Shown here: in pieces, positions 1 through 59,269 of the stretch
Layout: every line of letters starts with the position of its first letter
Numbering within the stretch: the stretch's first letter is position 1
Assembly (NCBI GenBank): GCA_018062825.1
Contig: JAGORL010000003.1
Coordinates: forward strand, 138,333 to 197,601
Source of the DNA: Patescibacteria group bacterium
Lineage (GTDB): Bacteria; Patescibacteriota; Patescibacteriia; UBA9934
Reading direction: 5' to 3'
DNA: 59,269 nucleotides
Notes under the pieces: generated by a model
Told to the model about the DNA's origin: nothing
The model's input: only the letters and a program-made list of their open reading frames with translations
The model's database searches: none
Translations under genes and position numbers: made by a program

Positions 1-139
1 CGCCGTCGACGTCCTTCACGGCGATGCGCTTGATCTTCGTGTTGTCCACGATGCCGACGAAGGCCGTGGAGTCGAAGTCCGCGATCGCGAGGAAGAGGGC
101 GAGGGGGGCCTTGAGGAGGCCGAAGAGCTGAGTGCGCAT
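1..139 (-). CDS. Hypothetical protein, N-terminal part only (gene runs off the left edge), G+C-rich
   Basis: ATG at 139-137 (minus), open to the window edge. Translation starts MRTQLFGLLKAPLALFLAIADFDSTAFVGIVDNTKIKRIAVKDVDG. Strong G/C third-position bias unlike neighbouring genes. Confidence 0.5.
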   Translation of the reverse strand, partial: MRTQLFGLLKAPLALFLAIADFDSTAFVGIVDNTKIKRIAVKDVDG

Positions 140-208
140 GGTTGAAGGTACCCTGTGACAGTGGCCTGGTGGCCGTTGGTTTGCGCCCTGCGTGAGCAAA
201 GCCGCGAA

Positions 209-237
209 ATTGTGCCAGGGTTAGCGTAAAGTGTCAA
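209..237 (-). promoter_or_regulatory. Sigma70-like promoter (TTGACA-17-CACAAT) for the edge gene
   Basis: The minus strand reads TTGACA (237-232), a 17 nt spacer, then CACAAT (214-209), about 70 nt upstream of the ATG at 139. Confidence 0.45.
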
Positions 238-275
238 GTGTGAAGGGAGTAGCGAGTAGTAAGTAGGGAGTAGTG

Positions 276-313
276 TAAAAAAAAGAGCACGCGGCGGTTG
301 CCGGTGCTCTTTT
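276..313. terminator. Bidirectional intrinsic terminator
   Basis: A-run, then GAGCAC..CGGC-GGTT-GCCG..GTGCTC hairpin, then T-run. It lies just downstream of the stop of the minus-strand dehydrogenase gene. Confidence 0.7.
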
Positions 314-328
314 TAGCTGTTATTAGCC

Positions 329-1360
329 TTATTTTTTGGTTTTCTTGGCTTTAGTCTTTTTGCTCTTGAAAAGTGACATGTCGACGGCGTTCGGAGCCTT
401 TTTACCTGAGATAAAAGCGAGAATGTTCTCGGCGGCCACGCGGCTCATGGCTTGGCGGGCGCCGACGGTGGCGCTTGCTGTGTGGGGCGTTAGGATGACG
501 TTGGGGAGCTTTCGTAGCTCAAGGGTGTCCGATGGATCGCAATCAATGAGTGGCTCGCATTCAAAGACATCAAGTCCGGCGCCAGCGATTTCATTTTTCA
601 TGAGCGCTTTGATGAGCGCTTTTTCATCAACAATGGGGCCGCGAGCGGTGTTGATGAGTAAGGCAGTCTTTTTCATGCTCGCTAACTCCTTGGTGCTGAT
701 GAGGTGGCGGGTCGAGGGGAGGAGTGGGATGTGCAGGCTAACGATATCGGCGTTTTTTAGAAGTTCAGTCTGTGAGACGCGTTTGGCGCCGTACTTTTGT
801 TCTAAGGTTTTGTTTGGTGAAAGATCGGTATAGATGACGTTTACGCCAAAGCCGTCGTGCATGCGACGAGCAAGGGCGGTGCCGATAGCGCCGGAGCCGA
901 TGATACCGAGCGTTTTTCCATGAATGTCTGAACCAAGTAGTAATTGTGGTCCCCAGCCTTTGTACTTGCCGGCGCGTGCGAATTTATCTGTTTCTACAAC
1001 ACGGTGCGCTAAGGCAAAGATAAGAGCGATAGCGTGCTCCGCGACGGCCTCTGAAACTTCTAGAGCTGGAGTGTTTGTAACAGTAATGCCACGCTCCATA
1101 GCGGCGCGTAGATCGATGTTGTCAAAGCCGACAGCGTAGTTTGCGATGAGCTTCAGGTTTGGTGCGGCGTCCATTACTTCCGCATCTATTTTATCTGTTA
1201 GTAACGAAAGTAAGACGTCTGCATGCGCTACGCCGTTTAAAAGATCTTTACGAGAAATACGATTATCACCTTTTGGAATGGTGATCTTCAGACCCTTTTT
1301 TGCTTTTAGCATTTTTAGGCCTTCGTCGGGAATTTCTCGAGTGACAAAGATATTTTTCAT
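329..1360 (-). CDS. D-isomer-specific 2-hydroxyacid dehydrogenase (glyoxylate/hydroxypyruvate reductase-like)
   Basis: NAD-binding GxGxxG (GIIGSGAIGTALARR) and conserved C-terminal LTPHTASAT motif. The ORF opens at 1387, but the ATG at 1360 (MKNIFVTREIP) is preferred because 1387 abuts the upstream terminator. Confidence 0.8.
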   Translation of the reverse strand: MKNIFVTREIPDEGLKMLKAKKGLKITIPKGDNRISRKDLLNGVAHADVLLSLLTDKIDAEVMDAAPNLKLIANYAVGFDNIDLRAAMERGITVTNTPALEVSEAVAEHAIALIFALAHRVVETDKFARAGKYKGWGPQLLLGSDIHGKTLGIIGSGAIGTALARRMHDGFGVNVIYTDLSPNKTLEQKYGAKRVSQTELLKNADIVSLHIPLLPSTRHLISTKELASMKKTALLINTARGPIVDEKALIKALMKNEIAGAGLDVFECEPLIDCDPSDTLELRKLPNVILTPHTASATVGARQAMSRVAAENILAFISGKKAPNAVDMSLFKSKKTKAKKTKK

Positions 1361-1383
1361 ACGTAGTGATTGTGCAAATTGTA

Positions 1384-1414
1384 ACATAAAACATCGCTGA
1401 CACAGCGATGTTTT
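1384..1414 (-). terminator. Intrinsic terminator after the 1413..2147 gene
   Basis: The minus strand reads CATCGCT-loop-AGCGATG followed by TTTTATG. Confidence 0.6.
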
Positions 1415-2147
1415 ATTCCAGACAAAAGCGTCGAAGTTCTTGATCTGTTAAAAGCGTTTGACGTTCATAGGTTCCGATCCAGATCGTGACGTTGTAGCAG
1501 CGACTATCGGCGTCCCAGTTTCCTGCTTCTAGCGACTGTGGTGATTCGGGATTGCTTACTAGCCATTCTGAACTACTGAGATTTTGACTGACGAGTGATC
1601 GACCGGTGATGAGGTCAAATATTTCGATACGGCCTTGGCCGGTTGGTCGGCCAGAGGAGGTGACGTCATGGACGGTTGTTATTGTTACGTACTCTTCATT
1701 TGGTGATAGCGCGTTTATATCTCCGGCGGTATTTATGACGGATGGACCGATGACTCCTGTTTCAACATTGAGCGGATAGACCTTTAAAAGTGGCAATATT
1801 GAGTCTACAACTGCTTGAACAAATATTGTACCCGTGTAGCGTGATTGGGGGACGGCGTAGGCGCTGAAGTCGGCGACGTCGTCTGTGAGTAGTGATTCGT
1901 AGATGACGCGCGTTGGGTTACCGGAATCGTCTACCTCCACAATTTTGGCGCTTGCTCCTTCAATGATGGTTTGTACTTTGGGTGGGGTAGTGCTTGATGG
2001 CGTTGTTGTAGTGGCGCTCGGCGTTACTTGCGTTACCTCACCTGCAAGAATGGCGCGCAGTGACATGGCGCTTAATGCAAAAAACACGACCAACAGCGCG
2101 GTCGCTCCGATAAAGAGCGCGGCGAGGTAGCCGTGTTTTGCCTCCAT
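1413..2147 (-). CDS. Hypothetical membrane-anchored protein with a Thr/Ser/Pro-rich linker
   Basis: 244 aa ORF with an N-terminal hydrophobic helix (YLAALFIGATALLVVFFALSAMSL) followed by TTTTPSSTTPP. No recognisable catalytic motif. Confidence 0.55.
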   Translation of the reverse strand: MEAKHGYLAALFIGATALLVVFFALSAMSLRAILAGEVTQVTPSATTTTPSSTTPPKVQTIIEGASAKIVEVDDSGNPTRVIYESLLTDDVADFSAYAVPQSRYTGTIFVQAVVDSILPLLKVYPLNVETGVIGPSVINTAGDINALSPNEEYVTITTVHDVTSSGRPTGQGRIEIFDLITGRSLVSQNLSSSEWLVSNPESPQSLEAGNWDADSRCYNVTIWIGTYERQTLLTDQELRRFCLE

Positions 2148-2156
2148 AGTTTCTAC

Positions 2157-3140
2157 TTAGCGAACTTGGCGCACAATGACGCGCTCAAGGGCCTTTTTGT
2201 TTGGCCATGCCTTGAGTATACCAGCCTTCGCACCAAAGTGCTGAATGACATTCTCGGCGTTTAGCGTTCCGATTTTTAATGCGTCACTAAGGGTGAGTCC
2301 TTTCACAAGTCCAGCCACTGTTCCAGAGCCAAAGGCATCACCAGCACCGGTGCGTGAAATTGATTTTTTGCCGGTTGTTTTTACAAAGTAGGTGCCGGTG
2401 TCATCAATGGCGGCAGCGCCATTTGGTCCATCGGTAACAATGACGACTGGTGAAGTGATTTTTTTTAGCGCTTTGGCGAGTTCAACCGGATCTTTCTGTT
2501 TTGATTCAAGTAGCGTTTGAGCTTCCTCGGTATTTACAATGGTGACGGTGGCATTTGCGAGCGCTTCTTTGCAGAGGCGGAGTTGCTTTATTTCACCCAT
2601 CCCTGGGTTTACCGCAATCACGACTTTTTTTGCCTTAGCGCGTTTTGCGATGGTGCTTAGAAGTTCGGCATTTCCACCAAGCGAGGTTACGTAGATTGCG
2701 GTTGTATCAAAACAAGCGGGGGAGAGGTCCGCATTTTTGAAGGAAGCAGAGGCACCGCGATAGGTGAGTACACTTCTTTCTCCGTTTGGAACGGTGAGTA
2801 GCACACTTGTGCCGGTTTGTTCTTTTGAAACTTTTTTAATGAGTCGGGTTTCGATTCGGCGCTTTAAAAGATCGTCAACGATATCTCGACCGATTGCGTC
2901 ATCTCCGATGCGTGCACAAATAGCGGTGGTGTTACCGAGGGCGGCAAAGGTTGCGGCGGCATTGGTGGCGCCACCGCCCGAAGCTATTACGAGTTTTTCA
3001 ACACCGATTTTTGAGCCAAGAGCTACACACTCTCCAAGACCACCGGCGAACTGGGCGCTTCGGATAACTTGAAAAGCTTCTGAGAGCAGGAAGATATCTT
3101 GAACGGCAGCGCCAATTGTAACGACGGAGAATTGAGGCAT
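2157..3140 (-). CDS. PfkB-family carbohydrate kinase (ribokinase-like)
   Basis: C-terminal PfkB signature TGAGDAFGSG and N-terminal GG motif region. The ATG at 3140 (MPQFSVVTIG) lies 5 nt after the upstream stop. Confidence 0.8.
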   Translation of the reverse strand: MPQFSVVTIGAAVQDIFLLSEAFQVIRSAQFAGGLGECVALGSKIGVEKLVIASGGGATNAAATFAALGNTTAICARIGDDAIGRDIVDDLLKRRIETRLIKKVSKEQTGTSVLLTVPNGERSVLTYRGASASFKNADLSPACFDTTAIYVTSLGGNAELLSTIAKRAKAKKVVIAVNPGMGEIKQLRLCKEALANATVTIVNTEEAQTLLESKQKDPVELAKALKKITSPVVIVTDGPNGAAAIDDTGTYFVKTTGKKSISRTGAGDAFGSGTVAGLVKGLTLSDALKIGTLNAENVIQHFGAKAGILKAWPNKKALERVIVRQVR

Positions 3141-3145
3141 AGTGA

Positions 3146-3979
3146 TTACTTTGTTGCACGTTCCCAAAGTTTTACATACTCAAGGAAGTTTTTAGCGATA
3201 GCGGCAACGGTAGCTTTACGATCAGCTTTTTTATTTTGAAATTTCTTGAGCGGCTCAAGAAATACGGTACGACCAACAGCGAAACCATGAACGTGACCGC
3301 TTTCGGCGGCGAGTTTAATCCAACCTTTGACAGTGGCATTTGATTCACCGCGACCAAGAATGATGAGTGGCACTTGGGCGATTTCCTGGACTTTTTTCCA
3401 GCCAGATGATCGAGCGAGTCCTTCTAGTTTCCAAACAGTTGGCCAGACCCCAGCAGCGTGGAATTCTTCAATGGCTTGGCAGATCTGTTTTGTTTTATCA
3501 CCTTTGCCACATACGAGAATCTCTAGCATGAATGGTAGATTTTGATCGATACAGTAATCTGAAAGTTTCTTGAGCTTTGCTCGTTGCCTTTTATTTACTT
3601 TTTCATTTCCTACCTCATAGCGTACCAGCGCCTTTGCAAAATCGGCGTGTAGTTTTTTTAAAGCTGGTCCGAATTTTGTGCCGTGTAAAAAGGTGAAGGC
3701 ATCGGTGCCGCTTGCTTCGGTGGAAACGATAATTGGAATTTTTCGTTTGTGAGCATCTTTTAAAATTGGCAATCCCAGTTCTTCATCAACGAGAACGCAC
3801 CAATTGGCATCTTTTGCGATGTCGCTGCCTTTTGCAAAAAGAAAGGCTTCGTAGATGATTTTTTTAAGTTCGGTGGCGGCTTTTTTATCAGCACCTTTGA
3901 GGGGGAATGTGGTATTGAAGAGTTCTTTTGCAAAGCCGCTGCGGTGATCAAATGGAAGTACGAAGAGGGGGAGTTTCAT
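3146..3979 (-). CDS. TIM-barrel aldolase-like protein (DUF2090 / tagatose-bisphosphate-aldolase-like)
   Basis: N-terminal FVLPFDHRSGF resembles the LacD/IolC-associated aldolase-like domain, and the gene lies between two PfkB kinases. The ATG at 3979 is preferred over the GTG at 4006. Family assignment is from memory only. Confidence 0.5.
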   Translation of the reverse strand: MKLPLFVLPFDHRSGFAKELFNTTFPLKGADKKAATELKKIIYEAFLFAKGSDIAKDANWCVLVDEELGLPILKDAHKRKIPIIVSTEASGTDAFTFLHGTKFGPALKKLHADFAKALVRYEVGNEKVNKRQRAKLKKLSDYCIDQNLPFMLEILVCGKGDKTKQICQAIEEFHAAGVWPTVWKLEGLARSSGWKKVQEIAQVPLIILGRGESNATVKGWIKLAAESGHVHGFAVGRTVFLEPLKKFQNKKADRKATVAAIAKNFLEYVKLWERATK

Positions 3980-4015
3980 AGGGGTGAAGGGAGTAGGAAG
4001 TAGCACGTAGGGTGA

Positions 4016-4990
4016 TTAAAGTTCTTGGGTTTTGTAGGAGGGATGTTTCTTGAGAGCAGTTGAGATTTGAGTTGGGCGTAAGAGTCCGGCCGTTGGTCCG
4101 ACGTGACCCACGACGGATGCGGCGTTTACGGCGCCAAACTTCAACGCTTCGACAGGAGATTTCTTTTTGAGTATGGCTCCGATAAACCCGGCAGAGAAGG
4201 CGTCGCCTGCACCGGTTGACTCCACGAGCTCTCCCGGGAACATGGGGGCGTATGATAGTTGTTTTCCATCAAAGGCGTAGGCGCCGTTTTTGCCATCCGT
4301 GACAACTACGATGCGTGGACCGAGATTTTTTAAGCCTGCCATGAGCGCGTGGATTTCTTCACCGTTTTGCATGCCGATTAATCCTCGGGCTTCGGTCATG
4401 TTGAGAAAGAGGACATCTGTAAAAGCGATCAGTCCCATGAGTTCTTTTTTGCGTTCTTTGAGTTGAATAGCGCCAGGATTGAAGCTGATGAGTGATTTTT
4501 TAGCGACAGCGATTTTTGTAGCTTCAATAAAGAGTTTTTCGTAGCCCTCTCCGAGTTCAGAGATGTGGAGATATTTACTTGCGGGCATCTTTTTTGGTAG
4601 GCGGTACTCAGCCTTGGCGTGCGCGACAAAGAGCGTTGATTCACCTTTGAAGTTTAGGACGACTGAGGTGCTAGAACTAATATTTTTCTGCGTATGAACG
4701 TAGTTTGTGCCTACTTTGTGTTTATTCAAGAAGCGCACGGCATGTTCATAGGTGTCATCCTCTCCCATGATGCTGAAAACGGCCGTGTTCAATCCGTATT
4801 TCGCGACTCCGATTGCGACATTTGGGGCGCTGCCGGCAATTTGGGTGACAAAAGCATCGACAGGAATTTTTTTACCGTAGGAAATGCAAAGTCGGCATTC
4901 CGGCATTTTAAGCTCGCACATGACGCTTGCCTCTGGAATGACGATATAGGAATTTAGTTTGATGTCCCCGATGGTCAAGAGATCAAGCAT
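4016..4990 (-). CDS. PfkB-family carbohydrate kinase
   Basis: TGAGDAFSAGF signature. The ATG at 4990 (MLDLLTIGD) is preferred; the longer ORF to 5170 would overlap the methyltransferase gene. Confidence 0.8.
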   Translation of the reverse strand: MLDLLTIGDIKLNSYIVIPEASVMCELKMPECRLCISYGKKIPVDAFVTQIAGSAPNVAIGVAKYGLNTAVFSIMGEDDTYEHAVRFLNKHKVGTNYVHTQKNISSSTSVVLNFKGESTLFVAHAKAEYRLPKKMPASKYLHISELGEGYEKLFIEATKIAVAKKSLISFNPGAIQLKERKKELMGLIAFTDVLFLNMTEARGLIGMQNGEEIHALMAGLKNLGPRIVVVTDGKNGAYAFDGKQLSYAPMFPGELVESTGAGDAFSAGFIGAILKKKSPVEALKFGAVNAASVVGHVGPTAGLLRPTQISTALKKHPSYKTQEL

Positions 4991-5030
4991 AGAGAGCTTA
5001 TTTCTTGGCCATTGTACTTGCTGCACTCTT

Positions 5031-5585
5031 TTATGCGGAGGCCTTTTGCACATGTTTGCGCAGATCTTGGCCGCTATATAGATAGATTGGGAGTAACCCT
5101 TCTTCTTTGATTGTTTGTGTTGGTTCGATGTTTGGAAATGGCCAGGCTTCAACGATGACCGTAGCTTCATCTTTTAATTCAGTGTTGAATTTTTTGATGA
5201 GTTTTGGATAGGAGTTCGGCAGCAGGAAAACGAAAACTAGATCGGCATCGTTTACTTTGTAGGTGTAGAGGTTTGAAAAGGCGAGTTTAACATGGCGATA
5301 CTTTTTAAAACGAACGATTTTTCTGAGCACGCCAGCAAGAAAGGGGAGGATGTTGATGTCGCAGCCTTTGGCGATTATTTTGGGGTGCTGTTTGGCGATC
5401 GCAAAGAGAACCGATCCATCGCCGCAGCCAAGATCGATGACGGTCTTTGCTTTTGAGAAGTTTATTTTTTCTAGAAGTCGGCGACGTTGGCTCGGCTTAG
5501 TAGGAAGCCAGGGAGCTGCAGAAAGACCGGCGATAGCGGCTGAGAAGATGACAGCAAGAACAATGATCCAAAGGATCCACTGCAT
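5031..5585 (-). CDS. Class I SAM-dependent methyltransferase with N-terminal membrane helix
   Basis: Motif I VIDLGCGDGSVL. N-terminal hydrophobic segment WILWIIVLAVIFSAAIAGL. Confidence 0.7.
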   Translation of the reverse strand: MQWILWIIVLAVIFSAAIAGLSAAPWLPTKPSQRRRLLEKINFSKAKTVIDLGCGDGSVLFAIAKQHPKIIAKGCDINILPFLAGVLRKIVRFKKYRHVKLAFSNLYTYKVNDADLVFVFLLPNSYPKLIKKFNTELKDEATVIVEAWPFPNIEPTQTIKEEGLLPIYLYSGQDLRKHVQKASA

Positions 5586-5588
5586 ACA

Positions 5589-6320
5589 TTATTTGAGGTT
5601 TTTGATGAGGGTATCTTCTTCTTGCTTGGTGAGGTGGCGGAAATGACCTGATGGTAGTTTATCAAGGTGTATGTGCATGATGCGGATACGTTTTAAGGCA
5701 ACGACTTCATATCCAAGTTCTTCACACATGCGGCGAATTTGGCGATTACGACCTTCAACGATGGTGACGGAGAAGCTCGTTGGTGAGATGCGGTAGACGC
5801 GTGCTGGCAAAGTTCTGCGATCATCAAGCATGACGCCGTTACTCATGGCGTATAGAAAGTCTTGTGTGACCGGCTTATGGACTTCTACGACGTACTCTTT
5901 ATCATGTTCACCTTCTGCACGTAGGATTTTGTTGACGATGTCGCCGTCGTTTGTGAGGAGAATGAGTCCGGAAGAGGCGACGTCGAGTCGGCCGATATGG
6001 AAAATACGCTCAGGGTAATTGATGGCATCAATGATGTTATCTTGAGCCTTTGGATCACTGGTACAAATAATGCCTACCGGTTTGTTGTAGGCTAAATAGA
6101 CGCGCTTTGAGCGTTCGGCTACTGCTTTACCGTTTACAGCAACGTGATCGGTGCCGCTTATTTTTTGGCCAAGGACGGCGGTTGTGCCGTTTACCGTGAC
6201 GACACCGTCTTCAATCAGGCGATCGGCTCCCCGGCGTGAAGCGATGCCGTGATCAACGAGAAATTTATTGAGGCGGACATCGCCATTTGGGGTGGGCATA
6301 CGATAAGGAAATGGTTTCAT
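5589..6320 (-). CDS. Pseudouridine synthase, RsuA/RluB family, with S4 domain
   Basis: S4 RNA-binding region (RLNKFLVDHGIASRRGADRLIEDGVVTVNG) and catalytic GRLDVASSGLILLTNDG. Start chosen at the ATG at 6320; 6299 is an alternative. Confidence 0.8.
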   Translation of the reverse strand: MKPFPYRMPTPNGDVRLNKFLVDHGIASRRGADRLIEDGVVTVNGTTAVLGQKISGTDHVAVNGKAVAERSKRVYLAYNKPVGIICTSDPKAQDNIIDAINYPERIFHIGRLDVASSGLILLTNDGDIVNKILRAEGEHDKEYVVEVHKPVTQDFLYAMSNGVMLDDRRTLPARVYRISPTSFSVTIVEGRNRQIRRMCEELGYEVVALKRIRIMHIHLDKLPSGHFRHLTKQEEDTLIKNLK

Positions 6321-6433
6321 TCTACACGAAAGCCGCACTTTATTGTAGTTTTGGGCTTTTATCAAAAAAAGTCTCTTTGGACTTGCCAAAAAGACGTTTT
6401 TTGTATTATATTAGCCATGAAAGGAGGTGTGCT

Positions 6434-6667
6434 TTGGAGAGTGTGCGAAACCTTCGTGAAGAGATTTCTGAGTGCGCGGAGCGGCTCTCGGATCTGGGTC
6501 GGAACATGCAGGATGCCCTCCATGATTTCAATTCCAGGCTGCTCAGCCTGGCGGATCGGGTGGGCAGGCGCAAGGACATGGGTCAGGCGATTTCTCGTAG
6601 CGACTACGGGAAGGTGATGGACCTCCTCAACGAGATCGAGGAGGAACTGGGCGAGGTCGCGGCGTAG
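6434..6667 (+). CDS. Small helical/coiled-coil-like hypothetical protein (about 77 aa), G+C-rich
   Basis: Strong SD AAGGAGG (6421-6427) lies 6 nt before TTG 6434. An intrinsic terminator follows directly. GC3-rich codons contrast with the flanking genes. Confidence 0.55.
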   Translation: MESVRNLREEISECAERLSDLGRNMQDALHDFNSRLLSLADRVGRRKDMGQAISRSDYGKVMDLLNEIEEELGEVAA

Positions 6668-6684
6668 CGGTGCGGTCGTTTCGT

Positions 6685-6715
6685 ACGAGGGGCAGTTGCC
6701 CCTCGTTATTTTTTT
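6685..6715 (+). terminator. Intrinsic terminator of the small ORF
   Basis: ACGAGGGGCA-GT-TGCCCCTCGT hairpin followed by TATTTTTTT. Confidence 0.75.
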
Positions 6716-7695
6716 CGACGAATTACTTTTTGTGCAGCTTTGATGATCCAAGGCGCTGTTAACTTGTAGTGCTCGAGAAGTTCGTTTGGTTCGCCGGATT
6801 GACCAAAGACGTCTGCAAGGCCGATACGCTCCACGGGAACTGGGAAGGTGCTCGTGACGAGCTCCGCAATGGCGCCACCGAGGCCGGCGGCGGCTTGAGC
6901 TTCTTCTACGGTGACGATCGCTCCACATTCTTTCGCGGCTTTGACGATAACTTCTTCATCTAGCGGTTTGACGCTGACGGCGTTGATCACACGAGCTTCA
7001 ATGCCTTTTTTCTTTAATTCGTGTGCAGCCTTGAGTGCTTCGTAGACAAGTGGGCCGCAAGCAACGATGGCGACGTCTGTGCCATTATGAAAGACTTCAG
7101 CTGTACCAATTGCAAAGGGGGTTTTATCAGTGGTGAAGACGGGGGTTTTTTCACGGGCAAAGCGAATATAGACCGGGCCATCATGTTCAACCGCGGCGAT
7201 GGTGGCTTTTTCGGTTTCTTTAGCATCACATGGCACGAGCACTGTCATGTTTGGTAGAACGCGCATGAGAGCGATGTCTTCTACCATTTGGTGGGTTGCG
7301 CCATCGGGACCCACTGAAACGCCAGCGTGGGCGCCAGCGATTTTTACCGGCATTTCTTGCAAGCAGGCGGTAGTGCGAATCTGCTCCCAGTTCCTACCGG
7401 GAGAGAAGCAGGCGTAGCTTGCAATGAAGGGGATTTTTCCTTGAAGTGCCATGCCGGCAGCGATAGCGGCTAGTGCTTGCTCACTGACACCCATTTGAAT
7501 GAAGCGCTCTGGGAAGGCTTTTTTAAAGGCTTCTGTGCGTGTTGACTCGGTAAGATCGGCACAAAGCACAACAACGCGCTCATTTTTTGTGCCAGCAATA
7601 ACAAGACCGCTTCCAAAACCGTCACGGGTAGGAAGTTGGGGGATGGAGTCCATGAATATTTTGCCGGAAAGTTTGGCGGATTTTGGTACGCTCAT
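6706..7695 (-). CDS. Transketolase, C-terminal (pyrimidine-binding plus C-terminal domain) subunit
   Basis: 329 aa. Typical split-transketolase B chain (GFGSGLV..., MGVSEQ, GPDGATHQ). Confidence 0.9.
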   Translation of the reverse strand: MSVPKSAKLSGKIFMDSIPQLPTRDGFGSGLVIAGTKNERVVVLCADLTESTRTEAFKKAFPERFIQMGVSEQALAAIAAGMALQGKIPFIASYACFSPGRNWEQIRTTACLQEMPVKIAGAHAGVSVGPDGATHQMVEDIALMRVLPNMTVLVPCDAKETEKATIAAVEHDGPVYIRFAREKTPVFTTDKTPFAIGTAEVFHNGTDVAIVACGPLVYEALKAAHELKKKGIEARVINAVSVKPLDEEVIVKAAKECGAIVTVEEAQAAAGLGGAIAELVTSTFPVPVERIGLADVFGQSGEPNELLEHYKLTAPWIIKAAQKVIRRKK

Positions 7696-7696
7696 A

Positions 7697-8578
7697 TTAT
7701 TCGCCTTCAGAGGTGATTTTTCCGTTCAACGTACGCAGTTGACGCAGAGCGTCATGTAATTCATCTGGCTTGGGTGCTTTTCCGTGCCAGGCGGGTTCGA
7801 ATTCCATGAAATCCACACCTTTGCCGGGAATGGTGTGCGCAATGATCACTGTTGGTTTTTCCCAAATCGTCTTGGCGTGATCGCAGGCCTCTACGATTTC
7901 TCGCATGTTGTGACCGTCGATTTCAAGTACGGCAAAATTGAAGGCTTCGAATTTTTGGCGCAGTGGCTCCAAAGGCATGATGTCTTCAGTGTAGCCGTCG
8001 ATTTGGATGTTGTTGCGATCAATGATCCAAGTGAGGTTGTTGAGTTTATTTTTTCCAGCAAAGAGCGCGGCCTCCCAAGTGATGCCGGCTGCTAATTCAC
8101 CATCACTCATGACGCAGTAGGTGTGCCATGGTTTGTTATCCATTTTAGCAACGTAGGCGGCGCCAGCTGATTGTGGGGAGCCATCTCCAAGTGGACCGGA
8201 GGTGTTTTCTAGGCCTGGTAAGTGACGAAGCTCTGGGTGTCCTTGGAGGCGAGAGCCAAATTTTCTCAAGGTTTTGAGTTCTTCTTTAGGAAAGTAACCA
8301 GCGTGCGCCATTGTTACATAGCGCACCGGAACAATGTGGCCGTTACTTAGGAGGAGTCGATCGCGGTCTTCCCAGTGTGGGCGGCGTGGATCGTGATTTA
8401 AGACGTGAAAATACAGGGCAGTAAAAATATCAGCCATGCCGAGCGGTCCCGCTGAGTGGCCGCTTTTTACGTGTTCGAGCATGGTTAAGATATCGGCTCG
8501 TACTTTGTTGGCCAGTAGTTCGAGTCCGCGAATTTTTTCATCGGTGATGGCTGGATTATTTCTGCGAACTGTTGGCAT
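7697..8578 (-). CDS. Transketolase, N-terminal (thiamine-diphosphate-binding) subunit
   Basis: 293 aa with GHSAGPLGMADI and DGELAAG motifs. Its stop lies 1 nt before the start of the C-terminal subunit. Confidence 0.9.
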   Translation of the reverse strand: MPTVRRNNPAITDEKIRGLELLANKVRADILTMLEHVKSGHSAGPLGMADIFTALYFHVLNHDPRRPHWEDRDRLLLSNGHIVPVRYVTMAHAGYFPKEELKTLRKFGSRLQGHPELRHLPGLENTSGPLGDGSPQSAGAAYVAKMDNKPWHTYCVMSDGELAAGITWEAALFAGKNKLNNLTWIIDRNNIQIDGYTEDIMPLEPLRQKFEAFNFAVLEIDGHNMREIVEACDHAKTIWEKPTVIIAHTIPGKGVDFMEFEPAWHGKAPKPDELHDALRQLRTLNGKITSEGE

Positions 8579-8581
8579 AGG

Positions 8582-8974
8582 CTAGTGCTTGGCGTCTTCT
8601 AGGTTTACTTGTACGAGTGCAAAAATGGCAACAAAGAGTCCGGTGATAAAGTGTGACCAGGTGAATTCACGCATGGTGAGAAAGAGTGCGAAGGGTGCGG
8701 TTGCGATCCAGACACCGAGTCCGAACTGCATCCAGTGCATGGCGCGTAAACCGGCGGTTTTGATGTTTGGCTGTTCAAGCGTTACGACAAGGAGTGAAAG
8801 TACGCTAATGCTTAAGCCGATAATTAAGTCATCCCATCGTAGGAGTTGCATGAGCTCTTCATCTGTAGCGGTTGCAAGGGAAGGGATAAGGCGAGCAATG
8901 TCATCGCCGATAAATGGGACGAGAATCGTCCAGAAGGCGAGGATGAAGATGATCCAATGAAGGGCGCGAAGCAT
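8582..8974 (-). CDS. Hypothetical integral membrane protein (4 predicted helices)
   Basis: 130 aa, almost entirely hydrophobic segments. Lies 3 nt from the tkt gene. Confidence 0.55.
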   Translation of the reverse strand: MLRALHWIIFILAFWTILVPFIGDDIARLIPSLATATDEELMQLLRWDDLIIGLSISVLSLLVVTLEQPNIKTAGLRAMHWMQFGLGVWIATAPFALFLTMREFTWSHFITGLFVAIFALVQVNLEDAKH

Positions 8975-8991
8975 ATGTATGCAGTATACCT

Positions 8992-9030
8992 AAAATAAAA
9001 ACACCCTACGACTAGCGCAGGGTGTTTTTG
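8992..9030 (-). terminator. Intrinsic terminator after 9034..9831
   Basis: ACACCCT-loop-AGGGTGT followed by TTTTTATTTT on the minus strand. Confidence 0.7.
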
Positions 9031-9033
9031 TGA

Positions 9034-9831
9034 TTACTCGACGTAGATAGCGCCGGAGTTTGAACTGTCGTAACCGTCGTAGAAGGAATAGATACCCTCT
9101 TCTGTGAAGCGCTTTGTGAATGTTTCGCCGTTATTCATTGTTCCGCTACCCCATGAGAAGTCATCTGCGGTTACGGAGTGTGGGGCGGAAGTGTTGTTGA
9201 TGAACTTTACAACCTGACCTTCACTGATGGTGACATCAAGTGGCGAGAAGCCGTCTGTACCGATGTTGATCACCTTTGGAGCTACAAGGTTGCGATCGTT
9301 GTTGATGCTTGAAGCATTCTCCATGGCGGTTGTGACGTTGTAGTCGCCGGTGTCTTCAATGGCTTCACCGATGGTGTAGTTGGAGAAGAAGCCGTCAGCG
9401 ATGTCATCGATCTTCTTGTTCCAGTCTGCGCCGTACAAAGCGATAGCAACAGCCTCTGAGGTTACGTGACGAAGAGTGCTGTTCTCATCAATGGCGTATG
9501 TTTTTGGATCAGTGTTGATCTTTACCATGCGTACGCCTGGTTTGTAGGTAACGTTGCCGCCAATTTGAATCTTGGCAAGTTCTGCGTCTGAGATGGTCTT
9601 AACGGTATTGAAGTTGCTGTACCAGGTGAAGTACGCCTTGTCGTTTGGAAAAACGTAGCGGAAACCGTCGGCACCAACGTAGTACACGGCGGAGAATGAA
9701 GTACCGCGCACAAGATCACCTGAGTTAACGGTTGTAGCAGCCTGTGCTCCTTGTGCTAAGAAGGCGAGGCTTACTGCTGAAGCTGCAAAAGCAACGGCGG
9801 CAATAGAGATAGCAATGCGAGTACGCGTCAT
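9034..9831 (-). CDS. Secreted protein with C-terminal cupredoxin-like beta-sandwich domain
   Basis: Signal peptide (AISIAAVAFAASAVSLAFLAQGAQA). The C-terminus VKFINNTSAPHSVTADD...GIYSFYDGY...GAIYVE resembles plastocyanin/amicyanin-like folds. Confidence 0.55.
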   Translation of the reverse strand: MTRTRIAISIAAVAFAASAVSLAFLAQGAQAATTVNSGDLVRGTSFSAVYYVGADGFRYVFPNDKAYFTWYSNFNTVKTISDAELAKIQIGGNVTYKPGVRMVKINTDPKTYAIDENSTLRHVTSEAVAIALYGADWNKKIDDIADGFFSNYTIGEAIEDTGDYNVTTAMENASSINNDRNLVAPKVINIGTDGFSPLDVTISEGQVVKFINNTSAPHSVTADDFSWGSGTMNNGETFTKRFTEEGIYSFYDGYDSSNSGAIYVE

Positions 9832-9977
9832 AGACTATTTTATGAATTAGTTCAGCACTGACAATAGCACATTTTTGTCTTTTGCAAATGGGGAAATGTG
9901 GATTAGGGAGATTTTAGTATTAAAGAGTAAAGATTAAAGTTAAAAGGGGAGAATAGATAATAGTAGCGTGAAGTATG

Positions 9978-10628
9978 TTAGGAGTTTGCAGTGAGTTTTT
10001 CTTGGAGGGTGAGGTAAGCGTCGTGCGGGTGAGGGTTTCCGAAGATAGCGGAGCTTGCTACGAAGCGAGTGGCCCCGGCTTGTTGGAGTAGCTGTATGTT
10101 TTCAAGACTGACTCCGCCGTCGACACCGATAGTGAGATTCGGGCAAAGCGATCGTAGGCGTTTGATGCGACTCATGACGCTATCGCCAAGAAATGGTTGA
10201 CCAGAAGCGCCCGGCTTTACGCCCATGACGAGCACTTCGTCCATGACGTCACATAGTTCTTGAGCAACATCGATCGCGGTTTCGGGATTGAATGCGAGCC
10301 CCGCTTCTAAGCCGCGCAATTTAATATGCGTGAGAGTTGTGTGAGCGTTTTTTAATGTTTCGTGATGCACGATGGCGCGAACAACAGGTAAGCCGTGAAA
10401 GGTTGAGAGGTGCTCTAGCGGCTCGTTTACCATGAGATGGAGTTCGAGCTTAGGGAGGTTGCTGTGTTTGCGTAAACTACGTGGATCAAACCATGATCGT
10501 TCTTTGGTGAACGTTCCATCCATGACGTCTAGATGAAAGACATCGATGTTTTTGAGATCTGGATGTTTGAGACTGCCGAGGCAGGTGTGTTCGCTATGGG
10601 CGAGAACGGCGGGGAGGATTGATTGCAT
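9978..10628 (-). CDS. rpe: Ribulose-phosphate 3-epimerase
   Basis: FHLDVMDGTF motif and C-terminal GVDGGV motif; 216 aa. Confidence 0.85.
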   Translation of the reverse strand: MQSILPAVLAHSEHTCLGSLKHPDLKNIDVFHLDVMDGTFTKERSWFDPRSLRKHSNLPKLELHLMVNEPLEHLSTFHGLPVVRAIVHHETLKNAHTTLTHIKLRGLEAGLAFNPETAIDVAQELCDVMDEVLVMGVKPGASGQPFLGDSVMSRIKRLRSLCPNLTIGVDGGVSLENIQLLQQAGATRFVASSAIFGNPHPHDAYLTLQEKLTANS

Positions 10629-10764
10629 ATTTTATAAGGCTGATACAAACCTTCTTCTTGAAGGCTCGAGCAATCCTGATCTGCCGACATATATTTGGAT
10701 ATCGGCAGGCATGATTGCTATTCTCGCCTTCTTCGAAAAATGTTTGTATCAGCTATGAGTGAAC

Positions 10765-11223
10765 TCAATTTCTACTTTCGATGTCGCTGACAGCGTTTAG
10801 GCGGCGGTTGTGGCGCTCTTCATTTGAGAAGGGGGTGGTGAGGAAGATGTCGACGATTCCAAGCGGGTCATCATTGGTTGTGATTCGACCTGGCAAGCAG
10901 AGGATGTTGGCGTCGTCATCGGAGCGCATGGTTTTTGCGGCCTCAATAGCGTAACCGATGCCGGCACGGATGCCGTCAAATTTGTTAGCCGCCATACAGA
11001 TGCCTTCGGCGTTGCCACAGAAAAGCAGGCCGACTGAGCCGGGGTGTTGTCGCACGGCTTGAGCGACTTTGGTGGCGTAGACTGGATAATCATCGTTTTT
11101 ATCAAAGGTAAGAGCCCCAAGATCTTCTACGATGTGGCCTTGTAGATTGAGATGTTCTTTGACGACGTTTTTTTGATCAAAGCCGGCGTGATCGGCACCG
11201 AGGTAGATAGTTTTTGCGTCCAT
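10765..11223 (-). CDS. rpiB: Ribose-5-phosphate isomerase B
   Basis: From the ATG at 11223: MDAKTIYLGADHAGF..., CGNAEGICMAANK. About 152 aa, typical RpiB/LacAB size. The longer ORF to 11472 overlaps the ileS start. Confidence 0.85.
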   Translation of the reverse strand: MDAKTIYLGADHAGFDQKNVVKEHLNLQGHIVEDLGALTFDKNDDYPVYATKVAQAVRQHPGSVGLLFCGNAEGICMAANKFDGIRAGIGYAIEAAKTMRSDDDANILCLPGRITTNDDPLGIVDIFLTTPFSNEERHNRRLNAVSDIESRN

Positions 11224-11254
11224 ATGGGAAAAGTATACGATAGAATCGATCTTT

Positions 11255-11283
11255 TTGACTTTCGTCTGCGAAATTTCTACTAT
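11255..11283 (+). promoter_or_regulatory. Promoter of ileS (TTGACT-17-TACTAT), with the ATG 8 nt after the -10
   Basis: TTGACT 11255-11260, 17 nt spacer, TACTAT 11278-11283, then 8 nt, then ATG 11292. No SD, which implies a leaderless mRNA. Confidence 0.6.
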
Positions 11284-11291
11284 CCTCCTAT

Positions 11292-14183
11292 ATGTCCGAG
11301 CCCAAGAAGATGACCCACGCCCAAGCTGAACATGAAGTATTAGCCTATTGGGATGCCCATAAGGTATTTCAGCGTTCAGTCGATGAGCGACCAAAGAGCA
11401 AGCCGTATACGTTTTACGATGGTCCGCCGTTTGCAACGGGCTTGCCGCATTATGGTCATTTGCTGCAATCAATCGTGAAGGACGCGGTGCCGCGCTATTT
11501 TACGATGCGTGGTTACCGAGTTGAGCGTACGTGGGGTTGGGATTGTCATGGCTTACCAATTGAGAATTTGGTTGAGAAGCAGTTTGATTTAAAGAGCCGG
11601 AAAGATATTGAGGAATACGGCGTTGGTGCTTTTAATGATCGTTGTGAGGCGCTTGTGATGGGGTATGCCAAGGAATGGAATACCGTTATTCGCCGCTTGG
11701 GGCGCTGGGTTGATATGGATAACGCCTACAAGACCATGGACACACCGTTCATGGAGTCTATTTGGTGGGCGTTTAAGGAGCTTTATGAGAAGGGCAAGAT
11801 TTATGAGGGGCATAAGGCGATGCAGCTTTGCCCACGCTGCGAAACCACACTTTCTAACTTTGAGGTAACGCAGGGTTACGCTGACGCGACTGATATTTCG
11901 GTAACGGCGAGCGTGGAATTAACTAGTGGGCCATGGAAGGGCGCTAAGGCACTTCTTTGGACAACCACGCCATGGACGCTTCCTGGAAACGTGCTTTTGG
12001 CAGTTGGTGCTGACATGGAATATGCGCTTGTTGAACATGATGGTGTTCGTTACGTGCTCGCTAGTAGTTTGATCGACAAGGTTTTTAAGGGTAAGGAGTA
12101 TTCAATTGTAGAAAAGGCTTCTGGTAGTACGCTCACGGGATCAACGTATGATCCTTTGTTCCCTTACTTTAGAACGCACGCGAATGCTTTCCGAGTAGTT
12201 TCCGCAGACTTTGTAACGGATACTGATGGAACGGGCATTGTGCACATTGCTCCTGGTTTTGGTTCTGATGACATGGCGCTTGGTGAGGCGGAAAATGTAG
12301 CTCCGATCATCCACGTGAAGGAGAATGGTCAGTATGTTGATGAGGTAGCAGTGCCGCTAACTGAAGAGGGGTATGCGGTTACAGGTGTGCCGATGAAAGC
12401 TAAGGGGGAGTACTCCGTGATTGATATTCAAATCATTAAATGGTTGGCGCATAAGGGAAAGTTGTTTGCCAAAGAGAAGTTTACGCATAGCTACCCACAC
12501 TGTTGGCGCTGTGATACGCCGCTTTTGAATTACGGAGCGAGTTCCTGGTTTGTGCGGGTGAGTGAGATGTCTGAGGACCTTGTGAAGAGTAATGAGCTCA
12601 TTCACTGGGTACCGGATTCCGTGAAGCATGGTCGTTTTGGGAAGTGGCTTGAGGGCGCGCGCGATTGGGCGATTTCTCGTTCACGTTTTTGGGGTACGCC
12701 GCTTCCGGTATGGCGTGCGGAAGATGGCGAGATTCTCGTTATTGGGAGCGTTAGCGAGCTTGAAGGGTACGTTGGCCATAAGGTAACGAACTTGCATAAG
12801 CACGTGGTTGATAGTTTGGCGATTGAAAAGAACGGAAAGACATTCCGCCGTATTCCTGAAGTTTTGGATTGTTGGTTTGAGTCTGGCTCTATGCCATATG
12901 CTCAGCTGCATTACCCGTTTGAGAATAAGGAGCTATTTGAGCAGCGCTTGCCGGCGCAGTTTATTGGCGAAGCACAAGATCAGACCCGTGGTTGGTTCTA
13001 TACGCTCCACGTGCTTTCTAATGCGCTTTTCCATAAGCCGGCGTATGAGAATGTGATTGTGAGCGGCATTATTTTGGCGGAAGATGGCAAGAAGATGAGT
13101 AAGCGCCTCAATAACTACCCTGATCCGATGGAGGTGATGGAGAAGTATGGTGCTGATGCGGTGCGCTATTACATTATTTCCTCGCCGGTTGTTCGTGGTG
13201 AGAATCTTCGCTTTAGCGAGGCGGGTGTTGATGAGATTTCAAAGAAGTTTATTGCGATCTTGAAGAATGTCGCCGCTTTCTACTCGCTTTACAGCGAACA
13301 TGATGACGGCCGAAAGCCAAAGGGGGAACATGTGCTTGATGCGTGGATTTTGGCGCGTATGTATGAAACGCTCGCGCAAGAAACGAAGGCAATGGAAGCT
13401 TACGAGCTACCAGACGCGGCACGTGTGCTTCAGCACTTCGTGACAGATCTTTCTACTTGGTACGTGCGTCGCAGTCGTGATCGTATGAAAGAGGCGGGAG
13501 AGGATCGAGCGGAGGCGCTTGCGACTTTACGAACCGTGCTTGAGACTTTTGCAAAGATGCTTGCGCCGTTCATGCCGTTTTTGGCGGAGATGGTATACCG
13601 GGAGATCGGAGATCGGGGATCGGAGGAGAGGGTTTCTGTGCACCTTGAAATGTGGCCGGACGTGAATACAGAACTTGCTCAATCATCTGTCCTTGAGGCG
13701 ATGGGGGAACTACGTGGACTTGTTTCTCGTGGTCTTGAGGCGCGCGAGGCAGCTGGAATGCCAATTAAACAGGTGCTTGCTTCAGCTTCTATTACGTTAC
13801 CAGAGGGTGAGCTCTCAGAGGCGTACGTTTCCGTCTTTAAGGACGAAGTGAACGTAAAAAATGTATTCATCCAGAAGGGTGAGTTAGCGGTTGCCCTTGA
13901 TTTCACGTTGACCCCGGAGCTTATCCGTGAGGGCATGGCGCGTGAGGTAACGCGTAAGGTGAATGGCTTGCGAAAGGAGACGGCGCTCACTATTCAACAC
14001 CGTATCGCACTTTCTATTTGGAGTGATGACGCTGAAGTGCAGAAGATGTTTGAGGAGCATGGTGACGCGATTGCTGCTGACACCTTGAGTGCGTCAATTG
14101 AGTTTGGAAAGATCACTGAACCGGTTGCACAGGCAAGTTTTAGAGTTGCTGAGCATGAGGTGTGGGTGGGGTTTAAGGTGTAG
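11292..14183 (+). CDS. ileS: Isoleucine--tRNA ligase
   Basis: 963 aa with HIGH-type motif (PHYGHLL), KMSKRL, and a WCISRQ-like segment (WAISRSRFWG). Confidence 0.95.
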   Translation: MSEPKKMTHAQAEHEVLAYWDAHKVFQRSVDERPKSKPYTFYDGPPFATGLPHYGHLLQSIVKDAVPRYFTMRGYRVERTWGWDCHGLPIENLVEKQFDLKSRKDIEEYGVGAFNDRCEALVMGYAKEWNTVIRRLGRWVDMDNAYKTMDTPFMESIWWAFKELYEKGKIYEGHKAMQLCPRCETTLSNFEVTQGYADATDISVTASVELTSGPWKGAKALLWTTTPWTLPGNVLLAVGADMEYALVEHDGVRYVLASSLIDKVFKGKEYSIVEKASGSTLTGSTYDPLFPYFRTHANAFRVVSADFVTDTDGTGIVHIAPGFGSDDMALGEAENVAPIIHVKENGQYVDEVAVPLTEEGYAVTGVPMKAKGEYSVIDIQIIKWLAHKGKLFAKEKFTHSYPHCWRCDTPLLNYGASSWFVRVSEMSEDLVKSNELIHWVPDSVKHGRFGKWLEGARDWAISRSRFWGTPLPVWRAEDGEILVIGSVSELEGYVGHKVTNLHKHVVDSLAIEKNGKTFRRIPEVLDCWFESGSMPYAQLHYPFENKELFEQRLPAQFIGEAQDQTRGWFYTLHVLSNALFHKPAYENVIVSGIILAEDGKKMSKRLNNYPDPMEVMEKYGADAVRYYIISSPVVRGENLRFSEAGVDEISKKFIAILKNVAAFYSLYSEHDDGRKPKGEHVLDAWILARMYETLAQETKAMEAYELPDAARVLQHFVTDLSTWYVRRSRDRMKEAGEDRAEALATLRTVLETFAKMLAPFMPFLAEMVYREIGDRGSEERVSVHLEMWPDVNTELAQSSVLEAMGELRGLVSRGLEAREAAGMPIKQVLASASITLPEGELSEAYVSVFKDEVNVKNVFIQKGELAVALDFTLTPELIREGMAREVTRKVNGLRKETALTIQHRIALSIWSDDAEVQKMFEEHGDAIAADTLSASIEFGKITEPVAQASFRVAEHEVWVGFKV

Positions 14184-14195
14184 GGAATAGGGAAT

Positions 14196-14250
14196 AGGCC
14201 CACTTCGTCCGGCAGAGCCGGACTACGTTGGGGCTGTAAGTAGGGAGTAG
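14196..14250 (+). repeat. Dispersed intergenic repeat, copy A (GGCCCACTTCGTCCGG-loop-CCGGACTACGTTGGGGCT..TAGGGAGTAG)
   Basis: Near-identical to 15876-15929, with a degenerate copy at 33102-33153. Contains a 6 bp GTCCGG/CCGGAC hairpin. Confidence 0.8.
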
Positions 14251-14288
14251 AAAAAAAGAGCACGCGATGATGAGTCGGTGCTCTTTTT
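14251..14288. terminator. Bidirectional intrinsic terminator between convergent ileS and the P-loop kinase gene
   Basis: AAAAAAA-GAGCAC...GTGCTC-TTTTT. The sequence module is shared with 276-313. Confidence 0.75.
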
Positions 14289-14724
14289 AGTTATTCTCTA
14301 CAACTTCACAGAACCATTCTTTTGGTAATCGTTCACGCTTGATGAGGGTGTAGATTTTCCAGATATCTTCCCACGGCACATGATGAATATTGCGACGAAG
14401 GGCTACTTTTGGTTCGCAAACCATGGTCACGATGGAGATTTCGTAGCGTCTTGCTAGCCCAACGAGGTAGTACGGTGCGATATCTTCAGCAAGCGGATTA
14501 ATGTTATCAACGACGATGTGTTTGTGGCCGTTTCCTGTGAGTTCAAGGAAGTTTTTAAAACAGGTGCGTTGTGCCTGCGGGAGCTTGGCGGGATCATAAT
14601 CAAAGCCGCCGTGGGGTTTTTCAAAATAATGATCAGCAGAAACAATCACTGCTTCCTCCAGTGTTTTAGCGAACGTCGATTTTCCGGATCCTTGGATGCC
14701 GCGAAGAATCGTAAGTTGGCGCAT
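14287..14724 (-). CDS. P-loop NTPase, polynucleotide-kinase/AAA_33-like
   Basis: From the ATG at 14724: MRQLTILRGIQGSGKSTFAK (Walker A). About 145 aa. TATACT -10 lies 8 nt upstream of the ATG. Confidence 0.65.
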   Translation of the reverse strand: MRQLTILRGIQGSGKSTFAKTLEEAVIVSADHYFEKPHGGFDYDPAKLPQAQRTCFKNFLELTGNGHKHIVVDNINPLAEDIAPYYLVGLARRYEISIVTMVCEPKVALRRNIHHVPWEDIWKIYTLIKRERLPKEWFCEVVENN

Positions 14725-14977
14725 ATGCGTGAAGTATACAGGGAGTGGGCGGTAGTACGTAGGGAGTAGGTGATGTGCATGAAAATAAATCGCCCTCCCG
14801 AGAGTGGGAGGACGACGGGCCGCGGCAGGCACGCTTGTTCTTGACCTTGGTGCGGTCTTGGAAGCGGCCGGTGTGGCGATTCACGATGTTGTCGCGCGTG
14901 CTCTGCTTGGGAGCACGAACGACAATCTTGTTCGGGTCGCGCTTTGGGGGCGCGACGGGTTGAGATTTCTGTTTCAA
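14666..14977 (-). CDS. Small Lys/Arg-rich ORF (TTG start, strong SD) with an intrinsic terminator inside the frame
   Basis: AGGAGG (14989-14984), 6 nt, TTG 14977. Translation MKQKSQPVAPPKRDPNKIVVRAPKQSTRDNIVNRHTGRFQDRTKVKNKRA... The first in-frame stop is at 14666, inside the next gene, and the G+C-rich character ends near 14800. Confidence 0.4.
   Translation of the reverse strand: MKQKSQPVAPPKRDPNKIVVRAPKQSTRDNIVNRHTGRFQDRTKVKNKRACRGPSSSHSREGDLFSCTSPTPYVLPPTPCILHAYAPTYDSSRHPRIRKIDVR
14781..14811 (-). terminator. Intrinsic terminator located within the small basic ORF
   Basis: The minus strand reads CCTCCC-ACTCTC-GGGAGG then GCGATTTATTTTC. Confidence 0.6.
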
Positions 14978-15069
14978 GAGACGCCTCCTGGAAAGATTCT
15001 ATCAGAGATTTGATAGTGTCTTTATGGGAGGCCTGACCGAGTGCTTGCGCAATCGGTCAGGCGAGGCGG

Positions 15070-15657
15070 CTAGCTCAGCTGGAGCTTCACCGCGAGCGAG
15101 TTGATCAGGCGGACCTTGTCGTCGTCGATCACCTCGCCGGCGAGCATCTTCTCGATGTCGGGGGAGAGCTCGGCGGTCTGGCGCGGCGTGATCGGACCGG
15201 GGTACCAGGTCCAGAGCATGCCGTCCTCTTTGCCGACGATCACCCAGATGTCGCTCGTCTTCTCGAGCTCGCCCTGCCACGGCATCACGAGCTCGGGCCC
15301 GTGCGCACCGTCCACGAGACGCACGAGCTTGCGCTCGTTGTCCGTGAGATCGCCGTACAGCTTGACCCCGGTGCGGCCGATGAGGCCGGTGGGGAGCTTG
15401 ACGTGGAAGTAGCGGGCCTTGAAGAAGAAGGCGGTGGGTGGGAGATCGGTCTCGAACTTCTCTTCGAACTCCAGCGTCTCCGTGAGGAGCGCGACGGTGT
15501 CGTCGAGGGTCGAGATGTTCTCCACGTAGCTGCCGCGGTTTCCCGTGACGTCGTTGACGCGCACGAGGCCGTCCAGGTGCTTGGCCTCGGTCTTGCCGTC
15601 GGCGACGCTCTGCTTGAGGCTCTCGATCGCGGCGGACACGGTGGCGGTGGCGGTCAT
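15070..15657 (-). CDS. Hypothetical protein (195 aa), G+C-rich orphan
   Basis: Clean GC3-biased frame (MTATATVSAAIESLKQSVADGK...). The other five frames give Arg/Gly/Pro-rich shadow ORFs. No family recognised. Confidence 0.65.
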   Translation of the reverse strand: MTATATVSAAIESLKQSVADGKTEAKHLDGLVRVNDVTGNRGSYVENISTLDDTVALLTETLEFEEKFETDLPPTAFFFKARYFHVKLPTGLIGRTGVKLYGDLTDNERKLVRLVDGAHGPELVMPWQGELEKTSDIWVIVGKEDGMLWTWYPGPITPRQTAELSPDIEKMLAGEVIDDDKVRLINSLAVKLQLS

Positions 15658-15790
15658 GTGATGAACTCTGCGGTGAATGTCGCACGCTGGCGACCGGTTA
15701 AGGAACGAGTGATTCGCACCTCGCAGATGAGAAGTGATTCTCAGCTATGAGGTGCCCTGCATGACTGTTCATGCAACAACTTAACGATCT

Positions 15791-15819
15791 AGTATAGCAG
15801 AAATTTTGGTTTTTGTCAA
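15791..15819 (-). promoter_or_regulatory. Near-consensus promoter TTGACA-17-(TGC)TATACT
   Basis: The minus strand reads TTGACA (15819-15814), a 17 nt spacer ending in TGC, then TATACT (15796-15791). It drives a roughly 130 nt hairpin-containing leader to the ATG at 15657. Confidence 0.7.
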
Positions 15820-15875
15820 TGATTTTTGATGATTATTTGGCTAATATTAGTGTATAAAAATGGGGGTGGGGTATA

Positions 15876-15929
15876 GGTCCACTTCGTCCGGTAGGTCCGG
15901 ACTACGTTGGGGCTATAGGTAGGGAGTAG
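15876..15929 (+). repeat. Dispersed intergenic repeat, copy B
   Basis: GGTCCACTTCGTCCGGTAGGTCCGGACTACGTTGGGGCTATAGGTAGGGAGTAG; compare copy A. Confidence 0.8.
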
Positions 15930-15930
15930 G

Positions 15931-16626
15931 GGGTGGTCCCTCGATGCTGGTGAATGATCATCGGCATTGAGGGACCCTCGAGCGCGAACACTCGAGGTGA
16001 GAAGGTTGACATACACCCCACGCGGCCGTGGGGACGGTATGTCAGCGTCCGGAAACCTCCGGTAGTTGCTCTGCATGAGCGCGTCGCTGTGTGACCGTAG
16101 TCTTGCCCGTTTTTCGCCTTGATGCGCCGATTGGTCGCGCACGGCACCCCACTTGTGTGGGTAAGGGACTAGCTTAGATTGCTGTTGGGCTAAGCACCCG
16201 CAAGGACTCGGAGTTTAAGGGGGCTACCTTCCAATGTACTCACCCCACTCCACGCCGTCGCGTGGGTTCTCCTTCCTGTCTTGCTCGGGGTATGCCTCCC
16301 CTTTACCCTTTGTCTTTCGACATTGAGATAGACCTGAGCGTGGCCGAACTCTGAGAATCGCCTATGGTTACCCATACTCGACTCAGTGGAGTGCTCAACG
16401 TGCGGCGTTGAGCGAGAGGTGTGCAAACGACTCTGAATCTTCAATAAGCACGGTATTGAAGATTCAGAGCGTCCCTCAATGCATTCTCCGGAAGCATTGA
16501 GCGTGCGTGAACGCCTTGCCTTACCGTCCTCCTGTTGCGGTCCTTATGATGCCCGGTGGGCTTCATGAAAGATGATCGCAAGCCGGATAGGTAACGCGTT
16601 GTCATGCGGCACTGACGCCAACTTGA
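15931..16626 (-). ncRNA. Candidate large structured RNA (unclassified), about 700 nt
   Basis: No credible ORF. There is a dense series of stable hairpins: 15935-15976 (13 bp), 15977-15996, 16007-16044, 16394-16412, 16431-16469 (16 bp perfect) and 16475-16501. A good minus-strand promoter sits at 16633-16661. The strand call rests on that promoter alone. Confidence 0.45.
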
Positions 16627-16632
16627 CGGAGT

Positions 16633-16661
16633 ATCGTAGCACGGCCAGTTGCAATAATCAA
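16633..16661 (-). promoter_or_regulatory. Promoter TTGATT-17-(TGC)TACGAT reading into the ORF-less segment
   Basis: The minus strand reads TTGATT (16661-16656), a 17 nt spacer ending in TGC, then TACGAT (16638-16633). Confidence 0.55.
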
Positions 16662-16743
16662 TGTTTTTACCCTTGCAAAATGTACTTTTTTACACAAATC
16701 TCAGAAAATAGGCATTGTAGGTGATATAATATGTCACAGATTT

Positions 16744-17520
16744 ATGACAAAAGTACTCATCTCACTTTTTGAACAGCTTGGTTTGCGGGCTGAGCATGCG
16801 GAAATTTACGAGATACTTTTAAAACAAGGCCCAGCGGCGGCGGGAATGATTGCTAAGAAGAGCCGTCATCAGCGTACTTATGTTTACAAGCTTCTTGATG
16901 AGCTTGTTGATCATGGCGCTTGCGAAAAGCGGGGCAAGGGCGCAAGATTTGTATTTGCTCCACAGGCGCCGACGGTTTTAAAAGATAAAGCTGAAGAATT
17001 GCTTCGTCAGCGAATTGATGATTTAGCCTCGGTCAAGGACGAAATTCCAAAATTGCAGGTATTTTATGAACACGGATCTGAGAAGCCGGTTGTTCGCTAT
17101 TTTCAAGGTGTTGAGGGGGTGCGGTCTATTTATGACGAGCATCTCCAATTGAAGAATCGTAGTCATTTTTTCTTCAGACCTCAGAAGTCGGATGTCTATA
17201 ATGTGGTTTTTGGTCCGTGGTTTAAGGATTTTTTGAAAAGACAGCGTGAGGCAAATATTCGGGTGTATGGCATTACGCCGGAAGACGGGGTAGTGCATGT
17301 AGATGATGAGAAACGTAACTTTCATCGTACTCTGGTGCGAGCTGATGACTATACGGTGCCGGTTGAGATCGCTTCTTATGGCAACACGGTGACAATTATT
17401 TCGTTTGGTAAGGAGATTTTTGGGCTTGCGATCGATCATGCACCCATTGCCCAAGCTATTAAGGAGATCTTCTTGCTTGCTAAAAGAGGAGCGGATACGA
17501 TTCACGTGCCTAAGAAATAG
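16744..17520 (+). CDS. TrmB-family winged-helix transcriptional regulator-like protein
   Basis: N-terminal wHTH (LGLRAEHAEIYEILLKQGPAAAGMIAKKSRHQRTYVYKLLDELVDHG). An extended -10 TGATATAAT lies at 16722-16730. Confidence 0.65.
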   Translation: MTKVLISLFEQLGLRAEHAEIYEILLKQGPAAAGMIAKKSRHQRTYVYKLLDELVDHGACEKRGKGARFVFAPQAPTVLKDKAEELLRQRIDDLASVKDEIPKLQVFYEHGSEKPVVRYFQGVEGVRSIYDEHLQLKNRSHFFFRPQKSDVYNVVFGPWFKDFLKRQREANIRVYGITPEDGVVHVDDEKRNFHRTLVRADDYTVPVEIASYGNTVTIISFGKEIFGLAIDHAPIAQAIKEIFLLAKRGADTIHVPKK

Positions 17521-17523
17521 CCT

Positions 17524-18378
17524 ATGTTGTCTGACGCTACTGAGTTTGTTGTTGTTTGCGCTCGTAACGATGAAGAATCGCTGCAAATCATTAAAATTAC
17601 CGAAGCTTTTAAGATACCTTGTTTCGTTTCTTTGCAGCCGCACGGGGCGCGTCTTGAAAAAGAACCAGATTTTTTACAACGTCTTGCGGATGATTATTCA
17701 CATGCAAAGCGATTGGTGGTTATTGAAATGCCCGGCGTTGAGATGGAGGCACGTTTAGTGGAGCTTGGTTATGAGGTTTCCATTATTGATCATCACCGAT
17801 ATCCGGGGCTTGATCGAATGAAGCAGGAAAGTTCGCTGGAGCAGTTTTTGTCTTTTTTTGCGATTGAGAACGTTGATCTTGAACGACATGGCTTTGATCC
17901 ACTCCTTGTGAGGTCAGTTGGCGTGATCGATCGAGGATTTTTTTGGGAATTAGCAAAGGAAGGGTTTTCTGAAGAGGATCGGCGTAAGGCGATTGCGTAC
18001 TATTTGGCGCTTCGTGATGAGTTGGCGCTTTTTAATCCGGAGGCTGCAGATGAAGCGCGACGTATTTTTGAAGCACGGGAAGAGCGTGATGGCATTTTGA
18101 TTTTTCAGGGAGCGCAGGCGCGTTTTCGGATTCGTGAAGAGCTATCGTTCCTTCTTGCTGAGCATTATCCTGATCAAGAACCGACTTCCATTATCTTTGA
18201 GCGAGATGGGAAGGTGAGTGTGCAAAATACGTTATTTGCCAATACATTATCTGAACGTTTTGGTGGTTATCAGTTTGGAAAAGGGTTGTGTTGGGGGAAA
18301 ATGCTTGAGGAGCCGACAAGTGGCAGAGATACTCTGCCAACACTTTTTGAGCTTTTAGAGATTATTTCGTCAGTATGA
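17524..18378 (+). CDS. Hypothetical protein (284 aa) containing an IIDHH motif
   Basis: Tightly coupled in the operon. SIIDHHRYPG resembles DHH motif III, but the other DHH motifs were not seen. Confidence 0.5.
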   Translation: MLSDATEFVVVCARNDEESLQIIKITEAFKIPCFVSLQPHGARLEKEPDFLQRLADDYSHAKRLVVIEMPGVEMEARLVELGYEVSIIDHHRYPGLDRMKQESSLEQFLSFFAIENVDLERHGFDPLLVRSVGVIDRGFFWELAKEGFSEEDRRKAIAYYLALRDELALFNPEAADEARRIFEAREERDGILIFQGAQARFRIREELSFLLAEHYPDQEPTSIIFERDGKVSVQNTLFANTLSERFGGYQFGKGLCWGKMLEEPTSGRDTLPTLFELLEIISSV

Positions 18379-19127
18379 GCTTTGATTTACCGGCGCTTTT
18401 GCAGTCGCTTGGTTTGTCGGAGCTCGAATCGCGTTTGTATTTACTGGCGGTGCGACTTGGGCCGAGTTCGGCGAGTGTTTTAGCGCGTGAACTTGGTGTT
18501 TCGCGATCGGCGATTTATGAGGCGGCTGGTTTTTTGAAGGCTAAGCGTCTCATGACGCCGATTATTGAGGGCAAGGTAACGGTTTTTGCAGCTGAAGAAC
18601 CTGATCGCCTTCATGGTCACTTTTCTGTTGACTTTGAACGATATAAGAGTGAGTTTGATGCTTTTTGCCGAGTGTTGCCGCAATTGCGTGTTCTTTATGG
18701 CTCTGGTCCAAAGCCGCGAGTACGTTATTTTTCTGGCCAAGAGGGCATGAAGGCGCTTTTTGATGATGTTGAGTACGTCGCGCCAACTGAGCTGCGTGAA
18801 TTTGTGGATCTTGAGAGCATGCGTGACAATATTCCGCGAGAGATCATGCTTGAGGCTCGCAAAGGAGTTAATTACGATCGAACAAAGGTGCGTATGTTGT
18901 GGCGAGAGCCGGTTGATATGGGCATTAAGCCTCGCGTGAATGTTGAGCAAAAGAAATTATCTTCTGATTTTCCAAGATTTTTTGGTAATGTTTGGATTTA
19001 TGCAAACCGAGTTGTTATGCTCAATATGCGTAATGGCTTTGAGGTTGTGATGATCGATCATCAGATTATTGCTGATACGATGACGCTCATGTTTGATTTA
19101 GCATGGAAGTCGGCTGATGAGGCGTAA
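18375..19127 (+). CDS. TrmB-family winged-helix regulator-like protein (paralog of 16744..17520)
   Basis: LGLSELESRLYLLAVRLGPSSASVLARELGVSRSAIYEAAGFLKAKRL. Shares VRYF.G.EG with the first paralog. ATGA start/stop overlap with the upstream gene. Confidence 0.65.
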   Translation: MSFDLPALLQSLGLSELESRLYLLAVRLGPSSASVLARELGVSRSAIYEAAGFLKAKRLMTPIIEGKVTVFAAEEPDRLHGHFSVDFERYKSEFDAFCRVLPQLRVLYGSGPKPRVRYFSGQEGMKALFDDVEYVAPTELREFVDLESMRDNIPREIMLEARKGVNYDRTKVRMLWREPVDMGIKPRVNVEQKKLSSDFPRFFGNVWIYANRVVMLNMRNGFEVVMIDHQIIADTMTLMFDLAWKSADEA

Positions 19128-19129
19128 AT

Positions 19130-20308
19130 ATGGAGTTTGTTAAGCAGCAAAACAATTCATCACCGATTTTGTTCTCTTGGGCGACATCGGTCCTTTCTTT
19201 GCAGCAGGCACAGGCGTTTTTGCAGCTGCAAAGTTTTTCTGCACGCATTCCCGCTCTATCCGCACTTTTTACAACTCCACAAACGCCCCCTTGGCATGGG
19301 GAAGGTTTAACGGTTGCTGATCACCTGGCTCGCATGATGGCAGCGCTTGAGCTTGTTTGTCATGACCCACAATTTTTGCGCCTTGATGTTTGGCAAGATC
19401 ATGATTTGCAGCTTTTTATTCGTGATGTTCAAGCAACCTGCGTACGTCATAAGGATCTTTTACTAGCGTTTATTTTGACGCATGATCTTGCTAAGGCTGA
19501 GACGGTTGTTTTGCAGGGTGTTTCGGGGAGCGTGGGGGAGCGCGAAGGATTTCTTGGGCAGCATGTAGTTACCATGCCTGAGCGCGAGCGTTATCTGAAG
19601 TTAGCGCGAGCAGTTTCCCTTTCCAAGAACGATTCCGCTACTTTGGCGCGTCAGGCTTTTGTTCAGCTGAATGTGCACGCACACTATCCGCTTCATGATC
19701 GTTTAGGGGCGAGTGCTCATTATGGTGAGGTTCGTTTAGCGATTTTGCGCGAACTTACGCTTGATGATAGTTACGCGCGTTTTCTATCAACGCTTATTCG
19801 ATTACACATTGACGCTTTAAGCGCCTGGACTGATCAGCTGGATGTGCGGCGGTTGCAGGCGTTTGATGCTATTGCGCGGCATGCGGGAATTAATGTTGAG
19901 CTTTTTCATGATGTGTTGCCGGCATGTCTTTTACTTGATGGCGTTCTTGGTATTTTGCAGGTTCGTGATGGTGGTTTTGTGGTTGATGCTTCAGTTATAC
20001 GGCATTATTTTCTTTCCGAGCGTGAAGCGTTTCCTCAGCGCCATGAAAAGCGTTTGGCAGGTGAAAAGCGTGTTATTCGTGAGCGAGTACAGGGTATTTT
20101 AGAGCGTCATGACTTGTCGCCGGTTGTGCTCTTTCGTTTACTGCAGACCCCGGTGGGGCCGCAGCGTGGCGAGGTTATGCATGAGGTGTACCATGCGCTA
20201 CGTGAGGAGGGGTATGTGCCACAACTTGGCGCTCAGACTGAGACTTTACTTCCACGCATCGCCCGGGCACGAGCTGAGATTATTCAGGAGGAATTGCCGT
20301 TTTTATGA
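19130..20308 (+). CDS. HD-domain phosphohydrolase-like protein
   Basis: PPWHGEGLTVADHLARM plus ILTHDLAKAE, the H...HD pattern seen in HD domains of CCA-enzyme-type proteins. Confidence 0.55.
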   Translation: MEFVKQQNNSSPILFSWATSVLSLQQAQAFLQLQSFSARIPALSALFTTPQTPPWHGEGLTVADHLARMMAALELVCHDPQFLRLDVWQDHDLQLFIRDVQATCVRHKDLLLAFILTHDLAKAETVVLQGVSGSVGEREGFLGQHVVTMPERERYLKLARAVSLSKNDSATLARQAFVQLNVHAHYPLHDRLGASAHYGEVRLAILRELTLDDSYARFLSTLIRLHIDALSAWTDQLDVRRLQAFDAIARHAGINVELFHDVLPACLLLDGVLGILQVRDGGFVVDASVIRHYFLSEREAFPQRHEKRLAGEKRVIRERVQGILERHDLSPVVLFRLLQTPVGPQRGEVMHEVYHALREEGYVPQLGAQTETLLPRIARARAEIIQEELPFL

Positions 20309-20856
20309 TTGCATTTTTGCAGGGAATTGTTGCGGAAATTGATATCGATAGTACGATTTTAGATGTGCACGGCGTTGGTTATCGAGTTGCCGTAGCGCGA
20401 CCAACTTTTGAAGTTGGAGAAACGGTGAAGTTATACATTTACGAAATTATTCGTGAAGATAAGCATGATCTTTGTGGCTTTTCTCATAAGGAGGATTTAG
20501 CACTTTTTGAAGCGCTTATTGGTGTTCAAGGAATAGGGCAGAAGGTAGCAATGAAAATTCTTTCAACCGGATCATCTGAAAAGATTATTGAAAGCATTGC
20601 TCGAGAAGACGTTGGATTTTTTGGGGGCATCTCTGGAATTGGTAAGAAAACTGCGCAAAAGATCATACTAGAGCTTAAGGGTGTTTTGGTGTCAGGAGCC
20701 CCGGGCGGTATGATGCGTGATGACGTTACTGAGGCGCTTGAGGGGATCGGTTATAGTAAAGAGGATATTCAAGCGGTACTTGAACATGTGCCAGCGCATG
20801 GGGGAACTGAAGTTCGTTTGAAAGAGGCGCTTAAGATACTTGGAGCGAAGCGGTAG
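20305..20856 (+). CDS. ruvA: Holliday junction branch migration complex subunit RuvA
   Basis: MIAFLQGIVAEI...VHGVGYRV plus HhH motifs (GVQGIGQKVA, ISGIGKKTAQKI). ATGA overlap with the upstream gene. Confidence 0.9.
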   Translation: MIAFLQGIVAEIDIDSTILDVHGVGYRVAVARPTFEVGETVKLYIYEIIREDKHDLCGFSHKEDLALFEALIGVQGIGQKVAMKILSTGSSEKIIESIAREDVGFFGGISGIGKKTAQKIILELKGVLVSGAPGGMMRDDVTEALEGIGYSKEDIQAVLEHVPAHGGTEVRLKEALKILGAKR

Positions 20857-20857
20857 T

Positions 20858-21802
20858 ATGGATCGAGAAAATTGGAACGCACTCGTTCGTAAACATCCGC
20901 CGCTATTCGGGGCATTTTTGCAGTCATTTGCCTGGGGTCAATTTCAGGAGCGACTTGGTTTTCAGGTTAGACGCTTTCATGAGCAAGACGAAGCTGGCAG
21001 GGTGGGTTTTGGTCAGGCTATTCGGTTACCGCTGCCTTTTGATTTTGCTTATTGGTATTTACCAAAAGGACCGCTTGGCGACATGGACGCTACGGCACTT
21101 TATGATATAGCTCGTAAAACGTTTTCTAACGAGGCGTTTTTGACAGTAGAAGGTGGTTTGCCGGTTTTTTCTGGAAAAAAAGTGCATGATCGTCAACCGG
21201 CAGTGACTACAGTACTTGATCTGACAAAGTCCTATGAGTCGCTCCTTGCTGGCATGAAGTCAAAGACTCGCTACAATGTTCGATTAGCTGAGAAAAAAGG
21301 GGTGACTATTAAAGTTGGGGGAGTTGAGCTTTTTACAGAGTTTGCTGAACTCATGAAGGTGACGGCGGAGCGTGATGGGTTTTCTATTCATGAACTACAG
21401 CGCTATAAAACCATGCTTGAGGTTGTAAATGATGAAGATATTCAGTCGTATTTAGCGATTGCTTTTTATAATGATAAGCCGTTAGCTGCGAATTTAATGA
21501 TTGATGCTTTTGATACGCGTACGTATTTGCATGGAGCTTCAAGTAATGACGAGCGGCAGGTGATGGCACCGTACGCGCTTCATGCGTATTTGATTCGAGA
21601 TGCGCAAGAAAAGGGCATGCGCACCTATGATTTTTGGGGAGTGGCGCCAACAGATGACGATGAAAAGCACGCTTGGCACGGCATTACGCGATTTAAGATG
21701 GGCTTTGGAGGAGATCGATTGATCATGCCTGGCACGTACGAAATTCCGATTCAGAGATTTGCGTACTTCCTGTATAGAACGGCCAAGAAATTACGACCTT
21801 AA
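20858..21802 (+). CDS. FemAB-family peptidoglycan bridge-forming aminoacyltransferase
   Basis: 314 aa. Typical FLQS..W..F, KTRYNVR and FK.GFGG motifs. The ATG at 20858 comes directly after the ruvA stop. Confidence 0.75.
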   Translation: MDRENWNALVRKHPPLFGAFLQSFAWGQFQERLGFQVRRFHEQDEAGRVGFGQAIRLPLPFDFAYWYLPKGPLGDMDATALYDIARKTFSNEAFLTVEGGLPVFSGKKVHDRQPAVTTVLDLTKSYESLLAGMKSKTRYNVRLAEKKGVTIKVGGVELFTEFAELMKVTAERDGFSIHELQRYKTMLEVVNDEDIQSYLAIAFYNDKPLAANLMIDAFDTRTYLHGASSNDERQVMAPYALHAYLIRDAQEKGMRTYDFWGVAPTDDDEKHAWHGITRFKMGFGGDRLIMPGTYEIPIQRFAYFLYRTAKKLRP

Positions 21803-21807
21803 AGAAG

Positions 21808-21842
21808 AATGAGGCCTCCCGCGCGGCGGGGGCCTCATTTTA
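21808..21842. terminator. Bidirectional GC-rich hairpin terminator between convergent femAB-like gene and tdk
   Basis: AATGAGGCC-loop-GGCCTCATTTT. Confidence 0.7.
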
Positions 21843-22418
21843 GGTGCCGGGTGGCGTGAAGTGCGCCAGGCACCTAGCGGAGTATTCGGAGTCGCCGACC
21901 TTGATGTGGTTGTCGTCGACGCCGTCTAGCACAAGAAGTTGTGAGTAGTGGGCATCTTGGCCGCAGACGCTGCAGTAGGCGTTCAGCTTGATGACCTTGT
22001 GCGCCATGGCGAGGAGGGCGGCGGTTGTCTCGAACGGCTCGCCCTTGAAAGTGAGGTCGAGTCCAGCGATGTGGACATCGTGTCCGCGGCGCATGAGTGT
22101 GGTGATCACGGTTTCGACGCCATTGCGCGGCGCGAACTGCACCTCATCGATCCCGATGACGGGTCGAACGTCATCGTGCCCGTCTTGTGCATGCACGAGT
22201 TCGAGCAGGTCGGCGAAGGTTGCGAAGGTGAGTGCTTGGAGCTGCGTGCCGGTGCGCGAGCGAGCGAGGGCGCTCGTGCGCGTGTCGCGCTCTGGCTTGA
22301 AGAGCAGGTGGTTGCGTTTTGCGTACTTCAAGCGGCTCAAGCGACGAAGCAGTTCGTCGCTTTTACCCGAGAACATGGGGCCCACGATGAGTGTGAGCGA
22401 CCCGTTTTGATGAGTCAT
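21840..22418 (-). CDS. tdk: Thymidine kinase (G+C-rich)
   Basis: From the ATG at 22418 (GGAGG 6 nt upstream): LIVGPMFSGKSDELLRR (P-loop), IDEVQF, and C-terminal zinc-ribbon cysteines (CSVCG...ARC). Confidence 0.85.
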   Translation of the reverse strand: MTHQNGSLTLIVGPMFSGKSDELLRRLSRLKYAKRNHLLFKPERDTRTSALARSRTGTQLQALTFATFADLLELVHAQDGHDDVRPVIGIDEVQFAPRNGVETVITTLMRRGHDVHIAGLDLTFKGEPFETTAALLAMAHKVIKLNAYCSVCGQDAHYSQLLVLDGVDDNHIKVGDSEYSARCLAHFTPPGT

Positions 22419-22530
22419 GGAAGCCTCCGGGGAGCATGGTAGCGAACTGTATTTTTGTGGCGAGAAAGTTGTGCACACTTAGCGACATTTTACGCACACG
22501 TTATCCACAGAATGGTGCTAAAATAGCACT

Positions 22531-23667
22531 ATGCGTATCGGTATTGACGCACGATTTTTTGGTCCACGTGTTGGGGGCGGCGGCTTAGGCCGCTATGTCT
22601 CGGAATTGGTGAACCATTTGCAGATGCTTGATGAGCGCAATGAGTACGTGATTTTTTTGAAGAAAGAAAATTTTGCTGATTTTAAGGTTACTAAGCCAAA
22701 CATCACGAAGCGTCTCGTTGATGTGGCATGGTACTCATTTGCTGAGCAAACCGTTTTGCCCCGCGAAATTTTGGCAGCAAAGGTGGACATGATGCATTTT
22801 CCGCATTGGAATGTGCCGGTTTTTTGCCAAGTGCCGTTTATTGTTACAATTCACGATCTTATCTTGCTCGATGACCCGTCATCGGCACGAGCCACAACTC
22901 GTGGTCCTATTGTTCACGGAGCTAAGTACTTAGGTTTTCGATTAGTTTTAGAAGCGGCGGTGCGCAGGAGTCGCCATATTATTGCTGTATCTGAGGCTAC
23001 TAAGCGTTCGATTTTGAAGCATTTTTCAGTAGCCCCAAGTAAGATTACGGTTATTCATAACGGTGTTCGAGCGCCGGAGGACGGTAAGGGGGTTTCGCTT
23101 CGGGAACTTGGCGTACTTGAACCGTATATACTGTATGTAGGAAATAGCTATCCGCATAAGAATCTTTTTATGCTCTTGGAAGCTTTTTCTATAGTTCACG
23201 CGCAGTTGCCACGCATGCAGCTTGTTTTTGCCGGGAAGCACGATCAGTTTTCGCGCGCCCTCGAGCAAGAGGCGCGGGATCGAGGTTTTGGTTCGGAGCA
23301 CTTTCGATTTATTAATTTACCAACTGATAACGAGCTTGGCGCTTTGTATCGGCACGCTTCCGTTTTGGCGTACCCCTCAAAGATTGAGGGTTTCGGTATA
23401 CCGCCTCTTGAAGCTATGTGGTGTGGTACTCCGGTTGTTTGTTCAAATACTACGTCACTACCAGAAATTGTGGGCGACGCTGCCCAGACTGTTTCTCCGG
23501 ATGATCCGCAACGTTTTTCTCAGGCCCTTCTTGCGGCTATAGCTCGTAAGCCTGAAGTTGTGCGCATGATCGATCATGGCAAAAAGCGTGTTCATCAGTT
23601 TTTATGGGAGGACGCAGCGGGGAAGACTTTAGAGGCATACTTATCGCATGGCATTCGCCGCTTGTGA
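22531..23667 (+). CDS. Glycosyltransferase family 4
   Basis: GT4 C-terminal EGFGIPPLEAM motif. (TGC)TAAAAT -10 at 22516-22524, only 6 nt from the ATG. Confidence 0.8.
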   Translation: MRIGIDARFFGPRVGGGGLGRYVSELVNHLQMLDERNEYVIFLKKENFADFKVTKPNITKRLVDVAWYSFAEQTVLPREILAAKVDMMHFPHWNVPVFCQVPFIVTIHDLILLDDPSSARATTRGPIVHGAKYLGFRLVLEAAVRRSRHIIAVSEATKRSILKHFSVAPSKITVIHNGVRAPEDGKGVSLRELGVLEPYILYVGNSYPHKNLFMLLEAFSIVHAQLPRMQLVFAGKHDQFSRALEQEARDRGFGSEHFRFINLPTDNELGALYRHASVLAYPSKIEGFGIPPLEAMWCGTPVVCSNTTSLPEIVGDAAQTVSPDDPQRFSQALLAAIARKPEVVRMIDHGKKRVHQFLWEDAAGKTLEAYLSHGIRRL

Positions 23668-26153
23668 TGGATAATAATCTCAATCGATCGCAATCACCGT
23701 CATCTGGCTTTTCTCCAGATATGTTTGCGTCTTCAGATGAGATTTTGTATCCCCGCATTACTATTGGCGAGCCGCTCTTGCCTAGCCCGTACATTATTCG
23801 TTTATACAGAAAGACCGATGAGGCAGTTTTTCAAGCAATTCGTGATTTAGCTCAGCAACTTGAAGATCAGGATTTAATTGATGGTGAGGAGGAGGCTGAT
23901 TTAGCGGTTTTTGATCAGCATGGTTTAGCTATTCGTGCGGATGATGTTACTCATCAACTTCGTGATGAGCAGATGCGTGAAATTGCCCCAGTGCGAGCGG
24001 CGGTGATTGTTCCGCCACGCCAGATGGTTATTGAGCGGCAGGTTGAATACGTTTCTGCGCATCTCGTGCCGCCGGTTGAGGATGTTTATGATGCTATTTT
24101 AACGCGTTTGCATGAGGGTCCTAGCGTATCTTTGACTCAGTATCCGGTCCTTCCTGAAGCGACTCGTGTGCGTCATTCGTCGCCACTACGAGCAACGCTC
24201 GCTTTTTCGGCGCTGGCACTTCTTGTTGCGCTGCCTGTTCAGGGCTTTCAAGCGATTGCGCTTGCTCGGCAAGATGGGGAGGCGGTTCTTGATAAAGGCA
24301 AGGGAGCGCTTGATGCATTTTTACGTGGTGCTACTAGTGCGACCGGTCAGGAATTTGGTTCAGCGCAGGAGGATTTTCAAGGAGCAGCCTCGGCATTTTT
24401 GGAAGCCGAGCAAAGCCTCTCGCAACTTCAGGGTTCAGCGGCGGCGGTTGTAAAGGTCATTCCTCAGACAGATCGCACCGTTTCTACGGTTGAGGGGCTG
24501 GTTGCTGCCGGAGGATCGCTATCTGAAGCGGCGCGTATCATGAGTATGGCTGCGGAAGATATTTCGAGCGGCGCAAGTACAACAGCGGTCGATAAGATTG
24601 AGCTACTGGTGACGTATATTGAAAGCACATTACCTCATATTGAAGCTGCGGAGCGGTCTTTAGAGCGTGTTGACCTTACCGTTGTTCCCGCTGAGTACAG
24701 TGCTTCTGTCCAGGTATTGCGTGAACGCACACCGCAGGTTGCAACGGCGATGCGGGAGTTTATCGTTTTTTCAGACGCTCTTGTAACGATTCTTGGCGCT
24801 GACGCCAAGACGCGTTATTTATTTGCATTTCAAAATAACACGGAAATTCGTCCCACAGGTGGCTTTGTTGGAAGTTTTGCTGAGGTAGATATTCAAGATG
24901 GTGAGATTGTTCGTTTGCATGTGCCTCCTGGTGGCTCATATGCCGTGCAGGGGCAGTTGCAGGCTTTTGTAGCAGCTCCTGGGCCGCTCCAGCTCCTTTC
25001 GGCGCGTTGGGAGTTTCAGGATGCAAATTGGTTCCCAGATTTTCCAACGTCAGCTGAGAAGATGCTGTGGTTTTCAGGTGAGGCAGGTGGCCCAACTATG
25101 GATGGTGTCGTAGCGGTGAACGCTACATTTGTTGAGCGCATGTTGACTGTTTTGGGGCCGGTAGAGCTACCTGAGTACGGCATTACTCTTGATGGCGAGA
25201 ATTTTATTTGGGAAACGCGTCGTATTGTTGATGAAGCTAATGAAGACGGTGGCGACGCTCCCAAGGCGATTCTTTCATCGCTTGCGCCGATTCTTCTTGA
25301 ACGCATGAAAGATGCTGACATGCCCACACTTCTTGCTTCTCTAGACGTCGTTGGTACGGCATTAGAGCAGAAGGATTTACTTGTGTATTTTTCTGACAAT
25401 GAGGTGCAGTCACGCATGGAGCAGCTTGGTTGGACTGGTTCTATCAAGCAGACTGACGGCGACTATCTCATGGTTACTAATACTAACCTTGGTGGCGGTA
25501 AAACAGATACTGTTATCGATCAACGTGTAGACGTTGACGTGCGTATTGCAAGTGATGGATCTGTTGAGAACACCGTTACTATCACTAAGACTCACCGTGG
25601 CATGAAGTCAGCCCTTTTAACGGGCGTTAATAACGTTGATTATTTACGTTTATATGTTCCTCAGGGAAGTGAGCTTTTGGTAGCTGAGGGATTTGAGGTG
25701 CCACTTGATGAAGCTTTTGAAGTTCCTGAGTATCCGCTTGCTATTGATGAAGATCTAGCTCTTCACATGGGTAATCCTCGAAAGCATACTCAAAGTGGCA
25801 GCGATGTTTGGGATGAGCAAGGTAAAACGGTGTTTGGTAATTGGATGCAGACGGCGCCGGGGGAGGTGCAGGTGGTACGCTTTACATATAAGCTTCCGTT
25901 TACGGTTCTTACACCATCGACTGATCCGCAGTGGCTTACGCTTGCTAAGGATAGTCTTGGCGTACGTCAGGCTGATCGTTATACGCTTTTTGTACAGAAG
26001 CAGCCGGGCATTATTTCTCGTTCTACTGCTGTGCGGGTTTCGCTTCCGGAGACGGTGGCGCCTGTTTGGTCATCTCTTGGTGGCGAAACGATGACAACTG
26101 AGATTACTAATGACCGTGATCGTTTATTTGGTTGGTTATTTGAAGCCAAATAA
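23667..26153 (+). CDS. DUF4012-domain surface protein (about 828 aa), membrane-anchored
   Basis: FQNNTEIRPTGGFVGSFAEV...DANWFPDFPTSA is typical of DUF4012 (from memory). ATGA overlap with the GT4 gene. A TM helix lies near LAFSALALLVALPV. Confidence 0.65.
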   Translation: MDNNLNRSQSPSSGFSPDMFASSDEILYPRITIGEPLLPSPYIIRLYRKTDEAVFQAIRDLAQQLEDQDLIDGEEEADLAVFDQHGLAIRADDVTHQLRDEQMREIAPVRAAVIVPPRQMVIERQVEYVSAHLVPPVEDVYDAILTRLHEGPSVSLTQYPVLPEATRVRHSSPLRATLAFSALALLVALPVQGFQAIALARQDGEAVLDKGKGALDAFLRGATSATGQEFGSAQEDFQGAASAFLEAEQSLSQLQGSAAAVVKVIPQTDRTVSTVEGLVAAGGSLSEAARIMSMAAEDISSGASTTAVDKIELLVTYIESTLPHIEAAERSLERVDLTVVPAEYSASVQVLRERTPQVATAMREFIVFSDALVTILGADAKTRYLFAFQNNTEIRPTGGFVGSFAEVDIQDGEIVRLHVPPGGSYAVQGQLQAFVAAPGPLQLLSARWEFQDANWFPDFPTSAEKMLWFSGEAGGPTMDGVVAVNATFVERMLTVLGPVELPEYGITLDGENFIWETRRIVDEANEDGGDAPKAILSSLAPILLERMKDADMPTLLASLDVVGTALEQKDLLVYFSDNEVQSRMEQLGWTGSIKQTDGDYLMVTNTNLGGGKTDTVIDQRVDVDVRIASDGSVENTVTITKTHRGMKSALLTGVNNVDYLRLYVPQGSELLVAEGFEVPLDEAFEVPEYPLAIDEDLALHMGNPRKHTQSGSDVWDEQGKTVFGNWMQTAPGEVQVVRFTYKLPFTVLTPSTDPQWLTLAKDSLGVRQADRYTLFVQKQPGIISRSTAVRVSLPETVAPVWSSLGGETMTTEITNDRDRLFGWLFEAK

Positions 26154-26155
26154 CT

Positions 26156-28030
26156 ATGGCAGTTCATAAGTGGAAAAAACGTCATATAAAACAAGCTCCG
26201 CATGATAAGCGGATTGATGACGTTGATATTCAAGAACTAGCTGCCACGCGTGATGAAGAGATTAGTGAAGGATTGAAGGCGATTTATGGCGAAGAGACAG
26301 ACGATCTTCATACCGTAGAGCGAGGTGAGTCTCGTATTACCACATTTCTTGTTCGACTGGTCGGTTTGCTCGCGTTTCTTACAGTGTGTGTTGTTGGAGG
26401 ATTTTTTGCGTATTATCAATTTTCTCAGACTGGGGCTCCGGAAAGCGCACTTGAGCTACGAGTTGTAGCGGCGCCAGAGGTTCGTAGTGGTGAAGAGGTT
26501 TCCATTGCCGTTACTTATCGCAATGTCAGCGAGACGCCACTTGCTGACTTAACACTTGATATTAATTTGCCGCCAGGATTTTCTTTAACGAGTACAAGCC
26601 TGCAGCCAGCTGACCCTGAAGAGCTCATTTATCGTATTGGTGCACTTGGTCGCAAGTCTGATGCTGAGCTTGTGCTTACTGGCGTATGGCAGGCTAGCGT
26701 GCCCTCCCAGGGCTTGGTGCAGGCTGTTGCAACATATAGACCGGGTAACTTTAATGCTGATTTTTCTAAGATTGCTTCAGCGAGCGTTCAGACACTTTCT
26801 TCAACTGTACAGCTAACAGCCGAGGGGCCGGCACAAAGCACTCCTGGCTCTGAGGCAGTTTATATTTATCATGTTGAACAGATGGGAAGTGCAGTAAGTT
26901 CTTCAATGAAGTTACAGCTTGTGCTACCGGAAGGATATTTTGTAACCGGTACTGATCCGGTTTTGCCAACCGGTGAAGCGCTTGTCTTTGATGTGGCCCC
27001 GCTTGCACCAGGGGAGAAGCGCACGTATATGGTTGCCGGCGCTTACGGGAGCGATATTGAAGATATCCAAAAGGTGCAGGCTCAATTACTTTTACCTCTT
27101 CCTTCTGGTGATTTACCTCAGGGGGAGCTTGCTTATTTTACCGATGTTCAGGGGAGTGATTTACGCATGACGCTTGTTGCAAATGGTTCTTCAAGTACGG
27201 CGTCTGTTACTCCCGGTGGTATTTTGCGGCTTTCACTTCGGTTGGAGAATGTTGGTGATGAGCCATATTCCAATACCTCGCTCCTTCTTGATTTTCAGCC
27301 AGGATCGGGAATTCCGCTTGTTTGGAAAGAGGGTGTCTACGATGTTGGCAAAGTGACGGCGGCCGGTATTTTGTTTGATGCATCGGCTATAGGAATGCTT
27401 GCTCCTGGTATGCGCAAAGCGTATAACATCTCTATTCCTGTTAAAGCCGAACTTTTACCGACGGACTTAACGAATTTTACGGTATTTGCCGTAGCTGAAG
27501 CGGGTGGTGTGCGTGTGCAAACGGCGCCATTAACTCTTGGTGTTAATGCGAATGCGGCACTTGCCACGGAGGCACGTTATTATGCTACTGATGGCACGGT
27601 TGTTGGTGTTGGGCAGTTTCCACCGGTTGTTTCTGAGGAAACATCATACGAAGCTTCCTTTGTAATTTCTTATGCGCCGCATGCACTTGAGGACATTGTG
27701 GTATCTGCGCCACTTGCGCCGGGAGTTTTTTATGCGGGTGGCTGGTCGGCGGATAGCGGAGAGGTGGTGTATGACGAAGCGAATCGCGTTGTAAGATGGA
27801 CGATTCGGGAAACTGCTGATGATAGCGGTACGCTGCGAGCGCGATTTATGGTACGCGCCTTGTCTTCTGCGGCTGATGAGGGGGCGTACATGAAGCTTCT
27901 TGGTAATGCTACGCTACGGGCGACAGATTCGGTTACTAAGGCGCTTGTAGAGGGTGCAGCTGAAGCTGTGACCACTGAACTTCTTGCAGATAGTGTGGCA
28001 AATGGTCGAGGAGTTGTGCAAGGTGAATAA
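26156..28030 (+). CDS. Large membrane-anchored hypothetical surface protein (624 aa), probably beta-sandwich repeats
   Basis: N-terminal TM (LVGLLAFLTVCVVGGFFAYY). Repeated segments of the type 'V.Y.N.G..P...' suggest CARDB/DUF11-like folds. Starts 2 nt after the upstream stop. Confidence 0.55.
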   Translation: MAVHKWKKRHIKQAPHDKRIDDVDIQELAATRDEEISEGLKAIYGEETDDLHTVERGESRITTFLVRLVGLLAFLTVCVVGGFFAYYQFSQTGAPESALELRVVAAPEVRSGEEVSIAVTYRNVSETPLADLTLDINLPPGFSLTSTSLQPADPEELIYRIGALGRKSDAELVLTGVWQASVPSQGLVQAVATYRPGNFNADFSKIASASVQTLSSTVQLTAEGPAQSTPGSEAVYIYHVEQMGSAVSSSMKLQLVLPEGYFVTGTDPVLPTGEALVFDVAPLAPGEKRTYMVAGAYGSDIEDIQKVQAQLLLPLPSGDLPQGELAYFTDVQGSDLRMTLVANGSSSTASVTPGGILRLSLRLENVGDEPYSNTSLLLDFQPGSGIPLVWKEGVYDVGKVTAAGILFDASAIGMLAPGMRKAYNISIPVKAELLPTDLTNFTVFAVAEAGGVRVQTAPLTLGVNANAALATEARYYATDGTVVGVGQFPPVVSEETSYEASFVISYAPHALEDIVVSAPLAPGVFYAGGWSADSGEVVYDEANRVVRWTIRETADDSGTLRARFMVRALSSAADEGAYMKLLGNATLRATDSVTKALVEGAAEAVTTELLADSVANGRGVVQGE

Positions 28031-28031
28031 C

Positions 28032-28062
28032 AAAATCTCCCGCTAGCTTGCGGGAGATTTTT
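28032..28062. terminator. Bidirectional intrinsic terminator
   Basis: AAAATCTCCCGC-TAGCTT-GCGGGAGATTTTTT. It overlaps the last codons of the minus-strand GT4 gene. Confidence 0.7.
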
Positions 28063-29215
28063 TATTTGCATCCTCGATGGCGTTTTTGATTGCGATGAGT
28101 GTTTTTTCAGCGGTTTGTTCTTGTGTGAACTGGTGGGCTCGTTTTTTACCGGCCTCTTTAAGAGTACGTATGAGTTCATGGCCATCTTGTTCGTTATACA
28201 GCTCGTGGAGCGCCTGATTGATGTCAGAGACGTTCATCGGGTCAATGAGGATGCCTGCCTCAGCAATGACTTCAGCAACGGCTCCGGTGTAGCTTGCGAT
28301 AACAGGCGTGCCACAGGCCATTGCTTCAAGTGGTGGTAGGCCAAAGCCTTCGTAAAATGAGGGGAAGATAAAGGCGCTAGCTCCCCGGTAGAGCGCAGGT
28401 CGATGGGCGTCGGGCACGTATCCAAGCTTCACAATATCTTTAGCAAAAGGCGAAGCTTTGATTGCTTTAGCGATCGCTTTATTTTTCCAGCCAGCGGCGC
28501 CGGCTAGTACGAGTGGGGGAGCGATTGGTTTTTTGAGTCTAAATAGGTTGTATGCCTCAATAATGGCCAGGAAGTTTTTTCTTGGTTCTTGTGAGGCGAG
28601 AGCGAAGATATATGGTCGATTGAGGTCGTGAACAGCACGAACTCGCACATCTTCTTTTGAAGGAATTTCAGAGAATATTTTGTGATCGACGCTTAAGGGT
28701 GTTACCGATATTTTATTTCCAGGGATGCTCCAAAGTTCCGTGAGATCGCGTTTAGTGGCGTGAGAGACGCTTAATAGATGCGCGGCATTTCTTGCTAGAC
28801 GGCGAATATTTGCATACTTCATTTTTGCTGTTGCCTTAAACGTGAAAAACTCGGGAAATATTTCAAAAGAGAGGTCGTGTATGGTGAGAATGTATGGAGT
28901 TTTTACTCGTACAACGTCCCAGTTGGGTAGAAGCCAGGCGTCAGCTTTTTCTGGCAGGTAGTCGTCGATTGCTTTTAGCTTTAGGCTGAAAAGTAGCGAT
29001 AAGAGACGATTTGGAATTTTTGCCTCAACGATACGTACATTAGGTAGTGAGAAATGCGGCACCATGTTTCTTGTGGATTTTGTTCCGGCAACAAACAGTG
29101 TGAACATGCTTTCCGGATCCTGTTTTGCGAGAGCCTCAATAAGGGATCGGGTGTATTGCGGAATACCGGTCGTTTGTCCTCCTGTTAGACAGCGAATATC
29201 GATAGCAAGATGCAC
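28043..29215 (-). CDS. Glycosyltransferase family 4
   Basis: EGFGLPPLEAMACGTPVI motif; 390 aa. Confidence 0.8.
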   Translation of the reverse strand: MHLAIDIRCLTGGQTTGIPQYTRSLIEALAKQDPESMFTLFVAGTKSTRNMVPHFSLPNVRIVEAKIPNRLLSLLFSLKLKAIDDYLPEKADAWLLPNWDVVRVKTPYILTIHDLSFEIFPEFFTFKATAKMKYANIRRLARNAAHLLSVSHATKRDLTELWSIPGNKISVTPLSVDHKIFSEIPSKEDVRVRAVHDLNRPYIFALASQEPRKNFLAIIEAYNLFRLKKPIAPPLVLAGAAGWKNKAIAKAIKASPFAKDIVKLGYVPDAHRPALYRGASAFIFPSFYEGFGLPPLEAMACGTPVIASYTGAVAEVIAEAGILIDPMNVSDINQALHELYNEQDGHELIRTLKEAGKKRAHQFTQEQTAEKTLIAIKNAIEDANKKSPAS

Positions 29216-29219
29216 ACGT

Positions 29220-30335
29220 CTATTGTTCGAGCATTTTTTGATGCTCTTCGTACTTATTTTTTACGTATGTTTGCAGCTCTTTTTGAAAACGTGCTACCGA
29301 GAACTTTTCGGCATGCGTTTTTATCTGTGCTGGATCCCAGGTGGTTTGTTGGAGGGTTTCAATGGCTTGTGCGAGTGCGTCGGCGTTTTGATCGTTGAAA
29401 AAGATGCCGGTTTTATTTTCTACAACCGTTTCAAGCGCACCGCCACTACGAAAAGCGATAACTGGTCGACCGGCGGCCATTGACTCTACGGCGGTAATAC
29501 CAAAATCCTCTTCATGTGGGTGAAGGAAGGCGATGGCATTTTCGTAGAGCTTTGTACGCTCGGAGTCACTAACGCGACCTAGGAATTCAACAGTTGGTCC
29601 GGACATTTTCTTGAGTTCAGCTTCCATTGGACCGGTGCCAAAGATTTTTAATGGTATTTTTAGCTTGTTAGCCGCTTGAATGGCAAGATCAAAACGTTTG
29701 TAACTGACAAGACGGCCTCCGATCAAAAGATAGGCTTTTTCACCGGTTTGAATCTGGAATTTGTGTGTTTCAACGGGAGGGTAGATTACCGTACTGTTTT
29801 TTTGGTAATACTTCTTGATACGACGTTCAACGTTTTTTGAATTGGCAACAAAAAAATCTACACGTTGTGCGGCGTGCCAGTCCCATGAACGCAATCGACT
29901 TAAGAAGAGGGGAAGTAGCGCCTTTATGAAGTTAGGAAGGCGTAGTTCAGAAACGTAGGAGTGGGTATCTGACCAGAGGTAGCGTGTTGGGGTGTGGCAG
30001 TAGCAGATAGAAATCGCACTTTGTGCTGGAATGGCGCCTTTAGCAAAGGCGCTTGAGGAGGATAATACTACGTCAAAGTCGGAAAGATCGTAGCCCTCGG
30101 TTGCTGCTGGCATGAGGGGTAGAAGCCAACGCAAGAAACGTGGAGCGAAGGGAATTTTTTGGAGAAATGAGCTGACAACTGTGGCATCTTTAAAATCTGG
30201 ACCGATGGAGTTCTCATCGTATACCAAGGTAAAGATTGGTGCCTTTTCATATGCCTCGTGCATGGCTAAAAGAACGCGTTCTGCGCCGCCGTGTTGGACA
30301 AGATGATCATGGATGAGCGCGACACGCATATTCAC
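29220..30335 (-). CDS. Glycosyltransferase family 4
   Basis: EDFGITAVESMAAGRPVIA motif; 371 aa. Confidence 0.8.
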   Translation of the reverse strand: MNMRVALIHDHLVQHGGAERVLLAMHEAYEKAPIFTLVYDENSIGPDFKDATVVSSFLQKIPFAPRFLRWLLPLMPAATEGYDLSDFDVVLSSSSAFAKGAIPAQSAISICYCHTPTRYLWSDTHSYVSELRLPNFIKALLPLFLSRLRSWDWHAAQRVDFFVANSKNVERRIKKYYQKNSTVIYPPVETHKFQIQTGEKAYLLIGGRLVSYKRFDLAIQAANKLKIPLKIFGTGPMEAELKKMSGPTVEFLGRVSDSERTKLYENAIAFLHPHEEDFGITAVESMAAGRPVIAFRSGGALETVVENKTGIFFNDQNADALAQAIETLQQTTWDPAQIKTHAEKFSVARFQKELQTYVKNKYEEHQKMLEQ

Positions 30336-30353
30336 TGAATCGACAGGGGGTCT

Positions 30354-31775
30354 TTAGTAGGCTCCTTTACGTAAGAGTACCGCAATTGGGGTTTTTACGA
30401 GAATAATGAGGTCGAGCCAGGGGCTCCAGTTCTCAATATAGTGCATATCAAGCTTTACCTCATCTTCAAAGGCAAGATTAGCGCGCCCACTGATTTGTGC
30501 AAGCCCAGTAATCCCCGGTTTGATGGTGAGGACTCGACGTTCGTGTGGTTGGTACTTTGCTACCTCCTCAGGCAAATGTGGCCGAGGGCCCACAAGGCTC
30601 ATTGAGCCAATGAGGACAAGATAGAACTCCGGTAGCTCGTCAATGGAGTATTTTCGAATAAATTTACCGATACGAGTTACGCGCGGATCATCCTTGAGTT
30701 TAAAAAGCGGGGTTCCAGAGCGATCGTTGCCATGTTCTTCTATGAATTTTGGATCAAAGCGCTTTTGGTGGGCGTTTTTGATCATGGAGCGAAATTTGAA
30801 ATAGGAAAATGGTTTTCCTCCTTGGCCTACGCGTGTTACTGGTTGGCCGTCTGGAAGGGTACGGAAAAGTATTCCGCCTGGTTGCTCGATGAATAAGGCG
30901 ATTGCGGTAACGATTTGAATTGGTAAGGTAATGATAATGAGGACAAGCGAGATGATGATGTCAAAAGCGCGTTTGTAAATAGCACCCCAGCCATCAAGTG
31001 GGGTTTTGGGTACTTCAATGATCGGTCGGCCGCCGAAATTATGGACAATTGGTTTTAGCGTGCTACCGGGAAAGAGGTCTGGGGCATAGTAAAACGCAAT
31101 GTGTTCGGTGTCGGCGAACATTTTCATTTTTGCTACCTCAAATTTATCAGCGTGCGTATTGGCAAGAAAAATACCATCTAGCCCACGTGTTTTTTTGAGG
31201 TGTTGGAGTTTTTCAGCGGTTTCTTCGGTAAAGTGAGCTGTTTGTAAATGTACGCGATACCCCAGGGTTGGGTTTTGTAAAAACCATGTTGCAAGATCGT
31301 TGCCGATGTTTGTTTTGCCGATGATAACTACGTTGTTTACGTTGAGGCCAAAGGTTTTTAATAGGCGCTGACAGTAGCGAATACTTAAACGACCGGCAGT
31401 GATGTAGGCGATTGATAGGCCCCAAACTGCTAAGACGATAAAACGAGAATCAAAGAGCTCTCGGGAAAAGAAGGCGATCGCAAGGACGCAGGCGATGCCG
31501 GCAGAGTTTGCGAGGAAGATACGGGATAGTTCGGTTGCTACTTTTGGTGGACGCACTGAGTAAAGACCAGCGATTGCAAAGACACCCACGTATACGATGG
31601 CTAGACCAAGAACTATTGGTAAAAAATCTCCGAAAGGGAGGTTGAATTGCACAGGCTTTACGTTTGTTGAGAGCGGAGCAAAGCGAATGGCGTAGGCGGT
31701 AACAGCGGCAGCCACGAGGAGGAGATAGTCTAGCGGGACAAGAGCGCCCGTAAACATGAGATCGATTCGCTTCAT
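30354..31775 (-). CDS. Polyprenyl-phosphate sugar-phosphate transferase (WbaP/EpsB-type bacterial sugar transferase)
   Basis: Multi-TM N-terminus, then C-terminal KRAFDIIISL...KFRSM...DELP...GSMSLVGPRP, the bacterial sugar transferase signature. Confidence 0.8.
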   Translation of the reverse strand: MKRIDLMFTGALVPLDYLLLVAAAVTAYAIRFAPLSTNVKPVQFNLPFGDFLPIVLGLAIVYVGVFAIAGLYSVRPPKVATELSRIFLANSAGIACVLAIAFFSRELFDSRFIVLAVWGLSIAYITAGRLSIRYCQRLLKTFGLNVNNVVIIGKTNIGNDLATWFLQNPTLGYRVHLQTAHFTEETAEKLQHLKKTRGLDGIFLANTHADKFEVAKMKMFADTEHIAFYYAPDLFPGSTLKPIVHNFGGRPIIEVPKTPLDGWGAIYKRAFDIIISLVLIIITLPIQIVTAIALFIEQPGGILFRTLPDGQPVTRVGQGGKPFSYFKFRSMIKNAHQKRFDPKFIEEHGNDRSGTPLFKLKDDPRVTRIGKFIRKYSIDELPEFYLVLIGSMSLVGPRPHLPEEVAKYQPHERRVLTIKPGITGLAQISGRANLAFEDEVKLDMHYIENWSPWLDLIILVKTPIAVLLRKGAY

Positions 31776-31810
31776 ACTTTGCTGATTGTAGCACGATTGT
31801 TAGGGCGAGA

Positions 31811-31841
31811 AAATGAAAAACCCCGTAGAAACGGGGTTTTT
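31811..31841 (-). terminator. Intrinsic terminator of rnpB
   Basis: The minus strand reads AAAAACCCCGT-TTCT-ACGGGGTTTTTC. Confidence 0.8.
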
Positions 31842-31843
31842 CA

Positions 31844-32361
31844 GCAGGCGGTGCCGATAAGCCGAATTTTGTCTCACTTCTTATTGCGACGCAATGAGAA
31901 GTCAGGACGACCATCTCTCTTGTTCTTGTATTGCTACAAGACTTTAGCGAGCGACCGAATCTTGCTCTTGCACCAAAACGGGTTTGCCGCCACTGCATGT
32001 CACCATGCAGGGAGTGTGGTTGCACGCTAGTTACCTAGCGCACCTTCCGCACACGTTTCACTTTTCTTCACCTTGCTTACGCGAGGGTGAATAGTCTGTC
32101 TCTGTTGCGTACTACGTTACCGTTTCCAGTAGGCAGTACCCCGAAAATTCTTTCGTTTTCTCGAGACTTTCCCTAGGTTTGCCTCGAAAGTGAGGGATAG
32201 CTGCGTGCAGCCAATCCAATCCCTCACCACCGAAGGTATGCCTGGTCGCCGTTAGCGACGTTTTTTCTCATTGTGCCGTTGCCGACACACGGGTGTTCGG
32301 ACTTTCCTCACCTTTTCACCCTTTTTCAAGGATGGAGGGCGCGGTCGTCTGGCACGCCTGC
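31844..32361 (-). ncRNA. rnpB: RNase P RNA (bacterial type), unusually long at about 518 nt
   Basis: The minus strand contains GAGGAAAGTCCGAACAC (P4 5' strand) and GACAAAATTCGGCTTATCGG (P4 3' strand, ACAGAA..CGGCTTA-like). P1 pairs GCAGGCGTGCC with GGCACCGCCTGC. The -10 TGCTAATAT sits exactly 7 nt upstream of the 5' G. Confidence 0.85.
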
Positions 32362-32368
32362 GGGTTTT

Positions 32369-32400
32369 ATATTAGCAGAAAAAGAGGGGAAAGTAAAGAC
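32369..32400 (-). promoter_or_regulatory. rnpB promoter (TTTACT-17-(TGC)TAATAT)
   Basis: TAATAT at 32374-32369 (minus), TGC at 32377-32375, and a -35-like TTTACT 17 nt upstream. Confidence 0.65.
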
Positions 32401-32532
32401 AAACGCCCTAGTCCGAAGACGAGGGCGTCGAGTGTCACCCAGCAGTCGCACGAGGGCGTTGCTGGCACGTATATTTTGGCCGGGCGGCCAATGTGGAGGT
32501 AGTGATGTAGGAACAGTCGACCGGGCGGTCGA

Positions 32533-33012
32533 CTAGCTGATGGCGGCGCCGATGAAGCGCGCGAGCGCCTCGGTGCTGATCTGGTTCGTGATCTGGTCCT
32601 GGAGCTCGATGAACGCGTTGTTCACCGAGTCGCGCTTCGCTTCGCTCGACACACAGTAGAACATCACGCTGCGAGCGCGACGCACGAGCTGGCTCGCTTC
32701 GCTTGCGGAGAGCGTGTCGTGATTCGGGCACTCCTCGGGGTAGCAGAGGCGCGTGGCCTCGACGAGCATCTTGCCCTTCGGCAGGGCGTCGATGCCGTTG
32801 CGCTTCAGCGAGTCCGTGAGAACCTGGAACCGATCACGGTCCGCCTGACTGGTCAGGTTGTTGGCCGGGCTGTTCTTCTTGAACGCTTCCTGGGACTTGC
32901 GCGCGCGCTCCTGCTCTGCGAAGAGCATGGGCGGTTGCGACTTGCTCGTGCGGGCCGGGCGGCGTTCACGAGGCACGGGGGTGGCGGTGGGGGTGACAGA
33001 ACGGAGTTCCAA
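32533..33012 (-). CDS. Hypothetical protein (159 aa), G+C-rich orphan with basic disordered N-terminus
   Basis: TTG start with GAGGT 5 nt upstream and a GC3-biased frame. Promoter TTGCTA-16-(TGC)TATACT at 33061-33088. Confidence 0.55.
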   Translation of the reverse strand: MELRSVTPTATPVPRERRPARTSKSQPPMLFAEQERARKSQEAFKKNSPANNLTSQADRDRFQVLTDSLKRNGIDALPKGKMLVEATRLCYPEECPNHDTLSASEASQLVRRARSVMFYCVSSEAKRDSVNNAFIELQDQITNQISTEALARFIGAAIS

Positions 33013-33060
33013 GGTTGACCTCTGATTGGACGTGACGCACCCGGGAGTGGATGCGTACGA

Positions 33061-33088
33061 AGTATAGCAGAATGGCTTAAATTAGCAA
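33061..33088 (-). promoter_or_regulatory. Promoter TTGCTA-16-(TGC)TATACT
   Basis: The minus strand has TTGCTA (33088-33083) and TATACT (33066-33061). Confidence 0.6.
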
Positions 33089-33101
33089 GAAAAGGGGTTA
33101 G

Positions 33102-33153
33102 GGCCCACTTCATCCTAGCGGACTACGTTAGGACTGGAAAGTAGGAAGTAGGG
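33102..33153 (+). repeat. Dispersed intergenic repeat, degenerate copy C
   Basis: GGCCCACTTCATCCTAGCGGACTACGTTAGGACTGGAAAGTAGGAAGTAGGG aligns with copies A and B. Confidence 0.65.
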
Positions 33154-33196
33154 TGAAAAGAAGACCGCCCCAGTTCCGTGAGAGGAATGGGGCGGT
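33153..33196 (-). terminator. Intrinsic terminator after 33225..33884
   Basis: The minus strand reads ACCGCCCCA-loop-TGGGGCGGT then CTTCTTTTC. Confidence 0.65.
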
Positions 33197-33224
33197 GCGG
33201 GTGGTGCTGTCTTGAGGACGCTGT

Positions 33225-33884
33225 CTACTTGGCGGAGGCGACCATCTCCGCCGGTTCCGGCGAGAGGAAGTCCTGCCGGCGGGCGGCGAGCTCCTTCTCG
33301 CGGCTCGAGCGGGCGTTCACGCCGCAGAAGCAGTCGGCGAAGAGGAGGATGTCGCCGTCCTGGAGGTGGCGCTGCAGCATGACATCGTCGCTCGAGAGCC
33401 GGACGAGGTCACCGCGGATCAGGGTCTGGGTGATCTGCTCGACGACCGCGAGGGTCATGGCCTTGTTGATCGAGGTGGCGGTGCAGAACTTGGCCCACTG
33501 AGTGCGCCAAGCGTTGTGCGCCTTGAGCTTCTCGCCATCCATGCGGACGGCGCGCTCGGTGGCACCGATGATGTCGCGGATGCGCGAGTCCAGGAAGAGC
33601 TCGGGCGAGTTCTCGATCACGCACTTGATGGTGATCATGGCGCAGATGGCGGGGTGAGGCCGCATGACGTGCGCGACGATCGCGTTCTTCGCGGCGTCGA
33701 AGCCGCGGGCCACGCGCTTCTTGACGGTGGAGGTGCGGACCCGGGTGGTGACCTGGGTCGTCTCCGGTGCCGGGCGGCGCTCGGAGGGGGTGCGGCTCGG
33801 GCCGCGGTGGCCGTGCGGGAAGGAGCGGGCGTGGGCGGCGTGGTGCGATGCAGTCTGCAAGGGACTCTCCTTGTTGAGTTTCAC
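33225..33884 (-). CDS. Hypothetical protein (about 211-219 aa), G+C-rich orphan with basic His/Arg/Pro-rich N-terminus
   Basis: Very strong GC3 bias in this frame only. The likely true start is TTG 33860, preceded by AAGGAG. The -10 (TGC)TAATGT lies at 33913-33921. Confidence 0.6.
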   Translation of the reverse strand: MKLNKESPLQTASHHAAHARSFPHGHRGPSRTPSERRPAPETTQVTTRVRTSTVKKRVARGFDAAKNAIVAHVMRPHPAICAMITIKCVIENSPELFLDSRIRDIIGATERAVRMDGEKLKAHNAWRTQWAKFCTATSINKAMTLAVVEQITQTLIRGDLVRLSSDDVMLQRHLQDGDILLFADCFCGVNARSSREKELAARRQDFLSPEPAEMVASAK

Positions 33885-33928
33885 GCTTCACCAACCACGG
33901 TAAAGCTCGCGAACATTAGCAGAATATT

Positions 33929-33965
33929 AAAAAAAGAGCAACTCGTGCCGGCGTGGCACGAGTTG
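33929..33965 (-). terminator. Intrinsic terminator after 33971..34249
   Basis: The minus strand reads CAACTCGTGCC-loop-GGCACGAGTTG then CTCTTTTTTT. Confidence 0.75.
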
Positions 33966-33970
33966 GAGCC

Positions 33971-34249
33971 CTATTCGGGGGCGACGGGGGACGATTCAGC
34001 GATCGACCCGAGAGTGGCGCACAGTAGGTAAGCGCCTACGACGCTGAAGCCGAGGATGTTCTGGGTGTTCAGGCTGGCGAGGTCGGCTTGGTGGCAGGCC
34101 AGAAGGATGATGAGTCCGATCGGTGCACCACCAAGTGAACCGAACGTGAAAGCCTTCATGATGGCCTTGTGAGGGACGGGCTGGTCTGCGTGCATTGCTT
34201 CTCGTTGGCGCAAGCGCCGCAAGAATGGATCCATCATGGACGTGATCAC
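33971..34249 (-). CDS. Small membrane protein (92 aa), G+C-rich
   Basis: Two hydrophobic helices (FGSLGGAPIGLIILLAC, ILGFSVVGAYLLCATLG). GAGGTGA SD upstream. Confidence 0.5.
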   Translation of the reverse strand: MITSMMDPFLRRLRQREAMHADQPVPHKAIMKAFTFGSLGGAPIGLIILLACHQADLASLNTQNILGFSVVGAYLLCATLGSIAESSPVAPE

Positions 34250-34263
34250 CTCGTTGTTGTGGG

Positions 34264-34299
34264 AATAAAAACAACCGGACTAGTATGCCCGGTTGTTTT
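34264..34299 (-). terminator. Intrinsic terminator of trpS
   Basis: The minus strand reads AACAACCGG-loop-CCGGTTGTT then TTTATT. Confidence 0.7.
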
Positions 34300-34310
34300 G
34301 TTTTGGTCAA

Positions 34311-35288
34311 TTAGCGTAGACCAAGACGCTCTTTTGCAAGATCGATCGTTTTTTGACTAGCGTGAACGGCTTTTTGTGAGCCTTCGGTGATTATTCTATC
34401 GAGTTCTTCCGGGTGCGTCATTAGTCCCTTGATCTCAGCTTGCATGGGAGTTAAATGCACGATGAGCGCTTCTGCGACGTCGTCTTTTAGGTCTTTCATG
34501 CCCTTGCCTTCATAGCTTGTAGCGATTTTTTCCAGCGATTCACCGGTTATGAGATGGTGAATGGTCAGAAGATTTTTTACGCCAGGGCGATTGTCATCTA
34601 CGGTGATGATTGGTTGAGAATCGGTGACGGCTGAGCGGATTTTCTTACGAATAACATCCGCTTCATCAAGAAGGGCGATGTAGTTTTTGGCGCTACTTGC
34701 GCTTTTGCTCATCTTCTTTTCTGGGTCATCGAGGCCCATGATGCGAGCGCCGACTTTTCCAATCAGGGGTTTTGGTACGGTAAAAGTTTCGCCAAAGTCG
34801 CGATTGAAGCGCTCTGCGAGATCACGGGTAAGTTCTAGATGCTGTTTTTGATCTTCACCGACCGGTACTGCCTCGGTTTGATAAGCGAGAATATCGGCAG
34901 CCATCAGGATTGGGTAGGTGAAGAGGCCAACTGAGACGTTTTCACCTTTGCCCTTTGCTTTATCTTTGAACTGCGTCATGCGTTCAAGTTCTCCGATGCG
35001 AGTTCCTGTTTGTAAGATCCAAGCGAGTTCAGTATGAGATGCTACTTGTGACTGTTGGAACAATACGGTTTTTTTTGGATCGATGCCGGCTGCAAGATAT
35101 GTGGCAGCGACAAAGCGAATATTCTCACGAAGTTTTTTTGGATCTTGCGGCACCGTAATAGCATGAAGGTCAGGGATCATCATGAAAAGTTCATGCTCTT
35201 CTTGCAGGGCGACGGCTGGTAAGAGTGCCCCGAAGTAGTTGCCGATGTGGAGGATGTTTGTTGGTTGAATTCCGGTGAGGACGCGCAT
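34311..35288 (-). CDS. trpS: Tryptophan--tRNA ligase
   Basis: From the ATG at 35288: MRVLTGIQPTNILHIGNYFGA (HIGH-type) and KMSKS (KKMSKSA). Confidence 0.93.
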   Translation of the reverse strand: MRVLTGIQPTNILHIGNYFGALLPAVALQEEHELFMMIPDLHAITVPQDPKKLRENIRFVAATYLAAGIDPKKTVLFQQSQVASHTELAWILQTGTRIGELERMTQFKDKAKGKGENVSVGLFTYPILMAADILAYQTEAVPVGEDQKQHLELTRDLAERFNRDFGETFTVPKPLIGKVGARIMGLDDPEKKMSKSASSAKNYIALLDEADVIRKKIRSAVTDSQPIITVDDNRPGVKNLLTIHHLITGESLEKIATSYEGKGMKDLKDDVAEALIVHLTPMQAEIKGLMTHPEELDRIITEGSQKAVHASQKTIDLAKERLGLR

Positions 35289-35358
35289 ATGGCTCCTATT
35301 GTAGTAGATTTTCTTATGGAAAAGCAAAACACCCCGTGATGAGGTGTTTTTGCTCGCT

Positions 35359-37212
35359 TTAGACTTCAATGAGTACTGGAAGAATCATTGGTCGGCGTTC
35401 TGTTTTCTGGAAGAGGAACTTACCGAGTTCGTCACGGATAATGCCTTTAACATTATCTGGATCAAGTGGGGAGCCTGTGGCTTTATCCATCAAGAGCTTT
35501 TCCAAGTGACGACGCGTGAGACCGATGAATTCTTTATTGTCTTTCATGTGGAGGAAGCCGCGGCTAACGATATCCGGTTGGGTGATAAGCTTGCCAGTTT
35601 TCTTTTCAAACTGAGCAATCACCACGACCATGCCATCTTCAGCGAGTGCCTGACGATCACGCAAGACAACTTGCGAAACGTCACCAACGCCGAGACCGTC
35701 AACGAAGACGTATTCGGTTGGGACTTTTTCTTTGGTAAGAACGCCGCCTGTTGTGCCGTCTGAGAGTTTGGTGAACTCCATCACCTGACCGTTGTCGGCA
35801 ACATAGACGTTTTCATCTTTCCATCCCATCGAGTACGCCACCTCAGCGTTTTCACGCAAAAGGAAGTGGTTGCCTTCAATTGGGGCGTAGTACTTTGGTT
35901 TGAAGAGGGAAAGCATGAGCTTGATATCCTCCTTCATGGCGTGACCACCGGCGTGAACGTCCATGATGTCTTTGTGCAAGACACGAGCGCGCTTGCGGTA
36001 GAACGTATCTTTCAAGCGCTGTACTGAAGCTTCGTTACCCGGAATGACAGAACTTGAGAAGATGATTGTGTCATCACGATCGATCTTTACAAAGCGATGT
36101 TCGTCGCTTGCGATACGCGCAAGAGCGGCGCGCTTTTCACCCTGCGCACCGGTACAGATGATGGTGACTTTATCCGCTGGGTAATTATTCACCTGTTCGA
36201 TCGGGATGATCGATTTTTCACTTACTTTGATATAGCCAAGCTCCTTAGCGATTTCAACGTTCGCTTTCATGGAGTAGCCTTCAAGCGCGATCTTGCGACC
36301 AAGACGCTCTGAGATTTCCATGATTTGCTTTACACGTGAAAGTAGGGAAGCGAAGGTTCCAACGATCACGCGACCGCGAGCCTTTTCAATGATTGAAGCG
36401 AGTTCATCGCCGATCACTTTTTCTGACTTTTGGCTTCCAGCACGATCAGCATTTGTGGAATCTCCCATGAGGAGAAGTACGCCAGCCTCACCAAGGCGAG
36501 CCATTTTGTGGAAGTCAGCAGGTGGGGCGCCTACTGGGTGGAAGTCGTATTTCCAGTCACCCGTGTGACACACGGTACCGACCGGGGTTTCGATCACGAT
36601 ACCAGCAGAGTCTGGGATGTTGTGGTTGATGTGGAAGAAGTGCACTTTGAAAACTCCAAGCTGCAATTCTGTATCAATCGCGATTGTTTTGACGTTTACA
36701 CGGGATGATGGGAAGTCAGTTTGACGCTTTTTGATAATGCCGGCAGCAAGAGGTAGAGCGTAAACTGTTGGGTTGCCGATTTCTGAAACGACGTGCGGAA
36801 TAGCGCCGATGTGGTCATAGTGACCGTGGGTGATAACAACGCCGCGAACGTTTTTCTCTTTACCTTTGAGGTACGAGGTGTTCGGGATGATGTAATCAAC
36901 GCCTGGCATGTCTTCATCTGGGAACTGCAAGCCGAGGTCTACGATTACGATATCGTTTTCGTATTCAATAAGCGTACAGTTGCGGCCGACTTCTTCAAGT
37001 CCGCCAAGAACGATTACACGCAGTTTGCCGGCGTGAAAAGTCTGCTCTGAGATAACTCCCGGAGTAAGAGTATTGATAGCCGTTTCTGGTTTACGAAACG
37101 GGGCGCCATGACTAGCTGGGCGTGGGCGACGTGGGCCGCCTGCGCGTGGGGGTCGTGGACTACTTTGGGGTTTGAAATTACCCATAACAAAACTGTCTAA
37201 ATCTTCATTCAA
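35359..37212 (-). CDS. rnj: Ribonuclease J
   Basis: Metallo-beta-lactamase HGHYDHIG, beta-CASP and C-terminal domain; 617 aa. Includes a roughly 45 aa Pro/Arg-rich N-terminal extension. Confidence 0.9.
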   Translation of the reverse strand: MNEDLDSFVMGNFKPQSSPRPPRAGGPRRPRPASHGAPFRKPETAINTLTPGVISEQTFHAGKLRVIVLGGLEEVGRNCTLIEYENDIVIVDLGLQFPDEDMPGVDYIIPNTSYLKGKEKNVRGVVITHGHYDHIGAIPHVVSEIGNPTVYALPLAAGIIKKRQTDFPSSRVNVKTIAIDTELQLGVFKVHFFHINHNIPDSAGIVIETPVGTVCHTGDWKYDFHPVGAPPADFHKMARLGEAGVLLLMGDSTNADRAGSQKSEKVIGDELASIIEKARGRVIVGTFASLLSRVKQIMEISERLGRKIALEGYSMKANVEIAKELGYIKVSEKSIIPIEQVNNYPADKVTIICTGAQGEKRAALARIASDEHRFVKIDRDDTIIFSSSVIPGNEASVQRLKDTFYRKRARVLHKDIMDVHAGGHAMKEDIKLMLSLFKPKYYAPIEGNHFLLRENAEVAYSMGWKDENVYVADNGQVMEFTKLSDGTTGGVLTKEKVPTEYVFVDGLGVGDVSQVVLRDRQALAEDGMVVVIAQFEKKTGKLITQPDIVSRGFLHMKDNKEFIGLTRRHLEKLLMDKATGSPLDPDNVKGIIRDELGKFLFQKTERRPMILPVLIEV

Positions 37213-37293
37213 TTTTAAGAGTCACAGAATGATCCTGACAGTCGTTTGACGTTGATGTTTGGTATCAACATAAAGCGACTAGCAAAATCTGTT

Positions 37294-37378
37294 TGGTGCG
37301 GATGGGGAGACTCGAACTCCCAAGTCTTGCAACATACGCTTCTGAGACGTACGCGTATACCAGTTCCGCCACATCCGC
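37294..37378 (-). tRNA. tRNA-Leu (anticodon CAG), CCA encoded
   Basis: Manual cloverleaf: acceptor GCGGATG/CATCCGC, anticodon loop CTCAGAA, long variable arm, T-arm GGGAG-TTCGAGT-CTCCC. Confidence 0.9.
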
Positions 37379-37434
37379 ATGGTTGATGCAGGGCTAACAA
37401 TCAGCTGCTAGGGTAGCACGGATGGTGCCTTTGG

Positions 37435-39150
37435 TCAACGTAGCTTAAGGCGTGGCTTAGTGCGAGCATACCACGATTCTATGTCTGCAAAGCGATCGGA
37501 TGGCGTAATGATGCTTGGAATATTTTCACCGTTAATGCTTGCAGAGAGGGCGTAGGTGAAGGTTGGCTGATAGAGGATGATGGCGGCAGCTTGTTCTTCA
37601 ATATTTTGCATGATTACTTCCCACTGAGCTTTTGTTTCTTCTGGGGTAGTGGCTGTTTTGAGTGCATCAAGAGCAGCGTCCGCTTCTGGGTCGCTAAATT
37701 GAGCGATATTGAGTCCAGGATAGGCGCCTTGGCTTGAATGCCAGTAGAGGTATGGGTTTGGGGTAGCGCCGTAGGAGGTTGTTGCTAAAAGTAGATCAAA
37801 TGATCGACTGGCAAGAATATCCGGCTGTAGGCGAGACGGGGCAATTGGTGTGATATTTACGGTTACACCAAGGGGCGACCATTGTTCTTTGAGGGTCTGG
37901 GCAACGCGTAGGAGTTCTGGATCATCAATTGTTACCAGATTGAGGACGAGCTCAACGCTGTCTTTACTGCGAACGCCATTTTCACCCATTTTCCAACCGG
38001 CCAGTTCTAGGGTGGTAGCGGCTTGGGCTGGATTTGCGACGCCAGGATTAGCGGCTTGATCGAACATTCCAGGAAGAATGATAGAAGCGTGTGCGGTGGC
38101 TTGCCCGTCTTTTGCTTGCGTTACCAGGGCAGTTCTATCGGTAGCAAGAGTAAGAGCTTTGCGTACATCAAGTTCCTTGAGGGCGCTTGTTGTTTTAAGG
38201 TTTATGAAAGCTGCTACGTAACGAGACGTTGGTACGTTAATAAGCGTAACGTTTTTATCGTTTTGGAATTTGAGGCTTTCTAGTTGCTCTAAACCGGCAG
38301 CACCTTCAATGTTGCGATTACGTAGAGCGTCGGCTAGCTCTGTGGAATCAAAGAAGAACTTAAAGGTGAGATTTGAGATGTTTGTTTCTTTAACGGCGTT
38401 TGGATTGCGCTTCAGGGTGATGGCCCGAATATTGCCCTTGGAATCGGTAGTAATTTTTTCAAACATGTATGGACCGTTTCCAACGGGTTTCAAGTTTAAT
38501 GCTACGCGCGTAGCATTTTGTGCTGGAATATCACTCCAAAGGTGAGCGGGTAGTAAGCCGGAAGTAAGAGCGTTTAAGAAGTCAGCTCTTGGTTCAGGGA
38601 GAGTGAACGTGACGATGCGATCAGCGGTTGCTTCAACGGTTACTCCCGTGAACTGTGTGATGAGAGGAGAGTTGTATGCTGGGTTTTGGGCGGCGGTGAC
38701 TGTGAAGTACACGTCGTTCGCGGTGATTGGTTCGCCATCGTGCCAGGTGGCGTCTTGGCGAATGGTGGTGGTGTAGATTTTGCCGTCTTCGCTTACCGAG
38801 ACGCTTTCCGCGATATCAGGTACAACGCCCACTCCTGGCTCATAGGCCATGAGTCCTGAGAACACGAGACGAGTGAGATCTGCATCTACATCATTTAGTG
38901 AGGCGTAGAGTGGATTTACAAGGCGAGGAGTGCCTGCTAGGCCTTCCGTGTAGCTTCCGCCAGCGGCTGGGGTCCAGGAGATTTTTTGGCTTCCCTCATG
39001 TAGCGCTGCGCTGACGCCTGTGGTGAGTGCAATAAGAAGCGCGATGCTCACCAGGCGTTTTTCTCCGGTGCTCATGAAGCGCGGAAGTTCTTTCCACTGT
39101 GCAAGTGAGGGTATTTTTCTGCCAGATTTCATGGAGATCACTTGCTGCAT
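37435..39150 (-). CDS. ABC transporter substrate-binding protein, family 5 (peptide/nickel type)
   Basis: About 570 aa with an N-terminal anchor (LVSIALLIALTTGVSAAL) and SBP_bac_5-like length and composition. Start is uncertain: the TTG at 39198 abuts the secG terminator, so the ATG at 39150 is given. Confidence 0.7.
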   Translation of the reverse strand: MQQVISMKSGRKIPSLAQWKELPRFMSTGEKRLVSIALLIALTTGVSAALHEGSQKISWTPAAGGSYTEGLAGTPRLVNPLYASLNDVDADLTRLVFSGLMAYEPGVGVVPDIAESVSVSEDGKIYTTTIRQDATWHDGEPITANDVYFTVTAAQNPAYNSPLITQFTGVTVEATADRIVTFTLPEPRADFLNALTSGLLPAHLWSDIPAQNATRVALNLKPVGNGPYMFEKITTDSKGNIRAITLKRNPNAVKETNISNLTFKFFFDSTELADALRNRNIEGAAGLEQLESLKFQNDKNVTLINVPTSRYVAAFINLKTTSALKELDVRKALTLATDRTALVTQAKDGQATAHASIILPGMFDQAANPGVANPAQAATTLELAGWKMGENGVRSKDSVELVLNLVTIDDPELLRVAQTLKEQWSPLGVTVNITPIAPSRLQPDILASRSFDLLLATTSYGATPNPYLYWHSSQGAYPGLNIAQFSDPEADAALDALKTATTPEETKAQWEVIMQNIEEQAAAIILYQPTFTYALSASINGENIPSIITPSDRFADIESWYARTKPRLKLR

Positions 39151-39305
39151 GGCAAGGTGTGTACCCTGTGGTCGCCCAGTTTCTTTTGTTTTACGCAAAG
39201 TACGAACCGGAGGGGTTCGTTTTTTAAAACTACCTAGGAAGTCTGCAAAGCTTTTTTTAGGTATAGCGTCAAAATCAAACGTGAATCAACATTCACGTTA
39301 TTGAT

Positions 39306-39530
39306 TTAGAAAGTATACAACGTGTTGAGAAGTGCAACGCAGAAAAAGAGGATAGCAACAACAACCGTGAGGCCATGCAGCTTTTTCTCAATGCCACGGC
39401 GCGTGCGGTATACGTTGCCGTCTCCACCAAGGGCAAATCCTGCTCCGCTACCGCGAGCCTGGAGTAATACTGCACCGCAGAGAATAGCGGCAAGGACGAG
39501 TTGGAGAATTGTGAGAATCATAGATATCAC
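39306..39530 (-). CDS. secG: Preprotein translocase subunit SecG
   Basis: 74 aa, two TM helices flanking LLQARGSGAGFALGG...RRGIEKKL, a typical SecG pattern. Confidence 0.8.
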   Translation of the reverse strand: MISMILTILQLVLAAILCGAVLLQARGSGAGFALGGDGNVYRTRRGIEKKLHGLTVVVAILFFCVALLNTLYTF

Positions 39531-39593
39531 GAGCGTATCAGAATACGGGCTATTCGTAAAGGTTTTTGTCTATTTGATACACTGTAGGTAGTT

Positions 39594-40394
39594 ATGGATT
39601 TTTTGGAGGACATTGAGCGAAAATCAGAGGCATTGCCGACTGCTACAAAGCAGGCTTCCGCGCCTATTCAGCGAGCACCTTTTAACGTAGCCGCGCTTTT
39701 TACTGGTTTTATTTTTGTTCTTTTTCTTATCATTGTTATTGGTTTTAGTTGGCAGGTTTTTAGTTATTATCAAAAACTTCAGAAAGGGGCAGTGGTTTTT
39801 GCGCCGGGTACTTACTCTTCTACGGTTGCTTCAACTGATCGCTTAGAGGCGCTTGTTCAAGGGGCTCCTGGTTCTGGCGCCTTGGCAACCACCGATGATC
39901 CGCATATCGGGTCACCGGACGCCGCTATTACCATTGTGGAGTTTGCGGATTTTGGTTGCCCGTACTGCGCTGAGGAGCGATTTGTTCTTGATGCACTTGT
40001 GAAGAAGTATCCGGACGATGTGCGTCTTATTTATCGAGATTTTCCATTAACTGATGTACATCCTGGCGCTGAACTTGCGGCCATGGCGGGGGAGTGCGCT
40101 CAAGAACAAGGGAAGTTCTGGGAGTTTCACGAAGCGCTTTTTGCCGATCAAGGAGTTTTTACACTCGATTCACTTGTAGTCACTGCGCAAGAGGCTGGTT
40201 TGCGAGTATCATTGTATGAGCAGTGCATGACTAGCGGCATTTATGAGGATGAAGTCATGCAGGATTTGGCCGATGGCGTTCAAGCTGGTGTCACCGGTAC
40301 TCCCACCTTTTTTATCAATGGACTTAAAGTAGAAGGAGCGATCCCTTATGGCGTTTTCGACGAACTCATCAAAGCTTTCTTGGCTCAAGAATAG
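39594..40394 (+). CDS. DsbA-family thiol:disulfide oxidoreductase, membrane-anchored
   Basis: Thioredoxin-fold CxxC (FADFGCPYCAEE) and an N-terminal TM helix. Confidence 0.8.
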   Translation: MDFLEDIERKSEALPTATKQASAPIQRAPFNVAALFTGFIFVLFLIIVIGFSWQVFSYYQKLQKGAVVFAPGTYSSTVASTDRLEALVQGAPGSGALATTDDPHIGSPDAAITIVEFADFGCPYCAEERFVLDALVKKYPDDVRLIYRDFPLTDVHPGAELAAMAGECAQEQGKFWEFHEALFADQGVFTLDSLVVTAQEAGLRVSLYEQCMTSGIYEDEVMQDLADGVQAGVTGTPTFFINGLKVEGAIPYGVFDELIKAFLAQE

Positions 40395-41844
40395 TTTTTT
40401 ACTGGTTTTCAGCTTAATCGTTGGCTTGTTTTTTCTTACTTTTTCGGTATCAGCACAGGAGAAAAATTCCTGTACGTGTTTTTGCGGTGATGAAACATTA
40501 GGTGCTCTTAAAACAGATAGTGTTGAGTTTTCTAGCGATCCTGCCACCTGTCAGGAGACTTGTAATGAAGTTGGCACTATCTATATTGGTTGTTATACCC
40601 AACAGGAGCAGTATCCAACGGCTAACAATCTGTGTTGGACGCAAAGTCAGTGTAATAGTTATTCAAAAGAGCGAGCGGGCGTTACGAGTGGCGCTAGTTT
40701 TGGTGGGCAAAGCCCATACTGTGTGCGGCAAGCTGGATCTGGGGCGCCTACTGGGTATTGTTATGCTGATCCGCTGCCTTTAACGCTGAACGTGCCGATT
40801 TTAGGTGTTACCCAGATAGCAAATTTAGCAACCTACGTTAACTTGGTTTATCAGTGGCTTTTGCCGGCGGGTGCCATTATGGCCGTTGTTATGGTCATGA
40901 TTGCGGGTTTTCAGTATGCAACCGCGGGAGGTAATGCCGGGCAGGTGGGTGCTGCTAAGGAGCGTATCTTTCAGGCGCTCATGGGACTTGTGCTTTTGAT
41001 GGGTGCGTACACGATTTTGCGCTTTATTAGTCCTGATCTTGTGAAGCTTGATTTGGCGCGCGTGCCAATGATTAAAGAAGCAGAGGTTATTGATCCAAGT
41101 CTTTCATGCGAGGTCCTTAAGGAGCAGTATGGTTTTAGTGTTACTCCAAGTGGTGGTCAGGAGTGCGGTAATAAGGGGACTATTCAAGCTATACCTGAGG
41201 ATACGAACTCGACATCCTGGAAAGTGGGGGATGAGTGTCAGTATTTAGCTTGCGGTACACCTGGTCAGGCATGCGTTGTGGCAGCTGATGGTACGGGAAC
41301 ATGTGTTTCTTGTGACAATGTAAATGGTATTTGGGGAGAGCTTACACCTTCTGAAACTATTTGTTCTTCTATAGAGTCAACGCTCACGCAACTTGATAAG
41401 AAGAATCAGATTGTTTCTGATCCAAACATGAGAAATGTTTACATGTGTGAGTATTCTTCAGCTTTTGTTACCGCAGATACTTCTTGCATTGCAGTTTACA
41501 GTGACAGCACTACCAAGGCGTTGAATTGTCAGCAGTTGACAACTAACGCTGCTCAGAATCCTGATAACCCTTGCGCGGTTTACGATAAAGTTGTTGTTTC
41601 ACCGGGTAATGGCTTGGCTGTTTCTGTAGAGTTTTCTAATGTCTATGATTTAATTACGGATGTTTGTAATAATGATCCATGTCAGATCGCTGCCAAGTTT
41701 AATAAAGCCGGCTGCGAAATGCAGGAGGCCTCGCAGTCACTTCTGAGTGCGTATGTTGAGGCGAGTACCGGTTATGACTTTGTGCAGTGGTGGAATGGGA
41801 CGGGTTCTGAAGATACGATCTACAATGCTTGCAAGACGAAATAA
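40348..41844 (+). CDS. Cysteine-rich secreted/membrane protein with central TrbC/VirB2-like pilin segment
   Basis: Signal peptide, a CxCxC-containing N-terminal domain, two hydrophobic helices (LLPAGAIMAVVMVMIAGFQY...GLVLLMGAYTILRF) as in VirB2/TrbC pilins, then a Cys-rich C-terminal domain. About 26 Cys by my count. Confidence 0.6.
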   Translation: MAFSTNSSKLSWLKNSFLLVFSLIVGLFFLTFSVSAQEKNSCTCFCGDETLGALKTDSVEFSSDPATCQETCNEVGTIYIGCYTQQEQYPTANNLCWTQSQCNSYSKERAGVTSGASFGGQSPYCVRQAGSGAPTGYCYADPLPLTLNVPILGVTQIANLATYVNLVYQWLLPAGAIMAVVMVMIAGFQYATAGGNAGQVGAAKERIFQALMGLVLLMGAYTILRFISPDLVKLDLARVPMIKEAEVIDPSLSCEVLKEQYGFSVTPSGGQECGNKGTIQAIPEDTNSTSWKVGDECQYLACGTPGQACVVAADGTGTCVSCDNVNGIWGELTPSETICSSIESTLTQLDKKNQIVSDPNMRNVYMCEYSSAFVTADTSCIAVYSDSTTKALNCQQLTTNAAQNPDNPCAVYDKVVVSPGNGLAVSVEFSNVYDLITDVCNNDPCQIAAKFNKAGCEMQEASQSLLSAYVEASTGYDFVQWWNGTGSEDTIYNACKTK

Positions 41845-41845
41845 C

Positions 41846-41877
41846 AAAACTCCCGAGCAATGAAGCTCGGGAGTTTT
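41846..41877. terminator. Bidirectional intrinsic terminator
   Basis: AAAACTCCCGAGC-loop-GCTCGGGAGTTTT between convergent genes. Confidence 0.8.
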
Positions 41878-41880
41878 ATT

Positions 41881-42225
41881 TTACTTAGCAGCGATGAGCT
41901 CTTTGAGCTTGCGGCCGAAGTCTTTGATGAAACCGAGTTTGGCGCGGCGTACTTTGTACACCTTCACGAGCTCGAGTTTCGAAATGGCTGGAGAAGTAAC
42001 AGGGAAGATCTTTTCAACACCGTAGCCGTTTGATTCTTTGCGAATCGTGAAGCTGCGGGAGGCGCCAGCGCCGCGAACGGCGGTGATCATGCCCTCAAAG
42101 ATCTGAACACGCTCGCGTGGCTCACCTTTGGCACTAAGATCCTGAATCTTCTCGTGAAGACGTACGATCATGCCTGGCTTGAGCTCGGCAGCGGTTGTGA
42201 GAGTAGCGTTCATTTGCTCGGTCAT
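41881..42225 (-). CDS. rplS: 50S ribosomal protein L19
   Basis: 114 aa; RVQIFEGMITAVRGAG...FTIRK...GVEKIFP..SP.I..LELV...KVRRAKL. Confidence 0.92.
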   Translation of the reverse strand: MTEQMNATLTTAAELKPGMIVRLHEKIQDLSAKGEPRERVQIFEGMITAVRGAGASRSFTIRKESNGYGVEKIFPVTSPAISKLELVKVYKVRRAKLGFIKDFGRKLKELIAAK

Positions 42226-42280
42226 ACCTTAAAATAGGCTTTACAAGATGGGCGAAGTGTAGCGGAGTTTTATAGACAGG

Positions 42281-42841
42281 TCAAGCTGTGGCTGGGGTAG
42301 GGAGGTTTTTGAGGATTTGTTCGGTTACTTCAGTTGGGGTGAGGTTTGCTGTATCAATAACAAGGTCGTAATGACCAAGATCGGAGAAATCAGCGTTATA
42401 CCACTTTTTATAGCGTTCTTTACTCTGATTTACCCGATTTTCAAGGGCTTTTTGTGCTTCCTCTACTGTTGCGTATGCCCGCTCATCTTCGCGATTGTTC
42501 GTTTGTTGGCGCTCAGCGAGGATGCGTTTTGCACCTATTGCTGGATCGATATTCAAGAAAACCTTGAAACTTTGGGGAATGAAGTGCCACGATAGCCAGC
42601 CGTCAATGATGAAGTTGTCTTCGGCTTTCGCGAGCTCTATTTGAAAGGCGTCGGCATCTTTGTCGGTGGAGGGGTCTTGCATCCCGATTTCGTTCAACTC
42701 ATCTATGGTGATTCCGCGTGAAATCGCCATTTTTCCTCGTAAATCACCCATTGAATAACTTTTGTATCCAAGGCGTTTCGCTAAGATGTCCTTCACCGTG
42801 GTTTTTCCGGCGCCAGGGTATCCTGCCAGGGTGATGATCAT
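42281..42841 (-). CDS. cmk: Cytidylate kinase-like P-loop kinase (archaeal-type CMP kinase family)
   Basis: MIITLAGYPGAGKTT Walker A; 186 aa; layout like short (d)CMP kinases. Confidence 0.6.
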   Translation of the reverse strand: MIITLAGYPGAGKTTVKDILAKRLGYKSYSMGDLRGKMAISRGITIDELNEIGMQDPSTDKDADAFQIELAKAEDNFIIDGWLSWHFIPQSFKVFLNIDPAIGAKRILAERQQTNNREDERAYATVEEAQKALENRVNQSKERYKKWYNADFSDLGHYDLVIDTANLTPTEVTEQILKNLPTPATA

Positions 42842-42845
42842 AGGA

Positions 42846-43751
42846 TTAGGAGAGTTTGTGGAGAGTCGTTAGAGCTTCCTCAAGTTCCTGGGGTAAAGGT
42901 GCGCTAAAGGTTTGGGTGGTGCCGTCTGGCAGGGGGATAGTTAGCTGCGTAGCATGAAGGAAGATGCGGCCAAAATTGAATGGCTTTAGATCTTTGCGGT
43001 TGTAGACGGTGTCGCCAGCTACTGGGTGGCCAAAGGCGAACATATGGGCACGAATTTGGTGAGTTCGGCCGGTTTCGATGCGAACGCGCAGGAGGGTGGC
43101 GTTTGCGTACCTTGTTACAACATCAAAGTGGGTGATCGCTTCCTTTCCTTCTTGTGAGGTTGGGCGAGCAGCCATGCGGGCACGCGTTTTTGAGCGAGCG
43201 ATTGGGAAATTGATCGTTTCGGCGTCATCTTTCACGATATCGTGGACGAGGACGGTGTAGATCTTTTCAGCGTGACGATTCTTGAATTGGTCCTTTAAAA
43301 AGGCGTGGGCACGATCGTTTTTAGCGGCAATAAGGACGCCTGAAGCATCTTTATCTAAGCGATGCACGATACCCGAGCGGGTTTTATCTCCTCCAACGCC
43401 CTCTATGGCTGGGTAGTGTGCAAGCAGTGTGTCTGCCACGGTCCAGGTTTTGCTTGTTGCGGTAGGGTGAACAAGTAGGCCAGCGGGCTTGTTTACGACG
43501 ATAACATCATCATTTTCAAAGAGAATCGGCACCGTTACCACCTCTTTTTTAACCTTTTTCTCAATTTTTTTATCAAAAGTGATCACGTCCTCGTTATTGG
43601 CAATAACGTGAGGTGTTACTTCTATGCCATTCATCTTTACCTCGCCACTTTTAATGAGGCGCTGTGCTTGAACGCGGCTAACCTTAAGCGCGGCCGCAAG
43701 GGCGACATCGAGACGCTTTGGTTCAGTAATAGCGAGGTTTACGGTTTTCAT
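42846..43751 (-). CDS. RluA-family pseudouridine synthase (RluD-like) with S4 domain
   Basis: HRLDKDASGVLIAAK catalytic motif, a GRTHQIRAH motif, and an N-terminal S4 domain. Confidence 0.85.
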   Translation of the reverse strand: MKTVNLAITEPKRLDVALAAALKVSRVQAQRLIKSGEVKMNGIEVTPHVIANNEDVITFDKKIEKKVKKEVVTVPILFENDDVIVVNKPAGLLVHPTATSKTWTVADTLLAHYPAIEGVGGDKTRSGIVHRLDKDASGVLIAAKNDRAHAFLKDQFKNRHAEKIYTVLVHDIVKDDAETINFPIARSKTRARMAARPTSQEGKEAITHFDVVTRYANATLLRVRIETGRTHQIRAHMFAFGHPVAGDTVYNRKDLKPFNFGRIFLHATQLTIPLPDGTTQTFSAPLPQELEEALTTLHKLS

Positions 43752-43800
43752 GGGGGGAGTATGGCATTCTTTCGGTTTTTTTGCTAGTCTTGGCGGGCGT

Positions 43801-43877
43801 GGGCGTGTAGCTCAGTCGGTTAGAGCTCCGAGCTTATACCTCGGTGGTCCTTGGTTCGAATCCAAGCACGCCTACCA
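43801..43877 (+). tRNA. tRNA-Ile (anticodon UAU), CCA encoded
   Basis: Manual cloverleaf: acceptor GGGCGTG/CACGCCT, D-arm GCTC/GAGC, anticodon stem CCGAG/CTCGG with loop CTTATAC, T-arm CTTGG-TTCGAAT-CCAAG. Confidence 0.85.
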
Positions 43878-43880
43878 CAC

Positions 43881-44006
43881 GAGAAACGCTTTAAAATTTT
43901 CCATGACTGTGTCGACGGCTTGCGCTCCGGCCTCAACGTACGTTTGTAGTACGTCTCGGTCGGTGCTCGCCGTCTCCTTGTCCTGAAAAATTTTAAAGCG
44001 TTTCTC
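43881..44006 (+). repeat. tRNA-linked hairpin-bracketed element, copy E1
   Basis: The outer 21 bp inverted repeat GAGAAACGCTTTAAAATTTTC / GAAAATTTTAAAGCGTTTCTC encloses a core with a central ACGTAC-GTTTGTA-GTACGT hairpin. Confidence 0.75.
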
Positions 44007-44010
44007 CGGT

Positions 44011-44131
44011 GAGATGTTCTTCATGACTGGCGGTGTCGTCGGCCTTGGGCTCGGACTCAACGTACATTTGTAGTACGTTTCGTCCTGTGCCAGGCCATCT
44101 CCTAGCCAGCGAAAATTATAGAACATTTCTC
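44011..44131 (+). repeat. tRNA-linked hairpin-bracketed element, copy E2 (tandem to E1)
   Basis: Outer inverted repeat GAGATGTTCT / AGAACATTTCTC. The core is about 85-90 percent identical by eye to the copy at 59155-59269. Confidence 0.75.
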
Positions 44132-44218
44132 TATACAGGTTTTGTCGCGTAATAAGATGCGATAATTGTTCGTGAGAATTTCCGTTTGATCTGTCTGCGG
44201 TACAATAGAGATGTTTCT

Positions 44219-44380
44219 ATGATATTCATCCCATTCTTACTTCTTGGGCTTTCGATCGCATTTTTCTACCTGGCTCACGTGCAGGAGAACAGTCAGATGC
44301 GTTCGTTTGGTTTCATTTTGCTTATAGCGTCACTTGGGTCGGGATTTATTACGTACATTGCACTAAGTGCCTTGGGCTAA
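44219..44380 (+). CDS. Small membrane protein (53 aa)
   Basis: Two hydrophobic helices. TACAAT -10 at 44201-44206, 12 nt before the ATG. Confidence 0.4.
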   Translation: MIFIPFLLLGLSIAFFYLAHVQENSQMRSFGFILLIASLGSGFITYIALSALG

Positions 44381-44381
44381 T

Positions 44382-44783
44382 ATGCTTGCGAATCTTTTTT
44401 CTTCTTTAACTTTTTCCCTCTTTCTCCTGTGGTTTCTGACGTATTGGATTTTAGGCGGAATTTTATTTGCAACCGTGGCGGCCTCTAAGTTCATTCGAGT
44501 TAACAAAGCTATTTTCAGCTGTTTGTTCGCGCTTTGTGCAATGGTTACGGCATATGCAGCTGCCTGGATGGGGCCCTTGGCTGTACGCTCCACCCACCTT
44601 CGTTGTTTACTTGATTCACGAAGCGGTGGCTCAAGTTTGCAGGCCCTCTTTTCTTGCGGTCCCTTTGAGATGATTTTTTCCGGTGTTGTATGGTTCTTTT
44701 TGTTACTCGGGCTTGGGTCTGCTGTCATGGCAGTCAGTGTTCAGCGTCGTGATAAACGCCGTCCGGTTGCAGCGGTAAGTTGA
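44382..44783 (+). CDS. Hypothetical membrane protein (133 aa)
   Basis: TAATATG junction with the upstream small ORF. Four hydrophobic segments and a basic C-terminus. Confidence 0.45.
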   Translation: MLANLFSSLTFSLFLLWFLTYWILGGILFATVAASKFIRVNKAIFSCLFALCAMVTAYAAAWMGPLAVRSTHLRCLLDSRSGGSSLQALFSCGPFEMIFSGVVWFFLLLGLGSAVMAVSVQRRDKRRPVAAVS

Positions 44784-44838
44784 TTGACATGGTGTAACTT
44801 CGGACGTATAGTTTTACCGCTTTTTTCAAATTCGGTGC

Positions 44839-44915
44839 GGGCGTATAGCTCAGTTGGTTAGAGCGTCACATTGACATTGTGAAGGTCTCTGGTTCGAATC
44901 CAGATACGCCCACCA
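44839..44915 (+). tRNA. tRNA-Val (anticodon GAC), CCA encoded
   Basis: Acceptor GGGCGTA/TACGCCC, anticodon stem TCACA/TGTGA with loop TTGACAT, T-arm TCTGG-TTCGAAT-CCAGA. Confidence 0.9.
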
Positions 44916-44918
44916 TAC

Positions 44919-45047
44919 AAAAAAATCTCTTAAAATAAGCCCCAGCTGTGTCAGAATGACTGGCTTCGGCCTCTCCGTACTCTATCGGTACGGTTCGGCC
45001 TGCAGTGTCATTCTTCCTTGCTGGAACATGTTTTAAGAGATTTTTTT
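44919..45047 (+). repeat. tRNA-linked hairpin-bracketed element, copy E3 (divergent core)
   Basis: Outer inverted repeat AAAAAAATCTCTTAAAA / TTTTAAGAGATTTTTTT. Inner long imperfect hairpin GAATGACTGGCTTCGGCC...GGCCTGCAGTGTCATTC. A partial extra right end (CTAGCCAGCGAAAATCATATGAGG, CTTTTAAGAGATT) follows to about 45163. Confidence 0.65.
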
Positions 45048-45164
45048 ATACAAACATTGCATTGTGCAACCGATTTGTTGCGGACTGTTTGCTAGCCAGC
45101 GAAAATCATATGAGGTTTTTCGTTCGCAAGATTGCATCGCCGAAAATTCTTTTAAGAGATTAGA

Positions 45165-46217
45165 CTATTCTTTTTCAATAATAATCATGCCGTTTGGCAT
45201 AGGGGTAACTGGGGTGTGGTTACCTGAGGGATAGTCCATGAGGGAGTCAGCAATGATGGCTTCTGTATATGGGTAGTTGGCGCCATTTTGTGTGCCCGGG
45301 TCGTGCGTAAGGAATGTTTGTGTGCCGGGATCGTAGCCGACGATAAGCGCCATGTGGCGAAGCGGTCCGCCGCCTATGAAGTTTGGATTTTGTAGTTTAA
45401 TGCCGTTGACGGCGACGATGACGATATTGCCCTTGGCTAGCTCATTTTTAATGTCTTCGGTAGTGATATTTTTTTGCACTGTGAAATTTGTGAAGTTGAG
45501 ATAGCTACCGAGAAGGTTGTTTGCAGTGTCATCAATAGAGCTATCCATAAAGTATCCGAACTGCTCATTTTGCCAGTCGGACATGCTTGTTATGAGTTCT
45601 AGCGCTCGTTCTTTTGATAGATCTTCACCGCGCGCCCAGGCGACGGCCATGATCGCCGATGATTCTTCGCAGCCATCTTGTTGACGTGGATCGCTCCAGT
45701 CGCCGAGCGGTGCCTGGGCGATAAATGGAACGACATTTGTGATTTTGGCATTCTCATCAGTCGCTATCGAGATTTGAGTCAGGTTAGCGTTTGTTATGCC
45801 GAGTCCGTACGTACGCATCACTTCTAGGGCGTCGGTTGGTCGGCCTAGATAGATGCGCTTTAGCGAGACAGGGTCCACGTACCACGCTTCACCTTTTGAT
45901 TCGACCGCAAGCAGAATTTTGCCGGATACGCGTTTGCTTAATTCTTGATCCCCAGTGAATGTTTGTACAGCTGTTGGGATCTTGGCGAGATTTTGATTGG
46001 AAATTCCGAGCGCTTGTTCTCGCATTATATTCCAGGCATCCTCTGGTTTTCCGAGAGAGAATCTGGTTTTGGTATCCGGATTTATGTACCAAGCTTCGCC
46101 GCGTGATTCTACTTGCAGCAAAATGCGACCAGCGAGACGTTCGCTCAATGTTTCCCCTTGGGCTTGGTAGGGGATGGTTAATGCCAGTGCTGTCAGTGCA
46201 AGAAGTGATTTTTTCAT
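45165..46217 (-). CDS. Secreted peptidase C39-like (papain-fold) protein with two N-terminal tandem repeats
   Basis: Signal peptide, two roughly 55 aa repeats (ILLQVESRGEAWYINP... and ILLAVESKGEAWYVDP...), and a C-terminal domain VPFIAQAP...QDGCEESS...HMALIVGYD (Cys/His pattern). Confidence 0.6.
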   Translation of the reverse strand: MKKSLLALTALALTIPYQAQGETLSERLAGRILLQVESRGEAWYINPDTKTRFSLGKPEDAWNIMREQALGISNQNLAKIPTAVQTFTGDQELSKRVSGKILLAVESKGEAWYVDPVSLKRIYLGRPTDALEVMRTYGLGITNANLTQISIATDENAKITNVVPFIAQAPLGDWSDPRQQDGCEESSAIMAVAWARGEDLSKERALELITSMSDWQNEQFGYFMDSSIDDTANNLLGSYLNFTNFTVQKNITTEDIKNELAKGNIVIVAVNGIKLQNPNFIGGGPLRHMALIVGYDPGTQTFLTHDPGTQNGANYPYTEAIIADSLMDYPSGNHTPVTPMPNGMIIIEKE

Positions 46218-46244
46218 ACGACAAGTTTATTGCACCATAGCAAG

Positions 46245-46271
46245 CATAAAAATCCCCGTGAAGGGATTTTT
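46245..46271 (-). terminator. Intrinsic terminator of the cca gene
   Basis: AAAAATCCC-loop-GGGATTTTT overlapping the stop codon. Confidence 0.7.
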
Positions 46272-47634
46272 AGGCAAGTGCGTTATACAGTGAACGAGCA
46301 AAGCTCAACGCTTCATCTTTATCTGAGATGTCGCCGGTAAGCTGGGCGCTACGAATACGTTTTAATAATGTACGGACGTGTGGGCCAGGTGGAATTTTGA
46401 GGGCAATGAGGTCACGGCCCCGCATGAGTTTTACCGGGTTTACAAGCTGCAGCTCTTCTTTGTGACGACGAAGTGCATGAAGACGTTCTTTGAAGGTGCT
46501 ATTTGTAGGATGCGCGAGGGAGTGGGCATGGGCAAGCGCAAGAAGTTCGTCGGCATGGTCGCTTGCGAGAAGGTGTGTTATTTCGTGGTTACCGTGCGAG
46601 GGAAGATTGTGCAAGCTCCTGAGGTCTTTGAGTAGCTTTGCTACGACAAGATGTGAGAATCCGTGCGCACCATGTTCATGGGCTTGGTGAAGGTGTAGTC
46701 CTGCCATGGCTTTGCGGGCGAATTTTTCTCCGGCGTCATCAAGGTGCGTGAATAGCGCAGCAAAAACCATGGATGGAGAGGCGCTTTTTAAGCGGTGTAA
46801 GCGCAGGAAGTCTTGATCGGCAAGATGCGCAAGCTGCTTTTCCGTTGCTTCTTCAGCTGCGTTGTTGAGATTGATAGTTTCCGCAAATACGCCGCTTTTA
46901 CTGAGCATTGAAAAGGCATATCGCGGGTTGGCTGTGATGGCGCGTGATATTTCTGCGCCGACCTTGGCGCGAGGGATTTGAAATTCCGTTTCACCCAGAT
47001 CGTTTTGATGCGTGGCTGATAATCTCGGAACTGCTTGGCTTGCGGCGTTCCAGGTTTTTGTATCAATAGTAAATCCTAGCTCTGATGCGAGTCTTATGAG
47101 GCGTAGCGTGCGTAGTGGATCTTTGGCGAATCGTTCTTTTGGTGCACCGATTGTTTTGAGTTTCTTTGCGTGAATGTCCTCTAGACCTTTCCAAGGATCA
47201 TGCAGGATGCCATCTTTTAGGGAGTAGGCGAGCGCGTTAGCGGTAAAGTCACGGCGGGCGAGATCTTGTTGTAGGGATGCCGTGTGGTGGGCGATTGCGC
47301 TTTTTCTTGTTTCTACTTGCGGCAACTCTACGTTAAGTGATCCGCCCGTTGTTTGTACTTTAATAAGGCCTTGTCCGTGTGCGGTGAATTGGTCGCCATT
47401 TTTATTAAAATGAGCGGTGAGCGCTTGGGGTGTTACACCGCGTACGAGAATGTGGGTATTTTTTGGTATACGACCAATGATGGCGTCGCGAGCTGAGCCG
47501 CCGGTGAGTAGTGCATCGGCGTTTGGATTGTTTCTGAGTAACGAAAAAATAGCGCGCATGCGCTCGTCATCGGCAACGGCGCGGCCAAGCCGAGCGGTTG
47601 CAGGAACGTGGTTGGCATACATTGAGGCCAGCAT
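46270..47634 (-). CDS. cca: CCA-adding enzyme / poly(A) polymerase-family tRNA nucleotidyltransferase
   Basis: LTGGSARDAIIGR (GGxVRD-type) and RRDFTANALAY (RDFTxNA) motifs. -10 TGCTATACT lies 6 nt from the ATG. Confidence 0.8.
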   Translation of the reverse strand: MLASMYANHVPATARLGRAVADDERMRAIFSLLRNNPNADALLTGGSARDAIIGRIPKNTHILVRGVTPQALTAHFNKNGDQFTAHGQGLIKVQTTGGSLNVELPQVETRKSAIAHHTASLQQDLARRDFTANALAYSLKDGILHDPWKGLEDIHAKKLKTIGAPKERFAKDPLRTLRLIRLASELGFTIDTKTWNAASQAVPRLSATHQNDLGETEFQIPRAKVGAEISRAITANPRYAFSMLSKSGVFAETINLNNAAEEATEKQLAHLADQDFLRLHRLKSASPSMVFAALFTHLDDAGEKFARKAMAGLHLHQAHEHGAHGFSHLVVAKLLKDLRSLHNLPSHGNHEITHLLASDHADELLALAHAHSLAHPTNSTFKERLHALRRHKEELQLVNPVKLMRGRDLIALKIPPGPHVRTLLKRIRSAQLTGDISDKDEALSFARSLYNALA

Positions 47635-47766
47635 GTTTATAGTATAGCAGGCGGGAGTAGGAAGTAGTTAGTGGGAGTAGACGGAAATTAGTGAGTGAGA
47701 GGATAAAGTATTGAAGTAAAAAGTGTGAAAGTTTCGAGTTAGGATATTGGATTTAAAAAGACACTG

Positions 47767-48900
47767 CTAGCGCAGTGCTTTTTTTAAATGCTCGATAGTG
47801 ACACGTTCGGCATCGGCTGGAGATTTTTCTGGGAAGAGGAGCGTGGCGATTTCTCTTGTGCCAGCGGCCTTGAATGGTGAGCCGAGCATGAGCGCGTCAT
47901 GTGGTCTTTCCGCAAAGAGATAGGCGGCAGTGAGGCCATCTACTCTTTCAAAGAAGATGACGACTACACGGGCGTTTGGTGTTTGTGAGAGGGCTTCATC
48001 TACGATGTCGTGTAGAGATTCTTCTTTGGCGCCGGAGAGGGTGAAGTCTTGGCGAGTGAGCACTGTCCAGACGAGGCCACGCTCTTCATCTGCCTTGAGG
48101 CGAGAGAGGGCTCTACCCCAAAGACGGAGTGTTTCCACGGATTTTGTACGGTAGAGATTTTCAATGATGATGTCGCGTTTAGCGCCCGCGTCCATAAGGG
48201 TGCTTGCGGCGGTGAGTGTGCGTGGTGTGACGTTTGGCGTTTTGAAACTCTTTGTTTTAGCGATCATGCCGGTCAAAATAGCGGTCGCTACTTCTTCGGT
48301 GATGGCGTCGGCGTCTTCGTTTTTTAAAATGCTGTAGAGCACCTCTGCACATGATGTTGCCTGTGGGTCAACGATGTTGATTGAGGCGTATAGTTCGTTT
48401 GCGGCTGAATGATCGACAGCGATCGTTGGCGTATCAAAGAAGAAGTCTGGATACTGCTTGGTAAGAGAACCGAGACTGTGTAGATCAGGAGCGCCAATTA
48501 AGAAGATGACGTCGTAGCGATAGCTTGAGGTTGCGACTTTGATATCTTGTGACCCCCAGGCGCCGAGTTTTGGCATGACATGAATGCGCATTTCGTCGCC
48601 ATGCATGCTATATGAGAGTTCGCCAACTTTTGCCTTCTCAACATTGATATGAATGGTGAGAGAGCGAAGGTTTGCGAGATCTCCTTGAATATTTTTTGGT
48701 CCTGATAGGAAGGAGAGGGCGGCTGGTAGGCGGCCACCGGCACAGACGATATCGGCGGCTTTATTGTGGCGCCTGAGGTATGACTGTAGGGCAATGGCGG
48801 TAGCAAAGTCGTCGAGCGTTGCGAGCTCTTTAAGCGCAATAAGCGGTCGTTCCGACTGCTTGGCGTATTTGAGAAATTGCTGGTTTGGGGTAAGCGCCAT
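47767..48900 (-). CDS. DHH/DHHA1-family (NrnA-like) protein with degenerate catalytic motifs
   Basis: Overall NrnA-like layout, but motif I reads LDD and motif III reads VDHS instead of DHH; no GGGH seen. ATG at 48900. Confidence 0.55.
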   Translation of the reverse strand: MALTPNQQFLKYAKQSERPLIALKELATLDDFATAIALQSYLRRHNKAADIVCAGGRLPAALSFLSGPKNIQGDLANLRSLTIHINVEKAKVGELSYSMHGDEMRIHVMPKLGAWGSQDIKVATSSYRYDVIFLIGAPDLHSLGSLTKQYPDFFFDTPTIAVDHSAANELYASINIVDPQATSCAEVLYSILKNEDADAITEEVATAILTGMIAKTKSFKTPNVTPRTLTAASTLMDAGAKRDIIIENLYRTKSVETLRLWGRALSRLKADEERGLVWTVLTRQDFTLSGAKEESLHDIVDEALSQTPNARVVVIFFERVDGLTAAYLFAERPHDALMLGSPFKAAGTREIATLLFPEKSPADAERVTIEHLKKALR

Positions 48901-48991
48901 GGATGCAAGTGAAGGTCTGAATGTAGCGGGGTACGGGAAAAGCGTCAAGATGATTGCCTCTTTATCTATTATTCTTTACTCTTTACACCAT

Positions 48992-51583
48992 ATGTCTGAG
49001 ATGCCAAAGGCCTACGAACCACAACAGGTTGAAGATGCGTTGTATCAAGCATGGCTTGCGAGTGGTTATTTCAATCCTGATAATTTGCCGAATTTAGAGG
49101 AGCGTACTGAGGCCTTTAGCATTGTGCTGCCACCGCCAAACGTGACAGGCACCCTTCACCTTGGTCACGCCACCATGCTTGCGATTGAGGATGCGATGGT
49201 TCGTTTTGCGCGTTTGCGTGGTAAGCGCGCACTTTGGCTCCCGGGCACCGATCACGCGGCGATTGCTACGCAGTCTAAGGTTGAGAGTATTTTGCATAAG
49301 GAGACCGGCAAGAGTCGGCATGACCTTGGACGTGAAGCGTTTTTAGAGAAGGTCCGAGCGTTTGCTCAAGAGAGTCACGATACGATCGTGAATCAGTGTA
49401 AGAAGATGGGAGCCTCACTTGATTGGAGCCGCGAAGCGTATACGCTTGATGAGGCGCGTAATACAGCGGTTAATACAGCGTTTAAGCGCATGTATGACGA
49501 TGGTTTGATTTATCGTGGGTACCGGGTTGTTAACTGGGATCCGATTGGTCAGACAACGATCGCTGACGACGAGATTGTTTATAAAGATGTTACCGCTACG
49601 CTTTATACATTCCAGTACGCTAAGAATATTCCGATTGTCATTGCGACTACGCGACCTGAGACCAAGGTTGGTGATACGGCAATTGCGGTGCACCCGGAAG
49701 GGAAGTGGAAAGAGTACATTGGGCAGACGTTTGAGAATGTTGCTTTTGCTGGAGCTACGATTACTCTTCGGGTTATTAGTGATGAGGCGGTTGATCCGGA
49801 GTTTGGAACGGGAGCGCTTGGTGTTACTCCGGCGCACAGCTCGATCGACTTTGATATGAGCAAGCGTCATAATTTGCCGCTTGTGCAGGTGATCGGTGAA
49901 GATGGCAAGATGATGCAAGAGGTGGGTACGGTTGTTAGCGGCTTGAACACAAAAGATGCTCGCGAAAAGATTGCGCAGTGGTTGCGTGATCAGGGACTCA
50001 TGCAATCTGAGGAAGAAATGCAGCAATCACTCTCAACTGCTGAGCGAACTGGGGGAGTTATCGAACCGCTTCCTAAGCTTCAGTGGTTTATTGACGTGAA
50101 TAAACCATTTGTTCGTGATGGGCAAGAAACAAGTTTGAAGAAACTCATGCAAGACGCAGTCCGCTCAAAGGCGATCGAGATTTTGCCAGATCGTTTTGAG
50201 AAAACATACTTCCATTGGATTGATAATCTTCGCGATTGGAATATTAGTCGTCAGATTTGGTTTGGTCACCAGGTGCCTGTTTGGTACAAAGGTGAGGAAA
50301 TTGTGGTTGGCGCTAAGCCTGAGGGCGATGATTGGGTTCAGGATGAAGATACGCTTGATACTTGGTTTTCATCCGGACTTTGGACCTTTTCAACGCTTGG
50401 CTGGCCAGAAGAGACGGTTGATTTTAAAACATTCCATCCAACGACTGTTCTTGAAACGGGATACGATATTTTGTTCTTCTGGGTAGCGCGCATGGTGCTC
50501 ATGTCTACCTATCTTGTGAATGACGTGCCGTTTAAGACGGTGTATTTGCATGGACTTGTTCGTGATGAGCAGGGAAGAAAGATGAGTAAGTCGCTTGGCA
50601 ACATCATCAATCCGCTCGATATGATTGAGAAGTACGGTGCAGACGCGACGCGTTTAGCGCTTGTTGTTGGCAATACTCCTGGAAATGATTTGCGATTATC
50701 TGAGGAGAAGATTGCGGGATACCGTAATTTCACGAACAAACTTTGGAATATTTCGCGTTTCATTGGCATGAAAGCGGGTGGGTTGCGGCACGTTGCAAAC
50801 GTTACCCCGGTGACTCTTTCTGACCGGTATATTCTTGGACGCTTGTCTGAGATCACTACTAAGATGACCGCGCTTCATGAGGCGTATGACCTTTCGCTCG
50901 CTGGTGAACTCCTTCGTGATTTTACGTGGAGTGAGTTTGCTGACTGGTATCTTGAGATAGCCAAGGCTGAGGAGGGTAAAGAGGATATTTTGCTCTATGT
51001 TTTGGAGCGTCTCCTCATTTTGTGGCATCCGTTTATGCCATTTGTGACTGAGGAGATTTATAAGGGCTTTGATCAGGGGATGATCGTTGTTGCTACGTGG
51101 CCGAATGCTGAACATGCGCTTATTGAGGCTGATCGAGTGGCTTTTGAGCGCTTCCAAGAGATAGTGGCGGCGGTTCGCAATGTGCGAGCGACGTATAAGA
51201 TTGCGCCGAGCACGCGCATGCACGTACGTCTTGTTGGGGGACAGACTGGTGAGGCGCTATTGCCGGTACTTTCGCACTTAACGCGTGCTGATGTTGTTCG
51301 TGCTCCTGAAGCATTTCCTGAGGCGGCTAACGTTGTTGCTGGTGGAGAGACGGTTAGTGTAGATTTGGCTGGTCTTGTTGATTTTGGCAAAGAGCGTGAA
51401 CGACTCACTAAAGAGATCGCTAGCGTTTCAACCTATGTTCATACGCAAGAAGGGAAGCTTGCGAATACAGAGTTTGTGAAGAACGCCCCCGAAAAAGTGA
51501 TCACGATGGAACGCGCTAAGCTTACCGATGCGCAAGCTCGGTTAGCTGCACTTGAAGGGGAGCTCGCTGCGTTAGCGAAATAA
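48992..51583 (+). CDS. valS: Valine--tRNA ligase
   Basis: From the ATG at 48992: PPPNVTGTLHLGHA (HIGH), KMSKSLGN, and a C-terminal coiled coil. The upstream part of the ORF overlaps the divergent gene and is rejected. Confidence 0.95.
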   Translation: MSEMPKAYEPQQVEDALYQAWLASGYFNPDNLPNLEERTEAFSIVLPPPNVTGTLHLGHATMLAIEDAMVRFARLRGKRALWLPGTDHAAIATQSKVESILHKETGKSRHDLGREAFLEKVRAFAQESHDTIVNQCKKMGASLDWSREAYTLDEARNTAVNTAFKRMYDDGLIYRGYRVVNWDPIGQTTIADDEIVYKDVTATLYTFQYAKNIPIVIATTRPETKVGDTAIAVHPEGKWKEYIGQTFENVAFAGATITLRVISDEAVDPEFGTGALGVTPAHSSIDFDMSKRHNLPLVQVIGEDGKMMQEVGTVVSGLNTKDAREKIAQWLRDQGLMQSEEEMQQSLSTAERTGGVIEPLPKLQWFIDVNKPFVRDGQETSLKKLMQDAVRSKAIEILPDRFEKTYFHWIDNLRDWNISRQIWFGHQVPVWYKGEEIVVGAKPEGDDWVQDEDTLDTWFSSGLWTFSTLGWPEETVDFKTFHPTTVLETGYDILFFWVARMVLMSTYLVNDVPFKTVYLHGLVRDEQGRKMSKSLGNIINPLDMIEKYGADATRLALVVGNTPGNDLRLSEEKIAGYRNFTNKLWNISRFIGMKAGGLRHVANVTPVTLSDRYILGRLSEITTKMTALHEAYDLSLAGELLRDFTWSEFADWYLEIAKAEEGKEDILLYVLERLLILWHPFMPFVTEEIYKGFDQGMIVVATWPNAEHALIEADRVAFERFQEIVAAVRNVRATYKIAPSTRMHVRLVGGQTGEALLPVLSHLTRADVVRAPEAFPEAANVVAGGETVSVDLAGLVDFGKERERLTKEIASVSTYVHTQEGKLANTEFVKNAPEKVITMERAKLTDAQARLAALEGELAALAK

Positions 51584-51594
51584 GAATATTTAGT

Positions 51595-51625
51595 AAAAAG
51601 CACACGGAGAAATCCGGTGCTTTTT
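51595..51625 (+). terminator. Intrinsic terminator of valS
   Basis: AAAAAGCAC-CGGA-GAAA-TCCG-GTGCTTTTT. Confidence 0.8.
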
Positions 51626-51694
51626 GTTTACGGGGTTTCGTTGAATCTTTAGGGGGTCCGTGGTAGGGTAGGCGGTGAATGTTCGCTTTTTCTT

Positions 51695-52897
51695 TTGATT
51701 ATGACCCCTGCATCCAGTCAGATTGATCACTTGTTAGCGCATGGCGTAAGTGAGGTGTATCCGACGCCTGGAGCACTTGCTGAGGCACTTTCTAGTGGTC
51801 GTAGATTGCGTATTTACGTTGGTGTTGATCCGACTTCGCCTTCGCTGCATATTGGTCATGCGATGCAGTTTCGTAAGCTTCGAGAATTTCAGGATCTTGG
51901 TCATGAGGTTATTCTTTTGATTGGATCGTTCACGGCCATGATCGGAGACCCGACAGACAAGCTTGCGGTGCGTAAGCAGTTAACCTCGGAAGAGGTGGTG
52001 GCAAACGCTAAGACCTATAAAAAGCAGGCTGCTAAGATTTTGCGCTTTACCGGGGAGAATCCTGCAAAACTCATGTTTAACCACAAGTGGTTATCCAAGA
52101 TGAGTTTTTCTCAGGTGGTTGATCTAGCGAGTCATTTTACGGTGCAGCAAATGATGGAGCGTGACATGTTTGAGAAGCGCCTTCTTGAAGGTAAGCCGAT
52201 TCATTTGCACGAGTTTTTTTACCCGCTTATGCAGGGGTATGATTCCGTTGCCATGGATGTTGATGTAGAAATTGGTGGCTCTGATCAGATTTTCAATATG
52301 CTTGCTGGCAGAACGCTCATGAAAGCCATGAAGGGCAAGGAGAAATTTGTGTTGGCGGTAAAGCTACTCACAAATGATGAAGGTAAGAAGATGAGTAAGT
52401 CTGAAGGTGGGTTTATTGCTCTTACGGATGCACCTGAGGACATGTTCGGAAAGCTGATGGCTATGGGTGACTCCATGATCTTGCCGTACTTCGAGCTTGT
52501 GGTTGGTTTGCCTTCCTCGGAACTCGATCAGATTCGTACTGAGCTATCAAGTGGAGTTAATCCTCGTGATATTAAATTACGTTTAGCAGAAACAATTACG
52601 AGCATGTACCACACGGTGGCAGCAGCGAAACGTGCAAAAAAGCATTTTATTAGCGTCTTCTCACAAAAAGAGATGCCTACTGAGATTGTTGACGTTCAGG
52701 TGCCGGTTGGCGTGAGTGTTATTCAGGCGCTTGTTAGCGCTTCGTTTGCAACGTCGAATGGCGAGGCTCGTCGTTTGATTGAGCAAGGGGGAGTGAAGCT
52801 CGGGGATGCTGTTGTTACCGATGTGCAGGCGGTTGTTTCTAGTCTTCCGGTGATTCTTCAGAAGGGAAAGCGTCATTTTGCTCGTCTTGTTGTTTAA
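51695..52897 (+). CDS. tyrS: Tyrosine--tRNA ligase
   Basis: PSLHIGHAM (HIGH), KMSKSEG, and a C-terminal S4-like domain. The start is either TTG 51695 or ATG 51701. Confidence 0.92.
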   Translation: MIMTPASSQIDHLLAHGVSEVYPTPGALAEALSSGRRLRIYVGVDPTSPSLHIGHAMQFRKLREFQDLGHEVILLIGSFTAMIGDPTDKLAVRKQLTSEEVVANAKTYKKQAAKILRFTGENPAKLMFNHKWLSKMSFSQVVDLASHFTVQQMMERDMFEKRLLEGKPIHLHEFFYPLMQGYDSVAMDVDVEIGGSDQIFNMLAGRTLMKAMKGKEKFVLAVKLLTNDEGKKMSKSEGGFIALTDAPEDMFGKLMAMGDSMILPYFELVVGLPSSELDQIRTELSSGVNPRDIKLRLAETITSMYHTVAAAKRAKKHFISVFSQKEMPTEIVDVQVPVGVSVIQALVSASFATSNGEARRLIEQGGVKLGDAVVTDVQAVVSSLPVILQKGKRHFARLVV

Positions 52898-52899
52898 GT

Positions 52900-54603
52900 A
52901 TGTACGCATTAACACGAGTTAAAAAGGAGGCACTGACCAGTTTGAAGAAAGCGATCGGTAAGAAGTACCCCGTTTCAATCGACATGCTTGGTGAACCCCC
53001 GGATGCTAAAATGGGAGATATTAGTTTTCCGTGTTTTGCGTTAGCAAAGGGCATGGCGCGCAATCCAGCGGAGATTGCTACGGAGATTGCAGCAAAGATT
53101 GGACCGTCATCACTTATTGCACGCGTGGTTGCTGTTGGTCCTTACGTCAATTTCACCGTAGATGGCGCGGCTTTTGTTGGTGCTGTTTTGACGGATGTTG
53201 TGAAGGATGGGAAGCGTTATGGCAAATCAACAACTGGTCGCGGTAAGAAGGTTTTAGTTGAGTACGCGAATTTAAATACGCATAAGGAGATCCACATTGG
53301 TCACGTTCGTAATTTAGCGTTAGGTAAATCGCTTGTGGAGCTTTTGCGCCGTACTGGCTATGGCGTTACGCCGGTTGCTTATATTAATGATCTTGGCAAT
53401 AACGTTGCGCGAGCTTTGTGGGGAGTAATGAAGCTTCACCCAGGTGAAGAGCCGCCGGAAGATGCGCTTAATTGGCTTGGCTCTATTTACGCCGAGGCAA
53501 CAGCGGCGCTTGAAGCTGATGAGGAGCGCAAGGCAGAGGTTTCTCAGATTCAGCGTGACCTTGAGAATATGGAAGGGGAGGTGGTACCACTTTGGAAGAA
53601 GAGTCAGAAGTGGTCGATGGATGCGCTTAAGGCTGCTTATGCTGAGCTTGGACTGGAGCTTGATCATATTTACGAGGAGCACGATTTGATTGATGAAACT
53701 CATGAGATCGTTAAAAAGCTTTTGACGCAGGGGATCGCTAAGATGAGCCAGGGCGCTGCGATTGTTGATTTAGAGAGTGAGGGGCTTGGTGTAAATTTAC
53801 TGCGTAAGAGTGACGGCACGCTTTTGTATAACGCAAAGGATTTGGCGCTTGCCTATCGCAAGGAAGCTGACTATGCGGCTGATCGATCGCTTATCGTCGT
53901 TGATACAAGACAGTCACTGGCTTTTAAGCAATTAGCAGAGACTTTGGACCGCATGGGATTTCCACGTGAGGTTTTGCATATTCCGTATGACTTTGTAACC
54001 CTTCCTGAAGGGGCCATGAGCTCACGTAAGGGGAATATTGTGCGCTGGACCGATGTGCGTGACGCCATGATTGAGAAGCTGTCGCAAGCAACTCGAGAGC
54101 GCCATGCTGATTGGAGTGATCGTAAAGTTCGTGACAATGCGCGTGCCTTAGCGTTTGCAAGCGTGCAGTTTATGATGCTTCGTCAGGATCCGGAGAAAAC
54201 GTTAGTTTTCGATATGGATGAAGCGATGTCGACCGATGGTTTTTCTGCGCCCTATATTTTGTATACACTTGCACGTATTGAGAGCATGAAGCGCAAAGCT
54301 GAGGTTATTCCTGAGATTGTTCCTGAGAAGCTTGCGCACCCGGTTGAGATTGCACTTGCTCGAGAGATGGCACGTTATCCGGGGGTTATTCAAGCGGCAG
54401 CGGCCCAATATAAGCCGAGCATTGTTGCGCATTACGCTTTTTCGCTTGCGCAGATATTTGCAAGGTATTACGAAGAGGTTCGTATTCTTGATGCGAATGA
54501 ATTACAATTTGCATCAGCGCGTTTGGCACTTTGTGATGCTGTTCGACAGACACTTGAGAATGCCCTTTTGTCGCTAGGTATTCCACTTGTTAAAGAGATG
54601 TAG
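52900..54603 (+). CDS. argS: Arginine--tRNA ligase
   Basis: NTHKEIHIGHVRN (HIGH) and a C-terminal DALR anticodon-binding domain; 567 aa. Confidence 0.92.
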   Translation: MYALTRVKKEALTSLKKAIGKKYPVSIDMLGEPPDAKMGDISFPCFALAKGMARNPAEIATEIAAKIGPSSLIARVVAVGPYVNFTVDGAAFVGAVLTDVVKDGKRYGKSTTGRGKKVLVEYANLNTHKEIHIGHVRNLALGKSLVELLRRTGYGVTPVAYINDLGNNVARALWGVMKLHPGEEPPEDALNWLGSIYAEATAALEADEERKAEVSQIQRDLENMEGEVVPLWKKSQKWSMDALKAAYAELGLELDHIYEEHDLIDETHEIVKKLLTQGIAKMSQGAAIVDLESEGLGVNLLRKSDGTLLYNAKDLALAYRKEADYAADRSLIVVDTRQSLAFKQLAETLDRMGFPREVLHIPYDFVTLPEGAMSSRKGNIVRWTDVRDAMIEKLSQATRERHADWSDRKVRDNARALAFASVQFMMLRQDPEKTLVFDMDEAMSTDGFSAPYILYTLARIESMKRKAEVIPEIVPEKLAHPVEIALAREMARYPGVIQAAAAQYKPSIVAHYAFSLAQIFARYYEEVRILDANELQFASARLALCDAVRQTLENALLSLGIPLVKEM

Positions 54604-54684
54604 TAAGTAGGGAATAGGGGTTAGGGTATGGGGAATGGTTGTGAGGTTTTGTGAAGGGGGATTTATGAGTAATGAATTATAACT

Positions 54685-55068
54685 GTGGCATTTTCTATGG
54701 CAAAATCCGGTGGAGGAGAAACGATCATCGCCCATGGCGTGCGTGTTGAGGGTGATTTCTTAGCGCAGGGAGATATCGTTATTGAGGGTGAGGTTCGGGG
54801 TACGATTGTGACTGCGGGTAATTTGCGTATTGGCGAACTTGCTCGTATTGATGCAGATATTAAGGCTGAAAATGCGGTTATTGCTGGAGAGATTCACGGC
54901 AATCTTCGGATTAATGGAACGCTTGAGCTTTTACCATCATCAAAGTTTTCTGGTGATTTGGTTGTTACCACGCTTTCTGTTGGTGCTGGCGCGCAGGTAA
55001 ACGGCACCGTTCACATGGGTGCTGATGATGTTTCTGCTAAGCGACCTAAGAAGGGGGCAGCGGAGTAG
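54685..55068 (+). CDS. Bactofilin-family polymer-forming protein
   Basis: Repetitive beta-helix pattern (VEGDF..GDIVIEGEVRGTI..GNLRIGE.ARIDADIKAENAVIAGEIHGNL). The start is either GTG 54685 or ATG 54697. Confidence 0.7.
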   Translation: MAFSMAKSGGGETIIAHGVRVEGDFLAQGDIVIEGEVRGTIVTAGNLRIGELARIDADIKAENAVIAGEIHGNLRINGTLELLPSSKFSGDLVVTTLSVGAGAQVNGTVHMGADDVSAKRPKKGAAE

Positions 55069-55070
55069 GT

Positions 55071-55814
55071 GTGTATTGCTACGTGTACGATGAGCTTTTG
55101 CAGGACAAGCGGTACGAGCGTGAGGTTGATCTTCTTGAAACACGTTTAACCGACTTGGGAATCATGGGTAAGGTAGTGCGCCTTGCTCTTTTTCGTGATG
55201 CTCTGCAGGTTATTCGTGATGAGATTAAACATGGCATCACCACGTTTGTTGCTGTTGGCACTGATCAAACCTTGAAAAAAGTTTTACAAGCAACGGCTGA
55301 TACCAAAGTCACTGTTGGTTATTTGCCAGTTGGTTCTGCTGCGCAACCGATGGCTGATTTGCTTGGTATTCCTCAGGGGGTGGTGGCGTGCGATGTGCTT
55401 TCGGCACGCCTTGTTGAAGAGATTGATGTTGGTGAGGTTAATGGGCGGCGGTTTTTACACAGTGCCACCATGGATGGCACGGGTGTTACGATATTTTGTG
55501 AAGATTCGTATACGGTTACTCCACTTAAGCGGTGTTCGCTTGAATTGCGTAATTTAACGGCCCCTGACGCCGCTGGTGAGGTCAGCCCGACCGATGGCAA
55601 GGTTACTCTTATCCTTCGTCATCCTAAGTTTTCTCTTTTCTCTCGTAAGGAGACTTTTTCTAAAATTCCACTCACCAAGATGCGTATTTTCGTTCCAAAA
55701 CAAGGCACCATGATTGCTGATGGTGAGAAGATTGTTGCTCAGGAGTTTGAGGTTCGAGCGCTTGCTGGTCGCTTGCGAGTTATCTCTGGCAAAGGGAGGA
55801 AGTTTGGAGTTTAG
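55071..55814 (+). CDS. Diacylglycerol-kinase-catalytic-domain (YegS/NAD-kinase-fold) protein
   Basis: 247 aa. FVAVGTDQTLKKVL sits in the position of the GGDGT motif. Weak assignment. Confidence 0.4.
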   Translation: MYCYVYDELLQDKRYEREVDLLETRLTDLGIMGKVVRLALFRDALQVIRDEIKHGITTFVAVGTDQTLKKVLQATADTKVTVGYLPVGSAAQPMADLLGIPQGVVACDVLSARLVEEIDVGEVNGRRFLHSATMDGTGVTIFCEDSYTVTPLKRCSLELRNLTAPDAAGEVSPTDGKVTLILRHPKFSLFSRKETFSKIPLTKMRIFVPKQGTMIADGEKIVAQEFEVRALAGRLRVISGKGRKFGV

Positions 55815-55842
55815 TGCAATCCTTAGGTGAGAAGTGACAAAT

Positions 55843-55873
55843 AAAAAACACCGATTTTTACTCGGTGTTTTTT
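55843..55873. terminator. Bidirectional intrinsic terminator
   Basis: AAAAAACACCGA-loop-TCGGTGTTTTTT between convergent genes. Confidence 0.8.
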
Positions 55874-55878
55874 ATTGC

Positions 55879-56352
55879 TTACTTTTTTAAGTGCTCCTTG
55901 ATGAGTGTGCCGTACCCGATGACGAATAGGGCGGTTGAGGTTATGGCAGAGGCTATACAGTAGTAGCAGACGGCATGCAGGATGCCGAACATGACGATCA
56001 TGAAATACGTTGAGACACCTAGGCCGATGATAGTTGCGATGCTTAGGTACTTTTTAAGTGTATATGATCGAAATTCTGAGGCGATAAGTGAGCCGAAGAA
56101 TATTCCGAGATAGTAGAGGGTGCCAAAAAGTGCGATTGGTGTTCCGTAAAAGTAAGCGTATACGCTCGTTGTTACCGTTTCGCAGCTATTTGACCCTCCG
56201 CACTGCAGTGGCACTCCGAAGTAGTGATTAGCAGTGAGGTACATTGCATCAAGAAAGCCAAGGAATGCAAAAAGCATGAAGGCTCGCGTTTGCCAGAAGG
56301 GAAACTTAGGCGTTTCGTTTACTGAGGTAGGAATCGATGCTTCCATAGCCAC
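55879..56352 (-). CDS. Vitamin K epoxide reductase (VKOR) family protein
   Basis: Four TM helices, a loop cysteine pair (CGGSNSC) and CYYC in the last helix. Confidence 0.75.
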   Translation of the reverse strand: MAMEASIPTSVNETPKFPFWQTRAFMLFAFLGFLDAMYLTANHYFGVPLQCGGSNSCETVTTSVYAYFYGTPIALFGTLYYLGIFFGSLIASEFRSYTLKKYLSIATIIGLGVSTYFMIVMFGILHAVCYYCIASAITSTALFVIGYGTLIKEHLKK

Positions 56353-57244
56353 CTGAGGTTATCATGAGAACAGATAGGACGCCAAACAGCGTGACGTGTG
56401 CGGCGACATCTTCTCCAAAGAAGAAGAAGGTAGTTGAGAGTACGGCAAAGGCCACGGCGGCATTTAGGCGAGTGTGGAAGCCGATTGCAAGACAGAAGCC
56501 GACGGTAAATTCGATAATGCCGGCGCTTAGTACCCACATGCCCACCGAAACTGGTATGACATTTTGAAGATCGAAGATCGTTACTACTGCGGCGCTCATG
56601 TGCGGATTGAGGAACTTCTCTACGACCGCTAGGTACATCATGGCACCACCAATACCGATACGAAGGATGAGTGGCGCTAGCATTTTGAGGCGATCATCCG
56701 GCTGTGGAAGCTGAATGCCGAGCAGGTCATCAATGCCGGGTTTAGCATTTCCAAGAATGAGAAAAGCGAGTAGGGCGGCCGCGATTTCCAGATTTCCGAG
56801 GAGTTCTGGATGAATAAGGATTGCTCCTAGTGATAGCCCGAACGCGAGGATGATAGTTGGCGTTAATAGTCCACCAACAAGCAGTAGGAAGCCGAGGAGA
56901 ATTTCAATGGTAGCTACCGTTGTTGAGGCTTCAATGGCAGGAGAGAGTAGGTGCCCGCCACTGCCAGCTCCAATGAATCCTATACCAAGTGAGATGCGAA
57001 GCATCCAGGGAATGAGTTCTGTGTATGTGCGAGCCTTTGCTCGAAAATAACGAATTTTTTGTACCGACACTTTCCAGGTGGTGAGTAGATGATAGCCAAT
57101 GAGAACCACGGTTATCGTGGCGATCATGAGGCCGATGTAGAGCGGGGAGGTTAGCGGCTCAAGGAGCATTCCTGGATCCGCTCCAGCGACATCGGCCGCA
57201 ACCTCTTGAGGAATGACGTAGCTTACGTGCGCAAGGCGCGTCAT
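56306..57244 (-). CDS. DoxX-family integral membrane protein
   Basis: 312 aa, polytopic. The LILRIGIGGAMMY...KF region resembles DoxX. Overlaps the VKOR start by 47 nt. Confidence 0.55.
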   Translation of the reverse strand: MTRLAHVSYVIPQEVAADVAGADPGMLLEPLTSPLYIGLMIATITVVLIGYHLLTTWKVSVQKIRYFRAKARTYTELIPWMLRISLGIGFIGAGSGGHLLSPAIEASTTVATIEILLGFLLLVGGLLTPTIILAFGLSLGAILIHPELLGNLEIAAALLAFLILGNAKPGIDDLLGIQLPQPDDRLKMLAPLILRIGIGGAMMYLAVVEKFLNPHMSAAVVTIFDLQNVIPVSVGMWVLSAGIIEFTVGFCLAIGFHTRLNAAVAFAVLSTTFFFFGEDVAAHVTLFGVLSVLMITSGGYGSIDSYLSKRNA

Positions 57245-57247
57245 AGA

Positions 57248-57982
57248 TTAGCGACCGAGGGCTTTCTCAATTTCGGTTATGAAGCCATCGAGTCCGCGTG
57301 GGCTATTGATTGGTGTGCCGTTGATGAAGAAAGTTGGAGTTCCGGTGACGTTAGCGCGAATGCCGCTTTCGACATCGGCTTGCACGCGAGCTCGTACTTC
57401 ACCAGATGAGAAGTCGGCTTGGTATTTATCCATGTCTAGCCCAAGTGACAGAGCGTATTCTTCAAAGGTGCTCGTTGGGTTTGGCAGATTGCTCCAACGT
57501 GTTTGGTTGTTGAACAGTAGATCGTGCATTTCAAAGAACTTTCCTTGATTACCTGCGGCTTCTGCGGCACGTGAAGCGCCTTCAGCGTTTGGGTGAATGG
57601 TGCGCAGTGGGAAGTGGCGGAAAACAACACGAACATCTTCTGGATATTGCGCGAGCACCTGTTTTATCACTGGGTGATATGAAGCACAGGCTGGGCACTG
57701 GAAGTCGGCGTACTCAAAGATAGTGACGCTAGCATTCTCGTTACCGATGACGTGGTCGGCGGCGGTTACTTCGCCGGAGAGTGGGGATGGCTGATCGACG
57801 TCGTTTCTTTCAGCGAGATAGATGAGTCCACCGATTGCAATAACGACACCAAGTACAGCGGCGCCAATGCGGGCGATGCGGCCAAATTTTGCTTTCATGG
57901 CGCGTGCGCGATCGGCTTTACGCTGAGCCTCTTTACGAGCCTCTTTTTCTGCCTGTGGATTGACGATGTTTTGTTCTTCCAT
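57248..57982 (-). CDS. DsbA-family thiol:disulfide oxidoreductase, membrane-anchored
   Basis: YADFQCPACASYHP CxxC motif, an N-terminal TM helix, and a C-terminal GTPTFFINGT. Confidence 0.8.
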   Translation of the reverse strand: MEEQNIVNPQAEKEARKEAQRKADRARAMKAKFGRIARIGAAVLGVVIAIGGLIYLAERNDVDQPSPLSGEVTAADHVIGNENASVTIFEYADFQCPACASYHPVIKQVLAQYPEDVRVVFRHFPLRTIHPNAEGASRAAEAAGNQGKFFEMHDLLFNNQTRWSNLPNPTSTFEEYALSLGLDMDKYQADFSSGEVRARVQADVESGIRANVTGTPTFFINGTPINSPRGLDGFITEIEKALGR

Positions 57983-58066
57983 AGTGGAGGAAAGATAGCA
58001 TGTTTAACTTCATTTGACTATGCTTTACTAAAATCACCCCTTGCTGAGCTTGGGGTGATTTTTTGC

Positions 58067-58639
58067 CTAGAGATTGAAATTTAGTGCAGCAAATGGGTCT
58101 ATGAACGTTACGTTTGCCGGTGGAGTGAAGACGCTTTCATTTTCGATTCCAGCTACACAATTAACTTCGGCGTCAACTTGTAGTTCTTCTGCTAGCGCTT
58201 GGGCGTTTGGTGAAGTGGCTTCTGTTTCTGCACCTGCTGTTACAGATCCGTTAAGCTCGGTTGCCAGCTCATCGAGGTTACACATTTTGATACCCTCGGT
58301 GCCGCCCATTTCCCAGGTGTATATACAGTCATCGGTGCCGATCATGCTTGACTTACGACCGTCGATTGTTGTGATCATTGCGAATTTTTCTCCATCAATG
58401 TAGGCGGTGCCCATGCCTTCCTCTGCCGACCAGGTACACGTCATTTTTTGGCTTAGGGCTAAAGCGCCGGATAGGCTTCCGGTAAAGAGACTACTGCTTG
58501 ATTCCTCGGTCGGGGTCGATACTTCTGTTGAGGTTTCAATGGTTACTTCTGATGATTGCTCGGTAGTACCCAGGCAACCTGCTCCAAGAAGAGCTGTGAG
58601 CGATAGGGTGCCAAGGAATATTTGTAGCGGCTTATTCAT
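58067..58639 (-). CDS. Putative lipoprotein (190 aa)
   Basis: Lipobox-like LLGAGC after the signal peptide, followed by a Ser/Thr/Glu-rich linker. Confidence 0.55.
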   Translation of the reverse strand: MNKPLQIFLGTLSLTALLGAGCLGTTEQSSEVTIETSTEVSTPTEESSSSLFTGSLSGALALSQKMTCTWSAEEGMGTAYIDGEKFAMITTIDGRKSSMIGTDDCIYTWEMGGTEGIKMCNLDELATELNGSVTAGAETEATSPNAQALAEELQVDAEVNCVAGIENESVFTPPANVTFIDPFAALNFNL

Positions 58640-58725
58640 AGATTTGTCTTGAATGATTGAAGTGCGACATCAGGAGTTTAGCACATTAGCTAAACAAAAA
58701 GACCTCCGCATGGGAGATCGTTTTG

Positions 58726-58802
58726 TGGTGGACGCTAAGGGACTCGAACCCCTGACCTACTCGGTGTAAACGAGTCGCTCTAACCAACTGAGCTAAGCGT
58801 CC
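58726..58802 (-). tRNA. tRNA-Val (anticodon UAC), CCA encoded
   Basis: The minus strand reads GGACGCT-TA-GCTC..GAGC-G-ACTCG-TTTACAC-CGAGT-..-AGGGG-TTCGAGT-CCCTT-AGCGTCC-ACCA. Confidence 0.9.
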
Positions 58803-58892
58803 TTAAGTTTTGAACAAGGGGTAGAGTACACAACTCTTCCTAACTTGCCAAGAGTCAAAAACCCCTCTATAATCTCCCCGCATGTTTCCATG

Positions 58893-58980
58893 CGCGCGGA
58901 TGGTGGAATTGGTAGACACGCTACTTTGAGGGGGTAGTGGCAGCAATGCCGTGGAGGTTCGAGTCCTCTTCCGCGCACCA
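58893..58980 (+). tRNA. tRNA-Leu (anticodon GAG), CCA encoded
   Basis: Acceptor GCGCGGA/TCCGCGC, anticodon stem CTACT/GGTAG with loop TTGAGGG, long variable arm, T-arm GGAGG-TTCGAGT-CCTCT. Confidence 0.88.
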
Positions 58981-59072
58981 TAAGGCAGAAACCGTAAGGT
59001 TTCTGTTTTATATTTCCACTTGCGCATTCGTTTTGTTTTGCGTAAACTGCACCCGTTCCGTAGCCCGATTGA

Positions 59073-59148
59073 GGGCCTTTAGCTCAGCTGGTAGAGCGCT
59101 TCCATGGCATGGAAGAGGTCAGCGGTTCGATCCCGCTAAGGTCCACCA
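59073..59148 (+). tRNA. tRNA-Ala (anticodon GGC), CCA encoded
   Basis: Acceptor GGGCCTT/AAGGTCC with the G3:U70 identity pair, anticodon loop ATGGCAT, T-arm AGCGG-TTCGATC-CCGCT. Confidence 0.9.
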
Positions 59149-59154
59149 TAAAAA

Positions 59155-59269
59155 CTTCATATAATTTCCTCTGGCAGTGTCGTCAGCCTTGGGCACGGAT
59201 TCAACGTACATTTGCAGTACGTTTCGTCCTGCGCGAGACCGTCTCCTGGCTAGTGAAAATTATATGAGG
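59155..59269 (+). repeat. tRNA-linked hairpin-bracketed element, copy E4 (reaches the window end)
   Basis: Outer inverted repeat CTTCATATAATTTCC / GAAAATTATATGAGG. The core is near-identical to E2 (GTGTCGTC.GCCTTGGGC.CGGA.TCAACGTACATTTG.AGTACGTTTCGTCCTG). Confidence 0.75.

Follow-up and report, generated by a model that had tools for sequence, protein, structure and literature searches.

GC3-rich gene islands in a Candidatus Uhrbacteria chromosome: possible lineage-endemic cassettes at gene-turnover hot spots

Where do short GC-rich gene islands in a moderate-GC chromosome come from, and what keeps them GC-rich? The question is raised by a stretch of 59,269 nucleotides (the window) from a wastewater member of Candidatus Uhrbacteria (Patescibacteria, CPR). 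A preliminary description of this DNA, which correctly assumed a CPR lineage, had proposed repeated piecemeal acquisition from a high-GC donor, perhaps the actinobacterial host of an episymbiont. Whole-window GC is 0.492, and in 200-nt windows GC exceeds 0.57 in clusters at 1-620, 6421-7000, 14681-16320, 21781-22460 and 32341-34260. The backbone has a GC of 49%, and its genes (n=46) have GC1/GC2/GC3 of 0.58/0.40/0.47, with a GC3 standard deviation of 0.058 and a range of 0.35-0.62. Against this background (0.47±0.06), the islands are real: GC3 is 0.72-0.98 (z 4-9) in eight genes, which form six blocks.

The excess GC of these genes is confined to coding sequence and sits nearly all at third codon positions. 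Intergenic DNA within the islands has a GC of 0.42-0.56, and the enrichment ends at CDS boundaries. Pooled island codons have a GC1 of 0.63 and a GC2 of 0.44, where the Uhrbacteria regression at their GC3 predicts 0.76 and 0.50, and the GARP content of the islands is 0.23-0.34 versus 0.27 in the backbone. The third-position excess extends to the stop codons as a shift from TAA to TAG: the window islands use TAG five times, TAA twice and TGA never, and together with the islands of relatives (n=31) the counts are TAG 16, TAA 10 and TGA 5, as compared to TAA 27, TAG 13 and TGA 6 in the backbone. All eight island genes obey the local strand skew, including p77 (G3>C3), the sole island gene on the + strand. 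As described earlier, Arg/Pro/Gly-rich shadow ORFs occur in the other frames.

The islands are set in a cellular chromosome with genes for aminoacyl-tRNA synthetase, RuvA, the cell envelope and rnpB. At the window end lies the 5' part of the orphan p46 (1-139, - strand, GC3 0.98), which has a hydrophobic N-terminus and extends beyond the window; its promoter-like site (209-237, -, TTGACA-17-CACAAT with TG) has a CTACTCCCTAC repeat block upstream (240-273). The helical orphan p77 (6434-6667, +, 77 aa, GC3 0.76) is flanked by a promoter-like site (6383-6412, +, TTGCCA-18-TATATT) and a terminator (6685-6706). The block at about 14800-16640, earlier taken as GC3-biased in full, is so for a small basic ORF (14810-14977, -, GC3 0.79) and for p195, but not for 15860-16632. 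The frame of the small ORF is open to 14666 across a terminator-like hairpin (14816-14789), so its true end is uncertain; in a related strain, paired +1/-1 indels preserve the frame. The orphan p195 (15070-15657, -, 195 aa, GC3 0.95) belongs to a small, conserved family with the motifs NRGSYVE, ARYF, GxHGPE and WTWYPG, and has a near-consensus promoter (15791-15819, -, TTGACA-17-TGCTATACT, 11/12 plus TG) and a 133-nt 5'UTR with a GC of 0.51. Thymidine kinase, tdk (21840-22418, -, 192 aa, GC3 0.77), sits between FemAB and GT4. At the lower edge of the largest island is a backbone gene, rnpB (31841-32360, -, class A RNase P RNA), and the island itself holds three genes: p159 (32533-33012, -, GC3 0.88), an orphan whose N-terminus is basic and rich in Pro, with a promoter at 33088-33061 (-) and a terminator at 32421-32404 (-); the orphan p211 (33225-33860, -, GC3 0.95), with a TTG start preceded by AAGGAG and a -10 at 33921-33913 (-, TGCTAATGT); and p92 (33971-34249, -), a predicted small membrane protein (GC3 0.72, listed for 33971-34237, -) with a promoter-like site at 34310-34282 (-) and a terminator at 33965-33939 (-).

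Consensus matches sit where a promoter or terminator for each island had been expected, and the presence of such sites at most island genes suggests that each is a separate transcription unit. Two motif assignments needed correction. The extended -10 TGCTAWNNT reported at 16633-16641 does not fit, as 16641-16633 reads TGCTACGAT, and tdk, reported to lack such a -10, has one at 22520-22528 (-, TGCTATTTT). The motif is not enriched overall (19 matches versus 14±4 expected).

Chimeric assembly or binning, by which GC-rich fragments of another organism would have been spliced into the contig, had been raised as a danger; nothing was found in its favour, and it is refuted. All junctions tested are spanned in independent wastewater assemblies by Logan contigs (L001 and L002 at 99.0-99.6% identity, L090 and L091 at 100%), and at least five runs gave independent assemblies with the same junctions, in relatives 99%, 93-88% and ~80% identical. 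Read depth in run X1 is even across islands and backbone (~10-11), and island edges match promoters and terminators. The islands are real and chromosomal.

Counterparts of three island genes occupy matching positions in sister species, with the GC3 bias kept; every relative in the comparison is a short metagenomic contig, that for p211 (L003) being a single one of 983 nt. In L084, tdk holds the same slot (77% aa identity, GC3 0.71) between flanking genes with a GC3 of 0.34-0.37 (85-88% aa identity, dS 1.2-2.6). In L105, the p159 ortholog adjoins rnpB and has only 59% aa identity but a GC3 of 0.96, next to neighbours that are far more conserved (rnpB 95% nt identity; bactransf 89% aa identity, dS ~1.6). 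Between these two p159 genes, 25 of the 42 third-position differences are G<->C exchanges and 91-98% of replaced codons end in G or C (substitution counts, here and for tdk, come from 2-4 sequences per gene); the non-coding flanks are 82-87% identical, as compared to 50-71% for the CDS. The p195 gene falls in a GC3-rich clade of three (window 0.95, L087 0.91, L092 0.80), whose members are 49-59% identical in amino acids and each lie in DNA with a GC of 0.43-0.49. The bias is kept although backbone silent sites are saturated between the window and sister species. Protein change in the orphans runs at 3-5 times the rate of their neighbours (dN/dS 0.6-0.8; p211 0.82 versus L003, listed as ~0.8 versus the 82%-identical relative), still with a GC3 of at least 0.88. 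The preliminary description had itself named similarly GC-rich homologues in sister genomes as the sign of ancestral genes; for tdk, p159 and p211 the closest homologues are largely of this kind, and the genes are therefore not recent piecemeal acquisitions from a host.

Deeper relatives confirm that the islands are accessory insertions. In L007, FemAB and GT4 are just 110 bp apart, and in distant Uhrbacteria the rnpB|trpS gap contains rnpB alone. Other relatives carry different GC3-rich (0.74-0.87) orphans in the same two slots, namely L006, L008, L009 and L012 at FemAB|GT4 and L007, L008, L009, L014, L016 and L063 at rnpB|trpS. None of these orphans matches a Pfam family, no homology is detectable among them, and comparison did not establish orthology of slot contents among the more distant species. 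Both slots are gene-turnover hot spots.

The search for a donor was empty. Screens of 5.8 billion protein clusters and of 1.84 billion representatives gave no orphan homologues beyond close relatives; protein and metagenome searches returned two homologues for p211, one for p159 and two for p195, none in a GC-rich context, and viral scans returned no relatives of the orphan families. Distant homologues of p195 lie on phage-like marine contigs, so at least this family is mobile. A high-GC host such as an actinobacterium, with piecemeal uptake of its DNA, is a disfavoured and highly improbable source. It would suit a CPR lineage from wastewater, where high-GC Actinomycetota are common, and island codon choice is compatible; yet the searches turned up no actinobacterial or other high-GC homologue of an island gene. 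For tdk, the top matches beyond its own small clade are Bacillales-like (42-48% identity, none above 48%), and the nearest outside copy checked is in 39% GC DNA. Moreover, TGA stops are missing from the window islands, GC1, GC2 and GARP stay near backbone values, and one census assigned to Actinomycetota only 1 of ~130 inferred transfers into Patescibacteria (PMC12455944). A broader version of transfer is possible, if doubtful: cassettes would have been imported at different times from an unsampled high-GC cell, phage or plasmid, with local promoters preceding them, tdk being old and p195 and p211 recent, and would drift toward backbone composition. Codon choice at a GC3 of 0.95 (CTC, GCC, CGC, GGC, AAG, GAG) resembles that of ~70% GC genomes, distribution is patchy with slots empty in deeper relatives, the p195 family has its phage-like occurrences, and horizontal transfer and genomic islands are on record in Patescibacteria (PMC12455944). 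The tdk gene, isolated in phylogeny and GC3-rich in four lineages (0.64-0.77), has lost GC on balance (34 S>W versus 12 W>S substitutions) and behaves like an old foreign gene shedding GC3. Against transfer with amelioration stand the orphan families, never seen in GC-rich context in the protein and metagenome searches, the p159 ortholog that keeps its GC3 of 0.96 despite saturated backbone silent sites, the backbone-like GC1, GC2 and GARP, and a stop-codon usage unlike that of high-GC genomes, in which TGA is usually dominant.

Selection at the codon level is unlikely. It would require that the cassettes be very highly expressed and under selection for the G/C-ending codons that the organism itself prefers, or for a stable GC-rich mRNA. 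The near-consensus promoters, similar to that of rnpB, and the restriction of the enrichment to CDS are in its favour, as is ribosomal protein L19, which has the top backbone GC3 (0.62, z +3) and whose codon shift from the backbone correlates with that of the islands (r 0.60, the reference being this one gene of 114 codons). However, a GC3 of 0.95 is far beyond what the ribosomal protein gene reaches, slow growth leads one to expect only weak translational selection in CPR bacteria, and a dN/dS of 0.6-0.8 speaks against abundant proteins under strong constraint. The putative expression trace is a single small fragment in a run that is presumed to be RNA. We tentatively prefer, with confidence approaching even, lineage-endemic accessory cassettes at turnover hot spots, older than the proposed piecemeal imports, with a GC3-rich coding that is upheld inside the gene pool of Patescibacteria. 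The genes are resident, syntenic and persistent across species; a force holding GC3 high is what we infer. The eight small genes occupy gaps between conserved housekeeping operons. In this reading they predate the split of the current sister species, and no high-GC host genome served as import source. Either GC-biased fixation, e.g. biased gene conversion at recombination-prone slots where conserved regulatory DNA resists, or residence of the orphan families on an unsampled Patescibacteria-specific element may be the cause. The tdk gene, older or more constrained, is slowly decaying toward backbone composition. We know of no bacterial mechanism that lifts the GC3 of single genes from ~0.47 to 0.95, which counts against this preferred reading, and given the GC of the p195 5'UTR and the spacers, a regional bias fits only if spacers are constrained. 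The net S>W flux in tdk, the pattern of a classical ameliorating foreign gene, the mobility of the p195 family and the failure to establish orthology between slot contents of the more distant species also count against it.

Among known systems, genomic islands and singly transferred genes have been described in Patescibacteria, with exchange inferred mostly among Patescibacteria and donors often unrecovered (mSystems 2025; PMC12455944). Those are likewise accessory, compositionally deviant DNA in streamlined CPR genomes; unlike them, the present units are small (0.2-1.9 kb, 1-3 genes, without mobility genes), deviate almost purely at third codon positions, reuse slots across species and carry orphans instead of metabolic or restriction-modification genes. 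Phage morons are said (Juhala and colleagues in 2000, and Hendrix and colleagues) to be autonomous promoter-gene-terminator units that are inserted amid conserved genes and often differ from them in composition. The islands share with them their own promoters and terminators, insertion between syntenic genes, distinct base composition and accessory or unknown function, but are on a cellular chromosome with no prophage and no phage genes nearby. The amelioration of acquired genes, as reportedly modelled by Lawrence and Ochman in 1997, is matched by tdk and its net S>W flux, in contrast to p159, p195 and p211, which apparently have not ameliorated (GC3 0.88-0.96 with saturated silent divergence in the backbone and amino-acid replacement of 41-51%).

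GC-biased gene conversion at recombination hot spots has reportedly been found in bacteria (Lassalle and colleagues in 2015) and is said to raise dN/dS (Galtier and Duret in 2007). The islands resemble it in high GC3, raised dN/dS, fast protein evolution, hot-spot location and mildly raised GC1 and GC2, a likeness known from composition and dN/dS, not recombination tracts; the island effect (+0.4 to +0.5 GC3), however, is far above bacterial reports, and non-coding DNA adjoining the genes is not GC-rich. Replacement-type flexible genomic islands, reported by Rodriguez-Valera and colleagues as single loci with strain-dependent gene content, similarly combine conserved flanks with non-homologous cargo at one position in related genomes, whereas the present cargo consists of tiny orphan genes, not glycosylation clusters, and deviates upward in GC. 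Flexible islands and ORFans are reportedly AT-rich as a rule (Daubin and Ochman in 2004).

The remaining GC-rich DNA differs in kind. The element at 15860-16632 (-, 773 nt, GC 0.57, with its own -10 TGCTACGAT and terminator) folds well below shuffled sequences (MFE z -6.3), shows no codon periodicity and no plausible ORF, which rules out a GC3-biased gene, and has no Rfam match. It is kept at ~91% in a related strain and is probably a structured RNA, which would explain its GC content. No integrase or transposase was found among the genes scanned, in agreement with the preliminary description, but direct repeats, said to be lacking, are present as a MITE-like 68-nt dispersed repeat with two copies 85% identical to each other. 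The first (14183-14250, +) has a depth of 157 versus 10 in its flanks, and its site is empty in a related strain; the second (15862-15929, +), missing in a related strain, lies over the 3' end of the non-coding element. The repeat is a multi-copy dispersed element, and a third, partial copy (GGACTACGTTAGG ... GTAGGAAGTAG) lies between p211 and p159 (33095-33151, +).

In the window (59,269 nt, overall GC 0.492), sliding windows place GC-rich stretches where the preliminary description had noted them by eye, at 1-620, 6421-7000, 14681-16320, 21781-22460 and 32341-34260. The block reported at 1-240 is GC-rich as described, with its real core confined to 1-139. The backbone set used for comparison consists of 46 genes picked on ORF length and Pfam content, including IleRS, ValRS, TyrRS, ArgRS, TrpS, RuvA, FemAB, RNase J, transketolase and L19, as well as three GT4 glycosyltransferases, a DUF4012 protein and a sugar transferase. 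The GC1/GC2/GC3 of these genes is 0.58/0.40/0.47, and GC3 (third-codon-position G+C) has a standard deviation of 0.058 and a maximum of 0.62. Island genes deviate from this set in GC3 by z of 4.4-8.8, which bears out their earlier distinction from housekeeping genes, and differ from it in GC1 and GC2 by just ~0-2.6 sd. They are the orphans p46 (2-139, minus strand, GC3 0.98), p77 (6434-6667, plus, 0.76), p195 (15070-15657, minus, 0.95), p159 (32533-33012, minus, 0.88), p211 (33225-33860, minus, 0.95) and p92 (33971-34237, minus, 0.72), together with a small basic ORF (14810-14977, minus, 0.79) and the thymidine kinase gene tdk (21840-22418, minus, 0.77). The Arg/Pro/Gly-rich shadow ORFs were also found.

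The GC3 mosaic is real and chromosomal. Misassembly or chimerism had been named as grounds for dismissing it; instead, independent contigs span the junctions and depth is even. Two Logan contigs from another run (window 30179-33142 at 99.0% and 33123-35474 at 99.6%) cross both junctions of island 6, the block above rnpB, and contigs from two further runs are 100% identical over 14222-17834. In sequencing run X1, depth is about 10-11 in island and backbone alike, with the junctions inside single contigs, and related strains at 88-93% identity hold the same pieces. Runs with a high word share of the sequence are all wastewater metagenomes; small word shares also occur in other runs, among them aquatic, biofilm, freshwater and soil ones. 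As first reported, no integrases or transposases were seen: no integrase, transposase or conjugation match to Pfam or PHROG occurs in or beside any island, and island 6 adjoins rnpB (31841-32360, minus strand, directly below), not a tRNA gene.

The islands do not have the composition expected of genes at home in a genome of high GC (about 65-72%), because GC1, GC2, GARP amino-acid content and stop usage are all out of step with GC3. Pooled island codons (n=1024) have a GC1 of 0.629 (CI 0.60-0.66), a GC2 of 0.437 (0.41-0.47) and a GC3 of 0.863, whereas a regression on 66 Uhrbacteria loci predicts a GC1 of 0.76 and a GC2 of 0.50 at this GC3, as an extrapolation from loci whose highest GC3 is 0.74. 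GARP content is 0.23-0.34 in the islands versus 0.267±0.02 in the backbone. In genomes of 65-72% GC, TGA terminates most genes, and in high-GC Uhrbacteria loci it makes up 40% of stops. The window islands use TAG five times, TAA twice and TGA never (n=7), the islands of window and relatives together 16 TAG, 10 TAA and 5 TGA (n=31), and the backbone 27 TAA, 13 TAG and 6 TGA. Island stops thus combine the TGA-poor usage of the backbone with a third-position shift from TAA to TAG. Spacers within the islands have a GC of 0.42-0.56, and the 133-nt p195 leader 0.51.

A strong local strand skew is common to the island genes, with C3 exceeding G3 on the minus strand and, in p77, the only plus-strand member, 35 G3 versus 23 C3. 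Among relatives, island skew correlates with local skew (r 0.76), which is suggestive only because the correlation is confounded by gene orientation. The sole ribosomal protein gene in the window, L19, has the top backbone GC3 (0.62), and its codon usage is shifted in parallel with island usage (r 0.60, over 114 codons only). Over the whole window, third positions are T3 0.40, G3 0.30 and C3 0.13 in plus-strand genes and C3 0.36, A3 0.27 and G3 0.13 in minus-strand genes, and cumulative GC skew climbs unbroken over all 59 kb.

The surroundings of the islands are conserved among related species. Using the 849-aa DUF4012 protein, 80 loci were retrieved from GTDB species representatives; those with a specific label are mostly Candidatus Uhrbacteria or Patescibacteria group, and many others are titled generically 'uncultured Gammaproteobacteria', evidently wrongly. 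The top match is just 51-57% identical and therefore no close species representative exists. Gene order is conserved as IleRS ... RuvA-FemAB-GT4-DUF4012 ... sugar transferase-rnpB-TrpS. Slot A (FemAB|GT4), which holds tdk in the window, is 110 bp in the related locus L007; in L006, L008, L009 and L012 it is GC-rich and measures 451-3335 bp. In distant Uhrbacteria, slot B (sugar transferase|TrpS) measures ~550-640 bp and holds rnpB only, whereas in the window and the relatives closer to it (L007, L008, L009, L014, L063) it spans 2.4-3.0 kb and its GC peaks at 0.62-0.72 over 300 nt. ORFs in the relatives' slots lie on the minus strand, have a GC3 of 0.74-0.87 and typically encode proteins of 150-320 aa with basic N-termini, or small membrane proteins. 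Almost none has a match in a Pfam search, and neither all-against-all BLASTP nor hhalign detects similarity to window genes or to each other, the sole exception being a weak L007/L063 pair (23.6% probability). In addition, an annotation-free scan finds short GC3-periodic islets to be common in moderate-GC Uhrbacteria loci; GC3 outliers were picked with phase-specific GC windows and strict filters, against antisense shadow ORFs in low-GC loci. The distribution of islands is patchy, as the slots of deeper relatives are empty or hold rnpB only and other relatives carry different cargo. These slots are hot spots reused by related species, and the mosaic is older than the split from the sister species.

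The orphan p159 has one match among 1.84 billion representatives. It lies on L105, a contig of a sister species arranged like the window (promoter-p159-rnpB-sugar transferase). On this contig rnpB is 95% identical, and the sugar transferase is 89% identical in amino acids, with silent sites saturated (pS 0.66, dS about 1.6). The L105 copy of p159 has a GC3 of 0.96 at only 59% amino-acid identity, and its dN is 0.33 versus 0.064 for the sugar transferase. Between the two copies, 25 of the 42 third-position differences are G<->C exchanges, and codons with a replaced amino acid end in G or C in 91% and 98% of cases. Identity is 87% in the promoter region and 82% in the 3'UTR versus 50-71% in the coding sequence, which thus outpaces its own non-coding flanks in evolution, yet remains GC3-saturated. 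For p211 the 219-aa form had no exact-protein match; the true start gives 211 aa, and two homologues were recovered in 5.8 billion clusters. One is a 99% strain, and the other (82% aa) lies on a JGI contig of 983 nt, in which the promoter and terminator DNA on either side is preserved as well. The dN/dS of p211 is 0.82 (dS 0.13), and the two genes together span 0.64-0.82. Transcription of p159 is weakly hinted at by a 243-nt contig (96% identical) over its 3' end (window 32499-32740) in run X20, guessed to be RNA; the only other piece from this run, in the 20 kb examined, falls in the DUF4012 gene.

Two homologues of p195 came from protein search and 13 more loci from a metagenome pattern search. 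Its GC3-rich clade comprises the window copy (0.95) and those of the related loci L087 (0.91) and L092 (0.80), at 49-59% amino-acid identity and each in DNA of 0.43-0.49 GC; the neighbours of the L087 homologue, which are readable, differ from those in the window. Other members lie on marine contigs and have a GC3 mostly near their own background, and several of these contigs look phage-like, with small same-strand ORF arrays and a SAP/HeH-like tail on one protein. An 11-member family profile matched nothing in PDB or PHROG, tblastn of p195 against a phage collection returned nothing, and an AlphaFold model based on an alignment of three sequences was too poor for use (pLDDT 49). Further, none of the orphan island genes matches Pfam or PHROG, and viral-contig scans for p195, p211, p159 and tdk found nothing. 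Beside the L087 homologue (about 2900-3223), tRNA-like halves seem to flank a GIY-YIG-type ORF, with the 3' tRNA alone (3150-3220) confirmed by Rfam.

By its profile match, tdk is identified as a full-length member of the thymidine kinase family (PF00265, E 8.8e-36, 123.8 bits where the curated cut-off is 20.6, all 176 profile positions covered; phrog_592, E 6.5e-37), and it carries the P-loop GPMFSGKS. Three relatives (82%, 77% and 67% aa) form its clade, followed by a gap to matches at <=48%, which are Staphylococcus/Bacillales-like or Deinococcus; the nearest outside tdk examined is compositionally native to 39% GC DNA. The 77% copy occupies the same FemAB|GT4 slot on the related contig L084, where its GC3 is 0.71 versus 0.34-0.37 in the flanks, themselves 85-88% identical in amino acids to those of the window (dS 1.2-2.6). 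Singleton third-position changes among the four sequences comprise 34 from G/C to A/T versus 12 in the reverse direction, so tdk is losing GC3 in the manner of an old foreign gene.

GC deviation is commonly taken as a donor fingerprint, and the preliminary description had suggested piecemeal gene uptake from a high-GC host such as an actinobacterium. That idea is without support, since the nearest homologues occupy the same loci in sister genomes and show the same bias (p159 on L105, tdk on L084), and protein and metagenome searches found no island homologue in a GC-rich context; an actinobacterial host is no longer supportable from the window. A census of horizontal transfer in Patescibacteria found transfers mostly within the phylum and Actinomycetota donors to be rare (PMC12455944). 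The islands are lineage-restricted genes, namely fast-evolving orphans and one isolated tdk, for which no donor is findable. Classical transfer followed by amelioration is a serious rival and describes tdk better. For the orphans, we infer that the high GC3 is upheld inside the Patescibacteria gene pool rather than being the fading imprint of a donor, because p159 keeps a GC3 of 0.88-0.96 across a divergence that randomises silent sites in the backbone, because three separate moderate-GC contexts all hold GC3-rich members of the p195 clade, and because stop codons, GC1/GC2 and amino acids are used in a native-like way.

Two mechanisms, GC-biased fixation and long residence on a GC-rich element, fit such maintenance. 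The furthest-reaching reading, tentative and rather doubtful, is that some force holds GC3 at 0.86-0.98, in coding sequence only and through speciation, against a genome at ~0.47, in strongly promoted and very fast-evolving orphans at a few conserved Uhrbacteria slots, the cause being GC-biased fixation of unusual strength at bacterial recombination hot spots, or else a hidden Patescibacteria-specific GC-rich mobile pool. GC-biased fixation would act at recombination-prone slots and would also account for a dN/dS of 0.6-0.8, with conserved regulatory spacers resisting the bias. A hot spot of GC-biased conversion is expected to have GC-rich spacers too, whereas third positions here are 0.86-0.95 and spacers 0.42-0.56; the spacers are possibly under constraint, because they are more conserved than the coding sequence. 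It is further expected to produce an excess of A/T to G/C changes and a raised dN/dS; the values for p159 and p211 are 0.64-0.82, and tdk shows the opposite substitution bias. With a mobile pool, the genes would have resided for long on an unsampled Patescibacteria-specific GC-rich element, and alleles would be exchanged by recombination via the conserved flanks.

CPR genomes are known to contain genomic islands and to undergo horizontal transfer. The islands here share deviant composition and patchy distribution with classical genomic islands, but carry no mobility genes and have no identifiable donor lineage. They resemble phage morons as cassettes with their own predicted promoter and terminator between conserved, syntenic genes; however, they lie among IleRS, RuvA, FemAB, GT4, rnpB, TrpS and RNase J, outside any phage genome, and match neither the phage collection nor viral contigs. 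What is unusual is that the deviation is upward in GC, is limited to third positions and coding sequence, and outlasts speciation despite rapid protein change, with the same slots recurring between species. Our literature search turned up no specific earlier account of such GC-rich islets, whether for CPR or for Uhrbacteria. Orphan or recently acquired bacterial genes are usually AT-rich relative to their own genome; if either cause is true, GC-rich rather than AT-rich orphans would mark gene turnover in CPR bacteria. If the composition is maintained in place, composition would be a misleading guide to horizontal transfer and to the hosts of CPR episymbionts, and a bacterial local GC-biasing process would be far stronger than documented. 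If a hidden mobile gene pool exists, it would be a discovery target in wastewater and groundwater metagenomes.

The statement that each island has its own promoter and terminator stands in the form of predicted sites, with consensus matches for p46, p77, p195, p159 and p92. The motif TGCTAWNNT shows no overall enrichment (19 matches versus 14±4 expected), and many matches lie just upstream of genes. Contrary to the preliminary description, tdk does have such a -10 upstream, TGCTATTTT at 22528-22520 (minus strand), and the site at 16633-16641 does not fit the motif, as it reads TGCTACGAT (16641-16633). Nor does GC3 bias extend across the whole 14800-16640 block. Its part at 15860-16632 (minus strand; 773 nt, GC 0.57), to which the latter -10 and a terminator belong, contains no plausible ORF or codon periodicity, the phase difference being <=0.2 versus about 0.6 in p195. 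Its predicted fold has an MFE of -311.8 kcal/mol versus -255±9 in shuffles (z -6.3), it is about 91% conserved in a related strain, and no Rfam family matched it even at E<=1, a search of 15700-16760 at that threshold giving only a spurious miRNA match. This element is a candidate for a new large structured RNA. A decayed GC3-rich pseudogene was considered and ruled out by the absence of local codon periodicity.

Direct repeats, previously reported as absent, do occur: a 68-nt element at 14183-14250 and 15862-15929 (85% identical) brackets 14251-15861, and part of a third copy lies near 33095-33151. Its depth in run X1 is 157 versus about 10 in the flanks (~15 times), and both 14183-14250 and 15862-15929 lack it in related strains. 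It is a dispersed MITE-like repeat and probably not an island boundary; a role as att sites was rejected because of its multiple copies and its absence from both sites in related strains. The element carries a GTCCGG...CCGGAC hairpin, and many contigs terminate inside it. Its core motif GTAGGGAGTAG (CTACTCCCTAC on the minus strand) has 13 copies, all on the plus strand, versus 0.28 expected, at 242-273, 3986-4003, 14180-14250, 14759, 15919, 33141, 47217, 47657 and 54607, in one orientation. Copies lie directly past terminators or at the -35 place, upstream of island and backbone genes, and those at the -35 place precede apparently leaderless genes (e.g. 47634, 14724). The motif may have a regulatory role.

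Flanked by the dispersed repeat on one side and the GC-rich cassettes on the other, 14287-14724 (minus strand) encodes an AAA_33 or polynucleotide-kinase-like ATPase of backbone composition, whose top family match is the phage-type phrog_2071 (1.5e-21) and which may be an older, fully ameliorated acquisition. The rnpB gene is 520 nt long versus a 367-position model (108.5 bits, threshold 100), which suggests large insertions. The backbone also includes a T4SS-pilin-domain protein (40348-41844) and a Peptidase_C39-like protein (45165-46217). A 94-nt repeat family (43903-43996, 44027-44120 and 59171-59264; 65-87% identical) and the inverted repeats 43876-44011 and 44916-45050 adjoin genes for tRNA-Ile-TAT, tRNA-Val-GAC and tRNA-Ala-GGC. 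The first of these (43801-43877) has a genomically encoded TAT anticodon, an uncommon means of reading AUA.

What the first reader, a model, noticed from the sequence alone, without database searches (positions are those of the whole stretch)
14666..15016. Small Lys/Arg-rich ORF with an intrinsic terminator inside its own reading frame (non-stop logic reminiscent of ArfA/BrfA rescue factors)
A TTG start at 14977 is preceded by a perfect AGGAGG and opens a basic peptide: MKQKSQPVAPPKRDPNKIVVRAPKQSTRDNIVNRHTGRFQDRTKVKNKRACRG.

About 55 codons in, the frame runs through a canonical terminator, CCTCCC-ACTCTC-GGGAGG plus a T-rich tail (14811-14781), with no stop codon before it. The first in-frame stop is 40 codons later, inside the next gene and in lower-GC sequence. 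Transcripts ending at the terminator would therefore be non-stop mRNAs.

That arrangement is the known regulatory design of the alternative ribosome-rescue factors ArfA (E. coli, RNase III-cleaved hairpin) and BrfA (B. subtilis, in-ORF terminator). The stretch RDNIV..RFQDRTKVKNKR faintly resembles the ArfA KDNA...FRQRVEKNKKGKG region. This link is speculative.
Basis: inference. Interest (0 to 1): 0.6.

Follow-up and report, generated by a model that had tools for sequence, protein, structure and literature searches.

The report
Stop-less small gene ending in terminator
A rare gene for a small, basic protein of about 65 residues in a tiny-genome bacterium ends in a transcription terminator instead of a stop codon, as the known backup ribosome-rescue factors ArfA and BrfA do, but its function is unproven.

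Summary
On the minus strand AGGAGG lies 6 nt before TTG at 14977. The frame then runs through an 11-bp hairpin (14816-14789) and a UUAUUUU tract, and the first stop is at 14668-14666.

The ORF is a real but very rare gene. Only 4 relatives turned up among 1.84 billion representative proteins. Four further loci came from 162 order-level and 401 class-level genomes. dN/dS is 0.32-0.46.

In 5 of 6 loci with DNA, a stable hairpin sits in frame right after the conserved KRACR motif, and no stop precedes it. The stop is missing (3 loci), inside the U tract (1) or 16 nt after the stem (1). One locus (G553) has an ordinary stop and no notable hairpin. Two protein-only relatives end exactly after the T-tract codons.

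In two related contigs, sequence diverges exactly after the T tract. The 38-codon tail in the window reads an intergenic repeat and the next gene out of frame.

The genome has tmRNA, SmpB, RF1 and RF2. No ArfA, ArfB or RqcH was found.

Membership in ArfA or BrfA fails by sequence. Only a weak local match to the ArfA decoding-centre segment remains.

Best reading: a protein made from a non-stop mRNA and gated by trans-translation (0.45). An ArfA/BrfA-like rescue role is plausible but unshown (about 0.25).

The parts
15791..15819 (-). Sigma-70-type promoter-like site (TTGACA, 17 nt, TATACT, with TG before the -10) at the head of the high-GC cassette
   Evidence: 11 of 12 matches. A near-identical promoter region heads a second high-GC cassette on contig C3.
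15070..15657 (-). 195-aa ORF, GC3 0.95, of unknown function. It is the first gene of the cassette and is not a conserved partner of the small gene.
   Evidence: No Pfam or NCBIfam family. Relatives. AF2 pLDDT 94, with no Foldseek match at E <= 0.001 in PDB or BFVD. In the other small-gene loci the upstream genes differ.
15032..15061 (-). 9-bp hairpin (CCTGACCGA...TCGGTCAGG) without a T tract, between the 195-aa gene and the small gene
   Evidence: Read. Not tested further.
14984..14989 (-). Shine-Dalgarno sequence AGGAGG, 6 nt before the TTG start
   Evidence: Relatives have GGAGG, AGGAGG or GAGG 5-7 nt before an ATG at the aligned position.
14780..14977 (-). Small basic protein gene, codons 1-66, from the TTG start to the end of the T tract. 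Family-wide, V8, N33, H35, D41, K44, A50, C51 and R52 are invariant; R34 and F39 are kept in 7 of 8 members.
   Evidence: dN/dS 0.32-0.46. AF2: mostly unstructured, one helix at 42-51, pTM 0.21.
14789..14816 (-). Intrinsic-terminator stem-loop (11 bp, loop ACUCUC) lying in codons 54-63 of the small gene
14782..14788 (-). U tract UUAUUUU. Its last U is the first base of codon 66.
   Evidence: Relative P0002 has a stop at this codon. Contigs in runs X5 and X6 diverge from the window from 14781 onward.
14666..14779 (-). Run-on of the frame past the terminator, 38 codons, judged non-coding. It reads a partial copy of a genome-wide intergenic repeat (CCTACTCCCTAC at 14770-14759), a -10-like TATACT (14738-14733) and the first 56 nt of the kinase gene out of frame.
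   Evidence: In X5 and X6, 54-55 nt here are replaced by 12-13 other letters.
14287..14724 (-). P-loop kinase/ATPase gene (AAA_33; phrog_2071 E 1.5e-21) downstream. A -10-like hexamer lies 7-8 nt before its ATG in the window and in the X5 and X6 variants.

Best explanation
The small ORF is a real gene for a basic, largely unstructured protein of about 63-66 residues. Its 3' end is set by an intrinsic transcription terminator inside the reading frame, not by a stop codon.

Transcripts that end in the U tract are non-stop mRNAs. Ribosomes run to the 3' end, and the product is tagged by tmRNA-SmpB and degraded. Untagged protein accumulates only when trans-translation is saturated or lost.

This is the expression logic of ArfA and BrfA. 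The most likely job for such a protein is therefore an RF2-dependent backup ribosome-rescue factor of an independent family. The conserved N-R-H-x-P/G-x-F-x-D-R segment would sit at the decoding centre and the K/R-rich tail in the empty mRNA channel.

Shown: the anatomy, protein-level conservation, and conservation of the in-frame hairpin with a dispensable stop. Inferred: that the terminator works, that tmRNA gates the protein, and the rescue function.

My odds: real gene 0.9; mostly non-stop transcripts in this organism 0.7; tmRNA gating as the selected property 0.45 (the figure given as confidence); rescue factor about 0.25.
For: 1. It is a real gene.
- phmmer over 1.84 billion representatives finds 4 relatives, E 9e-33 to 5.5e-5.
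- Genome searches add G469, G003 and G015 (4 of 68 family genomes including the window's own), G553 (5 of 162 in the order) and G907 (2 of 401 in the class).
- dN/dS is 0.32-0.46 in 5 of 6 pairs, with the sixth saturated, and third-position changes dominate.
- An SD sequence lies 5-7 nt before the start in all 4 loci printed.

2. The hairpin is conserved and the stop is not. A hairpin lies in frame directly after KRACR in 5 of 6 DNA loci:
- window: 11 bp, z -3.5
- L036: 9 bp, z -1.3
- L037: 8 bp, z -3.1
- L038: 12 bp, z -2.8
- L081: 8 bp, z -2.1

. The stems have unrelated sequences, which argues for selection on pairing. A U-rich tail follows in the window, L036 and L038, and a weak one in L081.

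3. Stop positions.
- None for 38 codons after the T tract in the window.
- None within the 110 codons printed for L036; by the stop-to-stop frame the first stop comes about 110 codons past the T tract.
- About 185 codons later in L037, through the next gene in frame.
- 2 nt after the stem in L038.
- 16 nt after the stem in L081.
- P0002 and P0007 end exactly after the ..DLF and ..FDF T-tract codons.
- P0008 runs 27 codons further.

4. In contigs from two other studies (X5, X6), the kinase gene and the small gene are both kept. The sequence is replaced from the base after the T tract, and the inserted letters hold no stop in frame.

5. The run-on tail reads a genome-wide intergenic repeat that elsewhere follows terminators.

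6. Intrinsic terminators are in ordinary use here: 173 terminator-like sites lie after the stops of 888 long ORFs.

7. Rescue inventory of the 98.9%-complete genome.
- tmRNA, 93.6 bits, with a 25-residue tag.
- SmpB.
- RF1, and RF2 with SPF, GGQ and the switch-loop Trp.
- No ArfA.
- No third RF-1-domain gene, so no ArfB.
- No NFACT_N hit above the cut-off.

8. Likeness to the known factors.
- BrfA has 71 codons, an in-ORF rho-independent terminator and a product of about 62 aa. Its Phe31 stacks on RF2 Trp318, and His34 and Arg36 on A1492 (PMC6881298, passages).
- In ArfA, His21-Glu30 lies in the A site, Pro23 packs on A1492/A1493 and Leu19, Leu24 and Phe25 bind RF2 Trp319 (PMC5378476, passages).
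- hhalign and 6 of 8 local alignments place the family's H35..F39..R42 on ArfA H21..F25..R28.
- The distance from that Phe to the non-stop end is about 26 residues here. It is 30 in ArfA (55-residue active form, a length I recall; the purified construct in the BrfA paper is ArfA(2-60)) and 31 in BrfA.
- The protein is predicted to be mostly unstructured. I recall that free ArfA is too.
Against: - No RNA data. Terminator function and 3' ends are inferred from sequence only.
- The design is not universal. G553 (L078) has an ordinary TGA 11 codons after RCR and no notable hairpin there (z -0.9).
- P0006 (60 aa) ends early, and its DNA was not seen.
- The L038 stop lies 2 nt after the stem, so normally terminated transcripts would contain it.
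- L037 has the hairpin but no U tract.
- P0002 and P0007 do have stops directly after the T tract. A compact 'stop in the terminator' layout that then decayed in some lineages also fits. Three ordinary genes of this genome have the stop at or in the T tract.
- There is no significant sequence similarity to ArfA or BrfA. The local motif match has p of only 0.04-0.08 in the six members that show it, and the other two members do not show it.
- The K-H motif shared by ArfA and BrfA (PMC8012679) is not conserved here. I read this from the alignment.
- The gene is rare and patchy. In four low-GC genomes it sits at the 3' edge of 2-4 kb high-GC islands (about 2 kb in the window) made of ORFans, one of them STIV B116-like. 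That looks like mobile or viral cargo rather than housekeeping.
- The window's copy starts with TTG. Its island includes about 800 nt with no long ORF (at most 108 aa) and no family match, which may mean decay.
- A ribosome following RNA polymerase closely could suppress the hairpin and give read-through.
Confidence: 0.45

Rival explanations
1. It is an ordinary accessory small basic protein, for example a nucleic-acid-binding protein of phage or mobile-element origin. Its gene end is merely packed into its terminator. The ancestral stop lay in or just after the T tract or, as in G553, before any terminator. Loss of that stop in some lineages is neutral decay at the edge of a horizontally acquired island, and tmRNA tagging, if it occurs, has no regulatory meaning.
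For: - The gene sits at the 3' edge of high-GC ORFan islands in low-GC genomes.
- One island gene is STIV B116-like / phrog_5063.
- The nearest ESM-Atlas clusters are small viral hypothetical proteins, score 0.90, a weak lead.
- A phage-like marine contig (L031) holds a 59-aa ORF ending ...DRKKKKNKHACRGKW with a normal stop and no terminator. It lies 2.3 kb from a relative of the 195-aa gene. Its E-value of 1.6e-4 applies only within a small search space.
- G553 has a normal stop, P0002 and P0007 have stops right after the T tract, and the L038 stop is in the T tract.
- Stops at or in the T tract occur in 3 ordinary genes of this genome.
- The window's copy has a TTG start and sits in a partly ORF-less island.
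Against: - Stop-less copies persist in at least five separately sampled lineages (window, X5, X6, L036, L037), plus P0008. The protein stays conserved and the hairpin is kept with different stem sequences.
- A gene whose every terminated transcript stalls ribosomes should be costly unless that is the point.
- Even with a stop directly after the T tract, termination 7-9 nt after the stem would usually cut that stop off. This rests on established knowledge of intrinsic termination and was not measured here.
Confidence: 0.33
2. It is a translation-coupled attenuator of the pyrBI type. In this reading the ORF is a leader whose ribosome, when close behind RNA polymerase, melts the terminator and lets transcription run into the downstream kinase gene.
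For: - The frame runs through the terminator and overlaps the start of a co-directional gene 58 nt after the T tract.
- The small gene and the kinase gene stay adjacent in contigs from three other studies, X5, X6 and X7.
- The pyrBI leader design is recalled from established knowledge, not from any call.
Against: - The peptide sequence itself is conserved at 33-54% identity, with invariant residues and dN/dS below 0.5. That is not expected of a pure leader.
- The downstream neighbour differs between loci: a convergent gene in L036, another gene in frame in L037 and a different gene in L038.
- The kinase has its own -10-like hexamer 7-8 nt before its ATG in three variants, which suggests a leaderless transcript.
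Confidence: 0.07
3. In this genome the copy is a decaying remnant, a pseudogene in the making. It has a weak TTG start and has lost its stop, and it lies in a degraded island. The layout then says nothing about function here.
For: - The start is TTG, whereas the relatives with DNA have ATG.
- P0002, at 91% identity, has a stop where the window has TCA.
- About 800 nt upstream of the cassette promoter (roughly 15860-16650) are GC-rich, with no ORF over 108 aa and no Rfam hit.
- The small ORF gave no self-hit in the protein collection, so it was probably never called as a gene.
Against: - All 6 differences from P0002 lie in the first 25 residues, and four of them (I>M, V>I, R>K, Q>R) are conservative. 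The last 40 residues are identical, with no frameshift or internal stop.
- A perfect SD is kept.
- The stop-less state is shared by the X5 and X6 contigs from other studies.
Confidence: 0.1

Closest known systems
BrfA (YqkK) of Bacillus subtilis, an RF2-dependent alternative ribosome-rescue factor
   Same: - Small: 71 codons, with an active product of about 62 aa.
- A rho-independent terminator lies inside the ORF before the stop, so the mRNA is non-stop and the product is removed by tmRNA tagging.
- Positively charged C-terminal part.
- A Phe and a His/Arg cluster about 30 residues before the non-stop end contact RF2 Trp318 and A1492.

Source: PMC6881298, passages. The window's gene matches in size, in terminator placement (codons 54-66), in basic character and in having an invariant His and a near-invariant Phe 26-30 residues before the end.
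   Different: - No detectable sequence similarity. The family profile finds no BrfA chain among PDB sequences at E <= 10.
- BrfA has a stop 9 codons after the truncation point. Here the stop is 38 codons away, absent or variable.
- BrfA is a chromosomal gene of Bacillus. This gene sits in patchy high-GC islands.
- Function is untested here.
ArfA (Pfam PF03889) of beta- and gamma-proteobacteria
   Same: - Translated from a non-stop mRNA made at a stem-loop inside the ORF, by premature termination or RNase III cleavage (PMC8012679, passage).
- Small, with a basic C-terminal region.
- The parts beyond the hairpin are dispensable.
- A local motif match: the family's R-H-x-P/G-x-F-x-D-R against ArfA L-H-D-P-L-F-R-Q-R. 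That ArfA segment lies in the A site and binds RF2 Trp319.
   Different: - The ArfA HMM does not match any of the 8 members at E <= 10.
- hhalign probability is 0.28%.
- This family has an N-terminal region about 14 residues longer before the motif.
- It has no conserved K-H motif.
- It has an invariant A-C-R that ArfA lacks.
ArfT of Francisella
   Same: A small RF-dependent rescue factor of narrow distribution and independent origin (PMC6881298 and PMC8012679, passages).
   Different: About 40 aa, and it works with RF1 or RF2. No non-stop regulation is described in the passages I read. Its sequence was not compared here.
pyrBI-type leader ORF that spans an attenuator (recalled, not from a call)
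   Same: An ORF that runs through an intrinsic terminator just upstream of a co-directional gene.
   Different: The peptide is conserved as a protein, and the downstream gene is not conserved across loci.

Membership tests
ArfA (PF03889) | Match to the family HMM | tested here: not met
   No hit at E <= 10 for the 8 members, nor for the doubtful relative on L031. None in the genome, while the E. coli control rings. hhalign against E. coli ArfA gives probability 0.28%. BLASTP finds nothing.
ArfA (PF03889) | mRNA truncated at a stem-loop inside the ORF, upstream of the stop | tested here: met
   Met at sequence level only. An in-frame hairpin is present in 5 of 6 DNA loci, with no stop upstream of it. 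Transcript ends were not measured.
ArfA (PF03889) | Decoding-centre segment (His21, Pro23, Leu24, Phe25) followed by a basic tail | tested here: inconclusive
   H-x-P/G-x-F-x-x-R aligns in 6 of 8 members, but with shuffle p of 0.04-0.08 in those six. The K/R-rich tail is present.
ArfA / BrfA | K-H motif contacting 16S U534 | tested here: not met
   No conserved K-H in alignment A3. The motif is described in PMC6881298 and PMC8012679.
ArfA / BrfA | Recruits RF2 and releases peptide on non-stop ribosomes; synthetic lethality with loss of tmRNA | not testable with these tools
   Needs biochemistry or genetics. The genome does encode RF2 with the switch-loop Trp.
BrfA | Sequence similarity to BrfA | tested here: not met
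   The family profile against all PDB chain sequences gives one unrelated hit at E 3.5 and no rescue factor. No NCBIfam hit at E <= 10. BrfA Supplementary Fig. 2 could not be seen.
BrfA | Rho-independent terminator inside the coding region before the stop | tested here: met
   Window: an 11-bp stem plus UUAUUUU in codons 54-66. Also in L036. The L038 stop lies inside the U tract, and the tail in L081 is weak.
pyrBI-type attenuator leader | A conserved downstream gene under its control, with a leader peptide not conserved as a protein | tested here: not met
   Downstream genes differ between loci. The peptide is conserved, with dN/dS 0.32-0.46.

The most novel reading that the evidence does not exclude
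This would be a fourth, independently evolved (or extremely diverged ArfA-like) family of RF2-dependent ribosome-rescue factors. It would be the first in a very small (0.92 Mb) genome whose only recognisable rescue system is tmRNA-SmpB. It is expressed from an obligate non-stop mRNA, and it is carried on small high-GC islands that move between genomes, making backup ribosome rescue a horizontally traded accessory function.
Probability: 0.22. Interest if true: 0.78.

Novelty: new member of a known kind. Interest (0 to 1): 0.6.

Why it matters
RF-dependent rescue factors (ArfA, ArfT, BrfA) share no sequence similarity. Reviews state that further ones probably exist but are hard to find by homology (PMC6881298 abstract; PMC8012679 conclusion). 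The one feature that can be searched for is the regulatory signature: a small basic ORF whose terminator or cleavage hairpin comes before its stop.

This family shows that signature across diverged members. It occurs in a genome with no recognisable backup to trans-translation. If confirmed, three things follow:
- a new rescue family in reduced genomes;
- an example that the signature-based search works;
- evidence that such factors travel on mobile islands.

If instead the protein has another role, it would still be an example of tmRNA-gated expression outside ribosome rescue.

Tried and rejected
- Family libraries. Pfam, NCBIfam and PHROGs gave nothing useful for the small protein.
- ESM Atlas. 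It gave only weak viral leads, with DUF7230 on 13-17% of cluster members. Pfam does not confirm DUF7230, and no paper holds that term.
- Phage records. tblastn found nothing for the small protein or the 195-aa protein.
- IMG/VR. Nothing for either family.
- JGI metagenomes. Nothing for the small family.
- Phylum sample of 401 genomes. There were three marginal hits, E 0.001-0.008. I inspected only L020, which is antisense inside a 527-aa membrane-protein ORF. L021 and L022 were not inspected and are not counted as members.
- Complex prediction of RF2 (17-row alignment) with the small protein (8 rows). The result was no verdict, score 0.00, and the controls were not folded. This is neither for nor against binding.
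- Sequencing runs. No RNA holder was listed among the 20 runs, so nothing can be said about expression.
- Laid contigs. The table shows only 40 of 159 differing places, so I could not reconstruct the hairpins or frames of the X5-X7 variants. Two 1-nt gaps inside the ORF in the X6 contig (14857, 14866; depth about 4) remain unexplained, and 5 further gaps were not shown.
- ArfA family profile. I could not build one, because W handles have no relatives.
- 195-aa neighbour. Its fold search gave no match at E <= 0.001 in PDB or BFVD.
- Literature on small genomes. No listed paper combined Patescibacteria with ribosome rescue and ArfA (top 8 of 192 listed). The mBio 2024 survey holds none of my five terms.
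- Taxonomy. No call gave the window's taxonomy. 'Tiny-genome bacterium' rests on the 0.92 Mb size at 98.9% completeness.
- Unseen material. Supplements are closed: BrfA Supplementary Figs 2 and 5 and the eLife ArfA alignment figure could bear on the motif comparison.
- Rejected reading. The 103-aa ORF as annotated is not the product, because its tail is intergenic repeat plus out-of-frame kinase sequence.
Full report
**Setting.** The window is contig C4:138333-197601 of a 0.92-Mb genome in 5 contigs, rated 98.9% complete. Runs that hold this DNA are labelled wastewater metagenome. Overall GC is about 48%, but 14750-15724 is 60-67% GC.

On the minus strand this stretch is a compact cassette:
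- a strong sigma-70-type promoter-like site at 15819-15791;
- a 195-aa ORF with GC3 of 0.95 at 15657-15070;
- a hairpin without a T tract at 15061-15032;
- the small ORF;
- an intrinsic terminator.

Downstream, in native-GC DNA, lies a P-loop kinase/ATPase gene at 14724-14287.

**The observation.**
- AGGAGG lies 6 nt before TTG at 14977.
- The frame is open for 103 codons.
It folds at -24.3 kcal/mol, z -3.5, and 1 of 200 shuffles folds as well.
- The hairpin occupies codons 54-63.
- The last U of the tract is the first base of codon 66.
- The first stop is at 14668-14666, inside the kinase gene but out of its frame.

The loose terminator scan is not enriched in this region (3 found, 3.3 expected), so the argument cannot rest on counts.

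Genome-wide control: 173 of 197 terminator-like sites near the ends of long ORFs lie after the stop. Only 15 have the stem ending before it, and most of those are weak internal hairpins. Three have the stop at or in the T tract. A second high-GC cassette of the same genome, on C3, ends with a TAG 27 nt before its terminator stem.

**Is it a gene?** Yes, though a very rare one.
- A full HMMER pass over 1.84 billion representative proteins gives 4 relatives of 60-92 aa at 45-91% identity. Word-indexed searches add none.
- Whole-genome searches add loci with DNA: G469, G003 and G015 (4 of 68 genomes of the taxonomic family including the window's own), G553 (5 of 162 in the order) and G907 (2 of 401 in the class).
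- Eight members align with V8, N33, H35, D41, K44, A50, C51 and R52 invariant. The core reads N-R-H-x-P/G-x-F-x-D-R-x-K-(5)-A-C-R.
- dN/dS is 0.32-0.46 in 5 of 6 pairs, and third-position changes dominate.
- All four loci printed have an SD 5-7 nt before the start.
- No Pfam, NCBIfam or PHROG family matches.
- AlphaFold predicts a mostly unstructured chain with one helix at 42-51, pLDDT 67, pTM 0.21.

**The comparative result that matters.** In 5 of 6 loci with DNA, a stable hairpin lies in frame directly after the A-C-R motif. The stem sequences are unrelated:

| Locus | Stem | z-score |
|---|---|---|
| window | GUCGUCCUCCC / GGGAGGGCGAU | -3.5 |
| L036 | CUCCCCGC / GCGGGGAG | -1.3 |
| L037 | UCCUCAUC / GAUGGGGA | -3.1 |
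| L038 | 12-bp stem that includes the A-C-R codons | -2.8 |
| L081 | GGAGGUUC / GAACCUCC | -2.1 |

- A U-rich tract follows in the window, L036 and L038. It is weak in L081 and absent in L037.
- No locus has a stop upstream of the hairpin.
- Stop positions are erratic. There is none for 38 codons after the T tract in the window. L036 has none in the 110 codons printed, and by the stop-to-stop frame its first stop comes about 110 codons past the T tract. In L037 the first stop is about 185 codons on, running in frame through the next gene. In L038 it is 2 nt after the stem. In L081 it is 16 nt after the stem.
- Among protein-only relatives, P0002 (91% identical to the window) and P0007 end exactly after the T-tract codons (..DLF..FDF). 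P0008 runs 27 codons further.
- The exception is G553: an ordinary TGA 11 codons after R-C-R and no notable hairpin there (z -0.9).

**Close relatives and the tail.** Contigs in runs from two other studies (X5, X6) keep both the kinase gene and the small gene. They replace the 54-55 nt after the T tract (14727/14728-14781) with 12-13 other letters, which contain no stop in the small gene's frame. Divergence therefore begins at the base after the T tract.

In the window those 55 nt contain a partial copy of an intergenic repeat (CCTACTCCCTAC...). Elsewhere in the genome that repeat follows terminators; the search found 24 matches at up to 3 mismatches. The 38-codon tail of the 103-aa ORF is thus repeat, kinase promoter and out-of-frame kinase sequence. 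It is not protein.

**Mechanism.** If the terminator works, as similar ones evidently do in this genome, transcripts end in the U tract and lack a stop codon. Ribosomes then stall at the 3' end.

The genome encodes tmRNA (93.6 bits, tag ANVFSRAKAALASAFATPSFAFVAA) and SmpB. The product would therefore be tagged and degraded, and untagged protein would appear only when trans-translation is limiting.

This is the circuit shown experimentally for BrfA: 71 codons, an in-ORF rho-independent terminator and a product of about 62 aa (PMC6881298, passages). It is also described for ArfA, where the stem-loop causes termination or RNase III cleavage (PMC8012679, passage). For this gene, the steps from 'transcripts end here' onward are inference.

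**Is it a rescue factor?**

Membership in ArfA or BrfA fails by sequence:
- no PF03889 match in any member or in the genome;
- no rescue-factor chain among PDB sequences at E <= 10;
- no BLASTP alignment to E. coli ArfA;
- hhalign probability 0.28%.

What remains is a weak but consistent local match. hhalign and 6 of 8 Smith-Waterman alignments place the family's R-H-x-P/G-x-F-x-D-R on ArfA L20-H21-D22-P23-L24-F25-R26-Q27-R28. Composition-preserving shuffle counts are 72-169 of 2000 for those six; the other two members align elsewhere or poorly (245 and 1338 of 2000).

That ArfA segment is the one that lies in the A site. Pro23 packs on A1492/A1493 and Leu19, Leu24 and Phe25 bind RF2 Trp319 (PMC5378476, passages). 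BrfA uses Phe31 and His34/Arg36 in the same way.

The distance from the Phe to the non-stop end is about 26 residues here. It is 30 in ArfA (55-residue active form, recalled; the purified construct in the BrfA paper is ArfA(2-60)) and 31 in BrfA.

The genome has RF2 (prfB, 475.8 bits) with SPF, GGQ and the switch-loop Trp, and RF1. It has no third RF-1-domain gene, so no ArfB. It has no NFACT_N hit above the cut-off. tmRNA-SmpB is thus its only recognisable rescue system.

These points make a rescue role plausible but do not show it. The K-H motif shared by ArfA and BrfA is not conserved here.

**What argues the other way.**
- The gene is patchy.
- In the four low-GC genomes that carry it, it lies at the 3' edge of high-GC islands: 2-4 kb in G469, G003 and G015, and about 2 kb in the window. 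They are made of ORFans. Of 10 island ORFs tested, 1 has a Pfam family (STIV B116-like) and 2 have PHROG hits.
- Upstream neighbours differ between loci, so the 195-aa gene is not a partner.
- In G553 the whole genome is high-GC and the gene has an ordinary stop. An ordinary small protein may have been carried into low-GC genomes with its terminator, after which the stop decayed.
- A phage-like marine contig (L031) holds a doubtful distant relative with a normal stop.
- The window's copy starts with TTG and sits beside about 800 nt with no long ORF (at most 108 aa).
- Against mere decay: the stop-less state is shared by several separately sampled lineages, while the peptide and the hairpin are kept.

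**Verdict.** The non-stop interpretation is partly supported and strengthened by relatives. ArfA/BrfA membership is rejected, and an ArfA/BrfA-like function remains open. I rate it a new member of a known kind: small proteins made from non-stop mRNAs. Interest is 0.6. The decisive experiments are 3'-end mapping, the ssrA-dependent reporter test and an RF2 release assay.

Noticed in passing
window about 15912 and about 14233 (minus strand); G000 C1-C5: A genome-wide intergenic repeat. The search found 24 matches at up to 3 mismatches to CCCCAACGTAGTCCGG, and about 22 share the full context. The layout is [terminator T tract] CTACTCCCTAC..CAG, then CCCCAACGTAGTCCGG, a 5-nt loop, CCGGACGAAGTGGGCC, then CTACTCCCTA. 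The core is palindromic and REP/MITE-like. It often sits just after terminators and just before promoters.
   Followed up: partly
window 14780-15830; G000 C3:128500-129800 and C3:130243 onward; window 32000-34000: There are several 60-70% GC ORFan cassettes in a 48% GC genome. Each has a native-looking strong promoter; the promoter regions of the window's cassette and the C3 cassette are nearly identical. Each also has its own terminator. A relative of the 195-aa gene in a Candidatus Uhrbacteria MAG (L018) is likewise 66% GC in 42% GC flanks and has a similar promoter. The origin of these cassettes is unexplained.
   Followed up: partly
window 15070-15657 (minus strand): The 195-aa protein folds with high confidence (pLDDT 94, pTM 0.86, mixed alpha/beta). 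It has no Foldseek match at E <= 0.001 in PDB or BFVD. Its relatives are mostly on marine, phage-like metagenome contigs (13 loci). It may be a new fold or family.
   Followed up: partly
window about 15860-16650: About 800 nt that are GC-rich (52-61%). The longest ORF is 108 aa. There is no Rfam hit at E <= 1 apart from two chance-level ones. It could be decayed island genes or an unrecognised RNA.
   Followed up: no
window 14733-14740; contigs of runs X5 and X6: The kinase gene has a -10-like hexamer (TATACT or TATAAT) 7-8 nt before its ATG and no SD, in three sequence variants. This suggests a leaderless mRNA.
   Followed up: no
L037 (G003:C14), small ORF and the next gene: The small gene has no stop. 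It runs in frame through a 20-codon spacer into the next gene, which has its own GAGG and ATG. The result is one open frame of 321 codons. The hairpin is kept but there is no U tract, so processing rather than termination may act there.
   Followed up: no
window 31841-32360 (minus strand): The RNase P RNA (class A) match spans 520 nt for a 367-position model, so it carries large insertions. It lies at the edge of another high-GC stretch.
   Followed up: no
L043 4140-4448 (G015 island): A STIV B116-like / phrog_5063 gene lies inside the high-GC island that carries the small gene. This hints at a viral origin for the islands.
   Followed up: no

What the first reader, a model, noticed from the sequence alone, without database searches (positions are those of the whole stretch)
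15931..16661. ORF-less, hairpin-dense ~700 nt G+C-rich segment with its own promoter: candidate novel large structured RNA
No frame between 15931 and 16626 gives a credible protein; there are only short low-complexity ORFs. The segment is packed with strong local helices:
- a 13 bp stem at 15935-15976
- CTCGAG/CTCGAG at 15977-15996
- a two-tier stem at 16007-16044
- a 7 bp stem at 16394-16412
- a perfect 16 bp stem at 16431-16469
- an 8 bp stem at 16475-16501

The first and last helices reuse the same arm sequence (GTCCCTCAATGC / GCATTGAGGGAC). A good minus-strand promoter, TTGATT-17-(TGC)TACGAT at 16633-16661, points into the segment and matches the rnpB promoter style. The segment sits directly upstream of, and co-oriented with, a G+C-rich orphan gene pair.

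I compared it by eye with tmRNA, SRP RNA, RNase P (found elsewhere in the window) and group II intron 5'/domain V signatures, and none fits. Size and architecture are in the range of the large bacterial ncRNA classes (OLE, GOLLD, ROOL, HEARO), but I cannot assign it to any of them.
Basis: partly seen in the sequence, partly recalled or inferred. Interest (0 to 1): 0.78.

Follow-up and report, generated by a model that had tools for sequence, protein, structure and literature searches.

The report
Conserved 700-nt structured non-coding RNA candidate
A roughly 700-base stretch with no gene in an uncultured groundwater-type bacterium has kept its sequence and its hairpins through evolution, so it most likely makes a large folded RNA of a kind not yet catalogued, though only two related lineages are known to carry it.

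Summary
Window 15930-16630 has no credible ORF and no codon periodicity. Every listed hairpin is present. It folds far better than shuffled sequence (z about -7, like the window's RNase P RNA). It matches none of the 4227 Rfam families.

The key new evidence is a sister-lineage contig (L036) covering 16143-16640:
- This stretch is 87% identical, with invariant blocks of 86 and 46 nt. Third codon positions of the flanking genes are only 54-57% identical.
- Substitutions show no period-3 pattern, and six separate indels of 1-2 nt are tolerated.
- Five to seven base pairs carry compensatory double changes, against about 1 expected (P<=0.0005).
- The minus-strand promoter hexamers are conserved while the spacer between them has changed.

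The segment is therefore a selected, structured, probably minus-strand RNA element. It is read from a promoter divergent from a TrmB-family regulator gene, and it is the first element of a lineage-specific island of high-GC3 orphan genes.

Two more distant lineages have the same layout, with equally structured non-coding segments of unrelated sequence.

Unresolved:
- whether it is a free-standing RNA or a structured leader
- the strand, where the evidence is mixed
- the 3' end
- the function

Known in only two lineages.

The parts
15930..16625 (-). Candidate structured non-coding RNA, about 695 nt. The 5' end near 16625 is inferred from the promoter. The 3' end is undefined; 15930 is where the 61-nt repeat begins.
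   Evidence: No ORF or period-3 signal. z of about -7. No Rfam match. 16143-16632 is 87% identical in L036 against 54-57% at neutral codon positions. Compensatory changes.
16633..16661 (-). Sigma-70-type promoter TTGATT-17-(TGC)TACGAT reading into the segment.
   Evidence: Sequence. In L036 both hexamers and the TG are kept, while 5 of 6 bases in the CGGCCA stretch of the spacer changed. Strong island promoters in L038 and L037 lie at a comparable distance from the TrmB operator.
16143..16228 (-). Invariant 86-nt core: 100% identical in the sister lineage and only weakly paired in the minus-strand models.
16534..16585 (-). Hypervariable hairpin: about 60% identical in sequence, with pairing kept by several double and wobble-mediated changes.
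   Evidence: helix 5.
16429..16471 (-). 16-17-bp hairpin. One pair changed on both sides (U-A to A-U).
   Evidence: helix 8.
16354..16389 (-). Hairpin with a purine internal loop and a GNRA tetraloop on the minus strand (GUAA in the window, GAAA in L036). One compensatory pair (U-A to C-G).
   Evidence: helix 11.
16390..16416 (-). 8-bp hairpin GCUCAACG/CGUUGAGC. In L036 the closing pair is replaced (G-C to C-G) together with a 1-nt indel.
16471..16505 (-). Hairpin whose arms repeat those of the 15935-15976 hairpin. Stem invariant, loop variable.
15933..15978 (.). 19-position hairpin: 3 G.U pairs if read on the plus strand, 3 A.C mismatches on the minus strand. Its 3' arm is also complementary to 16467-16482 (16 nt, 94%).
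   Evidence: No comparative data.
15976..15997 (-). 9-bp hairpin with a UUCG loop and a U.G wobble on the minus strand. On the plus strand the same position is a C.A mismatch.
16005..16046 (.). Two-tier hairpin (8 bp plus 7 bp).
15869..15929 (.). 61-nt repeat, copy 2, between the segment and the next promoter. Copy 1 is at 14190-14250 and a degenerate copy is at 33096-33152.
15791..15819 (-). Separate strong promoter TTGACA-17-(TGC)TATACT for the 195-aa high-GC3 orphan gene (15070-15657, minus strand).
16732..16749 (.). Perfect palindrome TGTCA-N8-TGACA at the start of the divergent TrmB-family gene (16744-17520, plus strand). Putative operator.
   Evidence: Occurs once each in the window, L036, L037 and L038 at the TrmB start. 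Its only other match among the 42 fetched loci is L004, a Logan copy of this same window region. TrmB domain.

Best explanation
The segment encodes a structured non-coding RNA of about 700 nt, read on the minus strand from the promoter at 16661..16633.

**Where it sits.** That promoter lies about 76 nt from the palindromic operator of a divergently transcribed TrmB-family regulator gene. The RNA is the first element of a lineage-specific insertion between the host genes AAA33 and p284. The insertion also carries high-GC3 orphan genes.

**How it works.** Selection acts on the RNA fold. Peripheral helices drift in sequence but keep pairing. An 86-nt core and the 5' 46 nt are frozen in sequence, so they are the likely sites of contact with a partner (a protein or another nucleic acid).

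**Shown:**
- It is non-coding.
- It is unusually stable when folded.
- It is under purifying selection.
- It has compensatory pair changes.
- The promoter hexamers are conserved.
- It is absent from known RNA families.

**Inferred:**
- Transcription, and which strand is read.
- That it is a discrete RNA rather than part of a longer transcript.
- Control by the TrmB-like protein.
- Any partner.
For: **Known families and coding.**
- No Rfam family at gathering score or at E<=10.
- No tRNA or tmRNA.
- No period-3 GC signal.
- No Pfam match on the ORF translations.

**Fold stability.** z is -7.4 / -7.8 and -6.5 in a separate run where RNase P RNA gives -6.3 and coding controls give +0.4 to -3.0.

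**Sister lineage L036.**
- 16143-16632 is 87% identical, with invariant blocks. Third codon positions of the flanking genes are 54-57% identical.
- The 59 substitutions fall 23/21/15 by position mod 3, and there are six separate 1-2-nt indels.
- A structure predicted from the window alone keeps 7 (plus strand) or 5 (minus strand) doubly changed pairs in L036, against 1.2 or 0.9 in 2000 permutations, P<=0.0005.
- Slid-partner controls give 0-2 such pairs against 5 observed.

**Promoter and minus-strand motifs.**
- The promoter hexamers are kept and the spacer has changed.
- Minus-strand-specific motifs: a GNRA loop kept as GUAA then GAAA with a compensated stem, and a UUCG loop with a U.G wobble.

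**Same layout in more distant lineages.** L038 and L037 have the operator, then a strong minus-strand promoter 86-87 nt away, then structured non-coding segments and high-GC3 genes.
Against: - Only one other lineage carries a recognisable homolog, and it covers only 16143-16640. The left 213 nt, including the strongest hairpin, have no comparative support.
- With two sequences, covariation statistics are weak. In the tool's own shuffle control, 15 of 500 shuffles reach the observed value.
- Helices are symmetric, so the same evidence fits the plus strand.
- The 15935-15976 hairpin and the 16170-16192 hairpin each have three G.U pairs on the plus strand only. Summed hairpin energies do not separate the strands.
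- No terminator is seen on either strand, so a discrete 3' end is not shown.
- The analogous segments in L037 and L038 share no sequence or k-mers with this one, unlike OLE, GOLLD or ROOL families.
- No homolog was found in 26 related Uhrbacteria loci, phage records, plasmid records, viral contigs or the one metagenome pattern scan.
Confidence: 0.6

Rival explanations
1. It is not a free-standing RNA. It is the long structured 5' leader of one island transcript that starts at 16661..16633 and runs on into the 195-aa gene and the small ORF. It would act in cis, for example in stabilising, processing or attenuating the mRNA of the foreign high-GC genes.
For: - No terminator lies between the segment and the 195-aa gene, and the two are co-oriented.
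- In L038, one strong minus-strand promoter next to the TrmB operator is followed by three structured non-coding segments of 600-970 nt interleaved with genes. No further minus-strand promoter was detected there.
- In L037 a gene comes first and the structured segment second.
Against: - The 195-aa gene has its own 11-of-12 promoter, 270 nt downstream of the segment.
- No close homolog of the 195-aa protein exists in the database, although the RNA is conserved in the sister lineage. The best relative is 48% identical and sits in another context without this RNA.
- An 86-nt invariant block is more constraint than a stability element usually shows.
Confidence: 0.25
2. The functional RNA is the plus strand (15930 to 16630), not the minus strand.
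For: - The 15935-15976 hairpin is 10 kcal/mol better on the plus strand, where it has 3 G.U pairs in place of 3 A.C mismatches.
- The 16170-16192 hairpin forms only on the plus strand.
- The closing pair of the 16-bp hairpin changes A-U to G.U on the plus strand.
- Plus-strand models keep 7 doubly changed pairs.
Against: - No plus-strand promoter is found upstream, and there is no terminator at 16630-16700.
- A conserved promoter and the GNRA and UUCG loops are on the minus strand.
- Island promoters in L037 and L038 at the same position also read the minus strand.
Confidence: 0.12
3. It is a DNA-level element whose hairpins act in DNA rather than RNA. Candidates are a non-autonomous transposon (MITE, or an IS200/IS605-type element with hairpin ends) or a set of recombination sites.
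For: - The first and last hairpins are direct copies of one hairpin.
- 16-nt inverted arms lie at 15964-15979 and 16467-16482.
- One stem is a perfect 16 bp.
- The segment lies in a variable insertion site between IleRS and p284, next to a 61-nt repeat.
Against: - It is single-copy in the 59-kb window.
- Homology with L036 runs straight through the supposed element end at 16482, with equal conservation on both sides.
- Conservation is patchy (100% blocks beside 60% patches with compensated pairs), which is not the uniform identity of a recently moved element.
- No transposase or integrase is among the neighbours scanned.
Confidence: 0.05
4. It is a decayed protein-coding gene brought in with the high-GC island.
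For: It lies beside foreign high-GC3 genes. A stop-free stretch of up to 117 codons exists.
Against: - No period-3 signal in composition or substitutions.
- 1-2-nt indels are tolerated while the sequence stays 87-100% identical and neutral sites are saturated.
- No Pfam match.
- Gene callers called nothing there.
- z of -6.5 to -7.8, against -2.3 to -3.0 for real high-GC genes.
Confidence: 0.02

Closest known systems
Large 'ornate' bacterial non-coding RNAs of unknown function (OLE, GOLLD, ROOL, HEARO, raiA)
   Same: - Similar size range (about 600-800 nt).
- Higher G+C than the host genome.
- Many helices, with invariant stretches between them.
- No coding capacity.
- Location in or next to variable or mobile DNA.
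- Fold stability like a known ribozyme gene.
   Different: - No covariance-model match to any Rfam family.
- Known in only two sister lineages, whereas those classes have hundreds to thousands of members.
- The analogous segments in more distant lineages have unrelated sequences.
- None of the protein partners named for those classes are nearby. From my own knowledge these are the Oap proteins for OLE and IscB for HEARO.
Regulator gene transcribed divergently from its target (TrmB-family transcription factors)
   Same: A TrmB-domain gene starts at a perfect palindrome, and a promoter 76-87 nt away reads the other way into the island. This holds in three lineages.
   Different: Known TrmB targets are sugar and metabolic genes (my knowledge of the family). 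Here the first target would be a large non-coding RNA followed by orphan genes. Binding has not been tested.
Stem-loop TIGR arrays of TIGR-Tas systems (reported mainly in phages and CPR bacteria; bioRxiv 10.64898/2026.09.09.750476)
   Same: A run of hairpins with little sequence conservation, in a CPR genome.
   Different: There are no stem-loop units of the defining form (box C-9 nt-box D, a gap of at most 15 bp, box C-9 nt-box D, flanked by a stem) on either strand. No Nop-domain protein is among the neighbours. Hairpin loops here are 4-11 nt, not about 37 nt.

Membership tests
Any Rfam 15 family (including RNase P, tmRNA, SRP RNA, 6S, group I/II introns, OLE, GOLLD, ROOL, HEARO, raiA) | Covariance-model score at or above the family's gathering threshold | tested here: not met
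   Nothing at gathering score in 15600-16800. The best hits at E<=10 are miRNA or lncRNA models at 15-23 bits, well under their thresholds. The same scan found the window's RNase P RNA and 6 tRNAs.
tmRNA | tRNA-like domain plus tag reading frame | tested here: not met
   ARAGORN finds no tmRNA in the window.
Group II intron | Domain V/VI consensus and an intron-encoded or nearby reverse transcriptase | tested here: not met
   No Rfam intron model hit. The GNRA hairpin at 16354-16389 resembles domain V only loosely: a 6-bp lower stem, a symmetric 2x2 loop and an AGU triad. No RT is among the neighbours.
TIGR stem-loop array | Repeated units of stem, box C-9 nt-box D, loop, box C-9 nt-box D, stem; and an adjacent Nop-domain Tas gene | tested here: not met
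   0 units on either strand, here and in the L037 and L038 segments. No Nop domain in neighbouring proteins.
MITE / IS200-IS605-derived element | Multiple copies, defined ends with presence/absence polymorphism, no selective constraint inside | tested here: not met
   Single copy in the window. Conservation continues across the putative end and is patchy with compensated pairs. The rest of the genome could not be searched.
Integron cassette / attC sites | Imperfect 57-141-nt palindromes with RYYYAAC...GTTRRRY cores, and an IntI integrase | tested here: inconclusive
   By eye, the 61-nt repeat has near-core sequences (CCCCAAC ... GTGGGC on the minus strand), but with a base missing. No integrase was seen among the proteins scanned. 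Most of the window's proteins were not scanned.
Protein-coding gene or pseudogene | Reading frame, period-3 composition or substitution pattern, protein homologs | tested here: not met
Structured RNA under selection (generic) | Sequence conserved above the neutral rate, with base pairs kept through changes on both sides | tested here: met
   87% identity against 54-57% at neutral sites. 5-7 compensated pairs against about 1 expected. Based on two sequences only.

The most novel reading that the evidence does not exclude
This RNA would be the first recognised example of a broader, sequence-diverse class: structured RNAs of 600-1000 nt embedded in islands of high-GC3 genes in CPR bacteria. Each island would be guarded by a TrmB-type regulator with a TGTCA-N8-TGACA operator. 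The RNAs would work together with the island's proteins; in L038 these include a DEAH helicase and a MYG1-type exonuclease. The whole would be an RNA-centred accessory system of a kind not yet described.
Probability: 0.2. Interest if true: 0.85.

Novelty: new variant of a known kind. Interest (0 to 1): 0.62.

Why it matters
Large structured bacterial RNAs are rare. Each one found so far (RNase P, OLE, GOLLD, ROOL) has opened new biochemistry. CPR bacteria have tiny genomes and few known non-coding RNAs.

Here, about 700 nt of non-coding sequence is held nearly constant while neighbouring genes have saturated their silent sites. That implies a function worth its cost.

The link to a dedicated regulator and to foreign, very GC-rich orphan genes recurs in three lineages. 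It gives a concrete, testable locus type for asking how these episymbionts use acquired DNA and RNA.

Tried and rejected
**Known families**
- Rfam at permissive thresholds on the region and on L038: nothing.

**Homolog searches that found nothing**
- blastn against phage and plasmid records: no match.
- blastn and nhmmer against 26 Uhrbacteria loci around IleRS: only noise.
- A covariance model of the 5' domain over 545 kb of fetched loci: only the window and L036.
- Pattern scans: the hairpin-arm pattern in viral contigs gave 4 chance hits. Three conserved 17-18-mers in viral contigs gave 0 hits. One conserved pattern in metagenome contigs gave 4 chance hits.
- TrmB peptide scans of genome and metagenome contigs found no relative.
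- The last protein search, a chimeric query of the IleRS C-terminus plus AAA33 meant to recover the left half of the RNA in the sister lineage, returned only IleRS at 62% identity or less.

**Ideas tested and dropped**
- Island inserted at the RNA's 3' end, with the 61-nt repeat as the att site. Weakened because AAA33, which lies inside the repeat-flanked piece, is an ancestral neighbour of p284 in relatives. The repeat's GTAGGGAGTAGG tail is also a common intergenic motif.
- TIGR array: rejected.
- Antisense pairing of the RNA (16233-16249) with the first codons of the TrmB mRNA. It is strong in the window (-33 kcal/mol) but not kept in L036 (-20, in a different register), so it is treated as coincidence.
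- AlphaFold model of the 195-aa orphan: pLDDT 49, unusable, so no fold search was run.
- Sequence or k-mer similarity between this RNA and the structured segments of L037 and L038: none.
- Strand assignment from hairpin energies: inconclusive.

Full report
**The observation**

The window comes from a Candidatus Uhrbacteria-like (Patescibacteria/CPR) genome. Its IleRS is 60-73% identical to IleRS in 26 GTDB MAGs, which are variously labelled Uhrbacteria, Patescibacteria or (apparently mislabelled) Gammaproteobacteria.

The segment at 15930-16630 contains only short ORFs with unconvincing translations. These translations have no credible Pfam match. The gene callers behind two independent Logan assemblies of the same locus called nothing there.

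A GC frame plot shows no period-3 signal in the segment. The adjacent 195-aa gene (15070-15657, minus strand) has GC3 of about 0.95.

The shared arm motif occurs exactly twice in the window, against none expected by chance.

Folding free energy is far below that of dinucleotide shuffles:
- z is -7.4 on the minus strand and -7.8 on the plus strand.
- In a separate run with controls, the segment gives -6.5 and the window's RNase P RNA -6.3. An IleRS coding stretch gives +0.4, and two high-GC genes give -2.3 and -3.0.
- In a scan of 394 windows, the three windows covering the segment fall among the 13 most structured, together with the tRNA and RNase P regions.

Local signal sits in 15800-16100 and 16300-16600.

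**Known families**

cmscan against all 4227 Rfam families finds RNase P RNA and six tRNAs elsewhere in the window, and nothing in the segment. At E<=10 there are only chance miRNA or lncRNA hits far below threshold. ARAGORN finds no tmRNA. Phage and plasmid records have no similar DNA.

**Comparative evidence**

In 26 related MAG loci the gene order IleRS - p284 - (p250) - p392 is conserved. Three of these loci also have the AAA33 gene next to p284.

The window carries an extra 2.7 kb between AAA33 and p284. It holds a small ORF, the 195-aa orphan, the segment, and a TrmB-family paralog. None of the 26 loci contains anything similar to the segment.

The TrmB paralog has one close relative, P0005, at 88% amino-acid identity. 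It lies on a 2.76-kb Logan contig, L036. That contig starts inside the segment and aligns with window 16143-18400.

| Region compared with L036 | Identity |
|---|---|
| Non-coding part, 16143-16632 | 87% |
| Third codon positions of TrmB, p284 and p250 | 54-57% |
| First and second codon positions | 82-97% |

Within the non-coding part, 16143-16228 and 16577-16622 are invariant. The segment is therefore constrained about as strongly as amino-acid-determining positions.

The 59 substitutions fall 23/21/15 over the three phases. Six separate indels of 1-2 nt are tolerated. This excludes a reading frame.

Base pairs are kept through changes on both sides:
- RNAalifold finds 7 such pairs on the plus strand and 5 on the minus strand.
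- To avoid circularity, I folded the window sequence alone and asked how L036 treats those pairs. The counts were again 7 and 5 doubly changed pairs, against 1.2 and 0.9 in 2000 permutations of the substitutions (P<=0.0005). Fewer pairs were broken than expected (P = 0.013 and 0.0025).
- The pair-counting tool gives 5 such pairs against 0-2 when partners are slid by 1-3 columns. 15 of 500 shuffles reach the observed value, which is a weak control with two sequences.

The clearest cases are:
- the 16-bp hairpin (U-A to A-U);
- the 16354-16389 hairpin (U-A to C-G);
- the closing pair of 16392-16414;
- the hairpin at 16534-16585, which is only about 60% identical in sequence but keeps its stems.

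**Strand and transcription**

Five of six bases in the CGGCCA stretch of the spacer differ. That is the pattern expected of a real promoter.

It has the TGCTA-type -10 seen at rnpB and at the high-GC genes.

Two loop motifs typical of RNA exist only on the minus strand:
- a GNRA tetraloop that changes from GUAA to GAAA while its stem is compensated;
- a UUCG loop closing a 9-bp stem with a U.G wobble, which would be a C.A mismatch on the plus strand.

Against this:
- The 15935-15976 hairpin has three G.U pairs only on the plus strand.
- So does the hairpin at 16170-16192.
- Summed hairpin energies are equal for the two strands.

No plus-strand promoter and no terminator on either strand were found. 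I favour the minus strand but do not regard it as settled.

**Context**

The TrmB paralog starts at a perfect palindrome, TGTCA-N8-TGACA (16732-16749). The same palindrome occurs once at the start of each homolog in L036, L037 and L038. Its only other match among the 42 fetched loci is L004, a Logan copy of this same window region.

In L038 and L037 (TrmB 37-40% identical), a strong TTGACA-17 promoter lies 86-87 nt from the palindrome and reads the opposite way. In the window the corresponding distance is 76 nt.

Downstream of those promoters lie genes with GC3 of 0.7-0.93, in hosts of about 45% GC. Between them are non-periodic segments of 600-970 nt at 53-58% GC. Their fold z-scores are -5.8 to -7.8. 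These segments have no Rfam match. They share no sequence or k-mers with the window's segment.

So the layout recurs: regulator, divergent promoter, structured non-coding RNA-like segments and foreign-looking genes. The sequence does not recur. This is the main reason to keep open the reading that the segment is a structured part of an island transcript rather than a free RNA.

In the window, a separate strong promoter (15819..15791) and a 61-nt repeat lie between the segment and the 195-aa gene. No close homolog of that gene is known. Both points favour an independent RNA.

**Alternatives examined**

- A TIGR stem-loop array (bioRxiv 10.64898/2026.09.09.750476) is excluded: no unit of the defining form exists.
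- A transposon-like element is unlikely.
- A pseudogene is excluded.
- Antisense pairing with the TrmB mRNA is not conserved.

**Verdict**

The segment is a real, selected, structured non-coding element, most likely an RNA of about 700 nt read from the minus strand. It belongs to no described family.

Its function is unknown. The best-supported mechanistic picture is a TrmB-controlled RNA whose invariant core contacts a partner and whose peripheral helices serve as scaffold.

The evidence rests on one sister lineage and on 70% of the segment's length. More homologs and transcript mapping are needed.

Noticed in passing
window 14190-14250, 15869-15929, 33096-33152: A 61-nt direct repeat (88.5% identical between the first two copies, with a degenerate third copy). 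Each copy lies beside high-GC3 genes, and each contains the hairpin TCCGG-N5-CCGGA. Its role is unknown: recombination site, processing site or plain intergenic repeat.
   Followed up: partly
window 14800-15700 and 32400-34300: Two islands of orphan genes with GC3 of 0.73-0.95 in a genome of about 47% GC. The genes are the 195-aa gene, a small basic ORF, and genes at 32533-33012, 33225-33884 and 33971-34249 (all minus strand). None has a Pfam, PHROG or PADLOC match, yet the 195-aa gene and the genes at 32533-33012 and 33225-33884 sit behind host-style promoters (TTCTGCTAWWNT, as at rnpB).
   Followed up: partly
window 16732-16749; L036 591-608; L037 5360-5377; L038 9948-9965: The perfect palindrome TGTCA-N8-TGACA sits at the start of each gene of this TrmB clade, and its only other match among the 42 fetched loci is L004, a Logan copy of this window region. 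It is a likely operator. A one-mismatch copy lies at 16600-16617, just inside the RNA.
   Followed up: partly
L038 1222-9870: An 8.6-kb high-GC island flanked by TrmB-type genes. It holds a DEAH-box helicase, a MYG1-type exonuclease and three strongly structured non-coding segments (6400-7368, 8257-8860, 9098-9870). Hairpin modules repeat at 5828-5879 and 8536-8587.
   Followed up: partly
window 31841-32360: The RNase P RNA match spans 520 nt for a 367-position model, so the gene carries about 150 nt of insertions.
   Followed up: no
window 263, 3986, 14180, 14240, 14759, 15919, 33141, 47217, 54607: GTAGGGAGTAGG-like motif found nine times (0.1 expected), always on the plus strand and mostly just after genes. 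Two of the copies are followed by near-identical terminators, AAAAAAGAGCACGC...GTGCTCTTTTT.
   Followed up: partly
window 43876-44100: Directly after tRNA-Ile(tat) there is a 32-nt inverted repeat (88% complementary) and two copies of a long hairpin of about 80 nt. This is the most negative fold z-score in the whole window (about -15).
   Followed up: no
window 14785-14977: The small high-GC ORF (TTG start at 14977, good GGAGG ribosome-binding site) has no stop before a terminator-like hairpin (CCTCCC-N6-GGGAGG followed by a T-rich tail, about 14785-14812). It runs on into the AAA33 gene region.
   Followed up: no
L001 2820-3223: A GIY-YIG-type ORF lies between two copies of TTCCGGGATCGTCTAAAGGCAG, which look like pieces of a tRNA gene. 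This suggests a homing endonuclease inserted in a tRNA gene. It is on the contig that carries the 48%-identical homolog of the 195-aa orphan.
   Followed up: no
window 16744-17520 and 18375-19127: Two TrmB-domain genes lie 850 nt apart. The first is lineage-specific and came in with the insertion. The second (p250) is in many, but not all, of the related genomes.
   Followed up: partly
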